From IMG/VR virus record IMGVR_UViG_3300045988_180190: a DNA stretch of 64,000 nt. One strand, written 5' to 3'. Positions 1-64,000 of the stretch are shown here, piece by piece (the stretch's first letter is position 1; each line of letters opens with the position of its first letter). Origin of the DNA: a virus. Both the position numbers and the translations under genes were made by a program. The notes beneath the pieces were generated by a model. The model had not been told where the DNA came from, searched no databases, and saw only the letters and a program-made list of their open reading frames with translations.

Positions 1-85
1 GGAATATCTGGTAAATTTAAAAGCTCTGGATTTTTAATTGATTGCATTATTAGGATTTAATAATGCATAAACAAAAGCATATGTC

Positions 86-130
86 AAAAAAAAAAAAACG
101 AAAGACCCCGAAATACTCCGAGATCTTTCG
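86..130 (-). terminator. intrinsic terminator
   Basis: On the minus strand a 12-bp stem (two G-U pairs that would be A-C mismatches on the plus strand) is followed by 13 T. Confidence 0.75.
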
Positions 131-141
131 CTGACCGAGAT

Positions 142-442
142 TCACCAGTCCATTGGCTTCATTGAAACCCTCCACATTTGGGCATTGTTAAGAGGCCTGG
201 CAGGTATGTTGAGTATAATATCGGATAAAATTTTTAATTCATCAAGCTTTTTAACGCTCACCATACAATTTTTCTTGCTGTTCAGTAGCTCTTTTGTTGT
301 AATGTTTTGTTTGATTAGGGTTTCCAAAATTCAAATATCGATTCAAAGTTGCTTCTGCAAGCGGCAGAAATTTAACAGTATTAAAAGGAATTTCATTATT
401 CATGGTTTTAAGGATGCATAGAGAAAAGTAGCCATCAAGCAT
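142..442 (-). CDS. two overlapping short ORFs (63 and 61 aa), possibly one frameshifted small gene
   Basis: ORFs 251..442 and 142..327 overlap in different frames between terminators. No recognisable motif. Confidence 0.2.
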
Positions 443-490
443 AAAATCCTATGCCAAAAGTTATTTTTTAAACTTTCGGCATAGGATTTT
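443..490 (-). terminator. 20-bp hairpin, terminator-like
   Basis: AAAATCCTATGCCAAAAGTT / AACTTTCGGCATAGGATTTT with an 8-nt loop. The single imperfect pair is G-U only on the minus strand. Confidence 0.55.
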
Positions 491-520
491 AATACAAAAC
501 TAAAAATTATTAGGAGACAA

Positions 521-568
521 AAAATACTAGCCCAAAAGTTGTAAAAATAACTTTTGGGCTAGTATTTT
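521..568 (-). terminator. 20-bp hairpin + T-run, terminator of the RNAP gene
   Basis: Perfect stem AAAATACTAGCCCAAAAGTT / AACTTTTGGGCTAGTATTTT. On the minus strand it is followed by TTTTTT. It is a sequence relative of hairpin 443..490. Confidence 0.7.
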
Positions 569-587
569 ATCTATAGTTTAACTAAAT

Positions 588-3500
588 CTACGAATTTCTT
601 ATGCACACAAACACGTGCCCCCATTGGCAGTCTCCGTCAAAGTCCGCGCCAAGTCCAGTGCTAACCAAAGGCGGAAGCAATATATTCTTGCCCTCATGAA
701 ATACAGGCTTAAACCCAAGCATATTATATTTATGCCAAGCTGGAGCTCTGTCAGACACTATCCATCTTCCCTTGTCCACAATTGACTGCATTACATTTTT
801 AGCCAAATCTGTTTTATTTTTTATATGCGTTAATGCTTCCTTTGGAGAAAAACCGCGCTTAACGAGCTCACCCTGAATATATGGAGCATACAGCTCTAAG
901 CCCATTTCGTAGGGTAGTCCAAGCTCATCCATAGATATCTCGGGATTAGCATCAATAACTCCTCTTGCGGAGAAGTCAACAGGTTTACTAATAATATTTC
1001 TATTCCACTGAGAAAATTTTGAAGTTCCCCCAATGATTTTCTGTAAAAATCCGGATACTCCCCTTTGCTTTAATTTTCTGCTATTAGGTTCACCGAAACC
1101 ATATAATGCCTTAAGTGATTTATAAACATTAATTGCATTTTTATTTGCCTCTTCATCACCCAACTCTTCTCGAATTTCTTTTTGTGTATGCGCAGTATTC
1201 AGCATATCCTGATAAAGTTCGTTTGCATCCCCTGGAAGAAATGTACTATCCCCCATAATGGCATAAGGTCTAAACTTAGGAGGTATCACTGGAACCTTAG
1301 ATATCATATATTCCTCTGGACTCATCTTATTTCTTTTTAATCCGTCCAAAGCTAAAATACGATTTAAAGCCTGTTGCTTCTTAGATTTAGGTCCATGACT
1401 AAAATCTTGTTTAGCCTGCTCTAGATCTCTATCTATATTTATATCCTTTAAAGCCTTATACAAAGCTTCTGTTCCAGTTCCGTATTTACGCAGTGTTTCA
1501 TTTCCTGTAATAATATCATTAAAGTCTTTTCTTGTTATACCAAGTAAAGAAATTATTGTGTCTTCAAATGCGGGATTTGGGTAATGCTTATCTAAAGTTA
1601 TTTTACCCCATTTATTAGCTACAGTTAATGTGGGATCAAATAATCCACCTTGCAGTGGACGCATGGTTTTAAAGTCCACAATGTTATCATTCTCAATTTC
1701 GATAGGATTAAATTTATCAAAATCTTTATCCGTGAACGGAGTAGCTTGAAGAGATTCTCCATTGTCAGCTCGCTTAGTATTAATTCCGGCACCTTGCATC
1801 AAGGCTATATATTTATCCCATATAAACGGAGATTTCCTAGCTAAAGTTGGTGTCTGCCCCATTCTTACTTGGCGCCAATAATCGTCATTACGCTGACCCC
1901 TTAATAAGATCGCATCTTTAATTACATTATATGCACCAGAAGATAGAAGAGCATTTACAGTTAAACCAGACATTCTTTTAGATCTCATACCCTCTTCTCC
2001 TCCCTTTACTGGAATCTCATTCTGGTCATAAATGCCTTGACCTCTTGAAGATAATTTTGAATCAGAGGTATGATGCAGCTTAAGAAAATAAGCATTGCCG
2101 ACTGTAATAGGTTGGTCTAATTCTCTATCAATAAGTGGATCATACACAGGCTCTGTATCTGATAAATTATTCTTTTTCAATTCACCCTCTACAAAGTCAT
2201 ACCATTTTTCTGTATTCTTATTGAATGTAGGCAATTTATATTTCTTTCCAGTCTTTTCCGCAACCTTACCAAGCATTGACTCATACATCATATTAGCATT
2301 AACACGTGATACAAGTCCTAGCTGATTAAATAACACATCCAAAGGTCTGCCATCTCTAGTTCTAGGCATATCTTTTTGCGGAATTATATGTGATACAGTT
2401 AACTTATTTCCGGAGCGAGTTGAATTGCCCGAGAATATAGGTTTATTGTGATATCTGGTAAGAATTATATGATATCTGCTATTTACTCCTATGCATACAA
2501 CGGGTCCATGATAATTCTTTAAGGTAAAGCATTTTTCTGTATCTAATTTAGTAAAACATACATCTTTGCCATTTGAATTAAGCAAGGTATCTTCACCGTT
2601 TATTTCACCGTTTATTTCACCGTTTATTCCACCGTTTATTCCACCGTTTATTTTACTGTTGATAGAAATAAATTGATTATCTACACATAATGTTAGCATT
2701 GCGGCAGGTAGTATATGCACTTCACCAGTATCTACGACAGGACATCTGTGATTACTTGTAACGAGTTGCGCCACATTATCATCTTCATATCCATATAAAT
2801 CCTCCCCAAGTAACATATATTTATGTATCTCAGTAACGTCATGCCAGTCCCACCTAATATCCTTTAAATCAGAAGCTACAATAAGTGAGGCAACCCTATC
2901 TCCTAATTTTACATTATTTATATTCTTCCATCCCTCTGAAGTAAGAATATCCGTATCCGGGTGATAGCACATCTTATCTCCCTCCCTCATTGGAGCAAAT
3001 GTTTCTACATTAACCTTATAGCCATCCTTAGTCTTTACTACATCTGTTACTACACCTGGAGTATCGTGATCCCAAACTTGAGAGGCATCGACTCTTGTGG
3101 ATTTTAAATACTTAGAGAGTTTACCTAGATTTGCATCATTTGCGGACACGGTCCTTGCTCTAGTAGAAAGAATCAATGGGTCACCAGGATTAACTGTGGA
3201 ACCAACTCTAATAATTCCATTATCATCCAAGTTAGCCATTTGCTCCTTCTTAAACTTGTCAGGATAAAATGTTTTAAAGTGCTCTTTTCCAGTTTTAAGC
3301 CCCTTATCGTTCTCCTCCATATATTGATACATATGTTGAGAAGTCATCCTATTAGCAAAATCCTCTGACACAACAACTGCGTCATCCATAGACCAACCTT
3401 TATAAGGAACAAATCCAACCCTTGCATTTAGCCCCATATTCAATGTGCCATTATCATCGGTAAAATTTGTTTTAGCCAATACTGGATTTCTCTTAGTTGA

Positions 3501-3983
3501 AGAGTCTCTAGATATTTTATCCCCAGGTTTGACTAAAGGATAATTGGTTAACATTGTTTTGCGATTAAAAGCAAAATTGTTATATAAATTTTTTACCTTG
3601 GTCTGACCTTTGTCATTTTTATACTTAATATAATCCGGAGAAACCTCCAGAATATCTGCAGAATTATCATCGTCATCTAAAGTTACAACACCTGTACGTT
3701 TTCCCATAAAATCCTCATAGGACTCATCTTTATCTGAATTTTTCAAGGACTGTACATTAGGGGATTCACCATTTTTAAGGGGCAATGCTTGAGTAACGAA
3801 TTTATGTTCGTAAAATCCCCTGGCTGCAGTTACAGAATTTTGCATGGGTAATAAATTTAATGTATTCCCAAAAAATTGATTGGGAGATACAAACTCATAC
3901 CTTACTTTATCCGTATCATCAGGTTCCTCAGTTATTACACCGCGTTTTAAAACAGGTATCATTTTATTATTTGATAAAGACAT
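588..3983 (-). CDS. multisubunit RNA polymerase, beta C-terminal half fused to beta-prime N-terminal part, intein-containing
   Basis: Beta motifs: LLPMQNSVTAARGFYEHKFVTQALPL (cf. FLEHDDANRALMG.NMQRQAVPL), GDKM[intein]STRSGNKL (cf. GDKMAGRHGNKG), GNAYFLKLHH. Beta-prime motifs: VPVIPPKFRP, KPVDFSARGVI, DRAPAWHKYN, GADFDGD. Confidence 0.9.
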   Translation of the reverse strand: MSLSNNKMIPVLKRGVITEEPDDTDKVRYEFVSPNQFFGNTLNLLPMQNSVTAARGFYEHKFVTQALPLKNGESPNVQSLKNSDKDESYEDFMGKRTGVVTLDDDDNSADILEVSPDYIKYKNDKGQTKVKNLYNNFAFNRKTMLTNYPLVKPGDKISRDSSTKRNPVLAKTNFTDDNGTLNMGLNARVGFVPYKGWSMDDAVVVSEDFANRMTSQHMYQYMEENDKGLKTGKEHFKTFYPDKFKKEQMANLDDNGIIRVGSTVNPGDPLILSTRARTVSANDANLGKLSKYLKSTRVDASQVWDHDTPGVVTDVVKTKDGYKVNVETFAPMREGDKMCYHPDTDILTSEGWKNINNVKLGDRVASLIVASDLKDIRWDWHDVTEIHKYMLLGEDLYGYEDDNVAQLVTSNHRCPVVDTGEVHILPAAMLTLCVDNQFISINSKINGGINGGINGEINGEINGEDTLLNSNGKDVCFTKLDTEKCFTLKNYHGPVVCIGVNSRYHIILTRYHNKPIFSGNSTRSGNKLTVSHIIPQKDMPRTRDGRPLDVLFNQLGLVSRVNANMMYESMLGKVAEKTGKKYKLPTFNKNTEKWYDFVEGELKKNNLSDTEPVYDPLIDRELDQPITVGNAYFLKLHHTSDSKLSSRGQGIYDQNEIPVKGGEEGMRSKRMSGLTVNALLSSGAYNVIKDAILLRGQRNDDYWRQVRMGQTPTLARKSPFIWDKYIALMQGAGINTKRADNGESLQATPFTDKDFDKFNPIEIENDNIVDFKTMRPLQGGLFDPTLTVANKWGKITLDKHYPNPAFEDTIISLLGITRKDFNDIITGNETLRKYGTGTEALYKALKDINIDRDLEQAKQDFSHGPKSKKQQALNRILALDGLKRNKMSPEEYMISKVPVIPPKFRPYAIMGDSTFLPGDANELYQDMLNTAHTQKEIREELGDEEANKNAINVYKSLKALYGFGEPNSRKLKQRGVSGFLQKIIGGTSKFSQWNRNIISKPVDFSARGVIDANPEISMDELGLPYEMGLELYAPYIQGELVKRGFSPKEALTHIKNKTDLAKNVMQSIVDKGRWIVSDRAPAWHKYNMLGFKPVFHEGKNILLPPLVSTGLGADFDGDCQWGHVFVCIRNS
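2424..2969 (-). mobile_element. mini-intein (182 aa) in the beta GDKM/RHGNKG motif
   Basis: Starts at Cys339 (CYHPDTDILTSEGWK). Block B is LVTSNHRCPV. Ends FSGN followed by Ser521. Removing it restores GDKM-STRSGNKL. Confidence 0.8.
2593..2652 (-). repeat. 5 x 12-nt tandem repeat encoding (ING[G/E])5 inside the intein
   Basis: tcaccgtttatt x3 then ccaccgtttatt x2 on the plus strand. Confidence 0.9.
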
Positions 3984-4042
3984 ATCAACATATTCAACTA
4001 TTTAGCCCCATAGTTCAAGCAATTTTATTAGATGTTATAGCT

Positions 4043-4082
4043 AAAAAAATACACAACCGGTGGATTTCCACCGATTGTGTAT
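4043..4082 (-). terminator. hairpin terminator (family 1)
   Basis: ATACACAACCGGTGG/CCACCGATTGTGTAT stem, then T7 on the minus strand, then AGCTATAAC. Confidence 0.75.
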
Positions 4083-4088
4083 TGCGAG

Positions 4089-4598
4089 CTATTTCCATTT
4101 TTGGGCTGTGAGCTCGATAATTTTCTTTACATTTCCTGGAAGTTGCCCGAACTTCAGGAAATCCTCTAGAGAGGAGGTACTGTATCCTAATGCAACCTCG
4201 ACCCCCCATACGGAGGATTTATAGATTGTCAACGTACGGGGGGCTAGCCCATGTATGACGACGTAGTCGTCGTTGGAGTTTATGTCTGCAAAACCACCAA
4301 CATAAAACTCTCCGCCTAGGTTGGCTTCTCCGCCGATGTGGGCATTATCGCCCACGCTTACGCTTCCGCCCACGTGGGCATTGCCGTTAACGACAGCATC
4401 GCCCTTTATTACGGCCGCGCCGTGTATCTTGGCGTTGCCTTGGATTAGGGCCCAATCTTCTACGCGTGCGTAAGCGGTGACGTACGCGTTTTCCCTGACC
4501 GTTGCGGATGGTCCGATGAAAGCGTCGTGATTGACGCTCGCATTCTCTAGTACTTTTCCCTCTATTACGGGATTTCCATATTTTACATGCTCGTTCAT
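4089..4598 (-). CDS. beta-helix (hexapeptide/bactofilin-like) repeat protein, cassette cargo
   Basis: Repetitive [VI]xGxAxVxG pattern (AKIHGAAVIKGDAVVNGNAHVGGSVSVGDNAHIGGEANLGG). Paralogue of 6716..7234. GC-rich. Confidence 0.7.
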   Translation of the reverse strand: MNEHVKYGNPVIEGKVLENASVNHDAFIGPSATVRENAYVTAYARVEDWALIQGNAKIHGAAVIKGDAVVNGNAHVGGSVSVGDNAHIGGEANLGGEFYVGGFADINSNDDYVVIHGLAPRTLTIYKSSVWGVEVALGYSTSSLEDFLKFGQLPGNVKKIIELTAQKWK

Positions 4599-4733
4599 AT
4601 CAGTAATCTATTTACCTACATCTAAATTTCCCATTTCGCACAGAATATGCGAAATGTCTAGTTGTAGATAAAATATTCCTTTCTAAATATATATACCACA
4701 ATTATATAAATATTTTCATGGGATGTTATAGCT
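4599..4733 (-). promoter_or_regulatory. cassette module A: extended -10-like TGGTATATA + leader stem-loop
   Basis: Conserved block repeated at five other sites. Stem-loop at 4632..4656. Confidence 0.6.
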
Positions 4734-4773
4734 AAAAAAATACACAACCGGTGGAAATCCACCGGTTGTGTAT
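4734..4773 (-). terminator. hairpin terminator (family 1)
   Basis: Near-identical to 4043..4082, with T7 on the minus strand. Confidence 0.75.
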
Positions 4774-4780
4774 TGTATGA

Positions 4781-5119
4781 CTAAAATTTCGCGTCGTGCA
4801 AATCAACGCTATCCAGGTTTACCCCTGCAAGGTTTGCGCCTTGCAGGTTGGTCCCTGTCAACTTTGCGCCCTTCAGGTTGGTCCCCGTTAACTTTGCGCC
4901 CCTCAGGTCAGCGCCTGAGAGGTCTGCATCTGTTAAGTCGGCCCTACTTAGGTCGGCCCCTATGAGGTTCACACCTCTGAGATTTGACTCCATCAAGAGA
5001 GCCAACTCGAGGTTGGCCCCCTCGAGGTCCGCACCCTCGAAGTTTGCCTCTGGTAGGATCACAAACCGCATGTCTGCATTCCTGAGATTTGCATTTTTAA
5101 AATTGAGCCTATTTTCCAT
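4781..5119 (-). CDS. pentapeptide-repeat protein
   Basis: A(D/N)LxG-type repeats throughout (ADLSRADLTDADLSGADLRGAKLTGTNLKGAKLTGTNLQGANLAGVNL). Confidence 0.85.
   Translation of the reverse strand: MENRLNFKNANLRNADMRFVILPEANFEGADLEGANLELALLMESNLRGVNLIGADLSRADLTDADLSGADLRGAKLTGTNLKGAKLTGTNLQGANLAGVNLDSVDLHDAKF
4844..4903 (-). repeat. 2 x 30-nt tandem duplication inside the pentapeptide gene
   Basis: caggttggtccctgtcaactttgcgccctt / caggttggtccccgttaactttgcgcccct. Confidence 0.85.
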
Positions 5120-5253
5120 AACTATAATCTATTTACCCACACCTAAATTTCCCTTCTTACACAGAATATGTAAGAAGTCTAGACATAGGTAAAATATCCT
5201 TTCTAAATATATATACCACAATTATATAAATATTTTCACGGGATGTTATGACT
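5120..5253 (-). promoter_or_regulatory. cassette module B
   Basis: Same conserved block. Stem-loop at 5153..5177. Confidence 0.6.
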
Positions 5254-5296
5254 AAAAAAACAAATCAAGGACCTATTCGAGGTCCTTGATTTGTTT
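5254..5296 (-). terminator. hairpin terminator
   Basis: CAAATCAAGGACC/GGTCCTTGATTTG stem overlapping the last codons of 5273..5644, followed by T7. Confidence 0.7.
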
Positions 5297-5644
5297 GTAC
5301 ACTTTATAAGTCTTTTGTAACTCATAAAGTGATCTATCCTCTTCTTCGCGGGCGCGTATGCGCCTGCCAAGAGATGAAAAATCGCACTCCCTATACATCC
5401 ACGCGGCCCTTCTGGACCCGGACTTAACGATTGTCTCAACCGGGAAGTTCGGTGGGAACTTAATCCCACTTTGCCCCAACTCATAGATACACTGGGAGAC
5501 CAGTGTATCTATCTTATTGGTGTGGTCCGTAAACACGGATAGGAACGAGAGGCTGAAGGCCTCTGCGTAGTTCTGAAGTCGAACTATAAGTTCTACTACA
5601 AGGTTGGACAAAAGAGAATTATATTTATTCGAGTCAATTTCCAT
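5273..5644 (-). CDS. hypothetical protein, cassette cargo
   Basis: 123-aa ORF bounded by module and terminator. No motif recognised. Confidence 0.6.
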   Translation of the reverse strand: MEIDSNKYNSLLSNLVVELIVRLQNYAEAFSLSFLSVFTDHTNKIDTLVSQCIYELGQSGIKFPPNFPVETIVKSGSRRAAWMYRECDFSSLGRRIRAREEEDRSLYELQKTYKVYKQIKDLE

Positions 5645-5776
5645 AATAAAAATTATATTAACTTCACCTATTTCCCATTTATAAACAGTTTATTTATAAA
5701 TGTATGTCAAAGTTAATATTCCTTTCTAAATATATATACCACAAGTATATAAATATTTTCATAGGATGTTATAATT
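5645..5776 (-). promoter_or_regulatory. cassette module C (diverged)
   Basis: Same architecture. AU-rich stem-loop at 5676..5702. Confidence 0.5.
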
Positions 5777-5813
5777 AAAAAAAAAGACCACCAGGGAATA
5801 ATCCCCAGTGGTC
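5777..5813 (-). terminator. hairpin terminator
   Basis: GACCACCAGGG/CCCCAGTGGTC stem followed by T9 on the minus strand. Confidence 0.7.
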
Positions 5814-5822
5814 TCGTGGAAC

Positions 5823-6158
5823 TTACTTGTACGTGAGCAAGTAAATCCCAAAACCATCTATCTTCGGAACAAACAGGACGACCTGTTTGACACGTATTCC
5901 GTTGACAGAGACCCCATTCTCCCAGGGGGTTTTTTTAACCGTGATTTTATTCTCACGGGGGAGAATATACCTTCCGCAAATAGCGCTTGCCATATGTGCG
6001 GCTCTTAATGAGCTGAACATTAGCATAGCACCATTACGGACTAGGCGCTTGAACCGCGCCTCCCCAAGCGGGGATATTTTTAATTCGCCCTCATAGAGGG
6101 ATATAGAATTCTTGTCGGTCACTATTATATTATCAATATTCATAATTGTTCCTTTCAT
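5823..6158 (-). CDS. hypothetical protein, cassette cargo
   Basis: The track ORF starts at 6185 inside the conserved ATGGGAAATTTAG module sequence. The internal Met (MKGTIMNID) at 6158 is the more likely start. Confidence 0.55.
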   Translation of the reverse strand: MKGTIMNIDNIIVTDKNSISLYEGELKISPLGEARFKRLVRNGAMLMFSSLRAAHMASAICGRYILPRENKITVKKTPWENGVSVNGIRVKQVVLFVPKIDGFGIYLLTYK

Positions 6159-6669
6159 TTGGAATTTTATTTCTAAATTTCCCATTTTATATGATTACAT
6201 AAAATGTCTAGAAATAATAAGCTAGCTTCTAATACAAGCTGAAGCTAGCTGGTGTGTAACCGTACAAGAATATAAAAGTGGCAAAGGAGAGAATTGCTCT
6301 CCTTCCCCACCCCTGAGGCATTGCCCCTTGGCAATCCTCAGGAGCCCCGCAATACACAACTTCAGCATAGGATAGCTGTCAGAGACACTCATGTCTAAGA
6401 GAGCCCTTTCCTTATATGTGCACACGGGGCAACCAACAACAGGTATTCCTCCCTGTTAGGTATTGTCCTGCTGGATACAATATACGGTCTCCAGAAGAAT
6501 ACCACCTCTTCTCCTAATTAGGAAAAGAGGTTTTCCTCTCCTTAAGGTACCAACCGCTTACCGCGATTGATACGCAGTTCGGAAAGGAATTTCCGTGAAG
6601 GATCTAAAATATCCTTTACTAAATATATATACCACAAAAGGTATATTTTTTTCATGTAGTGTTATAGCT
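6159..6669 (-). promoter_or_regulatory. cassette module D, split by an insertion of about 400 nt
   Basis: Promoter-proximal part at about 6600..6669. Stem-loop at 6183..6206. Foreign sequence lies between them. Confidence 0.55.
6207..6600 (-). ncRNA. candidate structured RNA / leader element, class unknown
   Basis: Chain of strong hairpins (e.g. CCTGAGGATTGCC-aagg-GGCAATGCCTCAGG, AAGGAGAG-caatt-CTCTCCTT, AGCTAGCTTC...GAAGCTAGCT). G-U pairs favour the minus strand. No credible ORF. Confidence 0.35.
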
Positions 6670-6709
6670 AAAAAAATACGCAACCGGTGGAAATCCACCG
6701 GTTGCGTAT
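6670..6709 (-). terminator. hairpin terminator (family 1)
   Basis: Same as 4734..4773 but with a compensatory A-T to G-C pair (ATACGCAACC/GGTTGCGTAT). Confidence 0.75.
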
Positions 6710-6715
6710 TGTGGG

Positions 6716-7234
6716 CTATTCTTGCCATTTTTTGGCAATGGCCCTAACTACTTCCCTTACGCTCTGGGGGAAGTCCCCAAAGTGTAAGAAAGTTTGTAGG
6801 GCCTGCGACGTACCCTCCGTCGCAACCTCAATGCCCCAGGTCGAGGATTTGTAAACCGCCAGGGGACACGGGGTCAACCCCTGGACGATGACTATGTCAT
6901 CGTTGGAGTTTATGTCGGCGTTTCCGCCGATAAAGCCCACACCACGTAGGAGGGCGTTCCCACCTATGTGGGCGTTTCCTCCTATTACCATATGGCCGCC
7001 TATAACGGCGTTACCATCTATGACGGCATCGCCCCTGAGCGACGCTGACTCACAGACCTCGGCGTTCCCGCCGACGATAGCCCTGTCTTCCAGGGTCGCG
7101 TCGTCCCATATAGACGCGTTGCCCTGGACGACGACCTGTTGCCCCACGTAAGCGTCATGATTGACGCTCGCGTCGTCTTTTATTGTTCCCTCAATAAGAG
7201 GGCAGCCGTACATAATGTGTTTATTGTTATCCAT
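6716..7234 (-). CDS. beta-helix repeat protein, paralogue of 4089..4598
   Basis: Alignable over its full length (GGNADINSNDDIVIVQGLTPCPLAVYKSSTWGIEVA vs GGFADINSNDDYVVIHGLAPRTLTIYKSSVWGVEVA). Confidence 0.7.
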   Translation of the reverse strand: MDNNKHIMYGCPLIEGTIKDDASVNHDAYVGQQVVVQGNASIWDDATLEDRAIVGGNAEVCESASLRGDAVIDGNAVIGGHMVIGGNAHIGGNALLRGVGFIGGNADINSNDDIVIVQGLTPCPLAVYKSSTWGIEVATEGTSQALQTFLHFGDFPQSVREVVRAIAKKWQE

Positions 7235-7368
7235 AACTATAATCTATTTACCTACACCTAAATTTCCCTTCTTACACAGAATATGTAAGAAGTCTAGTTG
7301 TAGATAAAATATCCTTTCTAAATATATATACCACAATTATCCGTATTTTTTCACAGGATGCTATAGCT
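7235..7368 (-). promoter_or_regulatory. cassette module E
   Basis: Same conserved block. Stem-loop at 7268..7292. Confidence 0.6.
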
Positions 7369-7396
7369 AAAAAAAAGAGAAGACCACAGTCTTCTC
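7369..7396 (-). terminator. hairpin terminator (family 2)
   Basis: GAGAAGAC-caca-GTCTTCTC followed by T8 on the minus strand. Confidence 0.7.
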
Positions 7397-7453
7397 TTCG
7401 CTATAACTAAACTGACATCTCCAACGGTTAAAACTCATTGGGTTCTAAGGTAT

Positions 7454-8041
7454 TTAATCCTTAAGTCGTAATTGTAGCTTCATTTCGGGGAACCTTTCTA
7501 ACAATTTCTTATACAAAAATAAAGAAGGTCTATTCTCTTTGTTAACTGTATATGCGTTCATATCAAACTTGTCTCCTTCTTCTAATAAGCTTTTTATCAT
7601 TGCTTTTTCTGCTAAACCTTTACCTCTAAATTCGGGAAGCACTCCTATAGAATAATAAGCTACACGTTTATTTTCGGGATTGGTTCTTACTTGCACACCT
7701 CTAAATCCTGCTGGGGCTCCTGTTTCTTCATCTTTTATAATTTCTAAAACATCGTCATTCCCATTATATCGCTCTTTATATAGTCCATGAGGAAAATAAC
7801 GTTTATTCTCTTCATAGATTCGAGATAAAATTTTATCAAGATCTCTTTGAACACCCTCAATATCCGTCGAACGTATTGATCCCTTTTTCTCTATATTGCC
7901 AGTTTCTTGTTTCCGCTTGTCTTTTCTTAGTCTAGAGAATAAGCGTAGTAGTCCAGGGGTAGCATATGAGGAATTTTCACTTTTTTTAGTTGATGCTTCT
8001 TTTTTTAATTGAAACTTAGAAATTAGTTGATCAATTGTCAT
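7454..8041 (-). CDS. GNAT-family N-acetyltransferase
   Basis: Motif A-like YYSIGVLPEFRGKGLAEKAM (R/Q-x-x-G-x-G/A). Confidence 0.6.
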   Translation of the reverse strand: MTIDQLISKFQLKKEASTKKSENSSYATPGLLRLFSRLRKDKRKQETGNIEKKGSIRSTDIEGVQRDLDKILSRIYEENKRYFPHGLYKERYNGNDDVLEIIKDEETGAPAGFRGVQVRTNPENKRVAYYSIGVLPEFRGKGLAEKAMIKSLLEEGDKFDMNAYTVNKENRPSLFLYKKLLERFPEMKLQLRLKD

Positions 8042-8210
8042 AATTTTAGAAATTTTTATTTATCAATATTAGTTGCGTTATATTGTCTGTCAACAAAGTT
8101 AATTTCCCTTCTTACGCAGAATATGCAAGAAGTCTAGTTATAGGTAAAATTCTCCTTTCTAGTTGCATATACCACTTTTATCTGTATTTTTTCACAAAGG
8201 TGTCATAGAT
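8042..8210 (-). promoter_or_regulatory. cassette module F (diverged)
   Basis: Same block. Stem-loop at 8108..8132. Confidence 0.5.
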
Positions 8211-8237
8211 AAAAAAAGAGAAGACTGTGGTCTTCTC
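8211..8237 (-). terminator. hairpin terminator (family 2)
   Basis: GAGAAGAC-tgtg-GTCTTCTC followed by T7. Same stem as 7369..7396 with an inverted loop. Confidence 0.7.
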
Positions 8238-8396
8238 TTCGCTATGACTATGTCAACTACTCACTAGACGAGCTAGTGAGCTTGTAACTAGGTATTACTA
8301 CCTGCTACAATAGGCTTGTTGGCGGAAGCCCTAAATTCCTCGCAATAGACAAGCTATTGCATATCCTTTCGGGATTTTAAATGAATAAAAATTAAA

Positions 8397-8753
8397 TTAG
8401 CCTCTTAAATTTGTATTTGTAATTAGTCTAGAATCAAGTTTTGCATATGGGCAATTAAATGCCGAGGATTCTATTTTTTTAAATATCACTTTATCTTTCT
8501 TATCAACTTCTTTATTGTCAGAAATTATTGATTCTGACTTAGATGACTCAGAGATTATATCATCATTATCATCCATTATCTCCTTAACTTCTTCTTTTAA
8601 TTCTTTAACTTCTTCTGGTGTAACTTGTTGCACAACTGTATATGGAGCGCCTTCGACCTCCACAAACGAGTTATCCAAATCCGTAACTTCATTGTGTTCT
8701 GATACTTGCGTATATTGAGTCTGTTTGGTTTGTGTATTTTTGCTTTTACTCAT
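8397..8753 (-). CDS. acidic hypothetical protein
   Basis: 118-aa ORF rich in D/E/S. Confidence 0.5.
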   Translation of the reverse strand: MSKSKNTQTKQTQYTQVSEHNEVTDLDNSFVEVEGAPYTVVQQVTPEEVKELKEEVKEIMDDNDDIISESSKSESIISDNKEVDKKDKVIFKKIESSAFNCPYAKLDSRLITNTNLRG

Positions 8754-9094
8754 AGTGTTTTGATAGGTAATGATTTATGTAACCACTGCACATAATAATT
8801 CCTACTTCTTAAAAAATTATTCAGAATAATTACGTCACAGCAATTATTTTAATTGTGTTAACGTATTTTACTGCGCAGTCGATGTCAATACCTATTTTTA
8901 AACAAATCAGACATCAAGATAAAAAAGTATTTCCTTAAGTGAGTAATTATTGTCTTTTACACCAAAACGGATAAGGGAATATCCTAAATGCCTTCAAGAG
9001 CTATTATACGTATTTTTGGATTATTAAAAAATTAATGTTGAAAGCTTATTTATTTTAATCAAGTATATATGCACTACACAATTTATATAAGCAT

Positions 9095-9754
9095 ATGCCT
9101 ACAAAATTAACTGAACAAGATTTAGATGTGCTTCTGCCAACAACTGGATGGCAAGGAGCTATTGGAGACGTTTTAACACATTCAAGCCCAAGGCAAGGAT
9201 ATAGGTCCGCAATTGCCAATGCACTTGCACAGGCTTCAGGAGACAAGGATGCTTTAGAAGACGCAAATTCATTCTTGATAAAGTATCCTTTTTTGTCTGC
9301 CATTGGGGGGACAGCTATCCCCGCCTTATTGGGTGGCACGATTGGATATAATGTTGCAGGGGATGACCCCAATAATCAACTTATGGGTGCCATAGGTGGT
9401 GCTGCATTATCTGCGCTTTTGGGGGGAATCACTACTTCGCTTATGCGACGTAAGAAGATAAAAAATATTAAAAATCGAGTTATAAATAAACTATTGTCCG
9501 CAGATAAAGTTAATACTTTAAAATCCTATAGTCCGCTAGGGGAATTATATAATGCAGACATCAAGGGACTACGAAAAATCCTTCAGGAAAAAAAGAACAA
9601 TAAACCTATAACTGAAGAAGATTATGATAATGCTTTTGGTAATAATGACCTTGGTAGCACATTAGTAGAAGTGGGAACAAGAATACCTTACGCTGGGGCT
9701 GCGGCTGCACCGTTATATGTGGCTGGAAAATTATTGACGCATCCTCAGTATTAA
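9095..9754 (+). CDS. glycine-zipper membrane protein
   Basis: SAIGGTAIPALLGGTIGY and LMGAIGGAALSALLGGITTSL segments. One of only two plus-strand genes. Confidence 0.6.
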   Translation: MPTKLTEQDLDVLLPTTGWQGAIGDVLTHSSPRQGYRSAIANALAQASGDKDALEDANSFLIKYPFLSAIGGTAIPALLGGTIGYNVAGDDPNNQLMGAIGGAALSALLGGITTSLMRRKKIKNIKNRVINKLLSADKVNTLKSYSPLGELYNADIKGLRKILQEKKNNKPITEEDYDNAFGNNDLGSTLVEVGTRIPYAGAAAAPLYVAGKLLTHPQY

Positions 9755-9776
9755 AATTATCATTTACTAAAGTTTT

Positions 9777-9810
9777 AAAAAAACCCAGTGTGCTATACAC
9801 TGGGTTTTTT
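9777..9810. terminator. bidirectional terminator between convergent genes
   Basis: A7-CCCAGTG-tgctata-CACTGGG-T6. Confidence 0.8.
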
Positions 9811-9828
9811 GTATGCCTAGATTAACCT

Positions 9829-10212
9829 TTACTTACACCTTGTATTCCAAGCTTCTGCAGCTTCTTTACTTCTGCCGGAGCCTTCTATCTGGGCCCCGCA
9901 GTTATTGCATGAAACAATGTAAAATACGTCTTTATCATGATATTCTTCAGCACTTAATTCTATATCCTTGCTACCGCAGAACGGGCAAGGCTTTAGCTGC
10001 ACTTCTTCAATAGAATCAACCTGAAAGCTGTTGTCGCAATACTCATTATTATATTCATAAGTATAACTTACTTCTTCAGTCGATTTATCCATAGCTCTTA
10101 AAGCTTGTTCAAGTTTTTCCTTAGCCTCATCCAAGCTATCTGCTTTTACTTTAGCTGATCCTCCAGAAAGTATAACTTCTGAGCAACAAAAATTTAAATC
10201 ATAGGTATTCAT
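9829..10212 (-). CDS. Lar-like restriction-alleviation protein (C-terminal zinc ribbon)
   Basis: CPFCGS...CNNCGAQ...EAAEAWNTR matches the Lar-family pattern CPFCG..C..CG...A..AWNRR. Confidence 0.55.
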   Translation of the reverse strand: MNTYDLNFCCSEVILSGGSAKVKADSLDEAKEKLEQALRAMDKSTEEVSYTYEYNNEYCDNSFQVDSIEEVQLKPCPFCGSKDIELSAEEYHDKDVFYIVSCNNCGAQIEGSGRSKEAAEAWNTRCK

Positions 10213-10241
10213 ATTTCTTTTCCTTTACTAGTAAGTTGACA

Positions 10242-10445
10242 TTAAATAAATATATAAAAGGATTCTGTGTCAGAATCATATTTAAAGCCTAATTCCTCAA
10301 GCCTTTCTTTTTCCCAATCAGGTATCGTTTCGGGATCGACTTCCACATGAAACTCTTCGTTATTACACCAACAAGGATAAGGAGTCTTTGTATACGTTCT
10401 AAAAATCTTTAAAGCCTCAATAAATTTATCCAAAAAGTTATCCAT
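10242..10445 (-). CDS. hypothetical protein
   Basis: 67-aa ORF with GGAGG 8 nt upstream of the ATG. Confidence 0.55.
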   Translation of the reverse strand: MDNFLDKFIEALKIFRTYTKTPYPCWCNNEEFHVEVDPETIPDWEKERLEELGFKYDSDTESFYIFI

Positions 10446-10470
10446 TGTTATTTACCTCCGTATTTATTTA

Positions 10471-10866
10471 TTAAGTATTATAATAATAATCTTCTATATC
10501 CAAATTAGTAATACACCCGTATTTATCCTTTTTAAAGGTTAATCCATCTGTGGGTATTACCAACAAGCCTAAATAATTAACTCCGATTGGTCTGTCATAC
10601 AGTATATCTGGTGCGGTCCAATCCTCGTCTTTATGCATTACACCCAAAGCTTTAAACCCTTTAAACCCTTTTGATTCAAGCTCTTTATTTAATGATTTTA
10701 CCTCAGAAGCTCCTAGCCTTCCGTCTATAAGATATCCTTCTTTCTTTACTATTGGGCTATCCTCAGTTCTATTATCCCTCAAATGGACCTCAAACTTTAT
10801 TATAGATATACCCTTACCTTTAACATATTTATTAATTATTGCTTTTATCCCTCTTTTCATAAACAA
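10471..10866 (-). CDS. hypothetical protein
   Basis: 131-aa ORF in the co-directional gene string. Confidence 0.6.
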   Translation of the reverse strand: MFMKRGIKAIINKYVKGKGISIIKFEVHLRDNRTEDSPIVKKEGYLIDGRLGASEVKSLNKELESKGFKGFKALGVMHKDEDWTAPDILYDRPIGVNYLGLLVIPTDGLTFKKDKYGCITNLDIEDYYYNT

Positions 10867-10913
10867 AATAATCTTAATTATTGGTTAATACCTAGTTTCC
10901 GAAACAAATATGC

Positions 10914-11510
10914 TTACTCCTCCATCTTCCAAGTGTAAGTAGTCAATAGTCTATTTTTATCTTTAACTACTTCAGGTTTAATTTCTATTATCTCATCTTC
11001 AGAAGACTTATTAAACTTTTTAGCATAAGCCCAAGATATTGCTTGTTTAAGCTCGCTATTAGACTTTCGTTTAGGATCAGAATGTAATGGCGAAAGATAA
11101 TCACAGCATATATATCTATTTTCTATATATTCCTGTGGCAATATGGCAAGAAGCTCAAAAGGTTCAGTCCAATTTTTATTGTCGTCGCTAAATACACATA
11201 ATGTTCCAATATCTTTTTTCGTTGGTATGACATCAACCACATCAATCTTTTTACTAAATTGTTCCTTAGTTATTGAGTCTACTATAGTTTTTTCTAGCTG
11301 TCTTCCATAGTGTCTATCGCTTGTAGGTATACATACTAAGGAATCCTTGCAGCCTATGATAGGTGCGTGCTCAATTAACGGAATACTACATACCCCACCG
11401 TCCTCAAATCTTATTCTTCCTGAACTTTTGAAATTACCATGTCTTGATTTCACCTGTATCAAAAGATGCTTTGGACACTCACGGGAAAAAACTAATTTTA
11501 ATGATTTCAT
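10914..11510 (-). CDS. hypothetical protein
   Basis: 198-aa ORF. Confidence 0.6.
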   Translation of the reverse strand: MKSLKLVFSRECPKHLLIQVKSRHGNFKSSGRIRFEDGGVCSIPLIEHAPIIGCKDSLVCIPTSDRHYGRQLEKTIVDSITKEQFSKKIDVVDVIPTKKDIGTLCVFSDDNKNWTEPFELLAILPQEYIENRYICCDYLSPLHSDPKRKSNSELKQAISWAYAKKFNKSSEDEIIEIKPEVVKDKNRLLTTYTWKMEE

Positions 11511-11585
11511 AATATGATATTTGTCTCCTTTTTGTTATGTTATTTGTCTCCCTATTATTATGATATTTGTCTCCCTGTTATTACG

Positions 11586-12131
11586 TTATTTGGCTAAGTC
11601 AAAGCTGATGTCAGAATCTATTTCGTCTCCCCAACTATCCCAACCATCAGCTTTATTTCTAGCAAATAATTCTATTCTAGGTAAATCACCTACTAATTCT
11701 ATAATTTTATCTCTTACACAATCAGGCTTTTGCGAATGATTACGTAGTGGACTAAACACAAGCTGTGATACATTTGGGCTAATCCTCTTAGGCTTTCCTT
11801 TAGTCGCCAATAAACAAGGTTCACTGTTGCCTCTAGTCCACCTTCCCAATCCAAAGAATAATCCGTCTCCAGATTTATTCTGTTTTATCCACTGAAAAGC
11901 TATGGTTTTATATTTAAATCCCCAAGCGTCAATAACGTCTAAAGCTTCTTTTAGTTTGGGATACGTAGCCCACATAAACAAGATACAGTCATCCGCAGCT
12001 ATATCTTTAATTGGGAGTGACTGTAATTCAGAATCCGTCATTGTTTTATAATGACGGGCACAAGCACCTTGACAGTTCTTATCTTGATATGTCCATGGAG
12101 GATCGGCGTAAATAATGTTATACTTTTTCAT
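11586..12131 (-). CDS. MT-A70-like N6-adenine DNA methyltransferase
   Basis: Catalytic IIYADPPWTY (DPPW) motif near the N-terminus. Confidence 0.75.
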   Translation of the reverse strand: MKKYNIIYADPPWTYQDKNCQGACARHYKTMTDSELQSLPIKDIAADDCILFMWATYPKLKEALDVIDAWGFKYKTIAFQWIKQNKSGDGLFFGLGRWTRGNSEPCLLATKGKPKRISPNVSQLVFSPLRNHSQKPDCVRDKIIELVGDLPRIELFARNKADGWDSWGDEIDSDISFDLAK

Positions 12132-12137
12132 TGTAAC

Positions 12138-12368
12138 TTAATTAATCTCCTCACATTCACATATGTTAAATTCACTATCATTAGCGTAGGAATCTTCTAA
12201 GTAGCCATCCATTTCAATTTCACCACTCCAATGCTTATCCCAAACTGCCTCTTCTGCCGCTTCTTTGCTAGACGCTAAAACGACAATAGACCCTGGAACT
12301 ATAACTTCTTGGGTATAATAAAAATTAACTCTATATTTCTTTAACTCTGGTTTCTTAGAAGATTTCAT
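12138..12368 (-). CDS. hypothetical protein sharing an N-terminal domain with 9829..10212
   Basis: FYYTQEVIVPGSIVVLASSKEAAEEAV vs FCCSEVILSGGSAKVKADSLDEAKEKL. AGGAG upstream. Confidence 0.55.
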   Translation of the reverse strand: MKSSKKPELKKYRVNFYYTQEVIVPGSIVVLASSKEAAEEAVWDKHWSGEIEMDGYLEDSYANDSEFNICECEEIN

Positions 12369-12369
12369 A

Positions 12370-13107
12370 TTAATTCTCCTTTTCTTGTTGACTTGGGTTA
12401 GTAAATATAACTGGATACTTTTCTTTAAGTATATCCTCCATACTTTTAGCTATTACTTGAATATCAGGGTGAGCTCTTGGTGAAGTTCTAAGATCAAGAA
12501 AGTTTAGCAATGACCTTATATTCATAGTAGATATGATTTCAGTCTTTAAACACCCTGGCAAAGACACACGAGCTTGCTGGGGTTTCCAACCTAAGTCCAA
12601 CTTCATATTATATGAAAACTCAGCACGTTTTATGTCTTCAATCCAATTACAAACGCACTTTATATCCTTATCAATATCTGGATTATTTAACTCATACAAT
12701 ACCGAAGACTCATCCCTGGATTGTAACAAATTGTTTGCCTTTTCTATTTGTTCCCAGGTAATCCATTGAGGTTTTACAAAGGTTAGTCCCTTCTTAGAAT
12801 CCCCGTAATTACAATACCTAGTGCTTTCCACAGACAAACTTTGTATTCTATGTCTTGCATATTCCTGCAATACATCTCTTGAGGTTATTATTCTAAATGT
12901 AAACGAAACATGCTCAAGAGTTGAAGTGTGTCCATTATCTAATACAAGCTTTATTATAGACTTCCATGAGTCATCAGTAATCTTGTCTTCGGATTTATAA
13001 CAGTTTCGTATACATAACTCTAGCAACTTCATTGGAGACTCACCGCTCAAGTCATCCAACGCATAGGTTTGTCCTAGTAAGCTTACGCTTGGATCTATTA
13101 TTTTCAT
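12370..13107 (-). CDS. thyX: FAD-dependent thymidylate synthase
   Basis: ThyX signature ARHRIQSLSVESTRY (RHR..S....S.R). Confidence 0.85.
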   Translation of the reverse strand: MKIIDPSVSLLGQTYALDDLSGESPMKLLELCIRNCYKSEDKITDDSWKSIIKLVLDNGHTSTLEHVSFTFRIITSRDVLQEYARHRIQSLSVESTRYCNYGDSKKGLTFVKPQWITWEQIEKANNLLQSRDESSVLYELNNPDIDKDIKCVCNWIEDIKRAEFSYNMKLDLGWKPQQARVSLPGCLKTEIISTMNIRSLLNFLDLRTSPRAHPDIQVIAKSMEDILKEKYPVIFTNPSQQEKEN

Positions 13108-13119
13108 GTTATCAATGTA

Positions 13120-13284
13120 CTATTTTAAGTTAAATATCTTTTTATCTATAAAGAAAAATACACAACCTCCAATTAAATTGCCAATAATTGCTGACCACAC
13201 AGGGTCAGCAATAGCAGCAATCACTGGTATAAGAATGAGCGATGACATTTGCCATCTCATTAAATAAAACATAAATTTCTTCAT
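13120..13284 (-). CDS. small hydrophobic membrane protein (54 aa, below the ORF-track cutoff)
   Basis: Hand translation gives MKKFMFYLMRWQMSSLILIPVIAAIADPVWSAIIGNLIGGCVFFFIDKKIFNLK. GAGGA upstream. It fills an otherwise empty gap. Confidence 0.4.
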   Translation of the reverse strand: MKKFMFYLMRWQMSSLILIPVIAAIADPVWSAIIGNLIGGCVFFFIDKKIFNLK

Positions 13285-13290
13285 TCCTCA

Positions 13291-13575
13291 CTAAAAATAG
13301 CTAGGGTCATACCCACGAGAAGGAGTGGTTGGAACATAATACGGCAAAAGAGGATCACTAGGAGTTGTTGGTTGCGTAATAGTATCTTTTTGTTTATCTG
13401 AAATCCTATCTAAACCATTCATTAATATGACAGCTCTCAGCTGTTGTACCTCTGATGTCAAAAGCCCAATTGCTTCTTTTAAAGCACTAATACTATCCAG
13501 AAGGTCCTTTTTAAAAGGATCTTCCCGTTCCCGTATAATTAGTTTATTATTTTTGTCCATACTTAAAAATTGCAA
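13291..13575 (-). CDS. hypothetical protein
   Basis: 94-aa ORF. Confidence 0.5.
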   Translation of the reverse strand: MQFLSMDKNNKLIIREREDPFKKDLLDSISALKEAIGLLTSEVQQLRAVILMNGLDRISDKQKDTITQPTTPSDPLLPYYVPTTPSRGYDPSYF

Positions 13576-14204
13576 TAGGATCCTAATAAAGGATCATTTT
13601 TTATGGCTCTTAATACTTTATTTGGCAAACCTCTGTCAAGTAAATCTTGTTTGCTACTGCATAAAGAAATCTCTTCAAGCTCTTCTGCGGTAGAATACAT
13701 TATGTGACCGGATAGTTGTGTAGGCTCTTGCCATAAACTAAACCCATCAGGAGACTTAATAAAATATTTAAAATCTTCGTCGTCCATCAGTATTGACAAT
13801 AGCCTATCTACATTGTAAGGCAAAATAGCGCAAGTTGAGTAGTTAGCCCTTACGTCTCCATGTAAATGCATAGCAAATAAAGTGAATGGATACCTATTGG
13901 AACCTTCATATTCTTCCTGAGTGTAGTCATAATATGTTAATCTTACAGGCTTAACTACCCATGTCAAAGGTAAGTCATCATTGTAAGAATTATATGCTTT
14001 TTCCTCCGAAACTTTTATAGTGTCACCATGGTCATCACATGACCATAAGCCAAAATCTTCTTTATCCATTATGGGTACATGTATTTCTCCATATTTTTTT
14101 AAAGCATTGACAAACTGTATCTTATACTTATTTAAAGCTTTATCAGGAAAAGTCTTTTGAGATTCCTTAATGTCTTTTATTATTTTATCTAATTGAGTCT
14201 TCAT
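13563..14204 (-). CDS. hypothetical protein
   Basis: 213-aa ORF. Confidence 0.6.
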   Translation of the reverse strand: MKTQLDKIIKDIKESQKTFPDKALNKYKIQFVNALKKYGEIHVPIMDKEDFGLWSCDDHGDTIKVSEEKAYNSYNDDLPLTWVVKPVRLTYYDYTQEEYEGSNRYPFTLFAMHLHGDVRANYSTCAILPYNVDRLLSILMDDEDFKYFIKSPDGFSLWQEPTQLSGHIMYSTAEELEEISLCSSKQDLLDRGLPNKVLRAIKNDPLLGSYCNF

Positions 14205-14231
14205 AAGTTTAGGTTGATGATATTAACATAA

Positions 14232-14267
14232 AATAAGCTCAAGAAAATCGATTTTCTTGAGCTTATT
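14232..14267 (-). terminator. hairpin terminator
   Basis: AATAAGCTCAAGAAAATC/GATTTTCTTGAGCTTATT followed by a T-rich tract. Confidence 0.65.
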
Positions 14268-14303
14268 ATTTATAATTTTACGAGATTACAACTACCTGTG
14301 TTA

Positions 14304-14579
14304 TTATAGTTTTTCAAGAATTCTAAAAGCTATAGAATGTCCATCTTCCCTATGAAAAGGTCCAACTACAAAAAGTTTGAGATCATTAATATCTGGGGTA
14401 AAGGACTCTTCATCTTCTATATACTTCTGAGTGCTCTCCGATTCATCGCATCTCAAGTGTTCCGAAAATGCATCCTCAAGAGCAACAAGTCTACGTGTTA
14501 GTGCGTCTATATCCTCTGTGCTAACTTTACGGATATTCTTATTTAGTTTATTGTTTTTAACTGTATTTGTTTTTTTCAT
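14304..14579 (-). CDS. hypothetical protein
   Basis: 91-aa ORF. Confidence 0.5.
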   Translation of the reverse strand: MKKTNTVKNNKLNKNIRKVSTEDIDALTRRLVALEDAFSEHLRCDESESTQKYIEDEESFTPDINDLKLFVVGPFHREDGHSIAFRILEKL

Positions 14580-14623
14580 TTTAGTTATCCTTTGTTTAAT
14601 TTTTGATAGTTTGTTGTAAGTTA

Positions 14624-16045
14624 TTAATCCATTTCATCGAAATCAATACAGTCACTTAACTGATGATTTCTGCTTCTGTAAGCACCATCTCCCAATGAAG
14701 CATAATGATCCTTTTCTAAATCAGTATCAGCATAAAATATATCAGATCTATTTGAAGATATATAGTCTCCACATGCGTCTCTATACCTCCTTCTGAATAT
14801 ACCATCACTATCTAGAATAAAATCATTTAGTAGCTTTTTGGGTTTATGTGTTTCAAAATTTAACTCCGCATCGTAGGAGTCATCATAATCCTCGGCGTCT
14901 TCTTGTTCAACTTCATCACCTTCCTCGGAATCTACATAATCAGTTTTAGCAGTTTCCACACTAGAGATGACTTTACTTGCAGGTGTTGCAAAATCCTTTA
15001 AGTCTAATGCGACAGAAAATGAATTCTCTTTTCCTCCAATCTCAGCCACAATCCCGTCAAAATATACTTCAAAACTTGATCCGGGAAAAGATTCATTTTC
15101 GTAATAAAAACCCTTAGGACAAAACTTAAAAGAAGGTACGTTATCCCTTGATGATTTATCCATAGCATCTAGATGTCCACAAGGAAACAACCCCCACAAA
15201 CCTGTTTTTGTTTTAAATTTAATCACTTTACCTGTAGCGACATCTGTAACGGGTAGCCCTGCTAAAGTTGCGGCATATTCCCCGTCTGAACCACTTAATG
15301 CAGAAAATAATATGAAATATGGTTCATTGTTCTTAAATACTGCCGTAAATTTACGCTTATTACCCTTTGTCAAAGTGGACGAAAGATACCCCTCCAAGTC
15401 CATCCAATCATAAAGATCCTCAAAATCTTCTGCACTTAAACTATTATAAGGATCATCTATGTAAAAATCCTTAATACCCTTAGCATTAAATACTTTAAAT
15501 ATGTCATGTACAAAATGCAAGTCATTGCCATCCTGTAAGGTTGGGTCAGATACTACAGTCACAAAGTTAAAAACATTAGCTGGTGGACATTCTTTTCTGT
15601 CCATTGATTTCACTATTGTGTCTACCTGGTCGTCTGTAGGGAACTCCGCAGTAACTTCCGTTGCATGCTCAGGAGTACTCGAACCTGTAGCGCCAACTTG
15701 TTTTACCCAAGTGCCATCTGAAAGCTTCCTATAACCTGCAGGGCGTCCTCTTTTCTTTGGCGCTACATCATCTTTTTTGGGAGATACTACTTCTCCAAGT
15801 TTTACCCAAGTACCATCTTGTAACTTTCTATATCCACTAGGTCTACCCCTTTTTTTATGTGTCACATCGTCTGGTACGCTTACTTTCGTGACTGAAGGCT
15901 CTATTATTTTTTGAGGATCCTCCATTTGAGTACACTCCGGTAAGCTTTCATCAGCAGGAGTAACTGTGCTCGTTTTTACCCAAGTACCATCAGGCTGCTT
16001 ACGATATCCTGCAGGTCTTCCTCGTTTTTTTCTAAGTTCTTCCAT
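14624..16045 (-). CDS. protein with three N-terminal AT-hook-like repeats
   Basis: KKRGRPAGYRKQPDGTWVK, KKRGRPSGYRKLQDGTWVK, KKRGRPAGYRKLSDGTWVK. Confidence 0.7.
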   Translation of the reverse strand: MEELRKKRGRPAGYRKQPDGTWVKTSTVTPADESLPECTQMEDPQKIIEPSVTKVSVPDDVTHKKRGRPSGYRKLQDGTWVKLGEVVSPKKDDVAPKKRGRPAGYRKLSDGTWVKQVGATGSSTPEHATEVTAEFPTDDQVDTIVKSMDRKECPPANVFNFVTVVSDPTLQDGNDLHFVHDIFKVFNAKGIKDFYIDDPYNSLSAEDFEDLYDWMDLEGYLSSTLTKGNKRKFTAVFKNNEPYFILFSALSGSDGEYAATLAGLPVTDVATGKVIKFKTKTGLWGLFPCGHLDAMDKSSRDNVPSFKFCPKGFYYENESFPGSSFEVYFDGIVAEIGGKENSFSVALDLKDFATPASKVISSVETAKTDYVDSEEGDEVEQEDAEDYDDSYDAELNFETHKPKKLLNDFILDSDGIFRRRYRDACGDYISSNRSDIFYADTDLEKDHYASLGDGAYRSRNHQLSDCIDFDEMD

Positions 16046-16088
16046 AATTAATTTTCAGTAGTTTATTAAATATATTATATTAAAAGAT

Positions 16089-16427
16089 TTAACTATAATT
16101 TTTACCTATTAAGATTACCTGACATGGATTTATTGTAGCGTATGAATAAATATTACCGTCACTTCCAATTGCCTCATACCTATCCACAGGCATAAAACTT
16201 AGTAATACATGATCACCATTTTTTAAAATGTTTTTCCTAGACTTTCCACAATTTAAATCTTTAAATTCCCCATTGTCCATAGTGCCCACTGATACAACTA
16301 CTGCTTCCTTGTTGGAAAATGTGCCTTGGCTTGGTAAAATTATACCATCGCGCTCAGTATCCACAGCCTGAAGCTGCCTTACAATGATTCTTCCCCTTGG
16401 GGCTTTAAGTTCTATTTCTTTTATCAT
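16089..16427 (-). CDS. GroES/gp31-like co-chaperonin
   Basis: PRGRIIVRQL...DGIILP...AVVVSVG...LKNGDHVLL parallels GroES DRVIVKR..GGIVL..GEVLAVG..VKVGDIVIF. Confidence 0.5.
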   Translation of the reverse strand: MIKEIELKAPRGRIIVRQLQAVDTERDGIILPSQGTFSNKEAVVVSVGTMDNGEFKDLNCGKSRKNILKNGDHVLLSFMPVDRYEAIGSDGNIYSYATINPCQVILIGKNYS

Positions 16428-16524
16428 AATTATTATGTTCGAAGATTGATTCTAAAATACAAGTGTGTCAATATATAAATTACACTTTAAACTAAAATTT
16501 TTTATTGATTGTATTACCAAAATA

Positions 16525-16555
16525 AAAATAGGGAACCTAGAAGTTCCCTATTTTT
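16525..16555 (-). terminator. hairpin terminator
   Basis: AAAAATAGGGAAC-ctagaa-GTTCCCTATTTTT. Confidence 0.75.
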
Positions 16556-16578
16556 AATTAACTTTAAATAGTAAAATA

Positions 16579-17700
16579 CTAAAAAGTATTTCCAGACTGA
16601 TGGGTACTCATATAATTTGAAGGTCGGGACCTATTTATTGCATATTCGTATAGCCTATTCACAGCACTAGGGTCAGATAACATGGAATTCGCTTGTAAAG
16701 AAGGTGCACGTCTTGATCTTCCTTGCGGGTCGATAAAACTTACAGTGGAAGCAACTTCGTACCTAGGAGTTATTAAGCCCATCATTTCTAAAACTGTAGG
16801 TCCATATTTATTGAGCAGTGACCCTACATAGGTATCCCAGGATCTATTATCGGGATGAGTTGGCATTGCTGCTCCAGCTACTTCAGCCTTAGCTTCTACA
16901 GGGGTATTGGGCTTTGATTGTGTCTGAATTGACTTTAAAGGTTTCCTTACATCGTCCACAGAATATGCTACTTTATCAAAAGATTCCAAATCTTCCACGG
17001 GATAGCCTTCATTTTCTAAGTCTTTTATATATTTCCTTCTAATAATTCTACCCTGTTCATCTTTATCCTTAAAAAGAATCTCACGTCCTAAGCGACTATA
17101 AAATTGCGGAGATAACTTCTCTTCCGGTATATGCAGTGCAACGTCATTTCCATTATTATTTTTCTTAAATGAATTGTATGCATATAAAGCCGTAAGTAAT
17201 GCAGCAACTCCTCCAAGATAAGGAAGACCCTTGTTTGCCAGGTCCAACCACCTTTTAGAAGTTTCATTACCCATTGCAGCAATATCCTTATTTTGTATGG
17301 CAGCTGCTAATTGGTTCTTTGTAATCTCAACATTTTTATCAGCTAAGTCATTCTGAATTTTAGTATAATCAGAAATTGATCTCTCTACCGCATTTAAGGA
17401 ATTACTAACATCCTTGGCACGCTCTAACCCTACTAAAGCCCCTTGCTTCATGCCTAGCAGACCCAACAAACCCGCGATACCTAGTCCGCGAGTCTTGGGG
17501 CTAACCAAAGATCCGCCTATAACTGCACCAAGTCCGGGTCCCATCAAGCTAGTAAGGTGCCTAGTCTGATCGTGTTCATATAATTTTTGATTTTCCCAAC
17601 GAGCTAAACCCTCACCCGCAATGCCCCCAGCAACGACTCCGGCCGTTGTTGGAGAAGCTATGGACTTAAAAAGTTTTGTTAGTATTCGAGATTTTGGCAT
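16579..17700 (-). CDS. glycine-zipper protein (possible internal/ejected virion protein)
   Basis: GVVAGGIAGEG and GPGLGAVIGGSLV...GLGIAGLLGLLG segments. Confidence 0.6.
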   Translation of the reverse strand: MPKSRILTKLFKSIASPTTAGVVAGGIAGEGLARWENQKLYEHDQTRHLTSLMGPGLGAVIGGSLVSPKTRGLGIAGLLGLLGMKQGALVGLERAKDVSNSLNAVERSISDYTKIQNDLADKNVEITKNQLAAAIQNKDIAAMGNETSKRWLDLANKGLPYLGGVAALLTALYAYNSFKKNNNGNDVALHIPEEKLSPQFYSRLGREILFKDKDEQGRIIRRKYIKDLENEGYPVEDLESFDKVAYSVDDVRKPLKSIQTQSKPNTPVEAKAEVAGAAMPTHPDNRSWDTYVGSLLNKYGPTVLEMMGLITPRYEVASTVSFIDPQGRSRRAPSLQANSMLSDPSAVNRLYEYAINRSRPSNYMSTHQSGNTF

Positions 17701-17701
17701 A

Positions 17702-18142
17702 TTATACCTTCCACTTAAACGTTATCTCTCTAGCCACTTTTGCACTAGGTGGAGTTTTGGGAGTAATTTGAAAAGAAGGAGGCTTAGGAAGCCCGGCAGG
17801 AGCCGCAGAAGATGGGTTCATGCCTAAGTTCTGAGGTTTGCTTGCAAAATTTGCTACGTTCTGCTTCCATCGATCCGTAGGAGACTGTGGCATGGCAGCC
17901 TGTTGCTTTGCGGACTCGGCTTCCGCCTTGCGTTTTTGCTCTAAAGCTTCCTGTTCCTTTTTTGCTGCTTCGTCTAAGCGTTTTTGCTTTAATGACGCCA
18001 ACATTGAATTAAAGCGATCTATACGATAACCTGTATTCTTTACAGAAGGACTTTTGGAATCCGAGTACTTAACATAACCACATTTTAAAAGTGTGGATCG
18101 GAGGAGATCTTTGGCCGTATTTTCTATGTATAAAGGATTCAT
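17702..18142 (-). CDS. hypothetical coiled-coil protein
   Basis: KQKRLDEAAKKEQEALEQKRKAEAESAKQQAA. Confidence 0.55.
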   Translation of the reverse strand: MNPLYIENTAKDLLRSTLLKCGYVKYSDSKSPSVKNTGYRIDRFNSMLASLKQKRLDEAAKKEQEALEQKRKAEAESAKQQAAMPQSPTDRWKQNVANFASKPQNLGMNPSSAAPAGLPKPPSFQITPKTPPSAKVAREITFKWKV

Positions 18143-18198
18143 AAAATTTTTATAGTAAATATTCTTGCATTATATCTCCTCCAATCGCAAGACTAAAT

Positions 18199-18510
18199 TT
18201 AACCTATTTTACTTTCAATAAATTTTATAAATTCTCTGATCTGAACAATAGGATAATGATGCAGCGGAGTATTTGGTATTCTATCCCCGTTCTTTTTCAA
18301 GACTGAAATCAAAGAATTACCAGGCTTTATGTCCTTGTCTTTAACATGGATTCTAGCAAAACAAATGGCTCCAATATTTCCGGCGGGAATAGCTGGGGGA
18401 TAATCTAAATACGGAGTATCCTCAACGGTTTGCCAGTAGTCCTGCAATATTGGGAGCATTACTGTTGAATAGTACGCGACTTGTGAATCTTTTGTTGTTT
18501 TTTTACTCAT
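18199..18510 (-). CDS. hypothetical protein
   Basis: 103-aa ORF. Confidence 0.55.
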   Translation of the reverse strand: MSKKTTKDSQVAYYSTVMLPILQDYWQTVEDTPYLDYPPAIPAGNIGAICFARIHVKDKDIKPGNSLISVLKKNGDRIPNTPLHHYPIVQIREFIKFIESKIG

Positions 18511-18532
18511 ATTTCCCTTTTTTTAGTTATAG

Positions 18533-18946
18533 TTACTTTGAAAATCCATAGTAGTCGTCTTCGGTACCGAGGTCCAAATTACGCATATTTGTAAAATCTA
18601 GCTCTTCCTCCGGGTCTAGCTTAGCCAATACATCATCTTCAAATACAAGAAATAAAGATTTACCCTGATCTGATACGAATGTTACCTTGTTATTCACAGA
18701 TAAAATTCTATCCCCAACGGATATTCCTAATTCTTTTCCATTTACATTATCAGGAATTTCCACTACGACTCCAGATATCGGAGTATCATTTTTTATCGAA
18801 GGGTTGCTAAACGAATTAAATAAATCCGTTATAACATCACCACTCTCACTTACTTTATCCTTTAATACTAATATCCTTCCATTTGCATGCACACTTGGTA
18901 CATAAGAATGTAAGGCATCCTTATCAATAATAATTTTTTCTGGCAT
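18533..18946 (-). CDS. hypothetical protein, weakly GroES-like
   Basis: ANGRILVLK...SGVVVEIP...VGDRILS...DDVLAKL. Confidence 0.3.
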   Translation of the reverse strand: MPEKIIIDKDALHSYVPSVHANGRILVLKDKVSESGDVITDLFNSFSNPSIKNDTPISGVVVEIPDNVNGKELGISVGDRILSVNNKVTFVSDQGKSLFLVFEDDVLAKLDPEEELDFTNMRNLDLGTEDDYYGFSK

Positions 18947-19549
18947 TTAGTTTAAGTCAGGCAAAAAGCCTATGTTTTTATGGTTAGTCTTATTAGTTAA
19001 AATTGTATCTAAAGATTTAAGATGGGAATACTTAGGTTTTAAAGTACGCTTTCTTCTACCCTTAATCCAACGTAATTCCTCTGGAATATATCCAATGTCC
19101 TGAAAAAATTCACTAGGAACCACTTTATTGACATGCTTATGATATTTCCAAAAAACCAATTTTTGATGGATAGGGAAAATACGGTCGCCCCCAAATCTAT
19201 TATATCCCCCTTTTACATCCACATAAAATTCATCATCTGATAACCTTAATTTACAATAATCACCTAGAACTGAATTATAATACACTTTTGGATTAACTTT
19301 CACCCAAAAATCAGCAGTATAACTGTGCTCTCTATATAAAACCTTCGTGCGTAGTTTTTGCTTACCTGATTTTGTAGATACCACAGTAGTTTCCACTGCT
19401 TTTGGAACAAGCAAAAAAGATTTGGGCTGATATGAAAAATCTATAATCAACCCAAGCCTTTTAGCATCCCTTAAGAAAATATAAAACTGAATTTCTTCTT
19501 CAGAATCAAACTCAATACCCTCATACTTAAGCTTATTCTTGTTTGTCAT
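18947..19549 (-). CDS. putative PD-(D/E)XK nuclease (DUF1064-like resolvase candidate)
   Basis: YTADFWV ... YVDVKGG spacing typical of a D...(D/E)xK core. Confidence 0.35.
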   Translation of the reverse strand: MTNKNKLKYEGIEFDSEEEIQFYIFLRDAKRLGLIIDFSYQPKSFLLVPKAVETTVVSTKSGKQKLRTKVLYREHSYTADFWVKVNPKVYYNSVLGDYCKLRLSDDEFYVDVKGGYNRFGGDRIFPIHQKLVFWKYHKHVNKVVPSEFFQDIGYIPEELRWIKGRRKRTLKPKYSHLKSLDTILTNKTNHKNIGFLPDLN

Positions 19550-19558
19550 CGGAAAGCC

Positions 19559-20851
19559 TTAAAGACCCAAGAAATCGCATACGTGTATATGGGTGGTAAG
19601 TCCGTTATCAAAAGGAAAATCAAAAATTTTTTTATCCAATTTTCCGTCCTTGCGTAACTGTTCCGCAGCTTGTTTCCTAAAGGGCGCAAAGTTATGTGCC
19701 CTACTCAGTACGTTATTTATAGTGCAAATTATAGACATATCAGACTTAGCAAATGCGTCATCCATTGCGGGCTCAATAAGTGAAGCCATCTTATTCTGCA
19801 AGGGAAATGCGTGTAAAACTTGTATTGCCGCAGCAGGAACGACTGCCTCTTTTAAGATTGGATCTTTTGCTATGGCTCCGAATGATAACTCAAGTTTCAA
19901 TGGATCCGAAGCTAATTTAACTGTATCTTCTTGTGAATCAGATATATCAAATAATTCTTCTAATGAGGAAGCTTGCTTTAACAACTTTCCTTTACCGTTG
20001 GCAACATTGTGAACAACGCCCTGTATTCCTAGATTATCCATATTTGTGGTCTCGGAATGATAAGCCAACTTTATAATATTCTCATTGACCTCATCTTTTA
20101 ATAGATCCGTTACTGTAGAAGCAAGTTTTAATGCGGAATCTGCGTCTTCTGCGTTTTCTTCTAAGATACTGCGTAAAACTTCCTCCTTTTCAAGCTGCAT
20201 ATCTTCTCTGCGTTTTCGGTCGTCCGCATACTCCACCGTAGGCTGTGGCACTATTTTTAATGCTTCCTCATAGGCATTTTCAGTATTTAGTAAAGGATAT
20301 TTATCTTTTAATATCTGACGTGTCATTATGGTGGAAGCAAGCCCACCCAAAAGGAGCAACCCCCCGAGTCCCCCTATCATTGTTCCTATTGATCCGTACT
20401 TATTCGTTCTACCACGAGCAATATTACTATCTTGTAAATTCTTTAACAGAAATAGCTGATCATAGTAGTCCTTCATTATATCTGCTTGTTCATCTTTTAG
20501 GGACTGTTTCTTTATATAGTTATAGAGCTTATTAGCTCCATAATAAGATGCACCCAAGGCTAAAATACCACCTAGCACATTTGCCATTGTAGTATAAGCG
20601 TCTCCATACTTATCCTTTTCTGAAGCGGTCTTCACCTCATTGTCTACGTCGTTTAGTAGCAATTCTTTAAGGTCTTTAGGGGTAACATTTGCAGTAACTC
20701 CAGTTACTCTTCGTGTAATTTTTTTCTCAAGCTCTTGCTTACGCTTGAGATCTTTTAACTCCGAAAGAGTATTGATAAGAAGACTTGTTCCCCCACCAAG
20801 AGCTGTGGCGGTTAATATCGTAGATAAAATATTATAATCAGAAGTATTCAT
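19559..20851 (-). CDS. glycine-zipper protein
   Basis: ALGGGTSLL, LGGILALGASYYG and GSIGTMIGGLGGLLLLGGLAS. Confidence 0.6.
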   Translation of the reverse strand: MNTSDYNILSTILTATALGGGTSLLINTLSELKDLKRKQELEKKITRRVTGVTANVTPKDLKELLLNDVDNEVKTASEKDKYGDAYTTMANVLGGILALGASYYGANKLYNYIKKQSLKDEQADIMKDYYDQLFLLKNLQDSNIARGRTNKYGSIGTMIGGLGGLLLLGGLASTIMTRQILKDKYPLLNTENAYEEALKIVPQPTVEYADDRKRREDMQLEKEEVLRSILEENAEDADSALKLASTVTDLLKDEVNENIIKLAYHSETTNMDNLGIQGVVHNVANGKGKLLKQASSLEELFDISDSQEDTVKLASDPLKLELSFGAIAKDPILKEAVVPAAAIQVLHAFPLQNKMASLIEPAMDDAFAKSDMSIICTINNVLSRAHNFAPFRKQAAEQLRKDGKLDKKIFDFPFDNGLTTHIHVCDFLGL

Positions 20852-20854
20852 AAT

Positions 20855-21412
20855 CTAAAGTGGTCTCTTAAATTTAAAAGTGTCATAAACAACCAAAGCA
20901 ATAAAATTTCCAGTTTTTTCAGAAAATTTTATAATACTATTGCGTATTTTTATACAGGCAGCTTCACCCTGAGCCTGATTTAATATATTCTGATAATGGT
21001 CTACATCATCAGCAATAGTAAAATCTAAGACCAATACACGCGTTAAAACACGTTCACACAAGGTAGGGTAAAGCTCCAGCTGATTCTTGATCACTGGCAT
21101 TTTATTCCATTCTGGATAGGACAGTGGTTGTTCCGGTTGTGTGTTATGGTTTGGTTGGTTTGGAATTAAATCCTTTGTGTAGTCGATAAACTCTGGAGGA
21201 TTCTGTGTAACAGTCACTTGTCCGCTTAAATTGGATTGCAAAGACTCTGGAAATACTATATCTGAAGCCTCTGATCCCATCGCAGATTGCCCCAAGGATA
21301 TGCCCTCTCCTGAGGGTGCAAGTTCCTCTATAGGCTGATCTGTTATATTATCTTGCGATACTTTCGTACGAGACATACTTGTCCTCCGGGAGTAAAGATA
21401 ACCCTTCATCAC
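20855..21412 (-). CDS. hypothetical protein (start probably internal, near 21376)
   Basis: 185-aa ORF overlapping the end of 21348..21965. Confidence 0.5.
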   Translation of the reverse strand: MMKGYLYSRRTSMSRTKVSQDNITDQPIEELAPSGEGISLGQSAMGSEASDIVFPESLQSNLSGQVTVTQNPPEFIDYTKDLIPNQPNHNTQPEQPLSYPEWNKMPVIKNQLELYPTLCERVLTRVLVLDFTIADDVDHYQNILNQAQGEAACIKIRNSIIKFSEKTGNFIALVVYDTFKFKRPL

Positions 21413-21965
21413 GCAAACGTCTTGCTACATCTGCAGACAATGTTCTATATGCAATATTTTTTGCCTTTTGCTTTTCAACTTCTGCCGCGTCTTCATTTAC
21501 GCCCTTTTCCGCAAAATAGGCCGAACCGGCAAGAAGTGCTCCTATGATAGGTATGGCCGCCAATGCAACGCCAGGGAAACTGCCTGCAGCAACCGGCAAA
21601 ATTTTTGCCATATTGCTAGCCATCGCCCCACTTGCACACTTTATACTTCCAATAGAGTCTACAGCTGCATTTACACAAGTGGAGACCACGTCTTGAAAGT
21701 AGGAATTCCAGTTATCTTTATTTGCGGAAGCTACTTTAGACAGTACTAAAATTTCCGGAGCATAAGCATGGCTATCTACATTTCTAAACAAATCCGCAAA
21801 AGACGCAGCAATTTTAGTATAAACATTTTCTACAAGATGATCCTGTAAGTCTTGATCTACATCATTATACGTATACACCACGTCAGCGGACAATGCGTCT
21901 GGTGTAACGCCGATAGCAGATAATTCCATGGTAGTGCCAAGTTTTGTAAAAATATTTTCTTTCAT
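21348..21965 (-). CDS. hypothetical protein with a Gly/Ala-rich hydrophobic segment
   Basis: PVAAGSFPGVALAAIPIIGALLAGSAYF. Confidence 0.55.
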   Translation of the reverse strand: MKENIFTKLGTTMELSAIGVTPDALSADVVYTYNDVDQDLQDHLVENVYTKIAASFADLFRNVDSHAYAPEILVLSKVASANKDNWNSYFQDVVSTCVNAAVDSIGSIKCASGAMASNMAKILPVAAGSFPGVALAAIPIIGALLAGSAYFAEKGVNEDAAEVEKQKAKNIAYRTLSADVARRLRDEGLSLLPEDKYVSYESIAR

Positions 21966-21970
21966 AAATT

Positions 21971-22291
21971 TTAAAGTAATCTACCAAAAGTATCTCTAAA
22001 TCCAGAATTTTGTAAAGGATTAAATGCAGGCGGTGCATAGTTATTGGACACACCAAAATTCCTACCAGCCATACCCCCCAATATTGAAAAAATAAGTGTA
22101 CCACCTATACCCATATTTAGAAGCAACTTAGCAATTACAGCCCCAATTCCAGCCCCTACTAATGTAGAGGTTGCGGTATTAATTTGATTTTGCACCCCCT
22201 GAGGAAGTGACTGTAAAAATCCAACCAGAGAAAGTCTTTGGTTGTAGGGAAGTGTAAAATCTTGTAATAATTTTGTCTCTAAATTGTTCAT
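21971..22291 (-). CDS. small glycine-zipper membrane protein
   Basis: LVGAGIGAVIAKLLLNMGIGGTLIFSILGGMAG. Confidence 0.55.
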   Translation of the reverse strand: MNNLETKLLQDFTLPYNQRLSLVGFLQSLPQGVQNQINTATSTLVGAGIGAVIAKLLLNMGIGGTLIFSILGGMAGRNFGVSNNYAPPAFNPLQNSGFRDTFGRLL

Positions 22292-22294
22292 TTG

Positions 22295-23080
22295 TTAGCC
22301 TACGGTTCGATTTTGAGGATGAGATCCAAGAATTGCGCCCAATAACGCCCCAGCACCTCCGGTATATAGTGCTCCTCTCAAGAGCGCTTTCCCTATGGTA
22401 TCTTCTGGGTTACGATACTCTTCGGGAATACCCCAATTATCATACATATGCTTTGCGGCCATAGCTAATGCCCCAGCAGTTCCAAAACTCAGAGCACCCC
22501 CGAGTGCCCCTATCCCCGATCCCTGCTTTGCAGACATTCCTGTGTAGTAAAGTGGATTTATGGGGCGTGTAAAATCAACTAATCGTTTTGTAAGAGGGGT
22601 TAAAGAATCTCCCCCCTTATCTGCTAAAGCATTTTTTGAAGACTCTAATAAGCCTCCTACATCCGAAGATACATATTGCGTAAAAGGTTTTGGTTGGGGT
22701 ATTCGTGAATCTTCAATTGTAGCAGAAGATTTTACCATAGACCTGGGAAATATTTCTTGACCAGCTCCCGTACCTGTACTGACATTCGAGTATTCGTATG
22801 AGTAAAAATTTGGGGGGAAGCGAACGCTAGAACCTGTGTCTATTGCATTTTGTGGAAACTTATTTCCTAAATCAAATTTTAATTTTGTGCTACTGATACG
22901 AGGAAGGCTATTCACCTTCTGCGAATTATCGGCAACACTAAACTCAACGTCAGTGTCTCCATCCTTTATCTGTACAGTGTCCTCTTTAGGTAAGACCTTA
23001 TTAGACGTTTTACCTAATGTAGTACTCTTGAATAATGAAGAAAAAATATCAAAAGGAGATTTATTCTTATCGGAAGTCAT
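22295..23080 (-). CDS. glycine-zipper protein
   Basis: GSGIGALGGALSFGTAGALAMA and YTGGAGALLGAILG. Confidence 0.6.
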   Translation of the reverse strand: MTSDKNKSPFDIFSSLFKSTTLGKTSNKVLPKEDTVQIKDGDTDVEFSVADNSQKVNSLPRISSTKLKFDLGNKFPQNAIDTGSSVRFPPNFYSYEYSNVSTGTGAGQEIFPRSMVKSSATIEDSRIPQPKPFTQYVSSDVGGLLESSKNALADKGGDSLTPLTKRLVDFTRPINPLYYTGMSAKQGSGIGALGGALSFGTAGALAMAAKHMYDNWGIPEEYRNPEDTIGKALLRGALYTGGAGALLGAILGSHPQNRTVG

Positions 23081-23108
23081 AGTTAAATATTCAATTTAAA
23101 TTACTATA

Positions 23109-24896
23109 TTATCCATTTGGATTATACCCATTTTGAGCTTTCATCGCAGCATAGCCCTGGCTACGCATTTGATTGCGCTCCTGGTCCATATAAGCTCTTA
23201 CCATTGAATATAATGTGAAATCCTGTTGCTCAAGAGCTTGAAGTTGTTGTCTTGATTGTCCTACGGGCATAGCTAGAAATTGCTGTGCTATACCCATAGC
23301 TCTCTGCTCCATCGTGAGTACAGAGGTACTAGGAGGTGTGCCCCCAGAAGCCAAAGAATTGTCTTGCAATTCTGCTTCAAGATTCTGACGAGCTTCTTGT
23401 TCTTTTTGAATCTCCTCTTGAACCTTTTGCTGTTCAACTTGTATCTGAGCATCCTCACGCTGCCTTTGTGTAATAGAGCTGATTGGATCTGTGATACCAA
23501 GCGGCTCCATAAAGGTTTTGTATGGAAGCAGTCCTTGTGTACCAAGACTGATCTTTGTTGCTTGGGTGTTTACGTCGTCTATAATTTTGGGTTGTGGCAA
23601 CTCTACTTCAACAGGTTTTTCGTTAAAAATCTGTTGTGTTTTCTTTAAAACCCATTTACCTAACTTATTGAATTGGTTATAAATATACCAAAAATTATTC
23701 TGCAAAAGCTTAAGAGAAGTAGGCAAAATCTGTAAGTCTAAAGACAGATCGTATAACCTAGCGGGGAATCCAGCACCATTTAATAGCTCTTCTTTCTCGG
23801 CATTAATGATGTCCTTGCTTATATATTGTTTACCTGTTCCCCCTAGTTCTTGATAGCTCAAAGCAAAGGGAGCCACCTGCCAAGTTGTGGGATCCGCCCT
23901 ATAGTTAGCGATCATTCTGGTAATTTGGTCTTTAAACATTACTGCATCAAATGATTGTGCAATACTGTCGTTACCCCCTTGTAGTGCATGGGGGTCCATA
24001 GATATAACACGCAGAGGAGTTACATAATCTAAAGCCAACATCTCATCGGCTTTAGAATAAAGCAACATTTTATAAATTACTCGAAAATTTAGTAAAAATT
24101 CTGATATTCCCCAACCATCTCGAGATAACCCGGAGATGGCAGGACCCCTAAAATGGAAAAGCTCACCTTTGTTAAACTTAAAATCCTGGTGGTTATTCAG
24201 TGCCGTGAGCATTGGTCTTGGAATCGTATTGATAACATCTAGCATTCCTCTCTCCACCTGCTCTCTTACATCTTGGTCAAATTTCCATATGTAAGTATTC
24301 TCTCCATTAATACGGCTATGAATAATGCGAATATACCTAGGGTCTATCAGCATTAATCGAAAATTTTCCTTACGTTTATCTATCTTGTCAATAAATTGAC
24401 AAGTAATTGATCCATTAAAGTTATTTTGTATATCTGGTACGGTAAACGTTAGATCCTTGGGATTAAATTTTATCTGGTCTAAATACCCATTAAAATTAGC
24501 AAATGTATAAAATTTCCCCTTAAACTCTGGACGTGGGTCTAATAGGATACGTTCAAATGGTACATAGAGTCTAACAAAAGCATTACCATAACATCCCCAC
24601 TCATCTCCTATATTCTGCATTACTTGTTTTATATCCAGAATATCGTTAAAGAATGCTCTTAATGATTTCTGAGTAGACTCGTCACAATCTTTGAATTCAA
24701 AATCTGAAATAAAAAATGAAGTTAACCTTCGCACAACTTGACGAAATATCGGAACATTTGCATAGAGCCATTGACATAATTCAAACCCCTCGCTTAAAGT
24801 TCTAGGAAACCAAGCCGAAGAAGGCATGAAGACAGGATCCCTAAACTTTGAAGCATAAGGAGAAAAGAAATCTGATAATATTGGTCTATCTGCCAT
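23109..24896 (-). CDS. large virion-module protein, possibly portal
   Basis: Suggested only by its size (595 aa), its position among putative virion genes and its Q/E-rich C-terminal coil. No diagnostic motif. Confidence 0.3.
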   Translation of the reverse strand: MADRPILSDFFSPYASKFRDPVFMPSSAWFPRTLSEGFELCQWLYANVPIFRQVVRRLTSFFISDFEFKDCDESTQKSLRAFFNDILDIKQVMQNIGDEWGCYGNAFVRLYVPFERILLDPRPEFKGKFYTFANFNGYLDQIKFNPKDLTFTVPDIQNNFNGSITCQFIDKIDKRKENFRLMLIDPRYIRIIHSRINGENTYIWKFDQDVREQVERGMLDVINTIPRPMLTALNNHQDFKFNKGELFHFRGPAISGLSRDGWGISEFLLNFRVIYKMLLYSKADEMLALDYVTPLRVISMDPHALQGGNDSIAQSFDAVMFKDQITRMIANYRADPTTWQVAPFALSYQELGGTGKQYISKDIINAEKEELLNGAGFPARLYDLSLDLQILPTSLKLLQNNFWYIYNQFNKLGKWVLKKTQQIFNEKPVEVELPQPKIIDDVNTQATKISLGTQGLLPYKTFMEPLGITDPISSITQRQREDAQIQVEQQKVQEEIQKEQEARQNLEAELQDNSLASGGTPPSTSVLTMEQRAMGIAQQFLAMPVGQSRQQLQALEQQDFTLYSMVRAYMDQERNQMRSQGYAAMKAQNGYNPNG

Positions 24897-25116
24897 GTTC
24901 GTCTTCTGTGGTTGATTCCCTTGGCTGCGCTAAAATATCTATGAAATCTGCCAATAATTCCTTAGAGGTAGGATCTTCTAAGTTTTTTCTATCTTCAGAT
25001 TCTGTAATATTGCTAATTTGCCCATTGGTCAAATTATTAAGAACCTCCTGCGGGTCTTTCTGTACTACGCCTTTTTTAATCATATGAGTTTTGAATTGAA
25101 AATAATACAACAACAC
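24886..25116 (-). CDS. hypothetical protein
   Basis: 76-aa ORF abutting the next gene. Confidence 0.4.
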   Translation of the reverse strand: MLLYYFQFKTHMIKKGVVQKDPQEVLNNLTNGQISNITESEDRKNLEDPTSKELLADFIDILAQPRESTTEDEHGR

Positions 25117-25144
25117 AAATAAAGCTATGTCAACAAAAAAGGCA

Positions 25145-25777
25145 CTAGTCTGTACTGCTTCGTTCCGCAGGTATATAAAATATAAGAATGCTATATACCA
25201 TATCTCCTATGTCCAACGTTATCGCAGAGGATAATACTCTTAAATTAAACGAAGTGAAATCACCTTCTGCCTCACCCGGTAAATTTATAATAACTTCTGT
25301 GCCTGGTGCGATCTCTAAGTTAAAGTCCGAGGGATCTACTACAAGCACACATAAATTACCGTCTAAATGAAATTTTAGAAATTTAAAATTATAATTCACC
25401 AAATTCGGAATGATAAATATCCCAGAAGACTTTGGAGGACATCCGCTATTCGGTTGCTTAGAGTCAGAGGGAATAGATTCTAAATGAGAGAGTAGGGCGT
25501 CCTTAATATCAAATACATCTTTGTGGATAATATTAAGACGCTCCACTAGCATAGAATCATCGAATTTTTCCAATTTAGACTCAGGATGGCTCAAGGGAAT
25601 TGGTGTGGTATTGGTTGGTGTCTCTACTTTGGTATACTCAGGGGAAGGATCCACGGGAAAATTCTTAATAGTTACCCTGCTCTTGACATCTACTGGTTGG
25701 ATAGTCTTTGAGATATTAGCAAAAATATCTAATGGAGGAATGGTGTTATTCTGCGAGGAATCCATTGTACTGATCAA
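25145..25777 (-). CDS. hypothetical protein
   Basis: 210-aa ORF. ATGA overlap with the upstream gene. Confidence 0.6.
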   Translation of the reverse strand: MISTMDSSQNNTIPPLDIFANISKTIQPVDVKSRVTIKNFPVDPSPEYTKVETPTNTTPIPLSHPESKLEKFDDSMLVERLNIIHKDVFDIKDALLSHLESIPSDSKQPNSGCPPKSSGIFIIPNLVNYNFKFLKFHLDGNLCVLVVDPSDFNLEIAPGTEVIINLPGEAEGDFTSFNLRVLSSAITLDIGDMVYSILIFYIPAERSSTD

Positions 25778-26394
25778 ATTGGTTTAACTAAGGTGGTGTT
25801 TAAGTCTATTATTCTTAAATACTTTAAAATTATGTCATATGTCAAGCAGTCATATGCTAAATCTGTGAAATTTTCTACAGGAATCGTATGATCCGCAAGA
25901 CATATATATAACTTATTGTGCCACAACTTGAAATAGATATAAAGTATTTTACCAGGAGATAAATGAATACTTAATTCTGCATGTTTTTTATCCCCATAAA
26001 TGGTAAGATCCATTCTTATGTCTGGAAACTCTCTTGAAAAAAATTTATGTAAAAAACTTAAATTGAGCAAAAAATCCCCATAGCTATAAACAAGGTACTT
26101 AAAAAATAAATTTAAATTATTTTTATCTACTAGATGCTCTGGATTAATTAAATCTGTTATGGGATTAAATGGAACTGTTGTCTTTGAGGGGGTAAGAATG
26201 AAGCTATTTGGATTTAATCCAGTGGATTTAAATATTTTCTCTAGAAGATACAAAGAAGGGGTATCCCTGCATTTAAAATAGTAAATAATATTTCTACTGA
26301 GTCCTATTGATTGTAAATAAGACCGCAATGACATTTTTTTAGTTTTAGCTAAAAACTTTAATGCTGAGTCTAATTTTGGTATATCTACTAACAT
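25774..26394 (-). CDS. putative helix-turn-helix regulator
   Basis: MSLRSYLQSIGLSRNIIYYFKCRDTPSLYLLEKIFKSTGL is XRE-like. The track start at 26415 lies in the terminator T-run, so the Met at 26394 is preferred. Confidence 0.4.
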   Translation of the reverse strand: MLVDIPKLDSALKFLAKTKKMSLRSYLQSIGLSRNIIYYFKCRDTPSLYLLEKIFKSTGLNPNSFILTPSKTTVPFNPITDLINPEHLVDKNNLNLFFKYLVYSYGDFLLNLSFLHKFFSREFPDIRMDLTIYGDKKHAELSIHLSPGKILYIYFKLWHNKLYICLADHTIPVENFTDLAYDCLTYDIILKYLRIIDLNTTLVKPI

Positions 26395-26403
26395 AACAGA
26401 CGC

Positions 26404-26442
26404 AAAAATGCACACACTGCAAGACTTATCAAGCAGTGTGTG
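26404..26442 (-). terminator. hairpin terminator
   Basis: CACACACTGC...GCAGTGTGTG followed by T5 on the minus strand. Confidence 0.6.
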
Positions 26443-26475
26443 CTTAATGAGGTACAGAACAAAAAGGGTTTGAAA

Positions 26476-26691
26476 CTACTTTGCGGAAGAAAGAGTTTCT
26501 CTTATGGCTTTTTTGCAAGCCTCAACGTTTTGATTATAGGCGTCTTGCACATTATCAAAATGTGCTGAAGCTATTTTTGTAACTTCAGGGACTTGCTCTT
26601 TTGAAGCACCTAAAATTTTACATTGATTCTTAAAACCAAGCACATAAGCTTGCTTTATCTGCTTAAGCATTTTATTAAATTTATTGTCCAT
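26476..26691 (-). CDS. hypothetical protein
   Basis: 71-aa ORF. Confidence 0.5.
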   Translation of the reverse strand: MDNKFNKMLKQIKQAYVLGFKNQCKILGASKEQVPEVTKIASAHFDNVQDAYNQNVEACKKAIRETLSSAK

Positions 26692-26727
26692 AGAATTTTT
26701 TATTATTCAATTAAGCAAAATATTAGA

Positions 26728-28389
26728 TTAAACGTCAATAAAAAAGTTCAAAGTCTTTGTTATACCTAAAGTCTTATCCATTACAAAACATATCTGCCTA
26801 GGACGACTACTTAAATTTAAATTGTCGGCGTACTCATCAGAAGGCGTTAATGTAGGTAATTGGATGAACTCAAATGAAGACATTTCCTTCTGATTATAGT
26901 GGTGGCGATCCCCCATAAAGAAATATCTATTAATTATTGGTCCCCTAAACTTAGACACCTTATCTAATAAAAGCTTCTGAACATAATTTTCTTTGCTCTT
27001 ATCGTCATTCGGAACTTTGCTAGGGAATCTTGCAGCTGCGCCATGCTCTATAACGCATGCGTTGCATCCAAGTTGAAACATTAACCATCGCGATGAAGAA
27101 ATTTCAAAGTCTATTATATCTTTAAACATCTGCTCGAGACATGTAAATAAAACCCAGTCTCCGAATGAATCATGATTACCGCTAACTGCATAAACCTTTA
27201 TTCTGGAAGTCCCTTTCCATATTGAGGACAGCTGCTGTAAGAAATAGGAAATGGACTCCAATGCAATCTTGAATTGAGTTACGCCCTTGGGATTTGTAAT
27301 AAGTTGAGTTCCTTTATCTGTAAAACCAGTAATAGAATGTAGGATATCCCCCAAGGATAAAACAATACAATTTTTCGGCTTAACCCTCATATTTTGAAGT
27401 TCAGATATAATCTGTGCAATATAGCTGTCTACAGCCTGCTTTGTACTATCAATAGTCCAGTCCTTTTCGGAATAAAAAACATTGTTCTTATCTGAAAATG
27501 AACCAAAATGAACATCGGATAGAGTAGCTACGAATGTCTGATCCTCATTAAATGTTGAATCACCTTGAGTAGAAATGCAACTAGAGGGAATATCTGAGGG
27601 CAAAACCTTGGGGAGTTTAAGAGTGGATAGTACATCCTTAATTGGGTTATAGACGCACTGCTCAAATTGAATCCACTTATTCGCATTTAACTGGATCTCT
27701 TTCCACTGTTGGTGGTTATATTTTTCAGCTACCCTAAATTTGCGTAAAGAAGCTAAATCCTCTACAACTTTATCGTCATCATTTATTTCTGACAAATAGG
27801 AAGATGTTACTGGAAGAGAATTGTGTCTAAACCTTAGCTTATGAAGAACCTTTTCTAGTATGAAGGTGGGTATCTTATGTTTTAAAGCTATCTCAGCAAC
27901 TGTTTGGGGGTTATTGTCAAAATTTGAGTAGTCTTGGAGAATAGCGAGAAGTTGTGTCTTCTTAATTGTTATTACATTAGCGATATTAGATACATTAGTA
28001 AAATCAAACACATAATCGTCTGTATATCGATTATACAGTACGCCTTCGGCTTCAACTATGTAACCTCCATCATCTTTTTCACCCGAAGGTTTATTTGTTT
28101 CGTCAATTTCCTCAACTTCTCCACGCTTAATGAGTCTGGGATCAGTGGTTGACCACATATCCATAAAAGACTTATAAGAACCCCAATGTGTTTCTATATA
28201 AGTGCAAGAGGGTAGAATATTGTTATATTCTTTTCTAAGCTCCCTATATTTACGTCTGGGTATATATGTTTTTGTTGCTAAAAAACCAATTTCAGGATAC
28301 TTCAAACATATTGTACCCTTAATTTGAGCAATAATTGATATTAATTCTTTTCTCCTTTTATTATTCATCATTGTTTTAGTGTTGTACAT
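26728..28389 (-). CDS. calcineurin-like metallophosphoesterase (SbcD/Mre11-like C-terminal domain)
   Basis: LSDVHFG, LGDILH and SGNHDSFG motifs in order. Confidence 0.7.
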   Translation of the reverse strand: MYNTKTMMNNKRRKELISIIAQIKGTICLKYPEIGFLATKTYIPRRKYRELRKEYNNILPSCTYIETHWGSYKSFMDMWSTTDPRLIKRGEVEEIDETNKPSGEKDDGGYIVEAEGVLYNRYTDDYVFDFTNVSNIANVITIKKTQLLAILQDYSNFDNNPQTVAEIALKHKIPTFILEKVLHKLRFRHNSLPVTSSYLSEINDDDKVVEDLASLRKFRVAEKYNHQQWKEIQLNANKWIQFEQCVYNPIKDVLSTLKLPKVLPSDIPSSCISTQGDSTFNEDQTFVATLSDVHFGSFSDKNNVFYSEKDWTIDSTKQAVDSYIAQIISELQNMRVKPKNCIVLSLGDILHSITGFTDKGTQLITNPKGVTQFKIALESISYFLQQLSSIWKGTSRIKVYAVSGNHDSFGDWVLFTCLEQMFKDIIDFEISSSRWLMFQLGCNACVIEHGAAARFPSKVPNDDKSKENYVQKLLLDKVSKFRGPIINRYFFMGDRHHYNQKEMSSFEFIQLPTLTPSDEYADNLNLSSRPRQICFVMDKTLGITKTLNFFIDV

Positions 28390-28395
28390 GGTTAA

Positions 28396-29553
28396 TTATT
28401 CTGGAAATTTTACAATATTATCTTCAATCTCGTCAGGGGTCATCCATACCTTCCTACCCGTTTTCCTATCCCTAAGCAAAGTGTACATTTTACCGTTTTT
28501 CCCCAACCTGGTCATAGAAGCTAAACGTACGTCTACACCAATCTTTTCTGAATTTCCCGTCCAGTAAGGAATTCCATCTGGTCCATATCGCACTACGAAC
28601 ATTCCACCCGATATTTTTAGACACCATACTTTTCCTGTAAACGATTTTGTGTAGCAGTTATCTGAAGTAAAACGTAGTTCCTCCTTGCATATATCTTGTT
28701 GGACTGAAAATAAAAATGTATTATCGGATGCTCTAGCTGTAATATCCTTAGCTAATATAACCTCATAATTTAAATCCTTTGCTAAATCCGGAGTTGTTAC
28801 TAAGATGCGATGATCCGGTGTAGTTTCCTGAAATATGATTCCGTTGTCTATACCCACGATATTACCCACGTAATCTTTAAGGATAATCTCTTCGGGCTCT
28901 GTAAATCCAATAAGCTTAGAGTCATGTTTCCAAAATCCTATCTTATCGCTAAGTGTAATATCCTTTATAGATTTAAAACCAAATTCAGTTAATACCTCAT
29001 ACAATGGATTAAATACTATACATTCCGGACCTACCACAGCGTCAATAACTCCAAACTGACTTGGATGCACATTTTGCGCTTCTTCTGAGACCAAATCAGA
29101 GGAGGACACACCCCCAGGACCAAAAACTGTCACGCGTGACTGCTGATCCATATTATATATGGGGTTAATTTCCTCAGAAGGAAGAGAGAGTGGATTTCCT
29201 ATTATATGCCCTGTAGCATATGAGTCAAATGCACCCGTTGGAAAATATTTTAAACTTTTAGTTTTGTTTAGCTTAGACATAAGCATATTCCTAACCTTAC
29301 CAGCGTCTAAGCGTACTCTTTCGGCTATCAGGTCATCGGGCCCAAGAATTTTTTTAAATCTCAGTGAGTCTCTTTCATCTGAATCAGTTTCACCTCGGTT
29401 TATTGCTAGTAATTTTTGAGTTGCCTTAATAAGTGACCCTACACCTACAGAAGCGCGTCTTGTATTCTTGTCCATCTCAGCAACTTGAATCTTCGGAAAC
29501 GGAGAAGACGCTAATTTTATTTTACCTATGTTATTCATTTTTTTAATTTTCAC
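28396..29553 (-). CDS. RNA polymerase beta subunit, middle fragment, intein-containing
   Basis: VFGPGGVSS..EAQNVHPSQFGVIDAVVGPE[intein]SEKIG parallels GPGGL..RDVH.SHYGR.CPIETPEGPNIG. Confidence 0.8.
   Translation of the reverse strand: MKIKKMNNIGKIKLASSPFPKIQVAEMDKNTRRASVGVGSLIKATQKLLAINRGETDSDERDSLRFKKILGPDDLIAERVRLDAGKVRNMLMSKLNKTKSLKYFPTGAFDSYATGHIIGNPLSLPSEEINPIYNMDQQSRVTVFGPGGVSSSDLVSEEAQNVHPSQFGVIDAVVGPECIVFNPLYEVLTEFGFKSIKDITLSDKIGFWKHDSKLIGFTEPEEIILKDYVGNIVGIDNGIIFQETTPDHRILVTTPDLAKDLNYEVILAKDITARASDNTFLFSVQQDICKEELRFTSDNCYTKSFTGKVWCLKISGGMFVVRYGPDGIPYWTGNSEKIGVDVRLASMTRLGKNGKMYTLLRDRKTGRKVWMTPDEIEDNIVKFPE
28552..29022 (-). mobile_element. mini-intein (157 aa) in the beta ETPEG motif
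   Basis: Starts at Cys178 (CIVFNPLYEVLTEFGFK). Block B is TTPDHRILV. Ends WTGN followed by Ser335. Confidence 0.8.
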
Positions 29554-29567
29554 CGTTAGCTATAATC

Positions 29568-30734
29568 TTACTGTAGGTATTGCTTTGCCTGTCTTCCAAT
29601 ATCGTCATACCCCATGGCATTCGTTTGAAAATTCGGAGTAAATCCCTGTGTTCTGGACCATTCGTCGAATAGTTTTGTGTAAACCGATTGTTGTTGGTCT
29701 CTAGGGGCTTGCTCTATCTGACTTACTAGTTGGGGATTTTCATTTAGATATTGTTGAAAACCTTGGTCTAACATACTATCGTATATTGCTTTACTATTAT
29801 CGTCCCCAAACAACCAATCCTGCGTATATCTTTTTACATCAGGATTATAAGCCAAAAAGTTTCTATAGTTCATATCGTTTTTATATGTCTGAGTTGGGGC
29901 TGTAGCAAACATGTCACCTCCAAACATAGAGCCGGTTAACGCTGCATTCCAAGCACGAGACCCCATAGATTGTCCTTTTCGAAAAACATCTACTGGAGAC
30001 TTTAACAGTGCCAATGGGTTAAGATAATAATGCACTAGATCATCTCCTATACCTCCCATAAACTTGGTAGTACCACCAACTGCTCTATTGACAAAATTAC
30101 CTGCGGTATTTCCTAATAGTCTGGGAGCCACCCTCCCTAACATACCGGCACCCGCTCTAGAAGCTAAGGATGTAGCCCCCCTAGCAAAAAATCCGCCTGT
30201 GCCACCAGTAGCCGCAATTGCAGCACCTGCGACAGCTCCTTTTGCACCTTTAGAGTATGTCTCATTTTGTAAATTTGATGCATCCCTAGCTGCATTTTGA
30301 GCCATCAAATCTCGGTCGTAGTAACCCTTATACTGATTTAGCCCAGAGGCATAATAAGCTAATTCCGGGTGCTCCTGTAACATTCTCTGTACCTTAGAAT
30401 GTGCCCCTATTCCCAAAGCATTTCGTACCCCCTGATATGCAGCCCTAGGAGCATTTCCAAGCATTCCAGCAGTCTGCCACCCCGTGTTAACCACGCCTTT
30501 TCCAAATCTCTTTAGCCAATTGTCTTTCTTTGGATCAACCTCAAAGACATTACCATCAGACATGTAATTAGTATTAAAATTCTCTAGTGCAAGTTCATCA
30601 ACATTTTGCTTAAAACTACGCACCAAATCTTTATTTTTTTGACCCCAAGCTTCAGCATCTTCTGCGGTAATAGTTTTAGGAGTGTAAAATTGTGGTGTAT
30701 TAGCAAATTTTTTAAACTGTGATATTCTTAACAT
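29568..30734 (-). CDS. glycine-rich protein between two RNAP fragments
   Basis: GAKGAVAGAAIAATGGTGGFFARGATSLASRAGAGMLG. Confidence 0.6.
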   Translation of the reverse strand: MLRISQFKKFANTPQFYTPKTITAEDAEAWGQKNKDLVRSFKQNVDELALENFNTNYMSDGNVFEVDPKKDNWLKRFGKGVVNTGWQTAGMLGNAPRAAYQGVRNALGIGAHSKVQRMLQEHPELAYYASGLNQYKGYYDRDLMAQNAARDASNLQNETYSKGAKGAVAGAAIAATGGTGGFFARGATSLASRAGAGMLGRVAPRLLGNTAGNFVNRAVGGTTKFMGGIGDDLVHYYLNPLALLKSPVDVFRKGQSMGSRAWNAALTGSMFGGDMFATAPTQTYKNDMNYRNFLAYNPDVKRYTQDWLFGDDNSKAIYDSMLDQGFQQYLNENPQLVSQIEQAPRDQQQSVYTKLFDEWSRTQGFTPNFQTNAMGYDDIGRQAKQYLQ

Positions 30735-30736
30735 AA

Positions 30737-31516
30737 TTAACCTAAATTTTTCAACTTTATATCCTCGTCAACCTGTTGACTATCAAAAGCCGACTTAAGA
30801 CCCTGAATCATTTCTTCTCTATTGGTAGCCGTCGCCATGCGTCTAGGAACTAGTTTACTATACACCTTGGTTAAAGCTCTAGGGTCATACTTACGCCTAT
30901 TTCTAATAAGAATATCGTCTCCCCAGGCCTTAGAAAGCTCATCATCAGATACTCCTAAATCGTGAAGCAGTGAATACAGGTTAGTACTAGACTGGCCTAT
31001 GTTTAGCTTATAAACTCCAGTTGCAGGATCTAAAGATATTCTATATCCATTTCCAGTGCCACGCTCTATATTAAATTGAGACTCTAGCTCTCCATTAGAT
31101 TTTCTTCTAGAATATATTCCGGGGCGCAATCTTAATTGTCTTAAAGTATTATACTCGTTTCCGTTATGGATAAAAGTTCCCCTCTCGGTATAATATGGTA
31201 CACGCATTAATGTTTTTCCCTTTACGGAATCTAAAAGTTTACCAGTGGTAGAATCGTATAAATAAAGATCCCCCTTCACAGGGTTAGATAAATACTGGTT
31301 ATTTAGTAATGCTTGTTTTTGCTCTTTAAATGTATATCTCTTTGGATTAGCTATACTTACATTCTTAACCTCAAGGCGAACCCCGCCATATTCCAATGGA
31401 AAACTATCCTGTAAGGCTGACTGTACCTTGGACTCTAGAGATGACCTTACATAATTACTATCATCTACTGAATAGGTCTCTCTTTGCAACGTAGTCTTAT
31501 CATCATCGTAAATCAT
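30737..31516 (-). CDS. RNA polymerase beta subunit, N-terminal fragment
   Basis: RGTFIHNGNEYNTLRQLRLRPGIY parallels G.FIINGAERV.VSQL.RSPGVY. Confidence 0.7.
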   Translation of the reverse strand: MIYDDDKTTLQRETYSVDDSNYVRSSLESKVQSALQDSFPLEYGGVRLEVKNVSIANPKRYTFKEQKQALLNNQYLSNPVKGDLYLYDSTTGKLLDSVKGKTLMRVPYYTERGTFIHNGNEYNTLRQLRLRPGIYSRRKSNGELESQFNIERGTGNGYRISLDPATGVYKLNIGQSSTNLYSLLHDLGVSDDELSKAWGDDILIRNRRKYDPRALTKVYSKLVPRRMATATNREEMIQGLKSAFDSQQVDEDIKLKNLG

Positions 31517-31565
31517 ATTTTTAAACTACGTCCAATAAATCAAAATTAAAATACCAACGCAAGAA

Positions 31566-31595
31566 AAATCTTGACCCCAGGAGGGGCCAAGATTT
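31566..31595 (-). terminator. hairpin terminator
   Basis: AAATCTTGGCCCC-tcct-GGGGTCAAGATTT followed by T-rich sequence (minus strand). Confidence 0.7.
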
Positions 31596-31624
31596 TAGAT
31601 ACAGCGAATTGTAAAATACTTAGA

Positions 31625-32422
31625 CTAAAGCTTCTTTATATAGTATAAGTTTCCTCTAATTTCGGATACAATTGCACGAGGGTCTTTGATAAAGTCCATT
31701 GTGCGAATTTTTGATTGCTTGACCAGAGTTGAAAACTTTGATCTTATAGCCTCAGCCTCATAGTCGGAAACAGAAGAATCTTTAAACTCTATAGAGAAAT
31801 CTTTATTATCCCCAAGGGACAATATTACTAGATCATGCAGTGCAGTATCTTTTACGTTTGACAAATCTCCCGATGAGCTATCGCTTTTGCGGATATGGCT
31901 CATAAACGATGTGTTAGCCCCAAAATTTCTTTCAAGCTTATGGAGTGTCTTTAGAGCGTCTGGATCCTCTTGATCTTCTACCCACTTTATATTCGAATAT
32001 AGGCGATTCTCGGGAGAATCCATATCATGAACAACAGGGTCTACAATAATATCATAGGCTATACCATTGACATCGAATTTAACTTTCATTGGATTTGTAG
32101 CCATATATAATTGATGATCCACTATGGCATCCCAAAGCTCGTCCGTCGCGGGAACAGTGATTTCCAAGGTGCTATTGTCATTTGTACGTACCACAATGGG
32201 AATACCAATGCGCCTAATCACTTGAGGTATAAAGGTAGAACCTCCAAAAATGGATCCGCTTTTATTCTCAAGCATACGTGTAACCCCAACTGGATGCCCT
32301 AGCCTTACGATTTTTACTTCCTTGCTCTTAAAATTAGTATAGCAAGGAATCGTTTCTGTTGGGTGAAGCCTTTTATCTATTTGTGTATTATAAGTATCTG
32401 ATACCTGAACTTTTTGATTCAT
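31625..32422 (-). CDS. hypothetical protein
   Basis: 265-aa ORF. Confidence 0.6.
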   Translation of the reverse strand: MNQKVQVSDTYNTQIDKRLHPTETIPCYTNFKSKEVKIVRLGHPVGVTRMLENKSGSIFGGSTFIPQVIRRIGIPIVVRTNDNSTLEITVPATDELWDAIVDHQLYMATNPMKVKFDVNGIAYDIIVDPVVHDMDSPENRLYSNIKWVEDQEDPDALKTLHKLERNFGANTSFMSHIRKSDSSSGDLSNVKDTALHDLVILSLGDNKDFSIEFKDSSVSDYEAEAIRSKFSTLVKQSKIRTMDFIKDPRAIVSEIRGNLYYIKKL

Positions 32423-32598
32423 TGATTTGTCCTTTAGTTAACTTGTTGTTTAATGTTAAGTTTTTTATAAGCTATGTTAATTTTAAATGCCTTGTAGCAT
32501 AAAAACATTTGGTTCAAATTTAGTGGAAGTAACACTATCGTCCACCAAAAACTTTATTTTACTATTATCCACAGTACTATTATTTAAAACTACCATAT

Positions 32599-33138
32599 CT
32601 AGCTAAGTTTTTCTCCTTTAGCTATACGGTCCTTTAATTTTTGGTCATATAATATCTCCTCTATAAGAGGGAGTGCTATAACTTCTCCCTGTTTTTTATT
32701 AGCTAAATCGAAATTTTCAGGATGGCAAGAAGGGCATTGAAGCAAATGATAACATTTACCAGGCTCAAAGGTAAACCCATTTTTAGGATTTATCCCCGGT
32801 TCCATGGCTTGTTTGAACTCCTTACATCCTACACAAACTAACTTCCATAGTTTATTAGATACTACTGTATGCCAACAGTCTTTACATAAGTAAGCTACAA
32901 CTCCCTTTACCACAGGGGTATCAAATATAATTAACTCAGAAGCTGGAACTAATTTGCCACAGGACTTACATTTGTATTTCCCGTCATGCACATTTTCCAC
33001 TCCGAATAAATTAATGGCATCATTCTTATCCTTAATATTATCTGCCAAAGCCTCCAATCCCTTGGAAGCTTTGGACAGTTCTCCCAGTAAATCTTTATTT
33101 ATATTTTCTACGTTTGGCATTTTAACTATGCGTTTCAA
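32599..33138 (-). CDS. zinc-ribbon protein
   Basis: Four CxxC pairs (CKSC, CKDC, CVGC, CPSC). Confidence 0.6.
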   Translation of the reverse strand: MKRIVKMPNVENINKDLLGELSKASKGLEALADNIKDKNDAINLFGVENVHDGKYKCKSCGKLVPASELIIFDTPVVKGVVAYLCKDCWHTVVSNKLWKLVCVGCKEFKQAMEPGINPKNGFTFEPGKCYHLLQCPSCHPENFDLANKKQGEVIALPLIEEILYDQKLKDRIAKGEKLS

Positions 33139-34918
33139 AATATTCGTCTAGATATTGTGATTTCTCAGAATCAGGTATATCCACGAAATTTTTTACTTCG
33201 TCAAGCTTTAATTTCTTTTTTTCTCTTTCTTCTGCGATTTTATCCTTATTAAAAAGTGACATATCGCCTATTATTTTAATAGGGGCACTTCTGGGTGGAG
33301 GTTGATAGTCTATTAATCCCAGTGACTTAAAATTTTTTAAATTAGTCGCTACAGAGCTAGTGCTAGACAACCCAAGTTCCTCTGCTAAATACTCTAAATC
33401 CACATCGTAGCATGATAACTCCGGATTTTCTATACCTACCAAATCAATCTTTTCTTTATAGGTAAGAAATTTTTTACCAATACCCTGAGTATCATCATCT
33501 GGATAATTTAGAAATTTAATCCTCGTTTCTGTGGGCTTGTCTGCACGATCAATAATTTTAAATCCTTTTAAAGCCTCACTAATACTACCAATACACAATG
33601 GATGTACTCCTATAGCGTCTGCAAGTTCTTTTAGAGTAGCCTCTACGGTATGTGTAGAGGGATTCTCTCTCTGCTTTAAAGCTTTAAAGAACTTGTAATA
33701 ATACTGTATATCTGGAAACGCATTACTGATAAAATTTAGCTGAACATTGAGAGTTTTATAATCCGCAATTAAAATACAATCGCAGTCACACCCATTACGA
33801 CCTCCTCTACCAAACTCTTGAATTAACTCTTCTAGACTACCAGGAAAAGATCTTATTATAATTTTTCCTATATCTGCCTTATTTATCCCCATACCAAAGG
33901 CATTGGTGGCAAAGGCTACACGAATATTCCCATTAATAAAGTTAGTTTGATTAGACTTTCGGTGGGAAGAAGACATTTTTCCTGTATACATCATTGCACC
34001 ACCCACTACCGAAGGTCCATACACATGATATAAGTCTTCAACCATATTTATAGTTGAACAATATACAATAGACGGAACTAGGGGTGCTTTATTGATTTCT
34101 CTAAAAATCCAGTCATCCACTAGATTTGAGTCAAGAGTTACAGACCTAAAATGTAAATTAGGTCTTGGGTAAGATTTAACTAACTTAGGCGTATCTTTCA
34201 AATTATAGATTTCTCTAATAGACCTCTCAACGTCATCGGACATCGTAGCGGTCTGCCCTAAAAATAATTTAGGACAAACGCGTTCTACAAAAGGTGCTAT
34301 TTTCTTATACGAAGACCTAAATGAAGTCGCTTGCTCGTAAGCGCAATGGATCTCGTCCACCACGATAAAATCAGGTGGAACTCTATCCATTAACTCTAAA
34401 AACTTTTTATTTTGCAATCTTTCTGGCGCCACAAATAAAAAGTCTAAAGCTCCATGCTCCCACTCAGCTAAAGCTCTATTAGACTCTGCTAAAGAAACAC
34501 CAGAAGATATTACTCCAACTTTAACCCCTCTTTGCATTAATTCTTTCCATTGATCCTGAATTAGCGCAACGAGAGGAAAAAACACAACTGTTTTATACCC
34601 CATGGCTAATGCTGGGGCTATATAGCAAAAAGATTTACCAGAAGATGTACTAGACACCAATAATAAATCTTGTCCTTTCAGCAAATGAACAATAGGTTCT
34701 ACTTGGTTGGGTCGCAGAGAGGGATACTCAAAAACATCTAAAACCTTTTGCAAATTACGCATATAGGTTGATAAGTCATGATGAGTTCTATCTAGTGAAG
34801 ATAGTATTCTCCGCTTCTCAAAAATAGAAATTTTTGTATTTGCGTTTTGGGTAGATGGGTTAGCAATATTTGCTACGCCATCTTTGGATAAGGGTTCAAG
34901 TGAATTAGTCTGATCCAT
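33122..34918 (-). CDS. RecQ-like SF2 DNA helicase
   Basis: SSTSSGKSFCY (motif I), VVDEIHC (II), GQTATMS (III), QEFGRGGRNG (VI, cf. QESGRAGRDG). Confidence 0.75.
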   Translation of the reverse strand: MDQTNSLEPLSKDGVANIANPSTQNANTKISIFEKRRILSSLDRTHHDLSTYMRNLQKVLDVFEYPSLRPNQVEPIVHLLKGQDLLLVSSTSSGKSFCYIAPALAMGYKTVVFFPLVALIQDQWKELMQRGVKVGVISSGVSLAESNRALAEWEHGALDFLFVAPERLQNKKFLELMDRVPPDFIVVDEIHCAYEQATSFRSSYKKIAPFVERVCPKLFLGQTATMSDDVERSIREIYNLKDTPKLVKSYPRPNLHFRSVTLDSNLVDDWIFREINKAPLVPSIVYCSTINMVEDLYHVYGPSVVGGAMMYTGKMSSSHRKSNQTNFINGNIRVAFATNAFGMGINKADIGKIIIRSFPGSLEELIQEFGRGGRNGCDCDCILIADYKTLNVQLNFISNAFPDIQYYYKFFKALKQRENPSTHTVEATLKELADAIGVHPLCIGSISEALKGFKIIDRADKPTETRIKFLNYPDDDTQGIGKKFLTYKEKIDLVGIENPELSCYDVDLEYLAEELGLSSTSSVATNLKNFKSLGLIDYQPPPRSAPIKIIGDMSLFNKDKIAEEREKKKLKLDEVKNFVDIPDSEKSQYLDEYFETHS

Positions 34919-35369
34919 TTATTTGTGTGTAAATAAACCTTTCGTTTTTGTAGTACTTCTTAATAAAATAAAACAGGAACCTGAAGAGATTCGAGATAAG
35001 ATAATACTACTATAATTTTGCTTTGAGGAATGGCTATCATCGTAAAACTAATTTGATGCCCAAAAAAACCTAAAGAGGTAATTGGGATATATTATGCCGC
35101 TAATAATGCTTCATAAAAGGATTTACATTCTACATCCTATTTTCTGATATACTATTTCCAGTGGATAAATTGTCCGGTCGCTTAGAGTCATTCCAATGTT
35201 TTAATAAGCAAAATGGAATTAGTATTACCCCTTCCTTATAAAATTTATAGCATGACCTATAGCGTTTATCAGTAAATATTTGCTGTAGAGTAATCTTATT
35301 TTGGTTTACTAATTCTTCCATATTCTTGTCCAATTTAAAGCTAGGTAAATACGGAATAGATAGCATTAT

Positions 35370-35560
35370 TGAGTAATATGCCCGCAGCAAGCGGGCAAAA
35401 TTAAACAAGGGACACAAGCCCTTACACCCATGAAATAGTATCATGGCTGACATTCTCCAACCACTAAAGTAGTTGGGTTCTCCTAACCTCACGGTTTAGG
35501 TTTTCTGTTTCATCGGCGACTGCATTGGATGCTTCTGCATCCTTTAGTCTTACACCACCT
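35370..35560 (-). ncRNA. putative omega RNA (reRNA) of TnpB
   Basis: Overlaps the tnpB 3' end. Consecutive hairpins at 35428..35446, 35407..35423 and 35379..35397 (GCCCGC-ttgct-GCGGGC). Confidence 0.45.
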
Positions 35561-36663
35561 CCACAGACAAACACGACTTGCCCAGCCGCTAAAATATTTT
35601 TAGCTGCGTTTATATCTCTATCTAATACACTTCCGCAGACTGGACATGTCCAGGACCTTTCGGAAAGCTTTAAGTTTTGTTTGATATAACCGCAGTGATT
35701 GCAAGTTTTAGAGGAAGGAAAAAATCGATCAATGATTTTTAGCTCTCTTCCATACCACTTACATTTGTATTCCAATATATTGCGCAACATACTCCAAGAA
35801 GAATTGGAGATAGCGTGTGCTAACTTATGATTTTTAAGCATATTTTTTACTGCAAGATCTTCCATAACTATCGTTTGGTTTTCACGAATTAGTTTGGTTG
35901 TAATCTTATGTAAATTATCTATACGCTTATTTAAAATTGTTTGATAGCATTTAGCTACCTTGACGTTTGCTTTGGTTCTATTCTTAGAACCTAACTTTTT
36001 GCAAGAAGCCTTACGTTGCAATCTTCGTAATTTATTAAAATCTTTTTTAGTATCCGGATTTTTGAATACTTCCGCATTTGAAGTTGTTATTAAATTGTGC
36101 AGCCCCAAATCCAGACCTACGGATTTATTTGAAACGGGAAGTTTGCAATCTTCATTACGATCTACAGTAATTGAAAAATACCATTCTTGAGAAGGTGTTA
36201 ATCTAACCGTTAAGGAGATTAATTTATCTGTAGGTTTAATTCTCCAATTATCTTTAGATAATTTTAAAGGTTGCTTGGACTTAGCAATATAAACTTGGTT
36301 ATTTTTGATTCTAAACCCCGAAGTAGTAAATCTTGCTGAACTTCCTGAAGATTTCTTTTTAAACTTAGGGTATTTGGCGCGTTTTGCAAAAAAGTTATCA
36401 AACGCTGCGCCTAAATTTTTTATAGCTTGTTGTAAACAAACATTAGATACTTCATTTAACCATGAGTATTCAGGCTGACGTTTCCATTTTGTAAGCTCTT
36501 TCATTAAATCAAACGAACTTAATGATTTGCCTGTTTGCGTAAATGTTGAAGACTTAAGATCAAGACTTTTATTATAGATAAACCTAGCGCATCCCAAGGT
36601 TCTACGTAGAAGAATCTCTTGATCTTTTGTAGGATAAAATCTATGCTTTATAGTCTTTATCAT
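35464..36663 (-). CDS. tnpB: RNA-guided endonuclease TnpB
   Basis: N-terminal HRFYPTKDQEILLRRTLGCARFIYN. RuvC residues in GLDLGLH, IVMEDL and DRDINAAKNI. Zinc finger CNHCG...CPVCG. Confidence 0.95.
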   Translation of the reverse strand: MIKTIKHRFYPTKDQEILLRRTLGCARFIYNKSLDLKSSTFTQTGKSLSSFDLMKELTKWKRQPEYSWLNEVSNVCLQQAIKNLGAAFDNFFAKRAKYPKFKKKSSGSSARFTTSGFRIKNNQVYIAKSKQPLKLSKDNWRIKPTDKLISLTVRLTPSQEWYFSITVDRNEDCKLPVSNKSVGLDLGLHNLITTSNAEVFKNPDTKKDFNKLRRLQRKASCKKLGSKNRTKANVKVAKCYQTILNKRIDNLHKITTKLIRENQTIVMEDLAVKNMLKNHKLAHAISNSSWSMLRNILEYKCKWYGRELKIIDRFFPSSKTCNHCGYIKQNLKLSERSWTCPVCGSVLDRDINAAKNILAAGQVVFVCGGGVRLKDAEASNAVADETENLNREVRRTQLL

Positions 36664-36761
36664 TTTTAATTGAACTTATTTAACTAAATAGATTCAAATA
36701 ATGCAAGAAAAATTTTTCAAATTTACCCACGCTTTAAAGCGTGGGCTTGTTTTAAATGTTG

Positions 36762-37310
36762 TCATATACTTACTAAAAATGACTTTAAGGATATGAGTTG
36801 CCTGCATTCAGGAAATTCAAAAGTATCACCTCCTGCACGTAATTTATTCATAGTAGTAGATGAGGTAACCATAGAAATCACAGTGGCATCATTATCCTGC
36901 ACAACGTATTTTTTTAAAATAGTACTTGGAGTATACATAAACAAATTATTTGGAGGGCTATAATTTGTCTCTACCAGTAGCATCATAACATCGGGATTGG
37001 TTGATTTAGAGTCCAAAACATTAAATAATGCTGCGTCTGGATTTCCTCTCACAGAAGCATTTATAAATGATATTAATGGATTTAGGCTCTCATACACTAC
37101 AATTAAATTTTCATCCTCTAGGGGTAAGTTCAAAACCCCTAGAGAATTTGATAAATAAAACAAAGCCTCACTTGCATTTTTTACTTCTGAGGGAAACTTT
37201 ACTCGAGTAAGTTTACGCAAAGACTGTAAAAAATTATAATCTGTGTAGACTGGAAACTTAGAGATCGTGCTCGACATTGCTTTGAGTTTTAGATTTGGGC
37301 TTACGCCCAC
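36762..37310 (-). CDS. hypothetical protein
   Basis: 182-aa ORF. The start may be the internal Met near 37277. Confidence 0.55.
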   Translation of the reverse strand: MGVSPNLKLKAMSSTISKFPVYTDYNFLQSLRKLTRVKFPSEVKNASEALFYLSNSLGVLNLPLEDENLIVVYESLNPLISFINASVRGNPDAALFNVLDSKSTNPDVMMLLVETNYSPPNNLFMYTPSTILKKYVVQDNDATVISMVTSSTTMNKLRAGGDTFEFPECRQLISLKSFLVSI

Positions 37311-38766
37311 GTTTCTTTGGCGTAATGATTGTGGCTATAGGAACTTCTTGAGAAGATTCATCCAAGGAAACTTCCCCAGAAGTTGCATTGTCTATGTCCT
37401 CCAACGTCTCCTCCACAACAACTGTACCCTCTGGATCTTCGGAACTAGAGGAGTCCCCCTCTAAAACCTGGTCTTCTTCTATGGATATATCTCCAATAGA
37501 TTGTGGTACTTCAAGCCCCCTTATATTTAAGTCAGATAAAATGTCCGCAATAATATCTTCGCGTTTTAATACCTTGATAAACTCTTGTCTTGGAACTTTT
37601 TCTAAACCAAGTGGCTTAGACGTAAAAGTATCTTTTTGTACAGAATCCACTTTTACCCCATATAAATGTTCTTTTATAAACATCTCTGGAAGTCCATAGT
37701 CAAATTTCAGTGGATCATCCCAGGCGTCATCTGTGTCTTCGCTATGGTCTATATTTAGCAAATAAATGCAATCCCTAAAGGGTATAGACTGCGAATTTTT
37801 TACCACCTTTAATTTGACCACCTGCCCTACTGCCTGCTTACTCGTGCTAGTTTCTTTCATGAGAATCTTTCCCTTAGTAAGCGTAAACTGTAAGGCTGCA
37901 CTCTGATTTACGGCATTACCTCCAATTTTTGTACGATTATTCTCTTTTAAATCTGCCGAAGTTAAATATCTGGCAGCGAAAGAATTCATCTCGATCTTAG
38001 TATTTTGGTGAGATACTATAATAAGGCATACACCATACTCCTGCAAAATATGAGGCATCTCTCTAGTCCATTTTTGAAGTGTCTTAGAAAACTCCAAATT
38101 TGAGGTCTCATCTAAGGAATTACTCGAAGGATTTCCTGACTTATCACCGAGCCCAACCAGAGCCGCCTCTCCTTTAGGCATAAGTTTTGATAGGGTATCT
38201 ATAACAACGAAAATAGGAGAATCAGATTTTGCAATTCCGCGCTTATCCAAATTTTCTCGCAAAACACGACTAAAATTTGTAATTGACTCTAATGCATGTG
38301 TTAGTGAAGCTACCTCACTCCATCTGACTCTAGTATTAATCATGCTACGTGCCTCCTTCTTATTTGTACTAAAACAGGAGGCTATTCTATCTTCTCCAAA
38401 CAATTTATTCTTACCCTCGGAATTCAGATATAATGCAGTGGCATAAGGATGAGCTCTCAACCCCATTCCAATAAGAGACAAAGCCATGGTGGTTTTACCA
38501 ATACCGTCTTCCCCTACAATTTCAATTGCGGTCCCCACATTAAATCCATTTTCAGCAAATACATACTGTAACAATATATGGTTTAGTGGTAAGGCTAGTG
38601 AAGCTTCTTGATCCAAGAAATTTTTTAAACTTAATCCAGCAAGTGATGCTTTCTTACCCGTACCCATTGCTCTTAAAGATACTTCTGTATCTATTAATAG
38701 ATCGTTCAAAACATCAGAGGGGTTTTCCTCTGATGTTTCTATTTTCTTTTGATTCATTTTAGGCAT
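37258..38766 (-). CDS. RecA/UvsX-like ATPase (recombinase candidate)
   Basis: Walker A GEDGIGKTT, Walker B FVVIDTLS, IIVSHQN...KIGGNAVNQSAALQF (cf. RecA FINQ.R.KIG...GGNALKFYAS). Confidence 0.55.
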   Translation of the reverse strand: MPKMNQKKIETSEENPSDVLNDLLIDTEVSLRAMGTGKKASLAGLSLKNFLDQEASLALPLNHILLQYVFAENGFNVGTAIEIVGEDGIGKTTMALSLIGMGLRAHPYATALYLNSEGKNKLFGEDRIASCFSTNKKEARSMINTRVRWSEVASLTHALESITNFSRVLRENLDKRGIAKSDSPIFVVIDTLSKLMPKGEAALVGLGDKSGNPSSNSLDETSNLEFSKTLQKWTREMPHILQEYGVCLIIVSHQNTKIEMNSFAARYLTSADLKENNRTKIGGNAVNQSAALQFTLTKGKILMKETSTSKQAVGQVVKLKVVKNSQSIPFRDCIYLLNIDHSEDTDDAWDDPLKFDYGLPEMFIKEHLYGVKVDSVQKDTFTSKPLGLEKVPRQEFIKVLKREDIIADILSDLNIRGLEVPQSIGDISIEEDQVLEGDSSSSEDPEGTVVVEETLEDIDNATSGEVSLDESSQEVPIATIITPKKRGRKPKSKTQSNVEHDL

Positions 38767-38776
38767 TAGCTATAAA

Positions 38777-40279
38777 CTATTGAATTTTTGTGTTGAGTTG
38801 AAAATACTCCATCATTGAACTTGGAGTCAATGATTGAGGATTAGATATCATTGTCATATGCAGTGTCTTGAACTTTTCATACTCCTCCGGAGAGAGTGAC
38901 GCTTTAGCTTTTTCTAAAATCACAGCTTCGTCCTTCCGATCCGATTCCTTGTTGTCAAGAAGTTTCACTGGTATTTCTGGAGCTGGAACATAATCCTCCA
39001 CTATAAAATCTGACTCTGGTATTTGTTCTGATTTAATTGAGTCAGCAACAACTTCCCGATTGATCGGGGGGAGATTGGAGGTAGCAGTGTCCTTAGTAAA
39101 AGTCGGAGTTGTCGGAGTATTTTGTACTATTGGCATTTCTACACGCTGAGGAGCGTTGGGAAACCTGTGCCCTGCTACACCTGGAGTAGGAGTTTTTATT
39201 CCTTCTGAAATGCTCTTTTTGAATGACTCCCTTGCAGCTAAAATCTCCTCACCTTCCTCTCTGAGGTCAAGATTTAATACACCTTCCGGGAAAGCTCCAG
39301 AATCTGCAGCTTTTTTCAGTAGCGTAACTGGAACCAGTGGGTCTTTACATAGCAAGTCTAACTGCCTTTGATATGACCAAATATCAAGAACATTGTCTGG
39401 ATCGCATAAAATATATCTTTTACGCAGAATGTCATCAGACACTGGATAAATTGTATGTCCTAAACGTGTCTCATTATTTGGATCCTTTGAAGGCGTTAGG
39501 GTAAGTATATTGGAATTCGTTAGAGAATTTCGACAGTATCTTACTTCTAGCAAACATCCTGTGTTTTGGTCAGTTACATCTCCAAAAAGCAAATCTGGAT
39601 AATTCTCGGATACTGGAGCAAGTCCGGAATTAACTGGAATTTGATGTTTTACGATTTGTATTAGTGTCTGAAACATTTGCTCGCTATATACACCGATCTT
39701 TTGCTCCATTTCCCCGGAGGTATTATTCTTATGAAGAATGTTGGACAAAACTAGTGTACGAGGCTTGGAAGGCAATGTGCAAGACTCGAGACTTGCTTGA
39801 AAATTTTGCTGAAACTCAATTAATTTTGCTTCTTCCTGAGTTATTGTAGGTGCTCCTGTGTAAGGATTGGAGGTTGCATACTTCCCGGAATTGAAGTAGA
39901 TAAATCTTCTCAAATCATTAATAGCATCTACACCTTTTCTTGGATACTTGTGGGAGGATACATCCAGGGTATCGGGAGATAGTAAATGTGTACGAAGTTT
40001 CCCGAAATACATATATCCCTTAACAAATTGTGCCCAGGAAGTATATTGACCTGAAGATGTCTTAAATGGTTCAGTTGAAGATAAAAGTGCTTCTGTATTA
40101 TCTTGATACGAAAAATCCATTCCTGGGAGTATACGAATTACCATATTTGGCTCGCCATCCCTTGGGGGAGCCAAGCGAACCCAAGGGAGATTATTTTTGA
40201 AAAACGAAGAGCCTGAAGCCTTGTGTGATTGTGACGTTATATTGTGTTGTGAATTTTGTGATAAGTTTAGATATTTCAT
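38777..40279 (-). CDS. hypothetical protein
   Basis: 500-aa ORF between the recombinase and polymerase genes. No motif recognised. Confidence 0.65.
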   Translation of the reverse strand: MKYLNLSQNSQHNITSQSHKASGSSFFKNNLPWVRLAPPRDGEPNMVIRILPGMDFSYQDNTEALLSSTEPFKTSSGQYTSWAQFVKGYMYFGKLRTHLLSPDTLDVSSHKYPRKGVDAINDLRRFIYFNSGKYATSNPYTGAPTITQEEAKLIEFQQNFQASLESCTLPSKPRTLVLSNILHKNNTSGEMEQKIGVYSEQMFQTLIQIVKHQIPVNSGLAPVSENYPDLLFGDVTDQNTGCLLEVRYCRNSLTNSNILTLTPSKDPNNETRLGHTIYPVSDDILRKRYILCDPDNVLDIWSYQRQLDLLCKDPLVPVTLLKKAADSGAFPEGVLNLDLREEGEEILAARESFKKSISEGIKTPTPGVAGHRFPNAPQRVEMPIVQNTPTTPTFTKDTATSNLPPINREVVADSIKSEQIPESDFIVEDYVPAPEIPVKLLDNKESDRKDEAVILEKAKASLSPEEYEKFKTLHMTMISNPQSLTPSSMMEYFQLNTKIQ

Positions 40280-40336
40280 GTGTTCTATTTCCTTAATTTA
40301 TTCTTTGTATTTTCTATGATTTATAGCTCGCCAGAC

Positions 40337-43300
40337 TTACTTAATTTGGTATTTCTGGCAAGCGTTTTTTAGTCCAATTTGTAATTCATGTTTTTCTTCT
40401 TCCGAAGGAGCTGTGCTCCAACGCTTTGTGACTTCAACTTCAATATTATATCGTAATCTGCCTCCTTTCAAATCCCAATAATTGTTATCCGACATAAAAA
40501 ATTTAAGCATACTGCTAGCGAGATCTACTTCCTCATAGGGTGCTAAAATGTAAATAGCGTCATATAACGGTATCACCGCCCTACTTTTCATATGCAACCT
40601 CATGAAACAAGCATTTAATGCAGGTATAGCTCTTGCTAGTGAATCAGCAACCAATGACTGAAGCCCTATATTACAAGCTTCTCTACGTAACTTACTAACA
40701 ATACTTTCCCTTAGATCATCTGACATTTGAGCATCCAGAGGGGGAACTTTGAAATGGCGTTTAAAACCTGAGGGAGACAAATAATACCCCTGTCCCTCTG
40801 GGAGAGTTTTGCACCAATCTAAATATTCTTTTACCTGTGGCTTGGTATTCATATAACCGTCAATAACTTTTTGCCCGGTACCAGGTTCTGGTTTTTCTCC
40901 AGCGGCAATCTCAATTTTTCTCTCCAGCAATGAGGGGCTTGCACCATAAGGTATAGAGTTATGTGACAAAAGGGTCATATCTATATACTTATGTGTATCA
41001 CACTCAATAGCTATTACGTCATATGAAGGAATCAGTTCTTTCGAGACTACTTTAATTATAGCTACAGTTTCCCCTAAGAAGAAATGATCTAAATAAGTTA
41101 ATGACAACTTATGATCACCCTCTAAAGTTGTGCACCAGCCTATCGTAGATGCTAAGACTGCTAAATCGGATAGTAGATCATCGTTAGGAGACTCTAAGCT
41201 TTGTTCCCCTTCCTTAAACAATTTGCAAATGATTTCACTTCTTATGGTTGGGTCACACACAAATAACTCGCAAGGAAGTCTATACGACATGTTACTAGAG
41301 TTACTAATAATATCATTCACGAAATAATCTACGTCATGACTTACATTAACATCCTTTTTCCCGAATGGAATATTAAAGCTAAAAGAAAGAACGTCGGCAC
41401 CTATGCTTAAATCTTCCACCTTTTCCCATTTCTCATAATGGCTGTCTCTACCATCACGTGAAACCCTCAGTTTATGGTCGCTCTTAAATGTAGCTACCAC
41501 ACCATTACTAAAGCGCACCTTATAGCATTCTTGATCCTTTAACCTTACAACATTAAGTACTCTTGTGGCATCAAACGGAGATTTTAAATAGTCTCCTACT
41601 TGAATAGTGTTAGCCTTAACATATCCACCCTTAGATATAGAATAAATATAATTTTCTTCTCCAGAGCAGAAATTAGCGGTTTTGCCTATAGCATTACGTG
41701 TTTTACGCTTATCGAGTTTTTCCCGTGGAGTATTTAAAACATATTTATTCTCTACGGCTGTCCAATGAACATCCTGTAGCGGATGTTTCAGGGTTCCATC
41801 TTTATTACGTACCAAATCTGGGTCATTAGGATCTGTAAGCAATGCTGGGTCTTTCGCATCTTCTGTGAATTCCACTATGTCATCACAGTATGCTATACGC
41901 ACTTGCTTAATACTCCCATCCGGCATTTTCTTGAACGCAAATTGAGGATCAGGGTCATTCAGTGTAGCAATCAATTTTTTGTCATTTGCTAAATATGCGA
42001 TCGTGAATACCTCCGCTGTGGCGTAGTCGGCATCAACAAAACAATAACCTTCTGGGGCTTTGAAACACCATCTTAAAGGTACAGGAACCAAATCCTTAAT
42101 TGTTATATTCTCTTTTATATTATAAGTACTTTTCAGAGAATCAACAATACTCCTAAAATTATCTTGGTCGTAGTTTGAAGTGTCAGATATATCTTCTACA
42201 TTAAGAAACTTTAAAACTTTCTTAAATCCATGACTAATATAGTCGGAAACGTCACTTGGAACATTTAATATATTTGGTTTAAACGACCGTGGTCTACTCG
42301 ATTCGGTCATAACAAAGTTGGAATGCAGCCTTCCATCCGAAGTTAAATACTTTTGCAATCCACCGTCTTCCCCCTTCAAGAAACTTTTTGTAACTTGGTT
42401 TATAGCATTTAGTTGTAATAAATGCAAACATAAGTCATCCCCTTTATCAGAAAATATCTTTAACGTATCTTTATCCACTGCAGGAGAATATTTCTTTTGT
42501 TTAGCCGGGGGCATTTTTAAGACTCTCTCCCAGGGAATGGCATTTCCTTCTTGGGGTTTTGTAGTCTTGATCGGCGTGTACTTTTTTATGTCAAATAGCC
42601 AACGCTTTTTATGATCCGCAGAATTAGGATTAAAAGAATCTATTGTGTAATAATGCTCGAGATAAGGTAGGATAGGCAAGGCATTGCGTTTATACAAGCG
42701 TTTCAAAAGATTAAATATATCTTCCAAACTTCTACCTTCTTCAAAATATCTTTGTATTTCTGCAATATTAGCGATAGGGGTTTCTTGAGCTATCTTAGAG
42801 ACTTCAGTATAAAATAAGTCATGCGCCTCTTTTTTAATCATCATCATAAATAGCTTCTGCATTATAAGACCTGCAGCGAGATAAGCTATTCTAGCTTTAT
42901 TAGCATCCTCTGCGCAAAATGGTACCCCCGCTATAGACATAGAGGTAAATCCATCAATCACAAACGGCAATTTTATATTCATAAAATAGTCATAAGTGCC
43001 GTCCCTTATTAGCATGTCTTTTATAATTGGATATAATCTAAAGGTCACATCTGCGTCAGAACATCCGTAAGGAAACAAAATACTCAATGGAATTTGACCA
43101 TATCCTTGTTCCTCGTCAAAAGACACTCCTTTATTAGATTTTTTCCAAAGAATCAGCTCAATGTCATATCTACCTTTATCTGTATACTTTGCTGCCAGTT
43201 TCTCCAATTTTTGATCCGCATATTCGTCTACAGTTTGTATGCCAAACATTGTATCAAAAATAAACTTTCCATTATACACCTCTAAACCTAAATGTGTAAG

Positions 43301-44266
43301 CATCCACTGTGCGTCAGCTGCACCATTATGCCCTATATAATGAATATCAGGAGAATTAAAGAAACTCTGTAAAAGTTCACAGACCTGTTCCTTGGTAGCG
43401 TCAAACACCCATTCCCCTTGCTCATTATTGAGATTAATATATGCAGCCTGACCCGGAGCCCAAGCAAATTGGATTGATCTAAGATACCCATCCACAAAGC
43501 ACTGCTTGCCCCACTCACAGTCCACACTGAATAATTTATAATTATTGGATTTAAAGTACTCTATTAACTTCTTAAGGTGATCAAATGTTGACACACATTG
43601 GTAGTCGCAAGGTATTTGTTGTATCGTTGTTCCTTGGAGGAAGTGATCGTAAAAATTTGCTAAGATACGAATATCTTGATTAAGTTTATCATACAACTCA
43701 GGCTTATAATAAGCTTTATAGATACTACTAATTACAAAAACATGTGCATTATACTTCTCACTAAAAAACCAAGCTTCTTCGAGTTTAGACACACTTATTT
43801 TATAATTTAAAATAAAATCGCAAGCTTCTGCCCCAACACAGACGATTATCTTTGGATTACAATACCGCATCTCTTCCTCAAGGAGAGGTAAGCAATAATT
43901 TATATCTTTTTTAATACCCTTTAAAACAGACTGATTTAACCCATACTTCACCACAGAAGTAAAATAACAGTCGTCCAGGTCAATGCCGTTTTGAAGGCAT
44001 AAAGACCTAAACATTTCCCCTGCTCCAGATTTTAAATGCATGGGCGCAGAATATCTTGAGTCAATATCTTCCTTCAAAGGCGCCGGAACTAAAAACATTA
44101 TATCTGCCCCAAGTCTACCAACACCATTAAGAAATACTACATTATCATTTTCAGGAGAAGTATCATCTTTTATTCTTTTAAGTGATAGATCACCACAAAA
44201 GTCCGATAAGCTTGGACAAGGTAACTCCATGTTTACCTTGGGAAAATTAATTTCAGTTTCTTTCAT
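40337..44266 (-). CDS. family A DNA polymerase with N-terminal UDG-like domain and 3'-5' exonuclease, intein-containing
   Basis: Exo I VDCEW, Exo II HNGAADAQW, Exo III YGCSDAD. Motif A VDADYATAEV. Motif B RNAIGKTANF[intein]SIPYGAS. Confidence 0.9.
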   Translation of the reverse strand: MKETEINFPKVNMELPCPSLSDFCGDLSLKRIKDDTSPENDNVVFLNGVGRLGADIMFLVPAPLKEDIDSRYSAPMHLKSGAGEMFRSLCLQNGIDLDDCYFTSVVKYGLNQSVLKGIKKDINYCLPLLEEEMRYCNPKIIVCVGAEACDFILNYKISVSKLEEAWFFSEKYNAHVFVISSIYKAYYKPELYDKLNQDIRILANFYDHFLQGTTIQQIPCDYQCVSTFDHLKKLIEYFKSNNYKLFSVDCEWGKQCFVDGYLRSIQFAWAPGQAAYINLNNEQGEWVFDATKEQVCELLQSFFNSPDIHYIGHNGAADAQWMLTHLGLEVYNGKFIFDTMFGIQTVDEYADQKLEKLAAKYTDKGRYDIELILWKKSNKGVSFDEEQGYGQIPLSILFPYGCSDADVTFRLYPIIKDMLIRDGTYDYFMNIKLPFVIDGFTSMSIAGVPFCAEDANKARIAYLAAGLIMQKLFMMMIKKEAHDLFYTEVSKIAQETPIANIAEIQRYFEEGRSLEDIFNLLKRLYKRNALPILPYLEHYYTIDSFNPNSADHKKRWLFDIKKYTPIKTTKPQEGNAIPWERVLKMPPAKQKKYSPAVDKDTLKIFSDKGDDLCLHLLQLNAINQVTKSFLKGEDGGLQKYLTSDGRLHSNFVMTESSRPRSFKPNILNVPSDVSDYISHGFKKVLKFLNVEDISDTSNYDQDNFRSIVDSLKSTYNIKENITIKDLVPVPLRWCFKAPEGYCFVDADYATAEVFTIAYLANDKKLIATLNDPDPQFAFKKMPDGSIKQVRIAYCDDIVEFTEDAKDPALLTDPNDPDLVRNKDGTLKHPLQDVHWTAVENKYVLNTPREKLDKRKTRNAIGKTANFCSGEENYIYSISKGGYVKANTIQVGDYLKSPFDATRVLNVVRLKDQECYKVRFSNGVVATFKSDHKLRVSRDGRDSHYEKWEKVEDLSIGADVLSFSFNIPFGKKDVNVSHDVDYFVNDIISNSSNMSYRLPCELFVCDPTIRSEIICKLFKEGEQSLESPNDDLLSDLAVLASTIGWCTTLEGDHKLSLTYLDHFFLGETVAIIKVVSKELIPSYDVIAIECDTHKYIDMTLLSHNSIPYGASPSLLERKIEIAAGEKPEPGTGQKVIDGYMNTKPQVKEYLDWCKTLPEGQGYYLSPSGFKRHFKVPPLDAQMSDDLRESIVSKLRREACNIGLQSLVADSLARAIPALNACFMRLHMKSRAVIPLYDAIYILAPYEEVDLASSMLKFFMSDNNYWDLKGGRLRYNIEVEVTKRWSTAPSEEEKHELQIGLKNACQKYQIK
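40958..41668 (-). mobile_element. intein (237 aa) in PolA motif B
   Basis: Starts at Cys867 after KTANF. Block B is FKSDHKLRV. Ends LLSHN followed by Ser1104. Confidence 0.8.
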
Positions 44267-44285
44267 AATATCCCTTTCAAAAAAT

Positions 44286-44316
44286 AAAAGGAGATAGCAT
44301 TCTGGCTATCTCCTTT
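44286..44316 (-). terminator. hairpin terminator between the RNR and PolA genes
   Basis: AAAGGAGATAGC-cagaat-GCTATCTCCTTT followed by T-rich sequence (minus strand). Confidence 0.7.
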
Positions 44317-44324
44317 TTGTGAAT

Positions 44325-47300
44325 TTATCCACAAGCGGACCACCCGCAGCTATAACATTTTTTACAACCCTCTTCTCGCAGGACTTTACCCCCACAGACG
44401 GGACAGGTCTCTCCCAAGTCTAACTTACCAGCGCATTGTAACAACACCTTGTTTATAGCTTTTACAATCGATGTGAAATCTCCTTCAGTTTTAGATAGCT
44501 GATGTATAATTTCTTTTAATGATACACCAGATTGAAGATTCAAAGCTACCAGTCTTGCCAAGGCTGTAAGCGTTGCCTTATCCGAGGACTCATTTGTTTT
44601 AACTATTTTGTAATGGAATTTGCCGTCCTTAGAGGTAAACTCAAATGTAGCTTTAGCTATTTTTCTTAATGTTCCCTCCTTGACGTGTTTAGGTATAATC
44701 CTACGGCGTTCAACCCATTCTCCTTCGTCATCAAATATATTATCCTCATTTATATCTATAAACATCTCAAAGGGGCAATCTCCAAGAAAGCTTACTATAA
44801 AGTAGTAGGATACTCCTTTGACTGTTCTAAAGAATACCCTACAAGGCAAAACGTCTGGACGTTTATCAGCAGTTATTGTTGGGTGGATAATAGAAGTAGA
44901 AGTTGGATTTACGTCTTCTTTAGCATCTGTAGACTGTAAGACGGCACTCATTGAGCCTTCTCTGTAGGTAGTAACCCCTTTAATTACTCCGCTATTATAT
45001 GCGTCTAAATAAACGTTCTTAAACTGTTCATAAGGATAGTCCTTACCGACATTTATCGTTTTACTTACAGCGGAATCCAAATGCGCAGATACGAGTTTCA
45101 GAATTTCCAGATGAGATTCAACAGGCAATTGCATAGCTGTTGTGAAAACTTCCTGTGGATATTCTAAATTATGATCCTTAATCCATTGATAGGCATAATC
45201 TCTTATGAGCACCTTCTTGCAAAGACCTCTATCCTTATGTATCTGATACTCTACGCCATCTTCTCCTGTGTAAGTTAGATACGTGAAGTCAGCATATTTA
45301 GCTTCTTTAAAGTACGCATTAGGTTTAAAGTCTCCCTCCCAGAATCTAGGGCATTTATCTCTTAGAAAATCTGGAATATTAGGCATTCCTACGATGCGGT
45401 AGTACTCTAGTTGAAATACAGGTTCTACGCCTCCTGAAATATTATTTGCCAAACAACCAGTATTTCCCGTGGGCTGGACTGAGAACAAGGCTGAATTGCG
45501 AATGCCGTTAGTTTCTAACAATTCTTTTTGCAAAGCATCCAATATATACTTCGGCAGATGTCTAAACGTATATTTTATATTATCAGCATGTTTTGCAGGA
45601 TTACATCCTTTAAACGCACCTTTACATTTAGCTAAAGCAATGCTTGCCCTTATCCCTAAGAAATTATAAACATCAAAAACTTTAGTTAAAAAGTCTTTAG
45701 CTTCCGTAGAATCATATTTTAAACCCAACATCATTAAGGCAGAACCTATGCCTGTAATGCCAAGTCCGATTCTTCGATAGCTTTCAGCCATATATTTATA
45801 TTCTTTCAAAGGCAGATTCGCAATGTCTATGACATTATCCAAGAATCTTACGCAATAAGGAATAATATCGGAAAACTTCTGAAAATTAAAAACAGCAGCG
45901 TGTTTGATTTCATCATATTCTATAAATGCTGTGAGATTGATGGATCCTAAATTGCAGCATCCTCCGCTGTATAAAACCTGCTCTCCGCACTGCTGATTAT
46001 TAAGCATATAAAATTTTGGATGTCCATGTTCGTTCACAGTTTCAAACATCCCAACGCAATAATTATGCACATCATCAACTGTACCGGTATAGACATCTTG
46101 TTTGCCTATATATTCAATAGACACAATTCTATGATTAAAATCAACAGCCTGCGTCTTTAAATCCGCGTAAGAACGGAAAGCAGAAATCGGACCAAATCTA
46201 TGAGGAATCTTATTTTGTTTGCAATAAGAATCAAACTCACATTTAAATGGATCTCTTGACAGAGCAAATTTTAAATCCGTATAAGCTTTAAGTTGTCTTA
46301 TTCTATTCTCACCTTTTGTCTTAGAAGCATAGTTTGAAATTCCCTGTCGCAAATGCTGTATGTAATTTTCCTGCTTAAGTTTGTTACGATTCACACAGAG
46401 ATTTGAACAAAAAGCTACTTCCCTGCTTTGGAAAGGTGTAAAGAACTCTTTACCACAATTTTCACAAATCTTTTTTACTAAAACTCTATTATTAACAATC
46501 TTTGTTTCATAACCTTGTGATACGGCATTTAGATATGTTCTTTGCAACCTACTATCACATTTCATTAAATCATTATAAACACCTAAAGCTTTAGCAGCAT
46601 ATTTACAAATATCACGAATACCTCCGCCTCCAAAAAACTTGACACGATAATCATCATTAAATGACTGTAATACGTGAAAACCTCTAGAAGCTAACTCATC
46701 TTGTAATTCTTTTACAGAGAAGAATCTTTGATATTTTAAAATTAAATCTTTCGCAATATCTAAAAGTATCTCATTAGAAACACCTTTATAATTCTTATTC
46801 TTTTCTCCAAATGAAGCATTTTTTTGCTTCTCTTTATAGGAATCCCACTTTGCCTTAGTCCACTCTGTAGCGGCACGACACATAGGATTAGTCTTTCCAA
46901 ACATACGCTTACAATGTAAAGCATCATGCGCAGCTTTTGACATAACTTCTAAATTATCTAAAGAATTATTTAATCCGTTATAATCCTTATGATGCACAAC
47001 TTCTGCATTAGTGAGTCTTCTACCTATAACATATTCAGCATTAATGCGATGTAATGCCTTGCGAGACTTTTTTCCGGAAGTCTTTATCCAAGCATATAGT
47101 TGAGAATTACTCGATCTATTAAAGATTTCATTAAACTTCTGGTATGAAATAGAAGCAACATACAAAGATTCTCCTGGGGACATATCTTTTACCTCTTTAT
47201 ATGTACCATCGGATAATCTAAACTTATGATTAGACGTGCAATCAATATGATTACCATCATCTAAAGTCACTCGATAAATATCTTTATTATAGCCTGTAAT

Positions 47301-48467
47301 ACGAGGATTACGCATTAACTTTGTAACAATATTGCCAGCATTATCACAAGCTAACACCGGAACATCTCTGCCAGCTTCGGCCAACTCTTTAATAGTCACA
47401 TTTGTACGCCCGTCAGCAACAGCAACTTTGGTATCTCCAGTAAGACAAGGATTTGTCCCAACTAATTGCAACTCAGGTATATAGTTTGCGCAATGTGTCT
47501 CATTTGCCCTATCGAGAAATAAAACTCCAGGTTCCGAACGATTGCTAGTAGACTGCATTAAAGCTTCCCACAAATCCGTAGCCCTAACTGTGCGATAAAC
47601 TTTAACGGGGTAACCTTTTTTCTCCCATTTATCCAAGTCTCCATCCCATTCGGATTTATATTTTTCAAAAGCCGTATCAGGAAATCTCAATTGCCAAAAA
47701 TCAACAGCATCGATTTCTTCCTGCGAAGCATTGTTTTTAACAAGATCGTTAACTCTATTTAAAATATCCATAAAAGCATTGGTAACATTTACGGACATAT
47801 TCATTTTCGTTAAATGAAACGGCTTTTGCTTGGCAGTAATAAATTCGTAAATATCAGGGTGCCAGCAGCTTAAGCATAGCATCATTGCGCCCTTACGAAT
47901 TTTCTTCTTTTCGTTCTTGGGCGTTTTTTCTTTACTCTCTATATAATAATCTCCCGGACCTTCCGTAATAATCTCGGAACTTTTATCAAACAGCTCCAAA
48001 TACTTCACAGCGCCGGGTGTTCTAGCACCTATGCCTTCTATATAAGAACCTCTGGGACGAATAAAACTGCAATTTAAACCCCAACCCCCTTCAGATTTTA
48101 AAGTCAAAACCTGATTCTTTAAGACCTCCATGATTCCTTCAACGGAATCCATATCATACTTAGGTTGGGGGGATAAAAAACAGTTGACGAGGGAGACATT
48201 TGTGCAATTTCCCCCGGCATTTGCCAATATGCGGCCTCCGGGTATAAACTTAAAATCTTTTAAAATATCATAAAAAGCATTGGCATAAAATCTTTTGGAT
48301 TCGTCATCCTTTTCTACGTTAGCTACGGCATTTGCCACACGTCTCCATGTATCTGTAATACTATTTTCATTTTGCGTTTTATAAGTTACTTCCCAAATCT
48401 GACGGGAAAAATCATTCGTAAACGGATCCGGATTATCCGGAGTTTTTGCTTTTAATTGTTCGTCCAT
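44325..48467 (-). CDS. ribonucleotide reductase, class II-like, intein-containing
   Basis: GTNP[intein]CGEQVLYSGGCCNLGSINL restores NPCGEQ...CNLGSINL. C-terminal Cys cluster CPVCGG...CKKCYSCGWSACG. Confidence 0.8.
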   Translation of the reverse strand: MDEQLKAKTPDNPDPFTNDFSRQIWEVTYKTQNENSITDTWRRVANAVANVEKDDESKRFYANAFYDILKDFKFIPGGRILANAGGNCTNVSLVNCFLSPQPKYDMDSVEGIMEVLKNQVLTLKSEGGWGLNCSFIRPRGSYIEGIGARTPGAVKYLELFDKSSEIITEGPGDYYIESKEKTPKNEKKKIRKGAMMLCLSCWHPDIYEFITAKQKPFHLTKMNMSVNVTNAFMDILNRVNDLVKNNASQEEIDAVDFWQLRFPDTAFEKYKSEWDGDLDKWEKKGYPVKVYRTVRATDLWEALMQSTSNRSEPGVLFLDRANETHCANYIPELQLVGTNPCLTGDTKVAVADGRTNVTIKELAEAGRDVPVLACDNAGNIVTKLMRNPRITGYNKDIYRVTLDDGNHIDCTSNHKFRLSDGTYKEVKDMSPGESLYVASISYQKFNEIFNRSSNSQLYAWIKTSGKKSRKALHRINAEYVIGRRLTNAEVVHHKDYNGLNNSLDNLEVMSKAAHDALHCKRMFGKTNPMCRAATEWTKAKWDSYKEKQKNASFGEKNKNYKGVSNEILLDIAKDLILKYQRFFSVKELQDELASRGFHVLQSFNDDYRVKFFGGGGIRDICKYAAKALGVYNDLMKCDSRLQRTYLNAVSQGYETKIVNNRVLVKKICENCGKEFFTPFQSREVAFCSNLCVNRNKLKQENYIQHLRQGISNYASKTKGENRIRQLKAYTDLKFALSRDPFKCEFDSYCKQNKIPHRFGPISAFRSYADLKTQAVDFNHRIVSIEYIGKQDVYTGTVDDVHNYCVGMFETVNEHGHPKFYMLNNQQCGEQVLYSGGCCNLGSINLTAFIEYDEIKHAAVFNFQKFSDIIPYCVRFLDNVIDIANLPLKEYKYMAESYRRIGLGITGIGSALMMLGLKYDSTEAKDFLTKVFDVYNFLGIRASIALAKCKGAFKGCNPAKHADNIKYTFRHLPKYILDALQKELLETNGIRNSALFSVQPTGNTGCLANNISGGVEPVFQLEYYRIVGMPNIPDFLRDKCPRFWEGDFKPNAYFKEAKYADFTYLTYTGEDGVEYQIHKDRGLCKKVLIRDYAYQWIKDHNLEYPQEVFTTAMQLPVESHLEILKLVSAHLDSAVSKTINVGKDYPYEQFKNVYLDAYNSGVIKGVTTYREGSMSAVLQSTDAKEDVNPTSTSIIHPTITADKRPDVLPCRVFFRTVKGVSYYFIVSFLGDCPFEMFIDINEDNIFDDEGEWVERRRIIPKHVKEGTLRKIAKATFEFTSKDGKFHYKIVKTNESSDKATLTALARLVALNLQSGVSLKEIIHQLSKTEGDFTSIVKAINKVLLQCAGKLDLGETCPVCGGKVLREEGCKKCYSCGWSACG
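45990..47447 (-). mobile_element. large intein (486 aa) with an HNH endonuclease domain in the RNR active-site motif
   Basis: Starts CLTGDTKVAV (Cys341). Block B is CTSNHKF. HNH motif VVHHKDYNGLNNSLDNLEVMSKAAHDALH. Block F-like VYTGTVDDVHNYCVG. Last residues are NNQQ before Cys827. Confidence 0.8.
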
Positions 48468-48502
48468 AGTGTTGATTTAGATTCTCTATATTTAATTATG
48501 TG

Positions 48503-49834
48503 TCAATACAATTCATATCTTCTTTTAAGGTCTAAAATAATGTTTTGATCCATTATTTCTCCTAAGTCTTTATAAGCTAATGGATAATCTAGCTCATCAA
48601 CAGAAATACCTCCTAACATAGAAATACTTCTACGAAGTTTCGAAGCCGTGGAGTTTCCAACTGTATCATGATCCACAGCCAAAATAATCCTATCAAACAT
48701 ACCGTTACTAATTAGTTTTAACTGTCCTACAGATAGAGAACCTCCCAAGTATGCGCAGAAGGGAGGTCCCATACGAGCCGCATCCATTACCCCCTCACAC
48801 AAACCTATCACTCTAGAACCGGGAGTTCTTTCAAGATTAAACTCTCTTGCTGCGTCAAATCCCATCAAGACATTCCCCGCCTTAGAACCTGGAGATAAGT
48901 AATATTTCTTCTTGGCTATAGACGGATACACTCCTTCTATAGGTATAAACTTACCTTGAGAATCCTTTTCAGCCACTTTGTAGTACCCACTAATCCTTCC
49001 GTAGGGGTCGTCTACAAAATGAGCATAGAGTAATTTATCATTTCCCACTTGTTTATCAAGTACCCTCGCCTGCCACAGCTTTGGTTTACCTAACTGCAAA
49101 GCGGTAAAAATTAAACAACCCTGGGGCGTAAAAAACTTAAAGGGGTCCACAACATAATTCGTGGTATCTTTCCCTAATTTCAGGTGTTTTAATTGAGGGT
49201 TTTCCTTGACGCAAAAAGAAGTGTTAAACTGCTTTACTAAAGAAGTCATATCTGTAAAGCCTCTGTCGTTCAGATATGCAACAGCCGGATGGTTTACTGG
49301 AAGTGCGTCTACTGGTATCAACTCCCCGGGAGATACCCAGGTGCTTTCCGAAGGTGAAGTGTCGCCAAACACCATAGCTGCAGATAATATGTCTTTGTTT
49401 TTGTAATTTTTGAGAAAAGGCCCAGGGTCCCAGCTCAAATACCACTTATATGATCTGTCACGGTGCCTCACTTCAATCGGTCTCATTTCCAATAAGTCTT
49501 TTATATTATAAAACTTATTTGTCTTTACACATCGTGCTGCATGGTTGTGTCCCTCTGCTGCAAACTTCGATAAATTTATATATAAATGTTTGGAAGATAA
49601 TTCTTTAGGTCCATCTTCCTGAAGTAATTCCGGGTCTGGTATAGATAGTTCCACATGGTTACTGTCTATTACATGAAGTTTTCCGGTGTAATGGATCATT
49701 AAAAGTCTAGTGAGCAATCTTTGTATCTGCTGGCTCAACTTGAAGTTTACTGCATTACATGTTCTTTCTAGGGAAGATAGGTCTATTTTTAACATCCTGT
49801 CGTTTAGGATAAATGTTTTTGAAGATGTTGTCAT
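48503..49834 (-). CDS. Toprim-domain DNA primase
   Basis: GLCEGVMDAARMG (Toprim Glu) and ILAVDHDTVGN (DxD). Confidence 0.6.
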   Translation of the reverse strand: MTTSSKTFILNDRMLKIDLSSLERTCNAVNFKLSQQIQRLLTRLLMIHYTGKLHVIDSNHVELSIPDPELLQEDGPKELSSKHLYINLSKFAAEGHNHAARCVKTNKFYNIKDLLEMRPIEVRHRDRSYKWYLSWDPGPFLKNYKNKDILSAAMVFGDTSPSESTWVSPGELIPVDALPVNHPAVAYLNDRGFTDMTSLVKQFNTSFCVKENPQLKHLKLGKDTTNYVVDPFKFFTPQGCLIFTALQLGKPKLWQARVLDKQVGNDKLLYAHFVDDPYGRISGYYKVAEKDSQGKFIPIEGVYPSIAKKKYYLSPGSKAGNVLMGFDAAREFNLERTPGSRVIGLCEGVMDAARMGPPFCAYLGGSLSVGQLKLISNGMFDRIILAVDHDTVGNSTASKLRRSISMLGGISVDELDYPLAYKDLGEIMDQNIILDLKRRYELY

Positions 49835-49992
49835 AGCTTCTATATTTTCTGGTTATAGCTATTATTGTGGTGAGTTTATTTACACGTAGTTTTCATAGGT
49901 AGTGTTCTTTCTTTTACGTTTTTAGTTGAATTGTATCTAAAAAATCTCTCGTTTATGCAGAAATCGTTTACGATTTCAGCATAAACTTATTA

Positions 49993-50026
49993 GTTTCTTT
50001 AAGATTATGTAAAGAATATTCAGTAT
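49993..50026 (+). repeat. 34-nt perfect direct repeat, copy 1
   Basis: gtttctttaagattatgtaaagaatattcagtat, identical to 50572..50605. Confidence 0.95.
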
Positions 50027-50091
50027 TTATTTATTCTCTAAATATAATTTTGAGCCTTTTTAGTACTGTTTTATTCTCAAAATTATATTTC

Positions 50092-50480
50092 TAAGTAAGC
50101 TTCAAGCTTTAGCCTTGGTAGCTTACTTAGCTTTAAGACACAAGCAGGCTTGTGTCTTAAAGCATACCATTGGGGGAGCACTTTACGGTGCTATCAGGCT
50201 AATACATAAGAGCCAGCAATGCGCTGTGTGGACTAGGATTAGGATATATCTTTACCACTTATCCTCCCCTCAGCAGTCTCTCAAGACCTTAGGTGCGTCT
50301 TTTATCCACAAGCCTCCTGTGAATCACCAAGGTTTTGCTTTGCTACCACCCAAGCCTAATAGGCTCAATACGCAGCTTAGTATGGACACAGCAAACCCAT
50401 CTTCCACCTTAACATTCTCACTCAGTTCTTTCTTTAGTTTCCGGATTTTTCCCCAGATAACTTTTATCTTCCGGTTTTTT
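50092..50480 (+). ncRNA. candidate structured RNA, class unknown
   Basis: TAAGTAAGCT...AGCTTACTTA, a 15-bp hairpin at 50130..50163, long-range GCTGTGT/ACACAGC and GGGGAG/CTCCCC pairings. Ends CCGGA...TCCGG-T6 on the plus strand. Confidence 0.3.
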
Positions 50481-50571
50481 CTATATTATAAGTAATGTAA
50501 TATAAAGAATAAGATCATAATAGTAAGCTTACCACTACCTCCATAGAAAACATTTTTTCACTTAAGCCATC

Positions 50572-50605
50572 GTTTCTTTAAGATTATGTAAAGAATATTC
50601 AGTAT
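50572..50605 (+). repeat. 34-nt perfect direct repeat, copy 2
   Basis: Identical to 49993..50026. Confidence 0.95.
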
Positions 50606-50828
50606 AGACAATGCTTCGGCAAATTACATACACTTGACACCACGCTTTCTTGAATATCCCTCAAAAATTTCATAAATTTACAATTTTAGCTTATTATTTT
50701 CCTAATGAGTTTTTGCATCTTTTTATCTATTACAAATTTACGTATATTAAAATTTTTTATTAAAAATTCTTGACGCATTTAAAATTAGTAGTCATTATCG
50801 GGTTAATTAATTTAAAAACAACACCCTC

Positions 50829-52892
50829 ATGAACGATAAAACTATCCAGCAAATTGAATTCGATTCCTCCCCCTGGGATGAGGAATTGCCCTATGAATAT
50901 GTGGGAGAAGATGAACATGATAAGGTTTTAGAGGACCTTTGCAAACTTCTTAGGACACCCCTTGATCCTGATATACATAGGAAAGTAAATCCAGATTATG
51001 ATACACGTTGCACAAATCTACTGTCCCACAGACATCAGATACCTAAAGGCTTTAAATACTCCAAGCCATTTAACTACTCTGAAGAGGGCAGAAAACGAAA
51101 AGTTTATCTGATGCAACAAATCAATCTCAGAAAGGCTGAGAAGAGAAGGGCTGAAGCACTAGCTAAACAACAACTTATCAATTCAACCGAAGAAGAGCAC
51201 TCCGAAGGAAATGCAACTCAAGGGGTTAGTCAAGATGCAATCTCTAGTGACCAAGGTTGGATTACTTCAGAGGGTCGCATTCACTTGCCTAAAAAGGGCA
51301 TACCCTCCATTAAGTTTCCCCAAATCTATCTTCCTCAATATAAAACTTACAGCAAATCCTACAATCGCATAACCATTGCAGATACACACTCTTTGTATTT
51401 TAGAGAGGTAAAAGCGGATATTGCACCATGGGATAATGAAGTGCTACAATTAAAATTTATATTTGAATCCGTTGAAAGTGACGGACTTAAATTCTCTAAT
51501 ACCATCTTAATTAGACCCAAATGGTCTGTTGCTGAACGCGCTGAAGATAATTCTCTTAAATTCTTTGAGCAGTATCTTAAGAACCTGATCCCCGCTTTAG
51601 GAGGCAGGCTTCGTAAGAATACCTATCAAAAAATGATGTTTGAGTGGACAAAGATAATGCTTGATGTTCCGGATTTTATGGAATACGACAAAACTAATTT
51701 AAGACTGGTAACCCCTGAAGCTTCAAGTCATAAGTATTCCTCCTGGAAACACAATATGGAACGTATTCAGTCATACTTTACTAAATACTACAATCGTAAG
51801 GTTGTCACTATATTACGTTATGATTTCCTTAATCCAAAATATCACACAGTATCTTTGGTACCCCACAGGTTTTTTAAGACCCGCACTAAACGTAGTGACC
51901 TACTTCCTGATATAAAACAAGCAATCGATAAAAGTATTAGTATATTTCAAGATCGCTACAATACTATATCCAAGATCGCATTGGACTCCGGGGAAGCTAT
52001 GGAGAAAGTATACCCAATGGTAGGTCCGGGATTTTGGGGAAAAATTGATAAAGCGAAGTATGAAATAGATTTACCCAAAGCGATTCAAGATCTAGAAACG
52101 CTAAAGAAAAAGTTGAAATCTATGGGCATTAAGCAAGTATTTCGTCCTGGACTGGACTATATAATGAAGTCTGGGGCTAAAGTATATGGAGTTATAGATA
52201 ATCCTAAAACTTTAGAGGAAGAATTTTGTAACGACATGCGCAGAATATGGTATGCTGAAGATTTAAACACAAAGGAAGACCTTACTCCACAAGTCCCACA
52301 ATGGCACATACAGCGCTTGTTGTCTCAGCTATGTCGACACAAAAAATATAAGGATTTACCCATGGAAAGAAAGATTTATCTTACAGGATTGCTTAGACAT
52401 GAAAATGATAAAATTTTTCATAATGACGTTGTTAAGGATATGGAAGAGCTGCAGATTTATGAAAACAGAGAAAAGCTTTCCGAAACTTTAGCGGACTTTG
52501 TATTTCAGCAAAGATTTTATTTTATGCCAAAAGGACCTGTAGGCAGGAACTCCAAAAAGTTCGGAAATAGAGACAGATGTGCAATATACGATTTAGCAAT
52601 AAAACCTTTATTATATAAACTCGCAAAAGGCGTGATTGAAGGTTCTTGCAAAATTAATACATTTGTAGTTAATATCTTGGCTAAGGCAAAAAAATCTATT
52701 CAGTCCTTATTTGGATATGGTAAGTTTTTTAAGCAGTACCTTAATTACAAAAGAGGGGGTCTTACGTTTGACCAGTATGATAAATTAGCCGATAAATGGC
52801 AGCAAGATAACGCTTACGTTTCAAACAACTTATGGATTCCCATCGTGGAGGAAGCTTATTTATCCTTGCACGATGGGAAATCCCAGAAATAA
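50829..52892 (+). CDS. large basic hypothetical protein (687 aa)
   Basis: Long ORF on the opposite strand to its neighbours. K/Y-rich. No motif recognised. Confidence 0.7.
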   Translation: MNDKTIQQIEFDSSPWDEELPYEYVGEDEHDKVLEDLCKLLRTPLDPDIHRKVNPDYDTRCTNLLSHRHQIPKGFKYSKPFNYSEEGRKRKVYLMQQINLRKAEKRRAEALAKQQLINSTEEEHSEGNATQGVSQDAISSDQGWITSEGRIHLPKKGIPSIKFPQIYLPQYKTYSKSYNRITIADTHSLYFREVKADIAPWDNEVLQLKFIFESVESDGLKFSNTILIRPKWSVAERAEDNSLKFFEQYLKNLIPALGGRLRKNTYQKMMFEWTKIMLDVPDFMEYDKTNLRLVTPEASSHKYSSWKHNMERIQSYFTKYYNRKVVTILRYDFLNPKYHTVSLVPHRFFKTRTKRSDLLPDIKQAIDKSISIFQDRYNTISKIALDSGEAMEKVYPMVGPGFWGKIDKAKYEIDLPKAIQDLETLKKKLKSMGIKQVFRPGLDYIMKSGAKVYGVIDNPKTLEEEFCNDMRRIWYAEDLNTKEDLTPQVPQWHIQRLLSQLCRHKKYKDLPMERKIYLTGLLRHENDKIFHNDVVKDMEELQIYENREKLSETLADFVFQQRFYFMPKGPVGRNSKKFGNRDRCAIYDLAIKPLLYKLAKGVIEGSCKINTFVVNILAKAKKSIQSLFGYGKFFKQYLNYKRGGLTFDQYDKLADKWQQDNAYVSNNLWIPIVEEAYLSLHDGKSQK

Positions 52893-52906
52893 TTTACAAA
52901 CCTATG

Positions 52907-54490
52907 TTACGTACGTTTAATGTTTAGGCTATCTACTGAAGCTAGTTCCACCTTTGTCATTACATTGGACATGGGACTCGCTTGCTCTTTCTCCACAAAT
53001 CTCTGATACGCAAAATCCCTTATTACAGGATAGTGGTATGGAGGGGATAGTCTATTTTTCCAAAAGTTAAACGTTTGTTGAGACTTGTATGACGCCTGAA
53101 TCTGATTAGACACTCTTGTTTTTGGATTTTCCAATCTGGAAATTCCCAATGCCCAAGAAGCGTCCTGGTCTAGCGTTTTACAGTCTGCTAGTTCCGTGAT
53201 AGTAATCATTGCTATATTTTCAGCTTGTTTAGGATTTACTTGAGCCATAACTACACCAGCAAGATGTTTTTGCTTCATAACCTTGCAAATATACTTCATA
53301 GTATAGTCGTAATACTCGTTTTTCTTTGCTTTTTCTTCTGGTGGCTTTTCAATGCCTCCACCAATCCAGTCAATAATTACAACATCAAGCCCACCATTTA
53401 ACTCTACAAAGCTATCTATAGCGTGTTCCAAACTACTAGTTATTTTGTTTCCCTTTAAACCCCAGTTTTCAAAATATAAATATGGCTTAACCAGCTGAGT
53501 GAATTCTTTTATTTCAGATATTTGTTGTTTAGACAACTTGTTATTATTAATGGCGTGACGTATTCCGTCATTAATTAAATCAAATGGAATATTTGTACTT
53601 AGACTCACACATCTGGGAACAAGATTCACCGCATGCTGTTCTGTAGATATAAATAATACCTTAAAGGCATTTAATGCGAGTCCAACAGCCAGCTGACACG
53701 CAAACACAGTTTTACCCCCAGAAGGTAGCGACGCTACAATACCGGTTTCTCCCTTTTTCAATCCGCCAGCCAATACCCTTGTAAATATAGGCAGTGTAGC
53801 CACCGGCATGCGATACCCCCCATTATCGGTATCCTCAAAGTCTACAGCATCCTCAAAGGACATGCAAGTGGAGTCTTCCACGGACAAGCCATCAGTTGCA
53901 GATTTAATCTTTGTAATTAACTCTTCTGCGGTTATCTTAGAATTATAGGTATTTGTTGTTATTTGAGCTACACGCCTTAATTCTAACCAAAAAGCTAATC
54001 CAGATTTGGCAAAGCTAAAAATAACTTCCTTATTATCTAAGGAATCTGAAATAAGTTTTCTTATATCAGACAAACTTTCTTCCGCAAATTTTACGTCTTC
54101 TATACTAAGCTTGCCCAAGTACATTTGGTCTCTCAAAAGACCCATTACAAAATTAAGATCTACACCTGTGTCAGTTCTACATTCATTTTCTGCTACTTCG
54201 GAACTTTTATCTCCTAGGGCGTTATAGAAAACAACAATACCATCGTAAATGTTATTATGAATACTCTTACTAAAATCTTCATATGCTCTATATGTCCCAA
54301 TTTTTGCATTAACTCGGTCTTTACAATACACTCTCCAAAAATCATAACTTAAAACCATCGCCGCAAGAAGGTATTGTTCAAACAACCTTGTATTGCTTCT
54401 AATCAAACTTTTAATCGCAGGATTGTCCGTGATGGCGATGTCTCTAGAAGACTCATTCGTTGGCTGTTGTGTTGGGGATTCTATATCCAT
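52907..54490 (-). CDS. DnaB-like replicative helicase
   Basis: Walker A ASLPSGGKTVF, Walker B VVIIDWIGG, VMAQVN. Confidence 0.65.
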   Translation of the reverse strand: MDIESPTQQPTNESSRDIAITDNPAIKSLIRSNTRLFEQYLLAAMVLSYDFWRVYCKDRVNAKIGTYRAYEDFSKSIHNNIYDGIVVFYNALGDKSSEVAENECRTDTGVDLNFVMGLLRDQMYLGKLSIEDVKFAEESLSDIRKLISDSLDNKEVIFSFAKSGLAFWLELRRVAQITTNTYNSKITAEELITKIKSATDGLSVEDSTCMSFEDAVDFEDTDNGGYRMPVATLPIFTRVLAGGLKKGETGIVASLPSGGKTVFACQLAVGLALNAFKVLFISTEQHAVNLVPRCVSLSTNIPFDLINDGIRHAINNNKLSKQQISEIKEFTQLVKPYLYFENWGLKGNKITSSLEHAIDSFVELNGGLDVVIIDWIGGGIEKPPEEKAKKNEYYDYTMKYICKVMKQKHLAGVVMAQVNPKQAENIAMITITELADCKTLDQDASWALGISRLENPKTRVSNQIQASYKSQQTFNFWKNRLSPPYHYPVIRDFAYQRFVEKEQASPMSNVMTKVELASVDSLNIKRT

Positions 54491-55038
54491 GAAAAATCTA
54501 ATAGTCCTTTCTTTTCTGCAATAGCCTTTGCCAGACCTTTAATATTTGCAAGATCCTTTTTGGCGTCATCTAAATATTTAGACCTAACTATATCATCCTC
54601 TGGGGACAAGGATAGCCTAAGCCAAGCAGGAATTTGAAATCCTCCCAGTCTTAAGACCGTAATATGAGAACCCCCTGGATGTGATTTTAGAAAATTTCTA
54701 ATTATCTCCACGGCTTTTTTATATTCCCGGTCCACATATTGTTCCGCAGAAATTTGCGTCTCTTTCCCTACGGTCTCTTGATATTGCTGTATTTTACGTT
54801 CAATTTTTGAGTTTATGAGCGTTGCAGGAAAAATGGTTATGCCTCTTTTCCCCCAAGTGTCAAACACAAAATCAATATAAAATTTTTCAGTTACATCTAG
54901 CTGTTGACATTTTTCGGAAATTTTTTGCCAGATGTCTACCTTGTCATATTTGGGCATTAACTTATAAAACGGGTTACGCTCCTTTTGACACATAATAAAA
55001 TATTCTCTAATATCTTCAATTCTTACTGGCATAAGCAT
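54481..55038 (-). CDS. hypothetical protein (helicase-coupled)
   Basis: The track ORF extends to 55227 through non-coding structured sequence. Met at 55038 follows AAGGAG. Overlaps the helicase start by 10 nt. Confidence 0.55.
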   Translation of the reverse strand: MLMPVRIEDIREYFIMCQKERNPFYKLMPKYDKVDIWQKISEKCQQLDVTEKFYIDFVFDTWGKRGITIFPATLINSKIERKIQQYQETVGKETQISAEQYVDREYKKAVEIIRNFLKSHPGGSHITVLRLGGFQIPAWLRLSLSPEDDIVRSKYLDDAKKDLANIKGLAKAIAEKKGLLDFSWI

Positions 55039-55081
55039 CTCCTTTGAGTTATAGCTAAAAAAAATATGAATAAAGTGAAGT

Positions 55082-55135
55082 AAAAATAAACGATTCAAGG
55101 AGTCCCATTTGCATGGGACTTTTAAACCTTGAATC
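55082..55135 (-). terminator. two-tier hairpin terminator
   Basis: GATTCAAGG..AGTCCCAT-gcaa-ATGGGACT-CCTTGAATC followed by GTTTATTTTT (minus strand). Confidence 0.65.
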
Positions 55136-55588
55136 AGATTATTTTTTTTTCGGTAGTTGTAAATACAGGAAGCCGCCGCAGGGAGAAAGGAGGAAGCCCT
55201 GCGACGGCTCGAGTAGTTAACAATCATTTTACCAATTATCCAGTTGCCCAGATTTTAGCCTTGCGAGATTCCCCGTGTGGCTTAGCCTCTTGGTAGCGGC
55301 TGAATGGCTTAAACTTATAAAATTTAATTAATTATTAATGTACATAACTTCATGTTAATGTCCAGAAAAAAACATATTTTGTTAATAAAAGTAAAGCCAG
55401 AGATTGTCTGCACCCTAACGAACAGGTGTAATTACTACCTGTGGGGAATCGGCGTAGTATTTTCTTATTGCACCACACTCTTTCAGTGGCCTACCTTAGC
55501 GATAAGGCGTATACTCATACTTTTTGACTGACCGTGACAATCTACGGAAAGGTTGCTACCCTTTATTTGACGCCTCTGGCAAAGAACG
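55136..55588 (-). ncRNA. candidate large structured RNA immediately 3' of tRNA-Asn
   Basis: Long-range 8-bp pairings AGATTGTC/GACAATCT and GATTCCCC/GGGGAATC. 12-bp stem GCCGTCGCAGGG/CCCTGCGGCGGC whose G-U pair exists only on the minus strand. No ORF. Confidence 0.35.
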
Positions 55589-55660
55589 CTCCGAGAGAAG
55601 GGCTTGAACCTTCGACCAAGTGATTAACAGTCACCCGCTCTACCACTGAGCTATCTCGGA
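55589..55660 (-). tRNA. tRNA-Asn: tRNA-Asn (anticodon GTT)
   Basis: Hand-folded cloverleaf: acceptor TCCGAGA/TCTCGGA, D stem GCTC/GAGC, anticodon stem GGTGA/TCACT, loop CTGTTAA, T stem GAAGG/CCTTC, loop TTCAAGC, discriminator G. No encoded CCA. Confidence 0.9.
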
Positions 55661-55666
55661 TTTATG

Positions 55667-56041
55667 TTAAGATTCTACAAGAAACACATCTCCTATTGGA
55701 GTACTCAAGACATGCAATCCTTCTTTGTCAAGAAAATCTGAGTTTACCCCAAAGTAAAAGCTTTCGCCTTTGTGTTTTACCTTAAAAATATCTATGTCAA
55801 TAATATCTCCAGAGTCATCCAAACCTAATGTATCTTTATAATAAGCTTTTAGTAATGGACTCTTGAACATTTCGGATTTGGTGACTACTGGAGAAACTAA
55901 ACTAGATACATTAAGCTTGTTGACTGAGGCTTGTGGACAACATTGCGTTGCCAGTGCAGCCTGAGTCTTTCTCTTTATCTGTTTTAAAATTTTTAGTTTA
56001 TTGTCCACTTTATTAAACTTTTCTGTAAATAAATTGAACAA
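55667..56041 (-). CDS. hypothetical protein
   Basis: 124-aa ORF. Confidence 0.55.
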   Translation of the reverse strand: MFNLFTEKFNKVDNKLKILKQIKRKTQAALATQCCPQASVNKLNVSSLVSPVVTKSEMFKSPLLKAYYKDTLGLDDSGDIIDIDIFKVKHKGESFYFGVNSDFLDKEGLHVLSTPIGDVFLVES

Positions 56042-56067
56042 ATTAAAAACTAAAAATCAATACATTT

Positions 56068-59000
56068 TTAAACATTTTTCAGTTTTAGCTGAAAAATATC
56101 TGCAGCGCATATTCTAGCTGGCATTACCAAATACCTTGAGTGTACTACCATCATATAATGTTCTCCACTGGCGGTTTTGATCATAACTATATCATACCCA
56201 CAATAGAGATCCTCAATTTTACTTGGATGTTTAGGCATAAACCTAACTACATTAGTATAATCAGGTATACACTTTGAAAGTACGGCTTTGTCTAATAGTG
56301 CAAATAAAAGGTTATCTTGCACTTTAATCCCTTCTTCAAGACTTTCCACTTTTATGATACTCCTACGGGAACTTGTCACTGTGGAATAATCTACAAAGTT
56401 TAAACCTGAGGGATTTGATATTTCTATGCGAGTCCTTTGGTAGTACTCATTTGTTACTAAGTTATTACTATTAAAATAATTATCTAGAGTGTCATTTATA
56501 AATGGTATTTTAGTACAAGCATTTATGTGGTCTAGATCCTTATCTTCATATGGTTTAACGATCCTAGATAAAGCTTTGGATATAATAAGCTTTATGGTGT
56601 CATCTAATTGATCACCGTAGGTTTCTTTAACTCCTATTTTTATCCCATAAAGGAACTCGAGTGCACTTAACAGCATATTGCTTGTGAGCACAGTACATAA
56701 AGAGGTAGACTCCACAATACGTGAAATCGAGTTTTCTTTAAGATAGATTTCCGTGTTAAATACTCCCCCGTTCGCGTATTGACCTTCGTCCAAATAATTC
56801 CTTACTTGATTCAGTTCTTTTGTATCATTCCTAAATATAATTTGGAACAATGCATTACTAAGATCTATAACAGAATACTTTCCGAGTACCGGAGTGAATG
56901 TTTTAATGGAGTCACCCCAAGTATCTTTTACATTGGCGGATTCCGCATTATTTATATACAGCCCCACGATACCCAATATATTGCTGTCATATATTGCCTG
57001 CTGTACAGCACTTTCATAGTTGCCAAGGCACACTCTATAGTTGCATCCCGCAGCACTATGCACTGAAGCTTTATATGCATATATACTTGGACGCGCTGAT
57101 TCCAGATATGTGATTGTATTCACATTTATTGGATCAAAAATCTGGTCAACAATGTCGTCTACATGATCATTGAGTGTATTAGCCTTTTTGCTGTAACCAA
57201 TTATCTTTAGAACTTCGTATCTTTTAGGGCTTTTAGAATAAAGATATATACCCGTGGAAGAGCTTACTTTACCTCTGCTAAAGTCTACTGGAATATATAA
57301 TCCAAGTACTCCAAGTTCATATTGTAAACCCGTCCTAGGATCCGTAATAGGATTTGGTTGGAAGGATACCTCAATACCGTCCTTGCACAGAATTACTTCT
57401 ATAATTTTTTTATTTTTTCTCAGATTATTAATCTGAGTAATTATATTATCGCAAGTGGAGATATCTTGTTCCTTTGTGAAGTCTAAATCCTTACATTCCA
57501 GTAACTTTTTGTTTAGCTCCTCGATTTCTTTTAGCTTTTCATTTCTCGCTTTTATTAAGCTGTTACTGTCGCTAAAGCTATCTAGAAAACGTTGCCAATA
57601 TACGTGGAAGCAATTAGTTTTAGTTATATAATTGATGAGTGCCTGCGTTGTAACACCTTTTAAGTGTACTATATCGTTGAGACACAACATTGTAGAGTTA
57701 TAATCCTCATCGTATTCTATTAGATCTCCTAAATCCATGCTAAGGTCACCTCGGATCTTAGATACCCAGTCCATATACATATGGGGATGCTTAAATGCAT
57801 TTCTTATAACTATTTTACTTATATTGTTTTGAAATATATAAGGTTCTAGCCTGTTGCTAAGATACTTAATCTGCTGTACTTTTTGATCATTAGTAGTAGT
57901 GATATCAACAAGTATTTCGGATAAAGCAATCTGGAAATTAAGATCTCTAATTTTTCCCGCGTCTCCATTACTGACTGCTACTGGTAAGGATAACTGTGCT
58001 GCTACTGGATTGAAAATTCCATAGATAGCCTCCATGTTTTGCGAAAACAGTAGTAGGTCACTATAGTAGAACATTTCGAACTTGTCCGCCATCGGTGTTA
58101 TATCTACAAAGTCAAACAAATTTGTGTATCCAATGTCTAACTTTGGGTATATACGCCTCCAATTATACGACTGCGTATAAGGTCGCATATCAACAATTTC
58201 AGACTTATCCGGAACTAATCCCATTAACATGCTTTGGTGACACTCTTTTCTGTCTCTTGTATCTGGGACGGACATTGTTGGACCGTTATAGAAACAATCT
58301 TTCAGGTATTCTATCAATTTACTTCCCTTGTATTCTTCTAGGGAATTATCCATTGCCACATTAAATACTTGTGCTAGATTCCTTGAGGAAGAATACTTAT
58401 CTCGTTGTATTGTGTAGACACCTTGGATCCCTTTCCACCTAAAAATTTTATGCCCGTTTTCTACACGGGTTTGGAAAGGTAGCGCTTTGTAGGCCACGGG
58501 TAGTGACGCAACTGTTAGTATTTGGGTAACACTTTTTACCCTGAATGCTTTCATATCCAGATATATATTATCTGGAATGTAAACTTTTAGATTTGTGTGA
58601 GGCAACACTTCTGTGGGAAAATCTGAAATAGTATTTTTCCATTCTGCTACCGTTTTATCTTTATTTATCGCATAATCATACGTTATAAAGTTGAGGGATA
58701 TAGCTTTGTATTGAGCTTCTTTATTTTTTGAATACTCATGGAACGCGTCTAACAGTTCGTTTAAATAGTCCAAGTTCTTTATCAACTGTAGATACGCTAT
58801 GATATAAAAATTACCTTCATTTAGGTCTAATACTATATCTTTTATAAGTTCGGAAAAATCCAACAATCCCTCCAAAGTCATCCTGTTAGGAAGATAGAGG
58901 TTATTGTACAATTTATCTCCAAAATCAACTCCACGCATTAGGAGCTGACAAAGATATCCATTGACATTTCTTGCTATTGCTTCACTGGTAGTCCTCTTAT

Positions 59001-59871
59001 TCTTTAAGAATTGTATATCTTGAAAGAATACCAAATGCCTACTTAAATTTTTTCTAAGGAGAGCATATTTTTTACCTGTTTTAACTTGGTCTATTAGATC
59101 ATCGAATAGCGTTTTAATGATATAACTTTTTGATTCATTAAACGTATTCAGTTTTTCAGCTATTTTATTTAGTTGTGTAGTATCGCTTGCTGATAAATAT
59201 TGTTTCAGTATTTTAAGATAATAAGAGGGATCCACAAATGGTATAAAAATTCTTTCATCTCTGGAATTAAAAAATAAAATTGTGTCAGTCTTGGACTTTG
59301 GCCATATCTTTACACATCCAAATGGGAAGCACTCGTTGCGACTTGATGGGTCAAACGTACTACTGCATCCTGTGATGTTAAACTTATCTAAATCTTCTGT
59401 ATACCCAGAAAACAGTTGCACTTCATTAAATAGTGGACGCAGTACCTTGAACCTATCTAATAATTTAGAGTCATTATCTCCAAATATATCATCTATAAAT
59501 TTGCCTATTACAGGAAAAATACAGTATGGATTATTATAATTAAAAAATAGGTCCGTCTCTTTTCTAGATAGAGATGGTTCCTTCCACACGTCTAAAAGCT
59601 TCTTTTCATCTATCTCCAATAAACCTGACTTAGTATTAAGCTCAAGTTCAGATACTTCGGTATCTTCTATTTGTGTGGAGTCTACGTTAAACATTGCGTA
59701 GATTCCCATTAGCCAATTAAATGAGTCTTTTTTCGGAATAGTTTTCAAATATTCCACAGTTGCCATCGGAACCTCCATGAGAATACGGTTCCTGTAAGGA
59801 ATGGAATAGCTGAACTGTTTCTTAAGTTTTACATTACGCTTTTTCTTATTAAAAATATCATCAATTGTCAT
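56068..59871 (-). CDS. very large hypothetical protein; weak candidate for the missing RNAP beta-prime C-terminal part
   Basis: 1267-aa ORF. Residues 297-316 AIARNVNGYLCQLLMRGVD resemble the bridge helix ALKTANSGYLTRRLVDV at about the expected distance after DFDGD. Confidence 0.7.
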   Translation of the reverse strand: MTIDDIFNKKKRNVKLKKQFSYSIPYRNRILMEVPMATVEYLKTIPKKDSFNWLMGIYAMFNVDSTQIEDTEVSELELNTKSGLLEIDEKKLLDVWKEPSLSRKETDLFFNYNNPYCIFPVIGKFIDDIFGDNDSKLLDRFKVLRPLFNEVQLFSGYTEDLDKFNITGCSSTFDPSSRNECFPFGCVKIWPKSKTDTILFFNSRDERIFIPFVDPSYYLKILKQYLSASDTTQLNKIAEKLNTFNESKSYIIKTLFDDLIDQVKTGKKYALLRKNLSRHLVFFQDIQFLKNKRTTSEAIARNVNGYLCQLLMRGVDFGDKLYNNLYLPNRMTLEGLLDFSELIKDIVLDLNEGNFYIIAYLQLIKNLDYLNELLDAFHEYSKNKEAQYKAISLNFITYDYAINKDKTVAEWKNTISDFPTEVLPHTNLKVYIPDNIYLDMKAFRVKSVTQILTVASLPVAYKALPFQTRVENGHKIFRWKGIQGVYTIQRDKYSSSRNLAQVFNVAMDNSLEEYKGSKLIEYLKDCFYNGPTMSVPDTRDRKECHQSMLMGLVPDKSEIVDMRPYTQSYNWRRIYPKLDIGYTNLFDFVDITPMADKFEMFYYSDLLLFSQNMEAIYGIFNPVAAQLSLPVAVSNGDAGKIRDLNFQIALSEILVDITTTNDQKVQQIKYLSNRLEPYIFQNNISKIVIRNAFKHPHMYMDWVSKIRGDLSMDLGDLIEYDEDYNSTMLCLNDIVHLKGVTTQALINYITKTNCFHVYWQRFLDSFSDSNSLIKARNEKLKEIEELNKKLLECKDLDFTKEQDISTCDNIITQINNLRKNKKIIEVILCKDGIEVSFQPNPITDPRTGLQYELGVLGLYIPVDFSRGKVSSSTGIYLYSKSPKRYEVLKIIGYSKKANTLNDHVDDIVDQIFDPINVNTITYLESARPSIYAYKASVHSAAGCNYRVCLGNYESAVQQAIYDSNILGIVGLYINNAESANVKDTWGDSIKTFTPVLGKYSVIDLSNALFQIIFRNDTKELNQVRNYLDEGQYANGGVFNTEIYLKENSISRIVESTSLCTVLTSNMLLSALEFLYGIKIGVKETYGDQLDDTIKLIISKALSRIVKPYEDKDLDHINACTKIPFINDTLDNYFNSNNLVTNEYYQRTRIEISNPSGLNFVDYSTVTSSRRSIIKVESLEEGIKVQDNLLFALLDKAVLSKCIPDYTNVVRFMPKHPSKIEDLYCGYDIVMIKTASGEHYMMVVHSRYLVMPARICAADIFQLKLKNV

Positions 59872-59896
59872 CGTAATTTCTCTTCCTTTCTAAATT

Positions 59897-59929
59897 AAAA
59901 AAGGGAGCTATAGATTTTCTATAGCTCCC
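59897..59929 (-). terminator. hairpin terminator
   Basis: GGGAGCTATAG-aaaat-CTATAGCTCCC followed by T6 (minus strand). Confidence 0.75.
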
Positions 59930-59954
59930 CGACACGGTTAAAATTTAATACAGA

Positions 59955-60455
59955 CTAGTTACCCTTAGATTGAGTGGCAATCTGAATGAAATCGCCGTCA
60001 TTCGGAACTATGAATGCAGCGTCGCCAGAGATATTATCTCCAGCACCATTCAGACGCACGTCCCACATTCCGCTTTCTACGTCTATACGAACATCCGGGA
60101 AATTGTCCAGGATCATCTTTACACTCCAGTTAGACGGTACAGTTACTTCCCTAAGCTGTGATTGGAACGGCACTACCGTGACCGTTTTTGTTGCAGCCGG
60201 TGTTTCCGCTTCATCTTCTGCCGTGGCACGGTTGGTTTCTTCTTCTTGAGGTTCTTCTACCTGTGTTTCTTCTTCGACTGTGTTGATATAGTTTATCACG
60301 TCTTCCTTCAAAGAGCTGAAGGAACCCCAGTACTGGTACATATCGCCTTCAGATATTATCTTATTCCTTCCACGAATAATGCGGTCCCTTATGAGTTTGG
60401 AAACGTTGTAGTTGATGGATTCTGCTATAGTTTCGATGATTTCGTTCTTTGTCAT
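59955..60455 (-). CDS. putative ubiquitin-like (ThiS/MoaD-type beta-grasp) protein with an HU/IHF-like N-terminal segment
   Basis: C-terminus VRLNGAGDNISGDAAFIVPNDGDFIQIATQSKGN resembles ThiS/MoaD tails (..GD.I.I....GG). N-terminus MTKNEIIETIAES...GDMYQYWGSFS resembles IHF/HU. Confidence 0.4.
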   Translation of the reverse strand: MTKNEIIETIAESINYNVSKLIRDRIIRGRNKIISEGDMYQYWGSFSSLKEDVINYINTVEEETQVEEPQEEETNRATAEDEAETPAATKTVTVVPFQSQLREVTVPSNWSVKMILDNFPDVRIDVESGMWDVRLNGAGDNISGDAAFIVPNDGDFIQIATQSKGN

Positions 60456-60549
60456 ATTGTTTATTCCTTTTTTGTTATTGATTGATTGTTGACTAGTTGT
60501 TGATTGATTAATGATTGGTTATTAATTGGTTTTTAATTGCTTGTTAGTA

Positions 60550-61263
60550 CTACACCCTATACATAAAGTTAAAGTTAGGGCAAACAGAAAATAAAAGTTC
60601 AAACTCTGGGAAAATTTTTACCTTTTCTTCAGTCTGATCTTTTTGTGATACAGTCCATTTAATAAACTGCCATACAGCCATGGAAGCTACCATAGAAGAA
60701 GAGGCTCCCATCATTAGTTTAGTTCCACATTCACTAGTCTCAGCTTGGTCATCCGAGTACAGTGTCTTTTCCCAACGTGTTTGTCCGACTATGTCAGTAG
60801 GATTAAATGTATATACCCTACCTTGTGTTGCGGACAAGCGTGTCTCAACACATATTTTTGTTAACGAATATTTTAAGCAGTTTTCGTATATCTCCTTTCT
60901 TGATGCCATTGTGTCGGTTAATAGAAATACAACATCCCCTAAAGTACCTGTGGAGCTATCCACAAATTCTTTATGTGTTATAATGTCTATATCCGTTATT
61001 GATTTGATAAGTTGTTTTAGCGCTTCAACTTTTGGTTTCCCAACGTCTCCAACACCATACAACTGATTGGGAAGATTGTGGCTTTCCACCTCATCGTTAT
61101 CCCACACATGGATATTTTTTATACCCATTTTTGCTAACTGTAAAACGACATAGGAGCCAGTGGCACCAGCTCCTATAACGTCTATACGCAAATTTTTACT
61201 ATTGAATTGGTGCGGGTCAAGGAAGTGTGCTTGCCTTTCAAAATCAATTTGTTCAAAATTCAT
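60550..61263 (-). CDS. ThiF/MoeB/E1-like adenylyltransferase
   Basis: VIGAGATGS nucleotide loop, VWDNDEVESHNLPNQ (cf. D.D.V..SNL.RQ), GKPKVEAL, LLTDTMASR. Confidence 0.7.
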   Translation of the reverse strand: MNFEQIDFERQAHFLDPHQFNSKNLRIDVIGAGATGSYVVLQLAKMGIKNIHVWDNDEVESHNLPNQLYGVGDVGKPKVEALKQLIKSITDIDIITHKEFVDSSTGTLGDVVFLLTDTMASRKEIYENCLKYSLTKICVETRLSATQGRVYTFNPTDIVGQTRWEKTLYSDDQAETSECGTKLMMGASSSMVASMAVWQFIKWTVSQKDQTEEKVKIFPEFELLFSVCPNFNFMYRV

Positions 61264-61266
61264 ATG

Positions 61267-62043
61267 TTATTTAAAAAACTCCTTATTTGTCAGTTTCCCT
61301 ATTTCTCTAGACTCTTCAGGTTGCTTTAATATAACTCCTTCGTCACAATTCGGTTTTTGATAATCTTTTGATAGTGCGTTATCGAAAGGGTGACCCCAGT
61401 GACTGCAATTACTGGATGCATCAGCCTTGTCCATATATGAAGAAGTTTTCCAACTCCCAATACTATAGTAACTTGGCTTGGGTTTTATCTCGGAAACTTT
61501 AGTCCTTATATCCTCAAGAATTTCCGTAATAGTTTCATCTGGAAGATTCCATTTTGTTTTAACCTCAAGATCTTCGTAAGCGATTCCATGTTCAAAATCA
61601 TAGAAATCTACTCTTATGTCTCCTCGTTTATTAAATATAGCCGCAATAAGATACGGTTTTGTTTTAAACGTTAGCGCATTACTTAAATCTTGTCCACTAG
61701 GGGACACTGACATATCTACGTGGGAATGACCCCAGAAGTTTAAAGAGTTTAATCGCTGCTTCTTCTGAGCATTTGTAAGCGTGTTATCTTGAATGATACT
61801 AGAGGTTAGCTCATTAAGACCTTCTGCCGACTGCTCAGTAGTTGTAGCACTACGCTCTTGCTTTGTAATAAATACATCCGTAATAACATATATCTCACTA
61901 TTGGGATTATGGGAAACACTTCCCATAAATCCAATTTCCATAGGCTCATGGTCCACAATGAACCTTATTTTTTCAAAAGCATGGGAATCAATATAAACTT
62001 TTGGTATAAAAAATTTTTCTGTATCAAGAATTTTTATATTCAT
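61267..62043 (-). CDS. JAB/MPN (JAMM) metallopeptidase
   Basis: EPMEIGFMG plus FWGHSHVDMSVSPSGQD (H-x-H-x7-S-x2-D). Confidence 0.75.
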   Translation of the reverse strand: MNIKILDTEKFFIPKVYIDSHAFEKIRFIVDHEPMEIGFMGSVSHNPNSEIYVITDVFITKQERSATTTEQSAEGLNELTSSIIQDNTLTNAQKKQRLNSLNFWGHSHVDMSVSPSGQDLSNALTFKTKPYLIAAIFNKRGDIRVDFYDFEHGIAYEDLEVKTKWNLPDETITEILEDIRTKVSEIKPKPSYYSIGSWKTSSYMDKADASSNCSHWGHPFDNALSKDYQKPNCDEGVILKQPEESREIGKLTNKEFFK

Positions 62044-62048
62044 AGTTA

Positions 62049-62612
62049 TTACTTTCCAGTTGATCCGAACCCACCCAAATTACGCTCACTTTTACTAAGT
62101 TCCCCATTACGCTGAAACTCTACGTGCACAGTGGGTTCAAACTTTACCTGTGCAATACGATCTCCCTTATGGTACGTCATTGGACGGTTACTGATTATAT
62201 ATTCGTCTACTGCACGTTTAAAAATAGATTTCCATCTCTTACACAAACCTATAGCTCCAGAGTCATTTAGATCTTGTGTTTTCGTTTTTTCGATTCCTAT
62301 TTTCAATGCATTTAGCATAGTAATCCCCGGTAATTTATAAAGCACTACACCCCATTCATTACGGTAGTCACTGTCAATAGTTCCAGCCTTTACAGTTACC
62401 CTGGAACCAACGGGCATTGAACTGCGCTCTAGCAATCTTGCCCCATACCCAGCTGGGATTTCTGTATGAAGACCCGTTTTTGCTATTACGAGTTCCCCAG
62501 GGAAGATTGTAACATCTTCCTCTAGGTATACATCAGCGCAATGGGCGCCTTTGGATTTATATTCGGGAGCTTTTGCAGCCCCAGTGTATTTTACAATAAT
62601 TTTTGTATCCAT
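62049..62612 (-). CDS. dut: dUTPase with an internal insertion
   Basis: Motif 3 AGTIDSDYRNE, motif 4 GDRIAQ, motif 5 GGFGSTG. Confidence 0.85.
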   Translation of the reverse strand: MDTKIIVKYTGAAKAPEYKSKGAHCADVYLEEDVTIFPGELVIAKTGLHTEIPAGYGARLLERSSMPVGSRVTVKAGTIDSDYRNEWGVVLYKLPGITMLNALKIGIEKTKTQDLNDSGAIGLCKRWKSIFKRAVDEYIISNRPMTYHKGDRIAQVKFEPTVHVEFQRNGELSKSERNLGGFGSTGK

Positions 62613-62645
62613 TTATATAGTATACGTTTAATGTTTCTATTTTTT

Positions 62646-63116
62646 TTAGAGTGAAAGCCCTAACTTTTCCTTACACACTTCATAAATTTCTTTTGTAATT
62701 TCAGTTACATCCAAAATTTTAAAGTAGTAAGAAGTTCCTTCTAAGTGAAAAAATCTATCACTATCCTCACTTATCACAATATTCAAAGTTTCTCCCCAAT
62801 CAAATTGGTCGTTTAAGATTTCCCATACACCTGTATCAGGTTCTTCGATAAACTCTTCTAAGGTAACAGTAGGAGGACTAAACACCGAAGAATCAAAGCA
62901 AATAACTTGCTTTCCTATAAAGACCAATTCGCTTGTGTCTACTTTTTCGGAGTATTCACCGGATATTTCCTTTATAGCATGTGCATTAGCCATACCCATC
63001 TCGTCTGACGTTGCTTCAGGCTCTTCTTCATAGTAAGAGTCTTCCCCATAGTCTTCAGGTTCTATCCATTGTTCTATCGCTACTAAGTAAAATTTCTTAT
63101 CATCCTCAGTATCCAT
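62646..63116 (-). CDS. acidic hypothetical protein
   Basis: 156-aa ORF rich in D/E. Confidence 0.55.
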   Translation of the reverse strand: MDTEDDKKFYLVAIEQWIEPEDYGEDSYYEEEPEATSDEMGMANAHAIKEISGEYSEKVDTSELVFIGKQVICFDSSVFSPPTVTLEEFIEEPDTGVWEILNDQFDWGETLNIVISEDSDRFFHLEGTSYYFKILDVTEITKEIYEVCKEKLGLSL

Positions 63117-63120
63117 AAGT

Positions 63121-64000
63121 TTATAGTTTAAAATTTTCTACATTCTCAAGTATATCTATAGTATATCCTAGATTTTTATATGCATTAAGTCTTAAGAAAG
63201 AATCTCTTACAACCATAGCATCACCACCCGCAGGATTACAGCTAGAAGTCGGTGTAAATAGAAAATCTATCATTATACCTTCTTTTTTATTCGGTTTGAT
63301 CTCTGCAAGTCTTCCTGGTTTTTGAGTAGCCATTATTCCGGCACCCCCGCCACAACAATTAATTTCACATCGCAATTCGTCAATAGTTACCCCAGTTGAA
63401 TATATGTTTGAGCAAATACATCTTTTTATTTCATTAGATTTCATTTTTGCAAACAAGTCATGACGCTCTTTTTTGTTCTTCATAAGTTTGTCCATAGCAA
63501 TAACACTTTGATTCACAAACGTTGATAGTGTTTCAGCTTGCTTGGAATTCTCAATAAAGACAAGCGTCTGGTAGTCTGCAGGAATTATATTGTTACAAAT
63601 ATTTCCAACTAAAGCATTAAATTCAGAATTTTGCTGTACTATATACTTATAAGCCAAGTCTCTCCTAGTATAATTCTTTGGGCTGAAAGGTACTTTTATC
63701 ATATACACGTGTATTGGACATAGTGCACCAAGTGCAACACACTCAGCATACGTGGTTTCAGATAAAATGGGACCCATGATTCCGGTAATAAGAATATCTT
63801 CCCCTCCCCAGCGACCATCAGTAGTGGCTCCAAACCCCAATATTCTGGCATTGGAAAATCTTGGGAAAAAAGGTGCTCTACTTTCGGTGACTGCAGCATG
63901 GGGCTCATCTACTAAAACTAATTTTGTATTTTCAAAATCTAGTTTATGCATTGAGTCCAAAGAGCATACCGTAATATCTTCAGAGGGGTACTTATTTTTA
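63121..64000 (-). CDS. SF2 helicase, C-terminal part (ORF open to the window edge)
   Basis: LVLVDEPHAA (motif II). The frame stays open upstream of the annotated Met to position 64000. Confidence 0.6.
   Translation of the reverse strand, partial: KNKYPSEDITVCSLDSMHKLDFENTKLVLVDEPHAAVTESRAPFFPRFSNARILGFGATTDGRWGGEDILITGIMGPILSETTYAECVALGALCPIHVYMIKVPFSPKNYTRRDLAYKYIVQQNSEFNALVGNICNNIIPADYQTLVFIENSKQAETLSTFVNQSVIAMDKLMKNKKERHDLFAKMKSNEIKRCICSNIYSTGVTIDELRCEINCCGGGAGIMATQKPGRLAEIKPNKKEGIMIDFLFTPTSSCNPAGGDAMVVRDSFLRLNAYKNLGYTIDILENVENFKL

Follow-up and report, generated by a model that had tools for sequence, protein, structure and literature searches.

A predicted multisubunit RNA polymerase with dispersed genes, mini-inteins and a split intein at the catalytic aspartates in an uncultivated phage

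The initial annotation of this DNA, which comes from an uncultivated phage with a genome of ~165 kb, took the phiKZ-like and AR9-like jumbo phages as its frame of reference; the closest relatives are instead the Arash/D69-type phages, with genomes of about 180 kb. The RNA polymerases (RNAPs) of Arash (gp206 and gp216) and of Vibrio phages D69, D148 and D181 belong to the same family as the enzyme described here, with identities of ~29-32% for all pieces. The Arash and D69 enzyme consists of two proteins. One, exemplified by the 1525-aa relatives Salmonella phage Arash gp206 and Vibrio phage D69 D69_0261, comes from one ORF of 1525-1527 aa that lacks inteins and joins beta to the first third of beta' (beta'N), whereas four genes take its place in our phage; the in-frame beta-beta'N fusion and the beta' boundary ~85-90 aa past DxDGD are shared. 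The other is a separate beta' C-terminal subunit (~606 aa) with an Rpb1_5 domain, again a shared feature, as is a nearby portal gene, which in Arash and D69 is found two genes upstream of their undivided polymerase gene. In Helicobacter and Wolinella rpoB and rpoC are also fused, as two full-length subunits. That natural enzyme resembles ours in carrying beta in frame with beta', whereas in our phage only the first ~465-550 beta' residues are fused and beta is truncated N-terminally. The Arash/D69 fusion proteins are annotated only as 'beta subunit' or 'hypothetical', and the Arash paper names gp206 'beta subunit' without remark on the fusion (PMC10585845).

The RNAPs of phiKZ-like and AR9-like phages are likewise multisubunit enzymes without alpha or omega, encoded by dispersed genes, with beta in two or three polypeptides and beta' cut past the catalytic double-psi beta-barrel, and one enzyme is packaged (PMC7824862, PMC7598289). 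These phages differ from ours in having two polymerase sets, genomes of >200 kb and no described beta-beta' fusion; the cuts in their enzymes are plain boundaries, and the reviews searched mention no intein; beta' is cut after the barrel there, whereas here the beta' cut falls within it, at D464. No phiKZ or AR9 record was among the tblastn matches listed, and no close homology was detectable. The mReC phages, which are likewise uncultivated, tailed and mostly below jumbo size, encode recognizable beta and beta' homologues; matches of at least 800 aa to each of beta and beta' were required in that study, and fusions, extra splits and inteins are unmentioned (Weinheimer & Aylward 2020, PMC7481178).

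We analysed a 64-kb window, the whole stretch of DNA presented, together with flanks reaching roughly 20 kb beyond it. Five scattered genes are predicted to encode one bacterial-type RNAP; three of them bear mini-inteins and one of the cuts falls inside a split intein, giving four inteins in total. The counterpart of the single large Arash/D69 protein is four genes spanning ~33 kb, namely bN (259 aa), bMid (380-385 aa), bC-b'N (1131 aa) and a 324-aa gene just past the window edge, and the beta' C-terminus, for which a search had been proposed, was found in a gene (b'C) ~14.5 kb beyond. The dispersal noted earlier is real: bMid and the fusion gene are 24.4 kb apart with about 25 genes inside the gap, and nine further contigs, drawn from three or more datasets, show the gene order bN / Gly-rich gene / bMid / nuclease / portal as well (7 from IMG/VR, covering two clades, and 2 from independent Logan assemblies). 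We give a probability of about 0.5 to the joint reading that the locus encodes one multisubunit RNAP of the Arash/D69 kind, mostly inside the window, assembled from dispersed genes by way of inteins and trans-splicing. The split pattern had been suggested to be undescribed, fusion junction included. The junction is not new to this window, because it is present in the single 1525-aa protein of Arash/D69, and the beta-beta'N fusion is thus known from deposited genomes, where it is unremarked; what is new is the combination of extra cuts, dispersed pieces and an active-site split intein. A literature search for a five-gene, intein-bearing polymerase with a split intein after the catalytic aspartates found no description.

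The three ORFs of the initial annotation are all present on the minus strand, as are all features given below, and are collinear pieces of one beta, as judged by their tblastn order on Arash gp206, D69_0261 and Salmonella RpoB/RpoC. Alignments to Arash gp206 and RpoB/RpoC show the pieces to be complementary, without overlap or duplicated region. The N-terminal fragment bN (30737..31516) aligns through aa 39-259 with Arash gp206 34-259 (tblastn, E=5e-25; E=2e-30 vs D69), matches Salmonella RpoB 49-156 directly (E. coli numbering), and is a much shortened counterpart of roughly E. coli beta 1-380; its identity to clade 2 is 74% at the amino acid level, with dS saturated. The middle fragment bMid (28396..29553) comprises 385 aa from a GTG start, or 380 aa from an ATG at 29538, which is the call in two independent assemblies. 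Its aa 21-178 and 329-385 align with Arash gp206 241-419 (2e-17) and 413-469, and RpoB 425-605 is matched directly (Salmonella; E. coli numbering). The bMid exteins, equivalent to Arash gp206 241-469 and E. coli beta ~383-620, are 89% identical between clades. A Pfam search gave no match for bN or bMid, and a PHROG search gave none for bMid and one weak match for bN (PHROG 24349, E=9.5e-5).

The claimed fusion of the last beta piece to the beta' N-terminal part is borne out by the third ORF (588..3983), where RNA_pol_Rpb2_6 (E=1e-49), RNA_pol_Rpb1_2 (5e-13) and RNA_pol_Rpb1_1 (3e-8) were detected by Pfam in one frame. Its aa 26-326 and 525-1119 align with Arash gp206 493-779 and 798-1439 (6e-74), and it matches Salmonella RpoB 648-940 and 1067-1294 and then RpoC 334-470 (35% identity, E=4e-21) with the order kept. 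Pfam and RpoB matches assign aa 1 to ~743 (1755..3983) to the beta C-terminal half, equivalent to E. coli beta ~648-1342, and Pfam, the RpoC match and alignment assign aa ~744-1118 (630..1754) to beta', the junction being approximate, as estimated from the multiple alignment. The beta' part ends exactly at the catalytic GADFDGD (E. coli beta' D464).

Inteins in two of the three ORFs, bMid and the fusion, had been overlooked amid otherwise correctly recognized beta content. The contiguous mini-inteins sit at catalytic-centre motifs of bMid, bC and b'C. Mini-intein 1 (28552..29022; 157 aa, bMid residues 178-334) corresponds exactly to 157 aa that Arash and RpoB lack, is bordered as VVGPE|CIVFNP...TTPDH...YWTGN|SEKIG and lies between E565 and G566 of E. 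coli beta (ETPE|G in the ETPEG motif); it contains Cys1, TxxH, the terminal Asn and a +1 Ser. It gave no Pfam match of its own, and hhalign, which connects the inteins with one another, relates it to the intein of the fusion ORF with a probability of 96.4% (E=1.3e-9). The latter, mini-intein 2 (2424..2969; 182 aa, residues 339-520), follows M1066 of E. coli beta (GDKM|AGRHGNKG), has the borders EGDKM|CYHPDTDIL...TSNH...IFSGN|STRSGNK and includes an INGG/INGE repeat. Intein-free alleles (P0181, P0191 and others) read exactly GDKM|STRSGNK at this site, where other alleles carry an intein with a LAGLIDADG endonuclease. Only HINT/intein folds were among the Foldseek top 50 for its AF2 model (pLDDT 68), and Pfam support for the inteins is weak, as with its Hint_2 match. 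The fourth intein lies in the trigger loop of the b'C gene (L029 15124-17418; E=1e-64 vs an Arash-type profile), about 14.5 kb past the window, and shows Cys1, TxxH and Asn|Ser motifs like the other contiguous inteins. To restore ETPE-S, GDKM-S and QGGL-S, the mini-inteins would have to excise by protein splicing. Beta itself is cut twice, at about E. coli residues 382 and 620-650, and no intein features were found at either cut. On sequence grounds these are plain subunit boundaries, and the pieces would therefore have to assemble non-covalently, as in the phiKZ/AR9 enzymes.

The beta' cut is of another kind. It had been overlooked that the fusion ORF does not end at a simple subunit boundary; it stops 13 residues past GADFDGD, and this tail (CQWGHVFVCIRNS, Cys first; 588..629 with the stop codon) is identified as the N-terminal intein half (IntN) by homologue conservation and profile alignment and by a contiguous relative (P0206) that has the same tail segment followed by the same intein unsplit. 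Almost all of the ~55 closest homologues share the tail's first seven residues, CQWGHVF (H is replaced by D in one); Cys1 is kept in all, and the distal tail varies. The partner gene starts at the window edge, which cuts it after 15 codons (MQSIKNPELLNLPDI; 1..47), and is complete at L009 14636-15610 and L010 14388-15362. Its 324 aa comprise a 237-aa IntC, the remainder of the HINT domain, ending in blocks F/G (GYDLTVPGYETF...VLSN|TMNVHVP), and the missing 87 beta' residues (TMNVHVPALPEAQ...), which resume in register with E. coli Q465. The IntC family profile matches PDB inteins (5o9i, E=1.5e-8) and then beta' 466-515, the partner ORF beginning about intein residue 11-15; almost all of the Foldseek top 40 for the AF2 model (pLDDT 83) are inteins. 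Every IntC protein (33/33) has Asn and Thr+1, whereas T occurs in 7/22 intein-free relatives, which read DFDGD[A/T/Q]MNxHxP followed by 85-90 aa. Omega is 0.055 for the gene and 0.075 for its IntC part, which is 92% identical between clades. A terminator-like 20-bp hairpin with a T-run lies directly 3' of the fusion gene (523..566), and a second terminator-like hairpin (132-97) and a promoter-like TTGACA-16-CATTAT (87-60), which are matches to consensus only, stand just upstream of the IntC gene (60..132); in clade 2 the IntN and IntC genes are not adjacent. The beta' cut falls exactly after GADFDGD, inside an atypically split intein divided at the S1 position. Natural atypically split inteins (VidaL, PolB16 OarG, AceL-TerL and GOS-TerL) and 'fractured genes' likewise have a tiny IntN and a long IntC on separate genes, are split at S1, past the first strands, and come from viral metagenomic genes; an extra ORF separates the halves in some relatives (PMC13014065). 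The present case differs in its host protein, RNAP beta' at the catalytic DFDGD, and in an IntN of 12-15 aa (13 here), at or below the reported natural 15-37 aa (PMC13014065).

In the favoured reading, the IntN tail strand would complete the HINT fold of IntC, and Cys1, the terminal Asn and Thr+1 would carry out protein trans-splicing of ...GADFDGD to TMNVHVPALPEAQ..., with GADFDGD-TMNVHVPALPEAQADIK as the predicted junction peptide and a C-terminus like that of Arash gp206. Splicing would leave a mature enzyme of four chains: bN, bMid, bC-b'N (~1023 aa) and b'C (~620 aa). A possible, less favoured alternative is that the intein no longer splices and that the 13-aa tail and IntC form an intein-derived high-affinity docking pair, through which the 87-aa beta' segment would reach the active-site barrel in a five-chain enzyme; C-terminal cleavage at Asn might accompany docking. 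Unlike in known atypically split inteins, and with activity here a prediction, the conserved block B His is absent family-wide (TD(D/N)DPRA, here TDDDPRA) and the penultimate residue is Ser rather than His; sister lineages keep the module with Q, A, F or M in place of Cys at position 1. One of these (P0194, Met1) has its partner, P0262, on the same contig with the SN|T end intact, so the module can persist where canonical splicing is impossible. The strong purifying selection on IntC fits docking as well as splicing. Against docking stand the retention of Cys1 in all ~55 homologues despite the variable distal tail, and the invariance of Asn and Thr+1 at an extein position where intein-free relatives vary. 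The position directly after D464 is a buried catalytic loop, and an active enzyme is difficult to picture with a HINT domain of ~250 aa left there. A title cited in PMC13014065 indicates a precedent for splicing in which the block B His is missing.

That the fragments derive from two polymerases, a virion and a non-virion set, is very unlikely, although phiKZ-like and AR9-like phages have two split sets (PMC7598289) and about 75 kb of the genome lies outside the searched region: the pieces are exactly complementary, no second set or further beta/beta' match was found in the 64-kb window or the flanks roughly 20 kb beyond, which gives the two-enzyme phiKZ model no support here, and the annotations of ~80 kb of Arash and 50 kb of D69 list a single beta-beta'N and a single beta'C gene. 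That group I/II introns, trans-splicing or translational bypass rejoin the pieces at the level of RNA is less credible still. Split RNAP genes of jumbo phages have been suggested to originate from intron mobility (PMC7598289), and zeta crAss-like RNAP ORFs are broken within DxDxD by unknown mechanisms (PMC7886860), but an Rfam scan of the window gave no intron family at gathering score, bN and bMid are separated by a conserved coding gene, ~25 genes lie between bMid and bC, and the matching intein halves at the beta' cut point to a protein-level solution. Least probable of all is misassembly, frameshift error or pseudogene decay, which the metagenomic source and the missing Pfam matches of bN and bMid might suggest. 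The fragments are not an artefact, since order and reading frames recur in the nine further contigs and the pieces are under purifying selection (dN 0.09-0.2, dS saturated); moreover, >100 homologous proteins share the same lengths, terminator-like hairpins and a promoter-like site stand between the split-intein halves, and a frameshift cannot yield a 24-kb separation.

The enzyme may be packaged in the virion, by likeness to the ~30%-identical Arash RNAP; this is the weakest step. Both Arash subunits are among the most abundant proteins of virion preparations, where its authors themselves allow carry-over of abundant proteins (PMC10585845). The putative virion block of the initial annotation is upheld in part. 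The portal gene (23109..24896; tblastn E=4e-37 to Arash gp204 and 6e-35 to D69, with a weak PHROG portal match) is the one virion gene among the polymerase pieces whose identity is firm. GxxxGxxxG motifs occur in a few neighbouring genes; most neighbours are unannotated, and one flank is a replication/repair module.

The glycine-rich gene reported between bN and bMid is present (29568..30734; 388 aa, 10% Gly, G/A-rich core), 2 nt from bN in a different reading frame. It gave no match in Pfam or PHROG and was rejected as a polymerase piece, intein or homing endonuclease. It holds the same position in 9/9 related contigs, yet is only 34-42% identical between clades (omega 0.19). Paralogues with an identical N-terminal motif, MLRISQFKKFA, lie downstream of the window.

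The most interesting features of the multisubunit RNA polymerase (RNAP) encoded here are its inteins, above all a predicted split intein at the catalytic motif. The initial annotation captured the outline of this enzyme and was incomplete, in that both the inteins and the split element had been missed. The three open reading frames (ORFs) that it placed at 30737-31516 (beta N-terminal piece, bN), 28396-29553 (beta middle piece, bMid) and 588-3983 (beta C-terminal half joined to the beta' N-terminal part, the fusion ORF) are present as described, in a window of ~36% GC with nearly all genes on the minus strand. The 1131-aa product of the fusion ORF contains the Pfam domain RNA_pol_Rpb2_6 (PF00562, E=1e-49) followed by Rpb1 domains 1 and 2 in the same frame, so the proposed in-frame beta/beta' fusion is real. 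No Pfam match was obtained for bN and bMid, and PHROGs gave one weak match for bN and none for bMid. At the nucleotide level, a megablast search of GenBank phages with 24 kb of the window returned nothing, and searches with protein sequences were needed.

By tblastn against GenBank phages, all three ORFs match one gene, found in Salmonella phage Arash (gp206, 1525 aa) and in Vibrio phages D69, D148 and D181. In local tblastn alignments, bN residues 39-259 correspond to gp206 34-259, bMid residues 21-178 and 329-385 to gp206 241-419 and 413-469, and fusion residues 26-326 and 525-1119 to gp206 493-779 and 798-1439. Salmonella RpoB and RpoC give the same piece order directly, the fusion protein being aligned to RpoB 648-940 and 1067-1294, and the beta' catalytic motif GADFDGD at fusion residues 1112-1118 aligns with RpoC 458-464. 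Taken as a set, the pieces span beta and beta' a single time and in order, in a collinear and non-redundant mapping to both references, as expected of fragments of one beta subunit. The Rpb2 domain 6, the catalytic motif and the complete ordered cover identify the enzyme as a multisubunit RNAP of the two double-psi beta-barrel (beta/beta') type.

The same arrangement is found in other assemblies. Near-identical IMG/VR contigs of 110 and 164 kb (98-99% amino acid identity) and a second, more diverged contig group (clade 2; bN 74%, bMid 81% identical) keep the order helicase, 265-aa ORF, bN, glycine-rich gene, bMid, SbcD-like nuclease, two ORFs and portal, and an identical bN protein occurs in the same context in two independent Logan assemblies (ERR13994217 and ERR1110353). 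An exact look-up of the fusion protein gave no record; a big-database search found 604 homologues of the fusion ORF, more than 100 of which share its overall build. Between the clades synonymous sites are saturated and dN is 0.09-0.2. The recurring order, the saturated dS with low dN and the many alike homologues exclude pseudogene decay and also an assembly artefact, a reservation attached to the initial annotation.

The breaks between bN and bMid (~beta 382) and between bMid and the fusion ORF (~beta 620-650) carry no intein features and are plain boundaries. Split inteins at these two cuts were rejected, as homology to Arash stops only a few residues short of each end and the Cys/Ser...Asn signature is missing. 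No intron family reached the Rfam gathering score in the window, in a search for a group I or II intron between the pieces. The glycine-rich gene (29568-30734) was considered as a homing endonuclease, intron ORF or intein, and rejected since it has no such domain, lies in another frame and persists as a fast-evolving but conserved protein gene (42% identity between clades, omega 0.19). In a lineage at 44% identity, the beta C-terminal/beta' N-terminal part is already a separate 1189-aa gene with the beta' C-terminal gene 4 kb downstream, indicating that the beta cuts predate the split intein; no beta N-terminal gene occurs there within 10 kb of the 1189-aa gene.

The glycine-rich gene shares an N-terminal motif, M..IS.F.KFA, with three genes of a related contig (L010 16165-17322, 17383-18354 and 20092-20919), so that one member of this family separates bN from bMid and others follow the gene for the C-terminal intein half described below. 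The first two L010 paralogues also share a glycine-zipper C-terminus, GWKGALGLGLGGLGLGALAKYL. We speculate that the common N-terminus might be a targeting or processing signal. In all related contigs, bN is directly preceded on its upstream side by the conserved 265-aa ORF (31625-32422, minus strand), which is 68% identical between clades, had no family match, and is a candidate accessory factor of the polymerase.

Relative to Arash, bMid is longer by 157 aa and the fusion ORF by 182 aa. Both insertions start with Cys, contain a TxxH motif (TPDH in bMid, TSNH in the fusion ORF) and end with Asn followed by Ser. The fusion-ORF insertion is exact, for intein-free alleles of 943-966 aa (P0181, P0191 and others) read GDKM/STRSGNK across the site (slashes mark junctions); the bMid insertion is in frame and precise (GPE/.../SEKIG) when compared with Arash and with the ETPEG motif of RpoB. 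In E. coli numbering the two sites lie after beta M1066 (GDKM/AGRHGNKG) and between beta E565 and G566. Other alleles at the fusion-ORF site hold a 378-aa version with a LAGLIDADG endonuclease, and alleles with as little as 34% and up to 97% identity all keep C1, T-x-N-H, N and S+1 unchanged. Because Pfam gave weak matches only on the isolated segments, fold prediction and profile-profile comparison were used instead. All of the top 50 Foldseek PDB matches of the AlphaFold (AF2) model of the fusion-ORF intein (pLDDT 68) are HINT domains, and the bMid insertion is homologous to this intein (hhalign Prob 96.4%, E=1.3e-9), the one comparison that supports its HINT fold. Taken together, insertion sites, catalytic residues and predicted fold assign both insertions to the class 1 contiguous inteins.

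Inside the fusion-ORF intein, a tandem INGG/INGE repeat, GGINGGINGEINGEING, occupies window positions ~2559-2621 (minus strand). Near-identical fusion homologues vary from 1108 to 1131 aa, and the intein of the closest relative has 170 aa versus 182 aa here; the repeat is probably the source of these differences. A further intein of the genome is found in the ribonucleotide reductase large subunit (44325-48467, minus strand, 1380 aa), which has a C-terminal TSCPD domain and is interrupted by a large intein that includes an HNH endonuclease (Pfam Intein_splicing and HNH_3).

The beta' C-terminus, which the initial annotation had still to locate, is absent from the window by tblastn, and from the window and its first flanks by an Arash-type profile. 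Scanning for the pattern of the Arash/D69 beta' C-terminal alignment yielded Arash relatives alone, and the matches listed by a big-database search with the same alignment were relatives of at least 50% identity. The gene was found by walking the near-identical 164-kb IMG/VR contig, where it matches the Arash-type profile (E=1e-64) at L029 15124-17418, ~14.5 kb downstream of the fusion gene, and comprises the bridge-helix and trigger-loop regions. It contains a canonical mini-intein of 138 aa (QGGL/CLHQDTEV...LLSHN/SSKHEAGG; Pfam Hint 3.5e-5) placed in the trigger loop, after E. coli beta' M932.

The fusion ORF ends with LGADFDGD followed by a 13-aa tail, CQWGHVFVCIRNS, and a stop codon. The next sizeable gene, as seen in near-identical contigs, encodes 324 aa, and its first 15 codons lie in the 47 nt at the window edge. 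The first 237 residues of its product end with GYDLTVPGYETFINYSGIVLSN and are followed for 87 aa by a segment that begins TMNVHVPALPEAQ and stands in register with E. coli beta', starting at Q465, and with the Arash gp206 C-terminus. We identified 44 homologues of this protein, most of 310-365 aa and several with a precomputed Intein_splicing match. The family profile matches solved inteins (TFIIB Mvu mini-intein, E=1.5e-8, and also the DnaB and RadA inteins) over a stretch that begins near residue 15 of the intein and reaches its terminal Asn, after which the match continues into beta' 466-515, and the top 40 PDB matches of the AlphaFold model (pLDDT 83) are almost only inteins. In a 1917-aa relative, P0206, the element is contiguous: DFDGD is followed by a 13-aa segment ending in CIP and then by the same LITDDDPRAVYG motif, with GYDLTVPGYETF...ILSN/TLNVHLP and a LAGLIDADG insert in the same protein. 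More distant relatives have no insertion, read DFDGD[A/T/Q]MNxHxP and end 85-90 aa later. The tail, the intein matches of the partner, the contiguous relative and the insertion-free relatives together identify the element, from sequence and structural models, as an intein that was inserted after beta' D464 and later split after ~13 residues (S1 position). The layout is that of an atypical (S1) split intein, in which a short N-terminal part (IntN) ends the N-extein gene and the rest of the HINT domain (IntC) starts a separate C-extein gene. We also considered the tail as a degenerate duplicate of the following extein strand, since both have H-V at the same offset. We set this reading aside for intein block A because a homologue (P0193) has the canonical CVIGDTKI at this position, P0206 has both segments in one chain, and by PDB alignment the partner ORF is missing about the first 11-14 intein residues.

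The 540-nt spacer between the halves in the window contains two to three terminator-like hairpins and a promoter-like TTGACA-16-CATTAT before the ATG, and the IntC gene of clade 2 comes after a NAD-ligase gene rather than the fusion gene; thus the halves are predicted to be expressed separately. An Rfam abiF RNA motif (RF03085; 167-204, minus strand; 43.4 bits against a gathering score of 37) sits in this spacer between two terminator-like hairpins. The closest IMG/VR contigs have a 158-aa ORF between the halves (L010 13739-14215, L009 13752-14228) that is deleted in the window, which is ~665 nt shorter there. It has no endonuclease domain, and the locus therefore differs from a classic 'fractured gene' that carries a homing endonuclease.

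Whether the two halves splice or merely associate is a matter on which the residues point in both directions. Cys1, the block F Asp, the terminal Asn and Thr+1 are present, while another residue replaces His in block B (TDDDPRA) and Ser takes the place of the penultimate His. The loss of these two residues favors a serious rival explanation, that the split intein no longer splices and has taken on a non-splicing docking role. Block B is the invariant TD(D/N)DPRA, with no His, throughout the IntC family, and intein position 1 is Q, A, F or M in sister lineages, one of which encodes a Met1 protein together with an SN/T partner on the same contig. Against docking, Cys1 is kept in all ~55 closest homologues although the distal tail residues vary, the block F Asp is invariant, and 33/33 partners share both Asn and Thr+1, compared with Thr at that position in 7/22 intein-free relatives. 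With 92% identity between clades and an omega of 0.075, the IntC part is also under tighter constraint than the contiguous bMid intein (69%), and this was counted for splicing. An unexcised HINT domain at the buried catalytic loop of an RNAP seems hard to tolerate, and we judge trans-splicing in this lineage slightly more likely than docking; it would yield the ligated junction peptide GADFDGDTMNVHVPALPEAQADIK.

The most far-reaching reading, to which we give a probability of about 0.45, is that a split intein with an IntN of 12-15 residues became fixed directly after the beta' catalytic aspartate triad in a large clade of uncultivated phages, and that it became an obligatory device of polymerase assembly, by splicing or by docking; on this view the 'essential' histidine of block B is missing from the module, and several lineages lack a position-1 nucleophile as well. 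If it is true, the device would be either the shortest natural trans-splicing intein known or a domesticated, non-splicing docking pair derived from an intein, and completion of the active site would depend on a post-translational intein step at which regulation could act. In published natural cases of atypical split inteins the IntN measures 15-37 aa (PMC13014065), compared with 13 aa here and 12-15 aa in the family. Such natural short peptides are sought after for semisynthetic protein ligation, and the chemistry of this family, with block B lacking His and a variable residue 1, is unusual. Tails from the sister lineages (homologues P0182-P0205) include QQLGHVYVCIPYEQK, AQLGYVYVCIAHKLK, FQLGHVYMLIKKS and MQINHVFVAIPKS, as well as a canonical-looking one that begins CVIGDTKIIVEIPKS; position 1 is not always a nucleophile among them, and some lineages have DYDGD or DYDGN as the catalytic motif.

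The initial annotation regarded the split pattern with its fusion junction as undescribed. Arash gp206 itself has the domains Rpb2_3, Rpb2_6, Rpb1_1 and Rpb1_2, and the beta-beta'N fusion is therefore a feature of a wider phage family and not new to the window, while reviews of jumbo-phage RNAPs report a beta subunit divided into two or three polypeptides and a beta' subunit divided into two, and mention neither a beta-beta' fusion nor inteins (PMC7824862, PMC7598289), as is also the case for the mReC paper (PMC7481178). The polymerase thus resembles that of Arash and D69 in the fusion of Rpb2_6, Rpb1_1 and Rpb1_2 in one ORF, and differs from it in that beta-beta'N is encoded by four genes here and by one uninterrupted gene there. 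In the literature outside subscription journals, we found no relevant account of an intein, contiguous or split, in a phage RNAP subunit. In contrast to the phiKZ- and AR9-like jumbo phages, which have two paralogous virion and non-virion sets in genomes of more than 200 kb, only one set was found in the window and the flanks examined, and the related contigs are of 164-174 kb. Since gp206 and the Arash beta' C-terminal protein gp216 are among the most abundant proteins of purified virions by mass spectrometry (PMC10585845), the polymerase described here might, by analogy only, be packaged as well.

The architectures of phage multisubunit RNAPs are extended by this system, as one homologous family ranges from two proteins in Arash to five genes. 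It also provides a natural map of tolerated cuts and fusions (~beta 382, ~beta 620-650, beta' 464 and ~beta' 550), with an unusually dense set of four inteins at four catalytic-center motifs of one enzyme, namely ETPEG, GDKM-AGRHGNKG, DFDGD and the trigger loop. The occurrence of intein-free and endonuclease alleles at the same sites makes it a clean system for intein-host co-evolution. All of these polymerase genes are 'hypothetical protein' in public records, and the NCBI and JGI names of the homologues are uninformative. As bN and bMid escape Pfam, such polymerases are likely under-counted in viromes.

The putative virion block of the initial annotation holds in part: a portal gene and a few unannotated ORFs with glycine-zipper motifs are present, in a mixed neighborhood that also contains a replication/repair module, a resolvase-like gene and other unannotated ORFs. 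An SbcD/Mre11-like metallophosphoesterase nuclease (26728-28389, minus strand; PHROG 284, E=1e-26) lies directly downstream of bMid; a metallophosphoesterase is likewise encoded close to the polymerase gene of D69. The family A DNA polymerase (40337-44266, minus strand, 1309 aa) combines an N-terminal domain of the uracil-DNA-glycosylase superfamily with 3'-5' exonuclease and polymerase domains. A TnpB/IS605 OrfB gene (35464-36663, minus strand; PHROG 506, E=1e-121) occurs both in the window and on the Logan contig L034, and is absent from L011, L012 and L033, which are otherwise 98-100% identical; diverged clade-2 copies sit elsewhere. Its presence or absence among near-identical contigs points to a recent, polymorphic insertion.

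Follow-up and report, generated by a model that had tools for sequence, protein, structure and literature searches.

Repeated promoter-leader modules and probable moron cassettes upstream of the RNA polymerase gene of a human-gut phage

How do six small genes, each behind a copy of the same promoter-like module, come to share a single site in a phage genome? We addressed this question for the minus strand of positions 3984-8260 in a 64,000-nt stretch of DNA (hereafter the window) from an uncultured human-gut phage of ~170 kb. Here, six units lie immediately upstream of the RNAP gene, and they resemble nothing but one another within the window. In each, a promoter-like box and a structured leader precede a cargo gene, which is followed by an intrinsic terminator. 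Flanked by an acidic-protein gene and the RNAP gene, the interval is probably a hyperplastic hotspot in which autonomous expression cassettes ('morons') form a tandem array.

Modules, terminators and cargo genes of the array

The array is bordered on the right by the conserved RNAP gene (588-3983, minus strand; 1131 aa; Pfam RNA_pol_Rpb2_6, Rpb1_1 and Rpb1_2), which encodes fused beta/beta'-like domains, and on the left by a conserved gene for an acidic protein of 118 aa (8397-8753, minus strand), which adjoins the hotspot in all relatives. The comparison set comprised twenty-odd related contigs from human-gut metagenomes. An earlier note on this DNA had described six cassettes with a common module and terminator, which was borne out by an nhmmer profile of the six modules and a terminator scan. 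The profile returned 4592-4744, 5113-5262, 5639-5787, 6567-6680 together with 6145-6222, 7228-7378 and 8067-8221, and no further copies within the 64-kb window. A 24-nt core, CCTTTCTAAATATATATACCACAA on the plus strand, is identical in four copies; the fifth and sixth match it to 92% and 75%, respectively. TGTGGTATATA occurs exactly five times, always within the array; with up to one mismatch it gave seven matches compared to 1.8 expected, a number reached in none of 100 shuffles.

All modules are read on the minus strand. M1 (4599-4733; nhmmer 131 bits, CM R1 96.4 bits, fold z = -5.8) consists of the AGCTATAAC box, a promoter-like core (GTGAAAA.. / TGGTATATAT; 4678-4701), AGAAAGGA and a leader hairpin at 4607-4676. 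M2 (5120-5253; hairpin 5128-5197; CM R1 92.8 bits) is 90% identical across 149 nt to M5 (7235-7368; hairpin 7243-7312; nhmmer 136 bits, CM R1 96.4 bits, z = -4.2), and M3 spans 5645-5776 (hairpin 5653-5721; CM R1 33.5 bits, z = -4.4). In M6 (8042-8210; CM R1 43.2 bits, z = -1.1) the leader is longer, with the inner hairpin retained and the outer helix degenerate (8082-8152); its 5' part is of a position-specific type that follows the acidic gene in every array. What had been taken for one long module at 6159-6669 is indeed a module copy, but a normal one, M4, split by a structured RNA of ~386 nt into a 5' half (6605-6669; AGCTATAAC box and promoter-like core 6614-6637) and a 3' half (6166-6218; leader hairpin TTATTTCTAGAC..GGGAAATTTAGAAATAA before unk4; CM R1 38.5 bits, z = -3.7). 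The truncated copy proposed at 4031-4049 ahead of the RNAP gene is real: a T-run plus AGCTATAACATC forms a junction box (4031-4050, minus strand) before the RNAP leader, and relatives with an empty site have this box as well. In the leader, CTAGAC is the conserved box, not the proposed TCTAGA, and the TG of the suggested extended -10-like element is lost in the more distant relatives (clade 2).

Seven predicted minus-strand intrinsic terminators coincide exactly with cassette ends, and the scan of the region on both strands yielded 15 sites compared to 4.0 ± 2.3 expected. They belong to cassettes 6 (LbHa; 4048-4083, a 16-bp stem followed by a T-run, GGTGGAAATCCACC family), 5 (PRP; 4739-4774), 4 (unk3; 5258-5296, overlapping the unk3 stop codon), 3 (unk4; 5784-5815), 2 (LbHb; 6675-6710) and 1 (GNAT; 7374-7399, also found by repeat comparison) and to the upstream acidic-protein gene, where the terminator (8215-8240) forms the left array boundary. 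As the earlier note had stated, the terminators of cassettes 6, 5 and 2 are nearly identical, the third carrying a compensatory A-T to G-C change (ACACAACC..GGTTGTGT compared to ACGCAACC..GGTTGCGT), and those of cassette 1 and the acidic-protein gene have a common stem but opposite loop orientations (CTGTGG and CCACAG).

The cargo identities assigned previously also hold, namely a duplicated pair of beta-helix proteins, a pentapeptide-repeat protein, a GNAT and two proteins without a family, all encoded on the minus strand. LbHa (4089-4598; 169 aa; Pfam Hexapep; GC3 0.55) and LbHb (6716-7234; 172 aa; Pfam; GC3 0.64) are hexapeptide-repeat (left-handed beta-helix) proteins with 48% identity, and homologues of LbHb are confined to this phage group. 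PRP (4781-5119; 112 aa; Pfam Pentapeptide, E = 4e-36; GC3 0.62) has PDB relatives that include Qnr and MfpA, and GNAT (7454-8041) is an acetyltransferase of 195 aa (Pfam Acetyltransf_1). The ORFan unk3 (5273-5644; 123 aa; GC3 0.55) had no match in Pfam, PHROG or GenBank phages and just two clusters among 5.8 billion proteins. For the ORFan unk4 (5823-6143; 106 aa), the start is most likely at 6143 rather than 6158 or 6185, as judged from the conserved MNI.. in the alignment of relatives; GenBank phages held no match, and a profile search of 1.84 billion representatives found its own cluster alone. Cargo GC3 lies at 0.48-0.64 compared to 0.22-0.37 in the window's 51 remaining ORFs that are 100 aa or longer, with GNAT (0.22) as the sole AT-rich cargo. 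The cargo genes gave no PADLOC or otherwise informative matches; they are putative host-interaction or anti-defense genes.

At the consensus level, the module is predicted to be an early promoter for a host or phage polymerase. A sigma-70 scan of the region showed no enrichment (20 sites compared to 14.5 ± 4.1 expected) and favored an alternative ATAACA-N17-TATAAT pair in M1 and M2. Most genes lack a Shine-Dalgarno sequence, which suggests that the host may belong to the Bacteroidota and use promoters unlike the E. coli consensus. It is somewhat unlikely, yet conceivable, that the modules are instead promoters for the phage's own multisubunit RNAP, with the cargos as middle-class genes and the T-run plus AGCTATAAC box as the key element. 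Exact copies of TAGCTATAAC are located 15-25 nt upstream of start codons (49852-49861 and 55048-55057), TAACTATAAC occurs at 18526, a box scan allowing one mismatch gave 24 matches compared to 6.6 ± 2.7 expected, and at empty sites the box stands alone before the RNAP gene, as it does before an 86-aa cargo in L028 and L031. However, conservation within the module peaks at the TATATAT core, which lies ~40 nt downstream from the box, and the first modules of clade 2 keep the GTGAAAAAAT..GGTATATAT core without an intact AGCTATAAC box. Box and core may both be active, which would be compatible with the cassette explanation that we favor.

RNA structures in the leaders

The leader stem-loop described earlier is present; overlooked were its RNA-level nature and its distinctness from the terminator stem-loop of PeSL cassettes. 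It forms a bulged (GGAAA) hairpin of 26 bp with many G-U pairs that are invariant or frequent. In the alignment, 98.8% of 338 cells are paired compared to 31-55% in slid controls, six pairs show double changes, and the covariation score is 0.253 versus 0.150 (0 of 500 shuffles). CM scores reach 87-96 bits on the sense but 20-38 bits on the antisense strand. Together, the G-U pairs and the sense-strand bias argue for selection as RNA and not as a DNA cruciform; on this comparative evidence, the hairpin is under RNA-level selection on the sense strand. Leaders of the M3 and M4 types have the same architecture with wholly different helix sequences. As a B116-like cassette has the promoter without the hairpin, and the 86-aa cassette an AGCTAT box alone with no further module part, the hairpin is not obligatory. 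The long, near-perfect helix (~26 bp) with an asymmetric internal bulge in an early-gene leader, kept in structure while its sequence varies, resembles the RNase III-processed or stabilizing 5' hairpins of phage early mRNAs, such as the T7 R sites and the lambda N leader. The likeness is one of architecture, the GGAAA bulge and the CUAGAC/UUUAG helix having no known counterpart there.

The RNA that splits M4 is a previously undescribed element that the earlier note had missed. Fold, conservation and covariation mark it as a large, structured non-coding RNA that interrupts the cassette 3 leader (6219-6604, minus strand). It measures ~386 nt in the window and ~450 nt elsewhere, the window copy lacking 62-63 nt that are present in all relatives, with the deletion lying between 7-nt GGTTGCC repeats. 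Its MFE is -197 kcal/mol (z = -10.1), and no Rfam family matched. Across seven genomes its identity is 93.5-99.2% compared to a mean of 90.4% in the adjacent CDS, and variable columns amount to 7% inside helices versus 21% outside (p = 2.4e-5). A coding function is unlikely: indels of 62 and 10 nt weigh against it, and the only ATG-initiated ORF lacks the start codon in two genomes. The RNA lies upstream of unk4 in all of more than 12 loci, in two genomic contexts. This constant pairing, the conservation in excess of that of coding sequence, and the strong fold with variation depleted in helices and no Rfam counterpart would fit a separate RNA-protein system, in which the RNA is the active product (decoy or anti-defense RNA, or ribozyme) and unk4 its partner. 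We regard this reading as possible, though short of probable. Compensated pairs are few (4 of 169), as the relatives compared are all close, and the window copy has lost a segment that closes a helix, so the domain concerned may be dispensable. Furthermore, unk4 itself gives no functional clue (AF2 pLDDT 45.7, no remote homologues), and the RNA may alternatively act in cis, as a long regulatory 5' UTR.

Cassette variation among related phages

Backbone identity was measured on the N-terminal 400 aa of the RNAP, in which clade-1 relatives are at least 99% identical. Among genomes with such RNAP N-termini we found at least 12 cassette configurations, with zero to six cassettes between the acidic-protein and RNAP genes of relatives. 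The site is empty in seven loci (L005, L006, L009, L014, L015, L018 and L019), where it is reduced to terminator, TTTATTTTTTAGCTATAACACC and RNAP leader; about seven loci contain one cassette and the remainder two to six. Cassette presence/absence, as predicted, was thus seen at exactly this site, in place of an invariant gene content. The order variation likewise anticipated was not seen among the compared arrays, which are all collinear: each is a sub-series of GNAT, LbHb, B116-like, RNA-unk4, unk3, PRP and LbHa. With an invariant order, much of the diversity could reflect loss from a larger ancestral array, not gain.

Comparison of the window with L001 placed one breakpoint in the promoter half of a module (71-nt overlap), one in a whole module with fusion at TTATGGAAA, and one in the shared terminator plus AGCTATAAC (61-nt overlap). 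The junctions carry hybrid modules, and crossovers fall into at least three different zones, all inside shared modules or terminators. The module that directly follows the acidic gene has a position-specific 5' half regardless of cargo, and the leader type tracks the cargo. The recombination-driven, PeSL-like hyperplastic region postulated by the earlier note is thus supported by cassette variation and by breakpoints inside shared repeats.

Strict collinearity would also be expected if the modules were simply a standard early promoter and 5' UTR under regulatory constraint, and the differences deletions in an ancestral long array. Hybrid modules could arise by deletion between direct repeats, as could the shortened RNA of the window with its GGTTGCC repeats. 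We nevertheless consider this quite unlikely. The GNAT cassette shares 95.8% nt identity with the clade-2 locus L007, the flanks of which are ~77% identical or unalignable; the RNAP genes of the two clades are about 77% identical, and the shared block is bordered by the promoter edge and the T-run/AGCTATAGC box. By these identities, the GNAT cassette has moved between clades. In L028-L031, the RNA-unk4 cassette, a truncated GNAT cassette and modules also follow an unrelated 1059-aa gene. Between L023 and L024, the unk4 coding sequence does not differ, yet the RNAs are 95% identical, which indicates mosaicism. Finally, within 99% identical backbones, cargo alleles differ down to 32-80% aa identity, far more than the backbone where compared (PRP, unk3, LbHb). 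Alleles of PRP (102 aa in relatives) share 61-73% and those of LbHb 74-80% aa identity; unk3 ranges from 32 to 97% (32-42% in L008 and L037), and LbHa alleles in L004, L017 and L038 are 62-67% identical.

Proposed mechanism and known cassette systems

According to the cassette explanation, each unit runs from T-run and AGCTATAAC box through the GTGAAAA..N..TGGTATATAT core, hairpin leader and short A/U-rich spacer to ATG, cargo and terminator. The shared ~130-nt module and the related terminators would act as portable homology for general homologous recombination, whether inside a single genome or among co-infecting relatives, by which whole cassettes would be deleted, swapped or transferred with their neighbors undisturbed. 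Exchange of whole cassettes would be possible because every cassette has the same module and related terminators. The window encodes a RecA-like ATPase (37258-38766), a candidate phage recombinase. The hairpin may give all cargos a common post-transcriptional treatment, be it 5' stabilization, RNase III-type processing or a translational operator/insulator. The explanation applies to cassettes in which a cargo is already joined to a module.

The closest parallel is provided by the PeSL cassettes of T4-type phages (Arbiol et al. 2010, PMC2839356; Comeau et al. 2014, PMC4122927), for which modular shuffling by homologous recombination between motifs has been proposed (PMC2839356). In both systems, composite terminator and promoter motifs recur between the small, non-essential ORFans of a hyperplastic region, and where close relatives differ by an indel or a replacement, the difference ends within the motifs. 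Cassettes are transcriptionally insulated in both (by prediction here), and the driving force proposed is homologous recombination from motif to motif. However, the present ~170-kb phage with its own multisubunit RNAP is of an unrelated lineage, its DNA had no match among GenBank phages, and its motif sequence is unrelated. PeSL are scattered over several hyperplastic regions, whereas here one tandem array occupies a single site, with a cargo GC3 strikingly off that of the genome. The PeSL stem-loop is the upstream terminator; here, an additional covarying hairpin lies within the 5' UTR. A further difference concerns mini-circles: the present array was reconstructed from assemblies, which would not reveal circular intermediates.

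In integron arrays, too, small exchangeable genes that are unrelated to one another stand in tandem at a single site, with boundaries conserved in structure more than in sequence. Capture by a dedicated recombinase that uses the hairpins as attC and inserts at the T-run/AGCTATAAC site would account for the structural conservation with its constant bulge and for the confinement of all insertions to one site bounded by T-run plus AGCTATAAC-like repeats; the flipped terminator loops, too, would suggest inverted repeats processed as hairpins at the DNA level. Still, such capture is highly improbable. The Pfam-annotated neighborhoods of 16-21 kb contain no integrase or recombinase gene, attI/attC organization is absent, and each cassette has its own promoter, contrary to integron cassettes. 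Moreover, crossovers occur at several positions, the order is collinear and not one of acquisition, and the G-U pairs and strand asymmetry speak for selection as RNA.

Morons are single genes with their own promoter and terminator, inserted between genes that are adjacent in related phages, and they differ from these neighbors in nucleotide composition (as quoted in PMC4378225). The cassettes favored here agree with this in being single genes with a predicted promoter and terminator of their own, in lying between two genes that adjoin each other in relatives, and in a composition that deviates from their neighbors. Morons of lambdoid and other phages are usually solitary with unrelated promoters, whereas up to six cassettes share one promoter-leader module here. 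Moreover, alleles of ~75% identity (L004 compared to the window) still show the deviant composition, which is thus not simply the mark of a very recent acquisition.

Cassette turnover between the acidic-protein and RNA polymerase genes

The array lies on the minus strand at 3984-8260, flanked upstream by a gene for a 118-aa acidic protein and downstream by the gene for a 1131-aa RNA polymerase (RNAP). Direct repeats, a module profile HMM and a terminator scan all bear out the six units of common anatomy that the earlier note had read in this region. Direct-repeat families of 98, 86 and 50 nt have six, four and six members, respectively; a 24-nt core (CCTTTCTAAATATATATACCACAA, plus strand) is identical in four copies, 92% conserved in a fifth and 75% in a sixth, and the 64-kb window has exactly five copies of TGTGGTATATA, all inside the array. 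The profile HMM built from the six modules recovered those six and no others within the window. The terminator scan placed a strong hairpin with a T-run at the 3' ends of all cargo genes and of the gene that flanks the array upstream, giving 15 terminator-like sites in the region versus 4.0 ± 2.3 expected. Repeat analysis and terminator scan also recovered the three near-identical terminators described previously, one of them with a compensated pair, as well as the two that share a stem with an inverted loop. The truncated module copy before the RNAP gene is indeed there, as a stump of T-run and AGCTATAACATC.

Across genomes and copies, the terminator loops switch orientation (CTGTGG/CCACAG, CTGTAG/CTACAG, AAA/TTT) on unchanged stems. 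Such flips occur in the window at 7374-7399, 8215-8240, 4048-4083 and 4739-4774 and at the same sites in the related loci L001, L003, L023, L024, L031, L032, L035 and L037, a sign that template switching or hairpin-mediated inversion may recur at these perfect palindromes.

The same locus was gathered from IMG/VR, JGI/ENA and Logan assemblies (L001-L038), and every genome collected has this site between the acidic-protein gene and the RNAP gene. Seven loci are empty, with the order terminator, TTTATTTTTTAGCTATAACACC, RNAP leader; since such genomes exist, the cassettes are dispensable. Listed from left to right, the window holds GNAT, LbHb, RNA-unk4, unk3, PRP112 and LbHa (LbH, beta-helix proteins; PRP, pentapeptide-repeat proteins; RNA-unk4, a structured RNA with the ORFan unk4). 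L001 and L021 carry GNAT, RNA-unk4 and PRP112, L023 carries LbHb, a B116-like cargo, RNA-unk4, unk3 and PRP102, L037 carries LbHb, B116-like, RNA-unk4 and an unk3 allele that is 32% identical, and L035 carries LbHb, RNA-unk4 and PRP102. GNAT, RNA-unk4 and unk3 are found in L024 and L025, possibly followed by more where the contigs end; L027 has RNA-unk4 and PRP102 from its contig start, L032 has unk3 and PRP102, L003 and L012 have PRP102, and L038 has LbHa from its contig start. In the more distant clade 2 (RNAP ~80% at the amino acid level), L004 and L017 hold LbH, L007 holds GNAT and L008 holds an unk3 allele that is 42% identical.

On backbones that are nearly identical, a single site carries from none to six cassettes, in no fewer than 12 arrangements, which is an unusually clean natural experiment. 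As the RNAP N-termini of clade 1, to which the window belongs, are 99-100% identical, turnover of the array is much more rapid than that of the backbone. The comparison across related genomes revealed the expected variation in presence and absence, from empty to six cassettes, but not in order, as the cassettes are always collinear.

Between the window and L001, the arrays show three differences that end in three different places, all within repeats: one in the promoter half of the module (71-nt overlap), one across the module with a fusion at TTATGGAAA, and one at the shared terminator plus AGCTATAAC (61-nt overlap). Regardless of cargo, the 5' half of the first module (ATCTATGACACCTTTGTGAAAAAATACAGATA..) is position-specific across all genomes, and the leader type travels with the cargo, which places the crossovers around the invariant core TGTGGTATATATATTTAGAAAGG. 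Clades with RNAP genes that are ~77% identical share a GNAT cassette at 95.8% identity, and the transferred block is bounded by the promoter edge and the T-run/AGCTATAGC box. In L028-L031, modules, the RNA-unk4 cassette and a truncated GNAT cassette adjoin an unrelated 1059-aa gene, with further small GC-rich cargos behind; a search of IMG/VR for a relative of this neighbour, which might have told whether L028-L031 represent another site of one and the same genome, returned none. Cargo alleles are 32-80% identical on backbones that are 99% identical. Together, the inter-clade GNAT cassette, the second context in L028-L031 and the divergence of cargo alleles show gain of cassettes and not loss alone. 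The evidence is consistent with general homologous recombination between the repeated regulatory modules, with the RecA-like protein of the phage as a candidate catalyst of module-to-module exchange.

Presence/absence variation, breakpoints inside modules and terminators and the GNAT transfer support the earlier comparison of this hyperplastic region with the recombination-driven shuffling of promoter-early stem-loop (PeSL) cassettes in T4-type phages. In the PeSL model (PMC2839356, PMC4122927), cassettes are shuffled as modules, and recombination between the motifs yields circular cassette DNAs for which an inverse PCR assay exists (PMC2839356). A PeSL consists of a terminator stem-loop directly followed by a strong sigma-70-like promoter and the beginning of the next ORF, occurs in multiple copies that flank small non-essential ORFans in a hyperplastic region, and contains the endpoints of indels or replacements between close relatives. 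The array has a terminator at the end of each cassette, a promoter-like core and an ATG per module, six copies, and endpoints of this kind in the L001 breakpoints, the position-specific 5' halves and the GNAT boundaries. However, neither a T4-like myovirus nor the T4-type early promoter consensus or GGGG..CCCC-type stem is found here. As phage and motif both differ, we consider the array an analogue and not a homologue of PeSLs. The cassettes also resemble morons (defined in PMC4378225), since the empty and occupied sites reveal autonomous promoter-gene-terminator units between genes that are adjacent in relatives, and five cargos, with GNAT excepted, differ from their neighbours in composition. 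An integron would combine an adjacent IntI tyrosine-recombinase gene and attI with promoterless, attC-ended cassettes, an organization that the array does not have. The called genes of the array neighbourhoods include no integrase Pfam match, a separate promoter-like module belongs to each cassette and crossovers fall in varying zones, which argues against an integron; the collinear order likewise speaks against integron-like insertion at one end and fits exchange via flanking homology. PeSL- and moron-style shuffling is hereby extended from cultured T4-like coliphages to an uncultured, RNAP-encoding lineage of ~170-kb human-gut phages, where an RNA-level leader element, a compositional dichotomy and an undescribed structured RNA (~386-450 nt) tied to an ORFan add to what is known of such systems.

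Promoter-like elements and the leader hairpin

The best-conserved stretch of the module reads G(T/C)GAAAAAAT, ~12 nt, G-TATATAT and then AGAAAGGA, the last of which was also considered as an upstream mini-ORF or a 'split Shine-Dalgarno'. The window clade has what reads as a -35-like GTGAAA, an 18-nt spacer and TGgTATATA, the proposed extended -10-like element, whose TG is lost in clade 2. A generic promoter scan picked ATAACA-N17-TATAAT in module copies M1 and M2, with no overall enrichment. The T-run with its TAGCTATAAC box is a genome-wide motif (24 matches with at most one mismatch versus 6.6 ± 2.7 expected). Outside the array, exact copies lie on the minus strand at 49852-49861 and 55048-55057, 15-25 nt upstream of start codons, a near-copy of the box precedes a start codon at 18526-18535 (minus), and at empty sites the RNAP gene is preceded by nothing but the box. 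This distribution makes the box a candidate promoter that may be read by the phage's own RNA polymerase, and each module may hold two promoters.

Each leader folds as a single long hairpin (fold z -3.7 to -6.5), with the GNAT leader as a degenerate exception. The hairpin is composed of a 10-bp outer helix, a 5-bp CUAGA/UUUAG helix, a 5-nt GGAAA bulge on the 3' side and an 11-12-bp inner helix with a small loop. Covariation was determined for the 13 distinct type-A leaders alone, as MAFFT could not align the leader types of M3 and M4 with the others; these two were judged by their individual folds. Among the type-A leaders, 98.8% of 338 cells are paired, compared to 31-55% with slid partners, six pairs are altered on both sides, and the covariation score is 0.253 versus 0.150 in shuffles (0/500). 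The unk3-type and unk4-type leaders share this architecture with completely different helix sequences. A covariance model of the hairpin scored 87-96 bits on the sense strand and 20-38 bits on the antisense strand; together with the invariant or frequent G-U pairs, this shows selection on RNA and not on a DNA cruciform.

Matches to the covariance model are restricted to the six leaders of the window and to this phage group. An IMG/VR scan with the pattern CTAGAC-N20-26-GGGAAATTTAG gave five matches outside the group, which are due to chance; the covariance model finds nothing there. No match to Rfam at gathering thresholds was found in the array. A K-turn at the GGAAA bulge was dismissed, as the bulged strand does not have the required GA after a 3-nt loop. 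The PeSL stem-loop is a terminator, whereas the 5'-UTR hairpin is a second, additional element here and a candidate for a role in processing, stability or translation. It might act as a 5' stabiliser, an RNase III-type site, the operator of a shared regulator or an insulator; in the last case it could prevent the A/U-rich start region from being occluded by GC-rich coding sequence of foreign origin. The compact, portable promoter/leader/terminator module may also be of use as an expression part for gut bacteria.

A large structured RNA in the third cassette

The stretch at 6159-6669, formerly taken as one long module, does contain the module parts. However, it is not a single copy but is split by a 386-nt RNA element (6219-6604, minus strand), which separates the promoter half (6605-6669) from the leader hairpin (6166-6218) of cassette 3. 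The element folds at -197 kcal/mol (z = -10.1). In every relative with unk4 (L001, L021-L031, L035, L037), and in both genomic contexts, a version longer by 62-63 nt precedes the gene; the window copy has lost a hairpin and one strand of the domain-closing helix through a deletion between GGTTGCC repeats. Among seven genomes the RNA is 93.5-99.2% identical, compared to a mean of 90.4% for the unk4 coding sequence next to it. Within helices 7% of the columns vary, versus 21% of the others (Fisher p = 2.4e-5). A 169-pair consensus has 99.1% of cells paired and four compensated pairs, although this structure was derived from the same, closely related sequences and covariation is thin.

A coding function of the element is excluded, as it has indels of 62 nt and 10 nt and as L024 and L031 lack the start codon from its only ATG-initiated ORF. 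Searches of Rfam at gathering and permissive thresholds with the window copy and the full-length L023 copy yielded only sub-threshold chance matches, and ARAGORN found no tRNA or tmRNA. Taken together, these results speak for a functional non-coding RNA, which is probably a new RNA family. An exhaustive profile search with unk4 returned only its own cluster, making it a strict ORFan, and the AlphaFold2 model from a 10-sequence alignment was unusable (pLDDT 45.7).

It is conceivable, if rather doubtful, that the array constitutes a standardised expression platform in which the covarying GGAAA-bulge 5'-UTR hairpin defines a post-transcriptional regulon for exchangeable host-takeover or anti-defence genes, with one slot given to a new class of large (~450-nt) structured RNA that acts with an ORFan protein, e.g. 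as RNA-based counter-defence or decoy.

Cargo genes and the phage background

Pfam searches agree with the cargo identities assigned from the sequence, namely two hexapeptide beta-helix paralogues (LbHa and LbHb, 48% identical to each other), a pentapeptide-repeat protein, a GNAT and two proteins without family. The window cargos measure 106-195 aa and two are ORFans; tblastn of unk3 and unk4 against GenBank phages gave no match, nor did PADLOC on eight cargos. PRP resembles the DNA mimics Qnr and MfpA, and genes for a Lar-type restriction-alleviation protein and an MT-A70 methylase lie near the array, joined by a Mom-domain gene in one relative. From this genomic context, an anti-defence function of the cargos is plausible. 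Some further cargo families occur in relatives only. Among them is a protein of 125 aa whose STIV_B116-like match is faint (L023 2096-2473, L037 7666-8043) and whose cassette has the promoter but not the leader hairpin; another is an 86-aa predicted membrane protein (L028 6932-7192, also L030 and L031), preceded solely by a AGCTATGG..CATAGCT hairpin. Relatives also hold GC-rich ORFs of 56-62 aa, a cargo type missing from the window. As fast-turnover genes, the two beta-helix paralogues, the Qnr/MfpA-like pentapeptide DNA mimic, the GNAT, the B116-like protein, several ORFans and the small membrane protein are candidates for host-takeover and anti-defence screens.

Five cargos, GNAT being the exception, have a GC content of 0.42-0.55 and a GC3 of 0.48-0.64, compared to a GC3 of 0.22-0.37 in the remaining 51 window ORFs with 100 aa or more (single outlier 0.47 at 59955-60455); the modules have ~25-30% GC. 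The deviant composition is kept between alleles of L004 and the window that are only ~75% identical in DNA and is thus not merely the mark of very recent import. Many unrelated cargos of the window and its relatives start with ATGGA(A/T)AA (Met-Glu/Asp-Lys/Asn..; e.g. window 5119, 5644 and 7234, L003 9583, L023 2096, L028 6632), which reflects either an extension of module similarity into the start of the genes by a few codons or selection acting on these codons.

At the DNA level, megablast of the array yielded no match among GenBank phages. The product of the downstream 1131-aa gene is an RNA polymerase subunit of the fused beta/beta' type, and its matches elsewhere have only 26-30% amino acid identity. 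The rest of the window encodes a helicase, a RecA-like ATPase, a family-A DNA polymerase with an N-terminal UDG-superfamily domain (40337-44266, minus) and a ribonucleotide reductase large subunit split by an HNH-domain intein (44325-48467, minus). Relatives are contigs of 164-174 kb from human-gut metagenomes. Most genes of the phage have no Shine-Dalgarno sequence, which hints at a host among the Bacteroidota; a search of GTDB genomes for a relative of the RNAP as a host clue found none.

The RNAP neighbourhood is variable on both sides, as a LAGLIDADG homing-endonuclease gene lies directly downstream of the RNAP gene in L035 (9168-10724) and L037 (13176-14498) and the RNAP ORF is longer (1344 aa) in L007 and L008. 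The window also has a match to the Rfam abiF RNA motif (167-204, minus; 43.4 bits versus a gathering score of 37), located downstream of the RNAP gene at a distance of a few hundred bases. Between the acidic-protein gene and the array lies a structured 134-bp insert (8252-8385, minus; fold z = -4.3) that L001, the closest relative, does not have. The 85 nt at its 3' end match sequences elsewhere in relatives at 80-91%, and the matching stretch of L032 falls on the 3' end of a TnpB (OrfB_IS605/Cas12f-like) gene and the region behind it, so that the insert looks like a solo IS605-family end or an omega-RNA-like remnant that has moved about in these genomes.

Follow-up and report, generated by a model that had tools for sequence, protein, structure and literature searches.

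The phage, its cassette array and the ORF106 leader

The stretch of viral DNA analysed here, a 64-kb window, derives from a large AT-rich phage (~35% G+C). It encodes a phage multisubunit-type RNA polymerase in which the beta and beta' domains are fused (1131 aa, 588-3983, minus strand), together with a DNA polymerase, a ribonucleotide reductase and helicases. Between ~4000 and 8250 lies a minus-strand array of small cassettes, each arranged in the order terminator hairpin, conserved promoter (TTGTGGTATATATATTTAG), conserved leader stem-loop and short gene. The array genes are mostly GC-rich and comprise two hexapeptide-repeat genes, one pentapeptide-repeat gene and two unknowns, whereas the GNAT acetyltransferase gene is AT-rich. 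The arrays of sister loci carry pentapeptide, GNAT, Lar and AcrIII-1-like genes, which are likely to act in counter-defence, and the gene order is shuffled between sister phages. Neither tRNA nor tmRNA was found in the region.

Compared with the other minus-strand cassettes, cassette D contains ~390 extra nt between its promoter (6637-6619) and its leader (6214-6171). The G+C content of this segment is 46%, versus ~30-37% around it. A hairpin-dense segment of ~400 nt in this leader (6207-6600) had been noted by eye in an earlier sequence-only reading, and it is indeed present at that position. The gene that follows, ORF106, encodes a 106-aa orphan protein with nine homologues of 86-92% identity, each preceded by the segment. 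Variable columns in ORF106 amount to 18.9%, 12.3% and 41.5% at codon positions 1, 2 and 3, a codon pattern that marks ORF106 as a genuine gene kept by purifying selection. Its only relatives among 1.84 billion representative proteins were those of its own cluster, and searches of Pfam, PHROG and PDB sequences gave no match. The AlphaFold2 (AF2) model (pLDDT 45) was too poor to serve as a structure-search query.

Further loci were reached through the nine ORF106 homologues in public assemblies (15 fetched, two more later). Homologues of the segment do exist: it was found immediately upstream of ORF106 in 17 of 17 loci, always between the sole promoter and the ORF106 leader; its place between a promoter and the ORF had been noted for the window. 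The gene upstream of the promoter varies by locus (GNAT, a hexapeptide protein, a 1059-aa protein or a 125-aa protein). No second promoter copy was found between the segment and ORF106, leaving the copy at 6619..6637 as the only one upstream of ORF106. Beyond these loci, blastn of 5700-6800 against 50,697 phage records gave no match, exact-pattern scans of IMG/VR with three element strings returned one sister contig only, and the one JGI metagenome scan returned one match that proved on reading to be a chance match.

Homology of the segment to an AcrIII-1/DUF1874-like gene

A profile built from the segment and its 15 orthologues was run with nhmmer against all fetched DNA. It produced a second, diverged match in three loci, L008, L011 and L021 (E = 3.7e-21 in L008 and 1.7e-17 in L021). 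In L008 the match at 2096-2524 covers model positions 11-409 (11-410 for L008 and L021 taken together) and falls on a called gene of 125 aa with its terminator, so that the homology of the segment to the intact gene and terminator runs from end to end. This 125-aa parent gene is real: among five sequenced variants, differences at codon positions 1, 2 and 3 were 0.146, 0.104 and 0.317. No intact copy of it lies within the 64-kb window.

The AF2 model of the 125-aa protein (pLDDT 82) was used for a Foldseek search, in which the top 14 matches were all 6SCF (AcrIII-1), 2X4I, 2J85, 2J6B or Crn2, with probability 1.0 and TM ~0.6; 8Y7F was among the matches at probability 1.0. Three of these PDB entries are viral proteins, namely SIRV1 ORF114 (2X4I), STIV B116 (2J85) and AFV3-109 (2J6B), and the same three proteins were the only matches in a profile search of PDB sequences. 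The GHxxT motif of the 125-aa protein aligns with the catalytic His47, H49 corresponding to His47 of 2X4I. His47 is the invariant catalytic residue of the AcrIII-1 family (10.1101/778746). With Pfam PF08960 the protein stays below the curated cut-off (E = 0.021, 15.4 vs 26 bits). The parent protein is thus predicted, on the basis of the structural model, to have the AcrIII-1 fold with a conserved catalytic His, which makes it a candidate cA4 ring nuclease.

By alignment with this gene, the segment is a pseudogene of an AcrIII-1/DUF1874-like cassette, and we refer to it below as the relic. It is truncated at the 5' end, where the leader of the gene, the ribosome-binding site, the ATG and the ~8 first codons are missing. 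The frame shifts from frame 1 to frame 3, five stops interrupt it (TAA, TAA, TAG, TAA, TGA), and a 5-nt deletion removes the Gly-His codons, including that for the catalytic His. Peptide relics can still be read (ILHGNSFP; INRGKRLVP*GEENLFS*LGEEVVFFW; VALPLSKNNYS*IGENTFRE). Among orthologues of the relic, indels of 1, 2, 10 and 62 nt were found, which are not multiples of three. The earlier impression that the segment holds no credible ORF was correct, the longest being a GTG ORF of 67 aa that is not conserved. A match to a decayed coding gene had been named in the sequence-only reading as an outcome that would speak against its proposal of a structured regulatory RNA, and such a match is what we found, because the segment is homologous end to end to the AcrIII-1/DUF1874-like gene and its terminator.

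Two other origins were considered and dropped. Recoding of the stop codons does not apply, as all three stop types are present and there is no start codon. A MITE-like mobile element was rejected since the segment occurs as a single copy per genome in a fixed context, its only second match is the intact gene, and its ends correspond to the gene body and terminator.

Compared with the known AcrIII-1/DUF1874 proteins (SIRV1 gp29, STIV B116, AFV3-109 and Crn2), the intact paralogue shares the fold and has GHxxT at the position of His47, and like STIV B116 it is placed among early genes; its similarity to PF08960 is below the curated cut-off. The copy in the window differs from all of these in that it is not a gene, having no start, a frameshift, five stops and a deleted His codon.

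The segment is a decayed cassette located between a promoter and the ORF106 leader, and therefore represents two adjacent cassettes fused into one transcription unit rather than the foreign insertion that had been proposed. The alignments suggest that one deletion joined the cassette promoter to approximately codon 9, removing the leader, ribosome-binding site and ATG, and that the promoter of the next cassette, that of ORF106, was lost. Through these two events the dead gene and its weakened terminator would have become a long ORF106 leader. At the expected site of the promoter of the ORF106 cassette the promoter core is absent, and a hairpin (H9) occupies this site. Transcription of the relic would then start at the upstream promoter and, by co-transcription and read-through, make it the 5' leader of ORF106. 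The features of the locus are collected in Table 1.

Table 1. Features of the fused cassette upstream of ORF106, in window coordinates
Feature	Position	Strand	Basis or remark
Cassette promoter core TTGTGGTATATATATTTAG	6619..6637	-	Repeat families D1 and D3; kept in all orthologous loci
Relic of AcrIII-1/DUF1874-like gene and its terminator	6266..6609	-	nhmmer, alignment, peptide relics
Hairpin H2, outer stem UUCCUUUCC/GGAGAGGAA, inner stem GUAUCAAUCGC/GCGGUUGGUAC	6533..6589	-	Common to intact coding copies
Hairpin H3, ACCUCUUUUCCU-AAUU-AGGAGAAGAGGU	6504..6531	-	Helices 4 and 5; terminator-like
GGTTGCC, junction of window-unique 62-nt deletion	6428..6434	-	Alignment of copies
Hairpin H6, long and irregular, outer stem GGUUGCCCCGUGUGCACA/UGUGUAUUGCGGGGCU	6344..6434	-	Helix 11
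Hairpin H7, CCUGAGGAUUGCC-AAGG-GGCAAUGCCUCAGG	6312..6342	-	MFE and consensus folds
Hairpin H8 with interrupted U-tract UUUUAUAUUCUU	6266..6311	-	Helix 12; relic of ancestral intrinsic terminator
Hairpin H9, AGCUAGCUUC, 11-nt loop, GAAGCUAGCU, then UAUUAUUUC	6211..6250	-	Folds
Standard cassette leader, with stem-loop CAUUUUAUGUAAUCAUAUAAAAUG followed by GGAAAUUUAG and the ribosome-binding site AAAGGAAC	6144..6214	-	Repeat family D2, alignments
ORF106, 106-aa orphan protein	5823..6143	-	Always directly downstream of relic

Folding of the relic

On the minus strand the segment folds with an MFE of -178.6 kcal/mol, versus -119 +/- 6 for shuffled sequences (z = -9.95); the plus strand reaches -146.5 kcal/mol (z = -7.8). 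Of eight hairpins that had been proposed by eye, six appear in the MFE or consensus structure. These are CAATCGC/GCGGTTG, ACAGG/CCTGT, GCCCCG/CGGGGC, the CCTGAGG... hairpin, the GTGG-AAGGAGAG hairpin and AGCTAGCTTC/GAAGCTAGCT. The remaining two, CGGAAA/TTTCCG and AGGAAAA/TTTTCCT, are out-competed by conserved alternatives, namely ACCUCUUUUCCU/AGGAGAAGAGGU and a long-range CGGAA/UUCCG helix that occurs in full-length copies. That the segment ends in terminator-like hairpins was borne out by the folds.

The suggestion that G-U pairs favour the minus strand also held: at consensus pairs the ratio of G.U to A.C was 107:2 in the relics and 96:12 in the intact coding sequences, a strand test that is partly circular, since that same strand was used to predict the structure. 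In every case, relic and coding copies alike, the sense strand folds better. The excess of G.U over A.C, together with the better folding of the sense strand, indicates that the constraint acts on the transcript.

Several of the individual hairpins have counterparts in the intact gene. H3 is common to the coding copies and was flagged by the terminator scan. The counterpart of H7 spans the stop codon of the intact gene (CCUGCGGAUCAGU...ACUGAUGCCGCAGG) and shows compensatory changes, and H8 aligns to GGGGAAGGAGAGCAAUUGCCCUCCUUUCCCAUUUUUUUU, located 3' of the intact gene. H6 (helix 11) has double changes at 9 of 14 pairs, and the phages carry two allelic forms of its interior. Among orthologues, one pair of H9 changes from C-G to U-A or U-G.

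A fold common to the coding gene and the relic

The intact coding sequences are themselves extremely structured, with z between -11.3 and -15.2 and folding energies of up to -0.6 kcal/mol per nucleotide. As controls, AT-rich genes of the window gave z between +1.5 and -3.9, and unrelated genes, two of them with 57% G+C, gave -1.4 to +1.6; the unrelated control proteins share SAYLGREI with the DUF1874-like alignment and served only as folding controls. In the consensus fold of the coding sequences ~78% of alignment columns are paired. Double changes were found at 28 of 170 pairs in the coding sequences alone (n=5 sequences). In hairpin H2 (helices 2 and 3), where double changes affect 8 of 19 pairs and >96% of cells are paired, the same stem is formed by GUC AAG..CUU GAC, GUU AAG..CUU AAC and GUG AGA..UCU CAC, so that synonymous codons co-vary.

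When relics and coding copies were aligned together (~62% identical, i.e. ~38% nucleotide divergence), they had 93 pairs in common. In these pairs 96.9% of cells were paired, compared with 50-54% when the partners were slid by 1-3 columns. Covariation, which the sequence-only reading had left to be looked for, is present in this alignment: 32 of the common pairs showed double changes versus 4-11 in the slid controls, and the observed values were reached in 0 of 500 shuffles, with the limit that the phages form one narrow clade with relics at least 92% identical, so that the covariation lies mostly between the relic and the coding clade and represents few independent events. Within the relics alone, double changes occur at 3 pairs only.

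These results show that the hairpins were inherited from the mRNA of the parent gene and are not a dedicated regulatory device. They also show that compensatory changes, of which many fall on synonymous sites, maintain the stems in the intact copies, and that the relic retains the same helices.

Conservation of the relic

The relic evolves several-fold slower than the adjoining synonymous sites and also slower than the intact paralogue. The relics have a mean pairwise identity of 96%, whereas ORF106 averages 90.5% over all positions and 84% over third positions. Where both genomes of a pair carry both copies, identities of relic versus intact paralogue were 99.5 vs 89, 93.8 vs 85 and 93.6 vs 84.7%. 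Variable columns made up 6.9% of the paired and 15.2% of the unpaired positions of the relic (Fisher p = 0.006), compared with 41.5% of the ORF106 third positions. Of 18 variable pairs within the relic clade, 11 were paired in every sequence, and the other seven were broken in single sequences. There is also mosaicism: the ORF106 genes of L008 and L009 are identical, and their relics differ at 27 sites.

We therefore considered a plain pseudogene without function, whose hairpins would be inherited baggage and whose conservation would come from a recent recombinational spread of the relic-ORF106 unit. This reading accommodates the decayed state of the gene, the 62-nt deletion of the window between direct repeats (see below), the mosaic haplotypes, the broken pairs and the very narrow clade, and recombinational spread could indeed account for part of the high conservation. 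Nevertheless, we regard it as unlikely, because ORF106 belongs to the same unit and is 2-4 times more diverged, with third positions six times more variable than the paired columns of the relic. Moreover, the relic is more conserved than an intact, selected paralogue in the same genomes, its paired columns vary less than its unpaired ones, and nearly all common pairs are intact in spite of the divergence from the coding clade. Since the relic is under stronger constraint than its neighbours, a functional structured leader RNA stays likely, whereas a riboswitch does not.

Altogether, the relic is probably an exapted pseudogene that now forms a structured 5' leader which the ORF106 transcript must cross. 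Selection at the RNA level, on the transcribed strand, would still maintain the fold. Its action would most likely be in cis, with a compact 5' domain that resists nucleases or is hard to access and so protects or stabilises the transcript, and the leaky terminator-like hairpins H3, H8 and H9 in the path may set the amount of transcript that reaches ORF106.

The 62-nt deletion in the window copy

The copy in the window has a deletion that is unique to it. The 62 nt are present in all 16 other copies, where a GGTTGCC direct repeat lies on either side of them. The long-range helices GAUCCUUC.CGGAA/UUCCG.GAAGGGUU and GGUAUUCUU/GAGAAUACU close the 5' half of the full-length form, and their 3' strands lie in the 62 nt. 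Through the deletion, long-range helices 1 and 6 have lost their 3' strands, and the entire hairpin CUAUCUAAGAA/UUCUUAGAUAG is gone. As the lost nucleotides close the 5' domain, the window copy may be partly degenerate, and as these nucleotides form three helices, it can be argued that the complete fold is dispensable at least in this copy. The window deletion, the pairs broken in single sequences and the recombinational mosaicism all speak against a strict necessity of the fold.

Regulatory RNA readings and known RNA classes

The segment had been proposed to be a riboswitch or attenuator. Rfam 15 was searched at gathering thresholds over the whole window, and at E <= 10 over 5700-6800 and a full-length orthologue; all three scans gave chance-level matches only and no family. 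A CsrA-type sponge (GGA/GGAG motifs) and a T-box (GGUGGUA motif) were also considered and dropped, the motifs lying in stems and no Rfam model matching.

A sensor of a ligand or factor that decides on termination at H9 (or H8) before ORF106 would suit the position of the segment behind the sole promoter, the three terminator-like hairpins in the path, the lack of a promoter belonging to ORF106 and the strong conservation. We nevertheless consider it highly improbable. No Rfam family was found even at E <= 10, in the short or the full-length form, and the same helices are part of the coding sequence of an intact gene, a location that excludes a role as 5' sensor. In the MFE, centroid and consensus folds, H8 and H9 are isolated hairpins, and no pairing that competes with either was seen in the folds inspected. 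Nearly all nucleotides are in near-perfect stems, with no obvious conserved pocket left. The riboswitch proposal is thus not supported: no Rfam class matches, the helices are inherited from a coding gene, and nothing indicates that the segment senses a ligand. Like riboswitches and attenuators, the segment is a structured 5' leader located between a promoter and an ORF, with hairpins and U-rich tracts at its end, and it differs from them in belonging to no Rfam class, in showing no antiterminator in the folds inspected and in having a structure that is ancestral to a coding sequence.

As to the other part of the proposal, an independent structured ncRNA, no known ncRNA class matches; a conserved structured leader RNA remains the best reading. 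In size (390-455 nt across the copies), number of helices, phage origin and strongly negative z the segment is comparable to GOLLD, ROOL and HEARO. Unlike these, to which it has no match in sequence or structure, it consists of near-perfect helices with few conserved unpaired nucleotides, descends from a protein gene and is restricted to one narrow clade.

Structure in other cassette genes

The other GC-rich cassette genes also fold strongly (z = -4.2 to -8.9), and the hexapeptide paralogues have 10 compensated pairs in common, versus 0-2 in slid controls. This bears on a further alternative, a putative discrete ncRNA that ends at H8/H9 and acts in trans, e.g. by capturing, as a decoy or sponge, a host defence factor that binds RNA or is RNA-guided, an activity that the mRNA of the intact gene would also carry. 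The fold is kept whether or not the sequence codes, which suggests that the shape of the RNA matters in itself, and both the early array of likely counter-defence genes and the terminator-like 3' ends would be in keeping with such an RNA. However, since the other GC-rich cassette genes are hyper-structured as well, this would seem to be a general property of the transcripts and not a specific decoy, and the window copy tolerates the loss of three helices; we judge this alternative very unlikely.

It is conceivable, but in our estimate doubtful, that the RNA fold itself, rather than the protein, is a selected product of the early cassettes. On this reading, a multi-helix structure of ~430 nt would extend over the AcrIII-1-like coding sequence, with weaker structures in the other GC-rich cassette genes, and would have persisted under purifying selection after the reading frame was destroyed. 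This would point to an RNA-level role for early phage transcripts, and a protein gene would have turned into a structured non-coding RNA. As a speculation, early counter-defence transcripts might in this way be shielded from RNA-guided (type III/VI CRISPR) or RNase-based defences, or serve as a decoy.

A fused pseudogene or a dead anti-CRISPR gene is ordinary in itself. What is unusual is a conserved fold of a whole gene that outlives its reading frame, together with the evidence for selection on RNA shape across an entire protein-coding gene, followed by retention of this shape, at a conservation higher than that of its neighbours, once coding was lost. If confirmed, this phage counter-defence locus would be a natural experiment in which selection on the RNA can be told apart from selection on the protein, and it would offer the testable idea that early anti-defence transcripts are built to be inaccessible or long-lived. 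There is also a practical caution: what looks like a hairpin-dense 'leader' in a phage cassette array can be a fused pseudogene.

Strongly folded coding sequences are known from other systems. The hok-family type I toxin mRNAs are highly folded, with long-range 5'-3' pairing and covariation inside the coding sequence. The transcript described here is similar in its length of ~400 nt, in a coding sequence that is mostly paired, in its long-range closing helices and in stems that are kept by compensatory, often synonymous, changes. It differs in that neither an antisense RNA partner nor a toxin nor processing-triggered refolding is evident, in that the property extends to several unrelated cassette genes, and in that it outlives coding.

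The organization of the array has a parallel in T4-type phages, for which Arbiol and colleagues reportedly described in 2010 the PeSL units, mobile regulatory cassettes of an early promoter and a stem-loop that shuffle small genes. The present array likewise consists of terminator hairpin, promoter, leader and small gene, with an order that is shuffled among sister phages. Its promoter and leader sequences are different, the phage encodes a multisubunit RNA polymerase, the payload genes are GC-rich and hyper-structured, and the finding made here is a fusion of two such units.

Folding across the cassette array

All GC-rich genes of the early array (4000-8250, minus strand), in which each unit comprises a terminator hairpin, promoter, leader stem-loop and short gene, folded abnormally, with z-scores of -4.2 to -8.9 compared with +1.5 to -3.9 for AT-rich genes. 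The hexapeptide-repeat paralogues had 91 all-canonical pairs in common, 10 of which carried double changes, whereas controls with pair partners slid along the alignment gave 0-2. Because the GC-rich genes are over-folded and 10 common pairs of these paralogues are compensated, structure of the whole transcript seems to be a trait of the entire array.

The conserved leader contains ATGGGAAATTTAG..., a short upstream ORF (MGNLDVGK*) when read in the standard cassettes. The relic of an AcrIII-1/DUF1874-like gene separates promoter from leader in cassette D, and there the reading continues in frame into ORF106, the gene for a 106-aa orphan protein, so that gene callers choose a 120-aa form.

Coordinates of features in the window and in sister-phage loci (L numbers)
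Feature	Position	Strand	Remarks
Conserved cassette leader	4598-4681, 5117-5202, 7232-7317, 6144-6214	-	contains ATGGGAAATTTAG...
Hexapeptide-repeat paralogues	4089-4598, 6716-7234 (window); L008:1402-1926		
Replaced patches of the relic	6344-6434, 6470-6500	-	H6 (long irregular hairpin) interior; hairpin apex at ~6480-6495
Intact AcrIII-1/DUF1874-like gene, sister phages	L008:2096-2473, L018:3001-3375, L019:163-540, L020:3064-3441, L021:3001-3330		
Likely counter-defence genes of array, flanks and sister loci	4781-5119 (window); L003:526-951; L009:640-1065	- (window)	
Ribonucleotide reductase large-subunit gene	44325-48467	-	1380 aa

Relic haplotypes and intact homologues

Two relic haplotypes occurred among the phages, set apart by wholesale replacement of two patches (as in L009, L013 and L020). 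The ORF106 genes of L008 and L009 were identical, yet their relic patches differed, which indicates that recombination took place inside the relic. No intact AcrIII-1/DUF1874-like copy was found within the 64-kb window. The intact genes of sister phages retained the catalytic His, and ~78% of their coding-sequence columns were base-paired, with covariation at synonymous sites.

Candidate counter-defence genes

The array and its flanks likely contain counter-defence genes. Among the candidates were a GNAT acetyltransferase gene and a 112-aa pentapeptide-repeat protein, possibly a DNA mimic; a homologue of the restriction-alleviation protein Lar was found in sister loci.

Other features of the window

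An Rfam match to abiF RNA lay 3' of the RNA polymerase gene at 167-204 (minus strand), barely over the gathering score (43.4 bits against 37; E = 1.2e-4); this may represent either a pseudo-antitoxin-like RNA or a hairpin arising by chance. The polymerase gene itself contained 5-6 copies of a 12-nt CACCGTTTATTT-like tandem repeat (2582-2663), translated as INGG/INGE repeats. A 23-nt direct repeat (TTATTTGTCTCC...) occurred in three or four copies at 11510-11595, in the space separating the ORFs 10914-11510 and 11586-12131. Within the ribonucleotide reductase large subunit, an HNH-endonuclease-like stretch (residues ~450-550) suggests that the gene carries an intein or inserted homing endonuclease.
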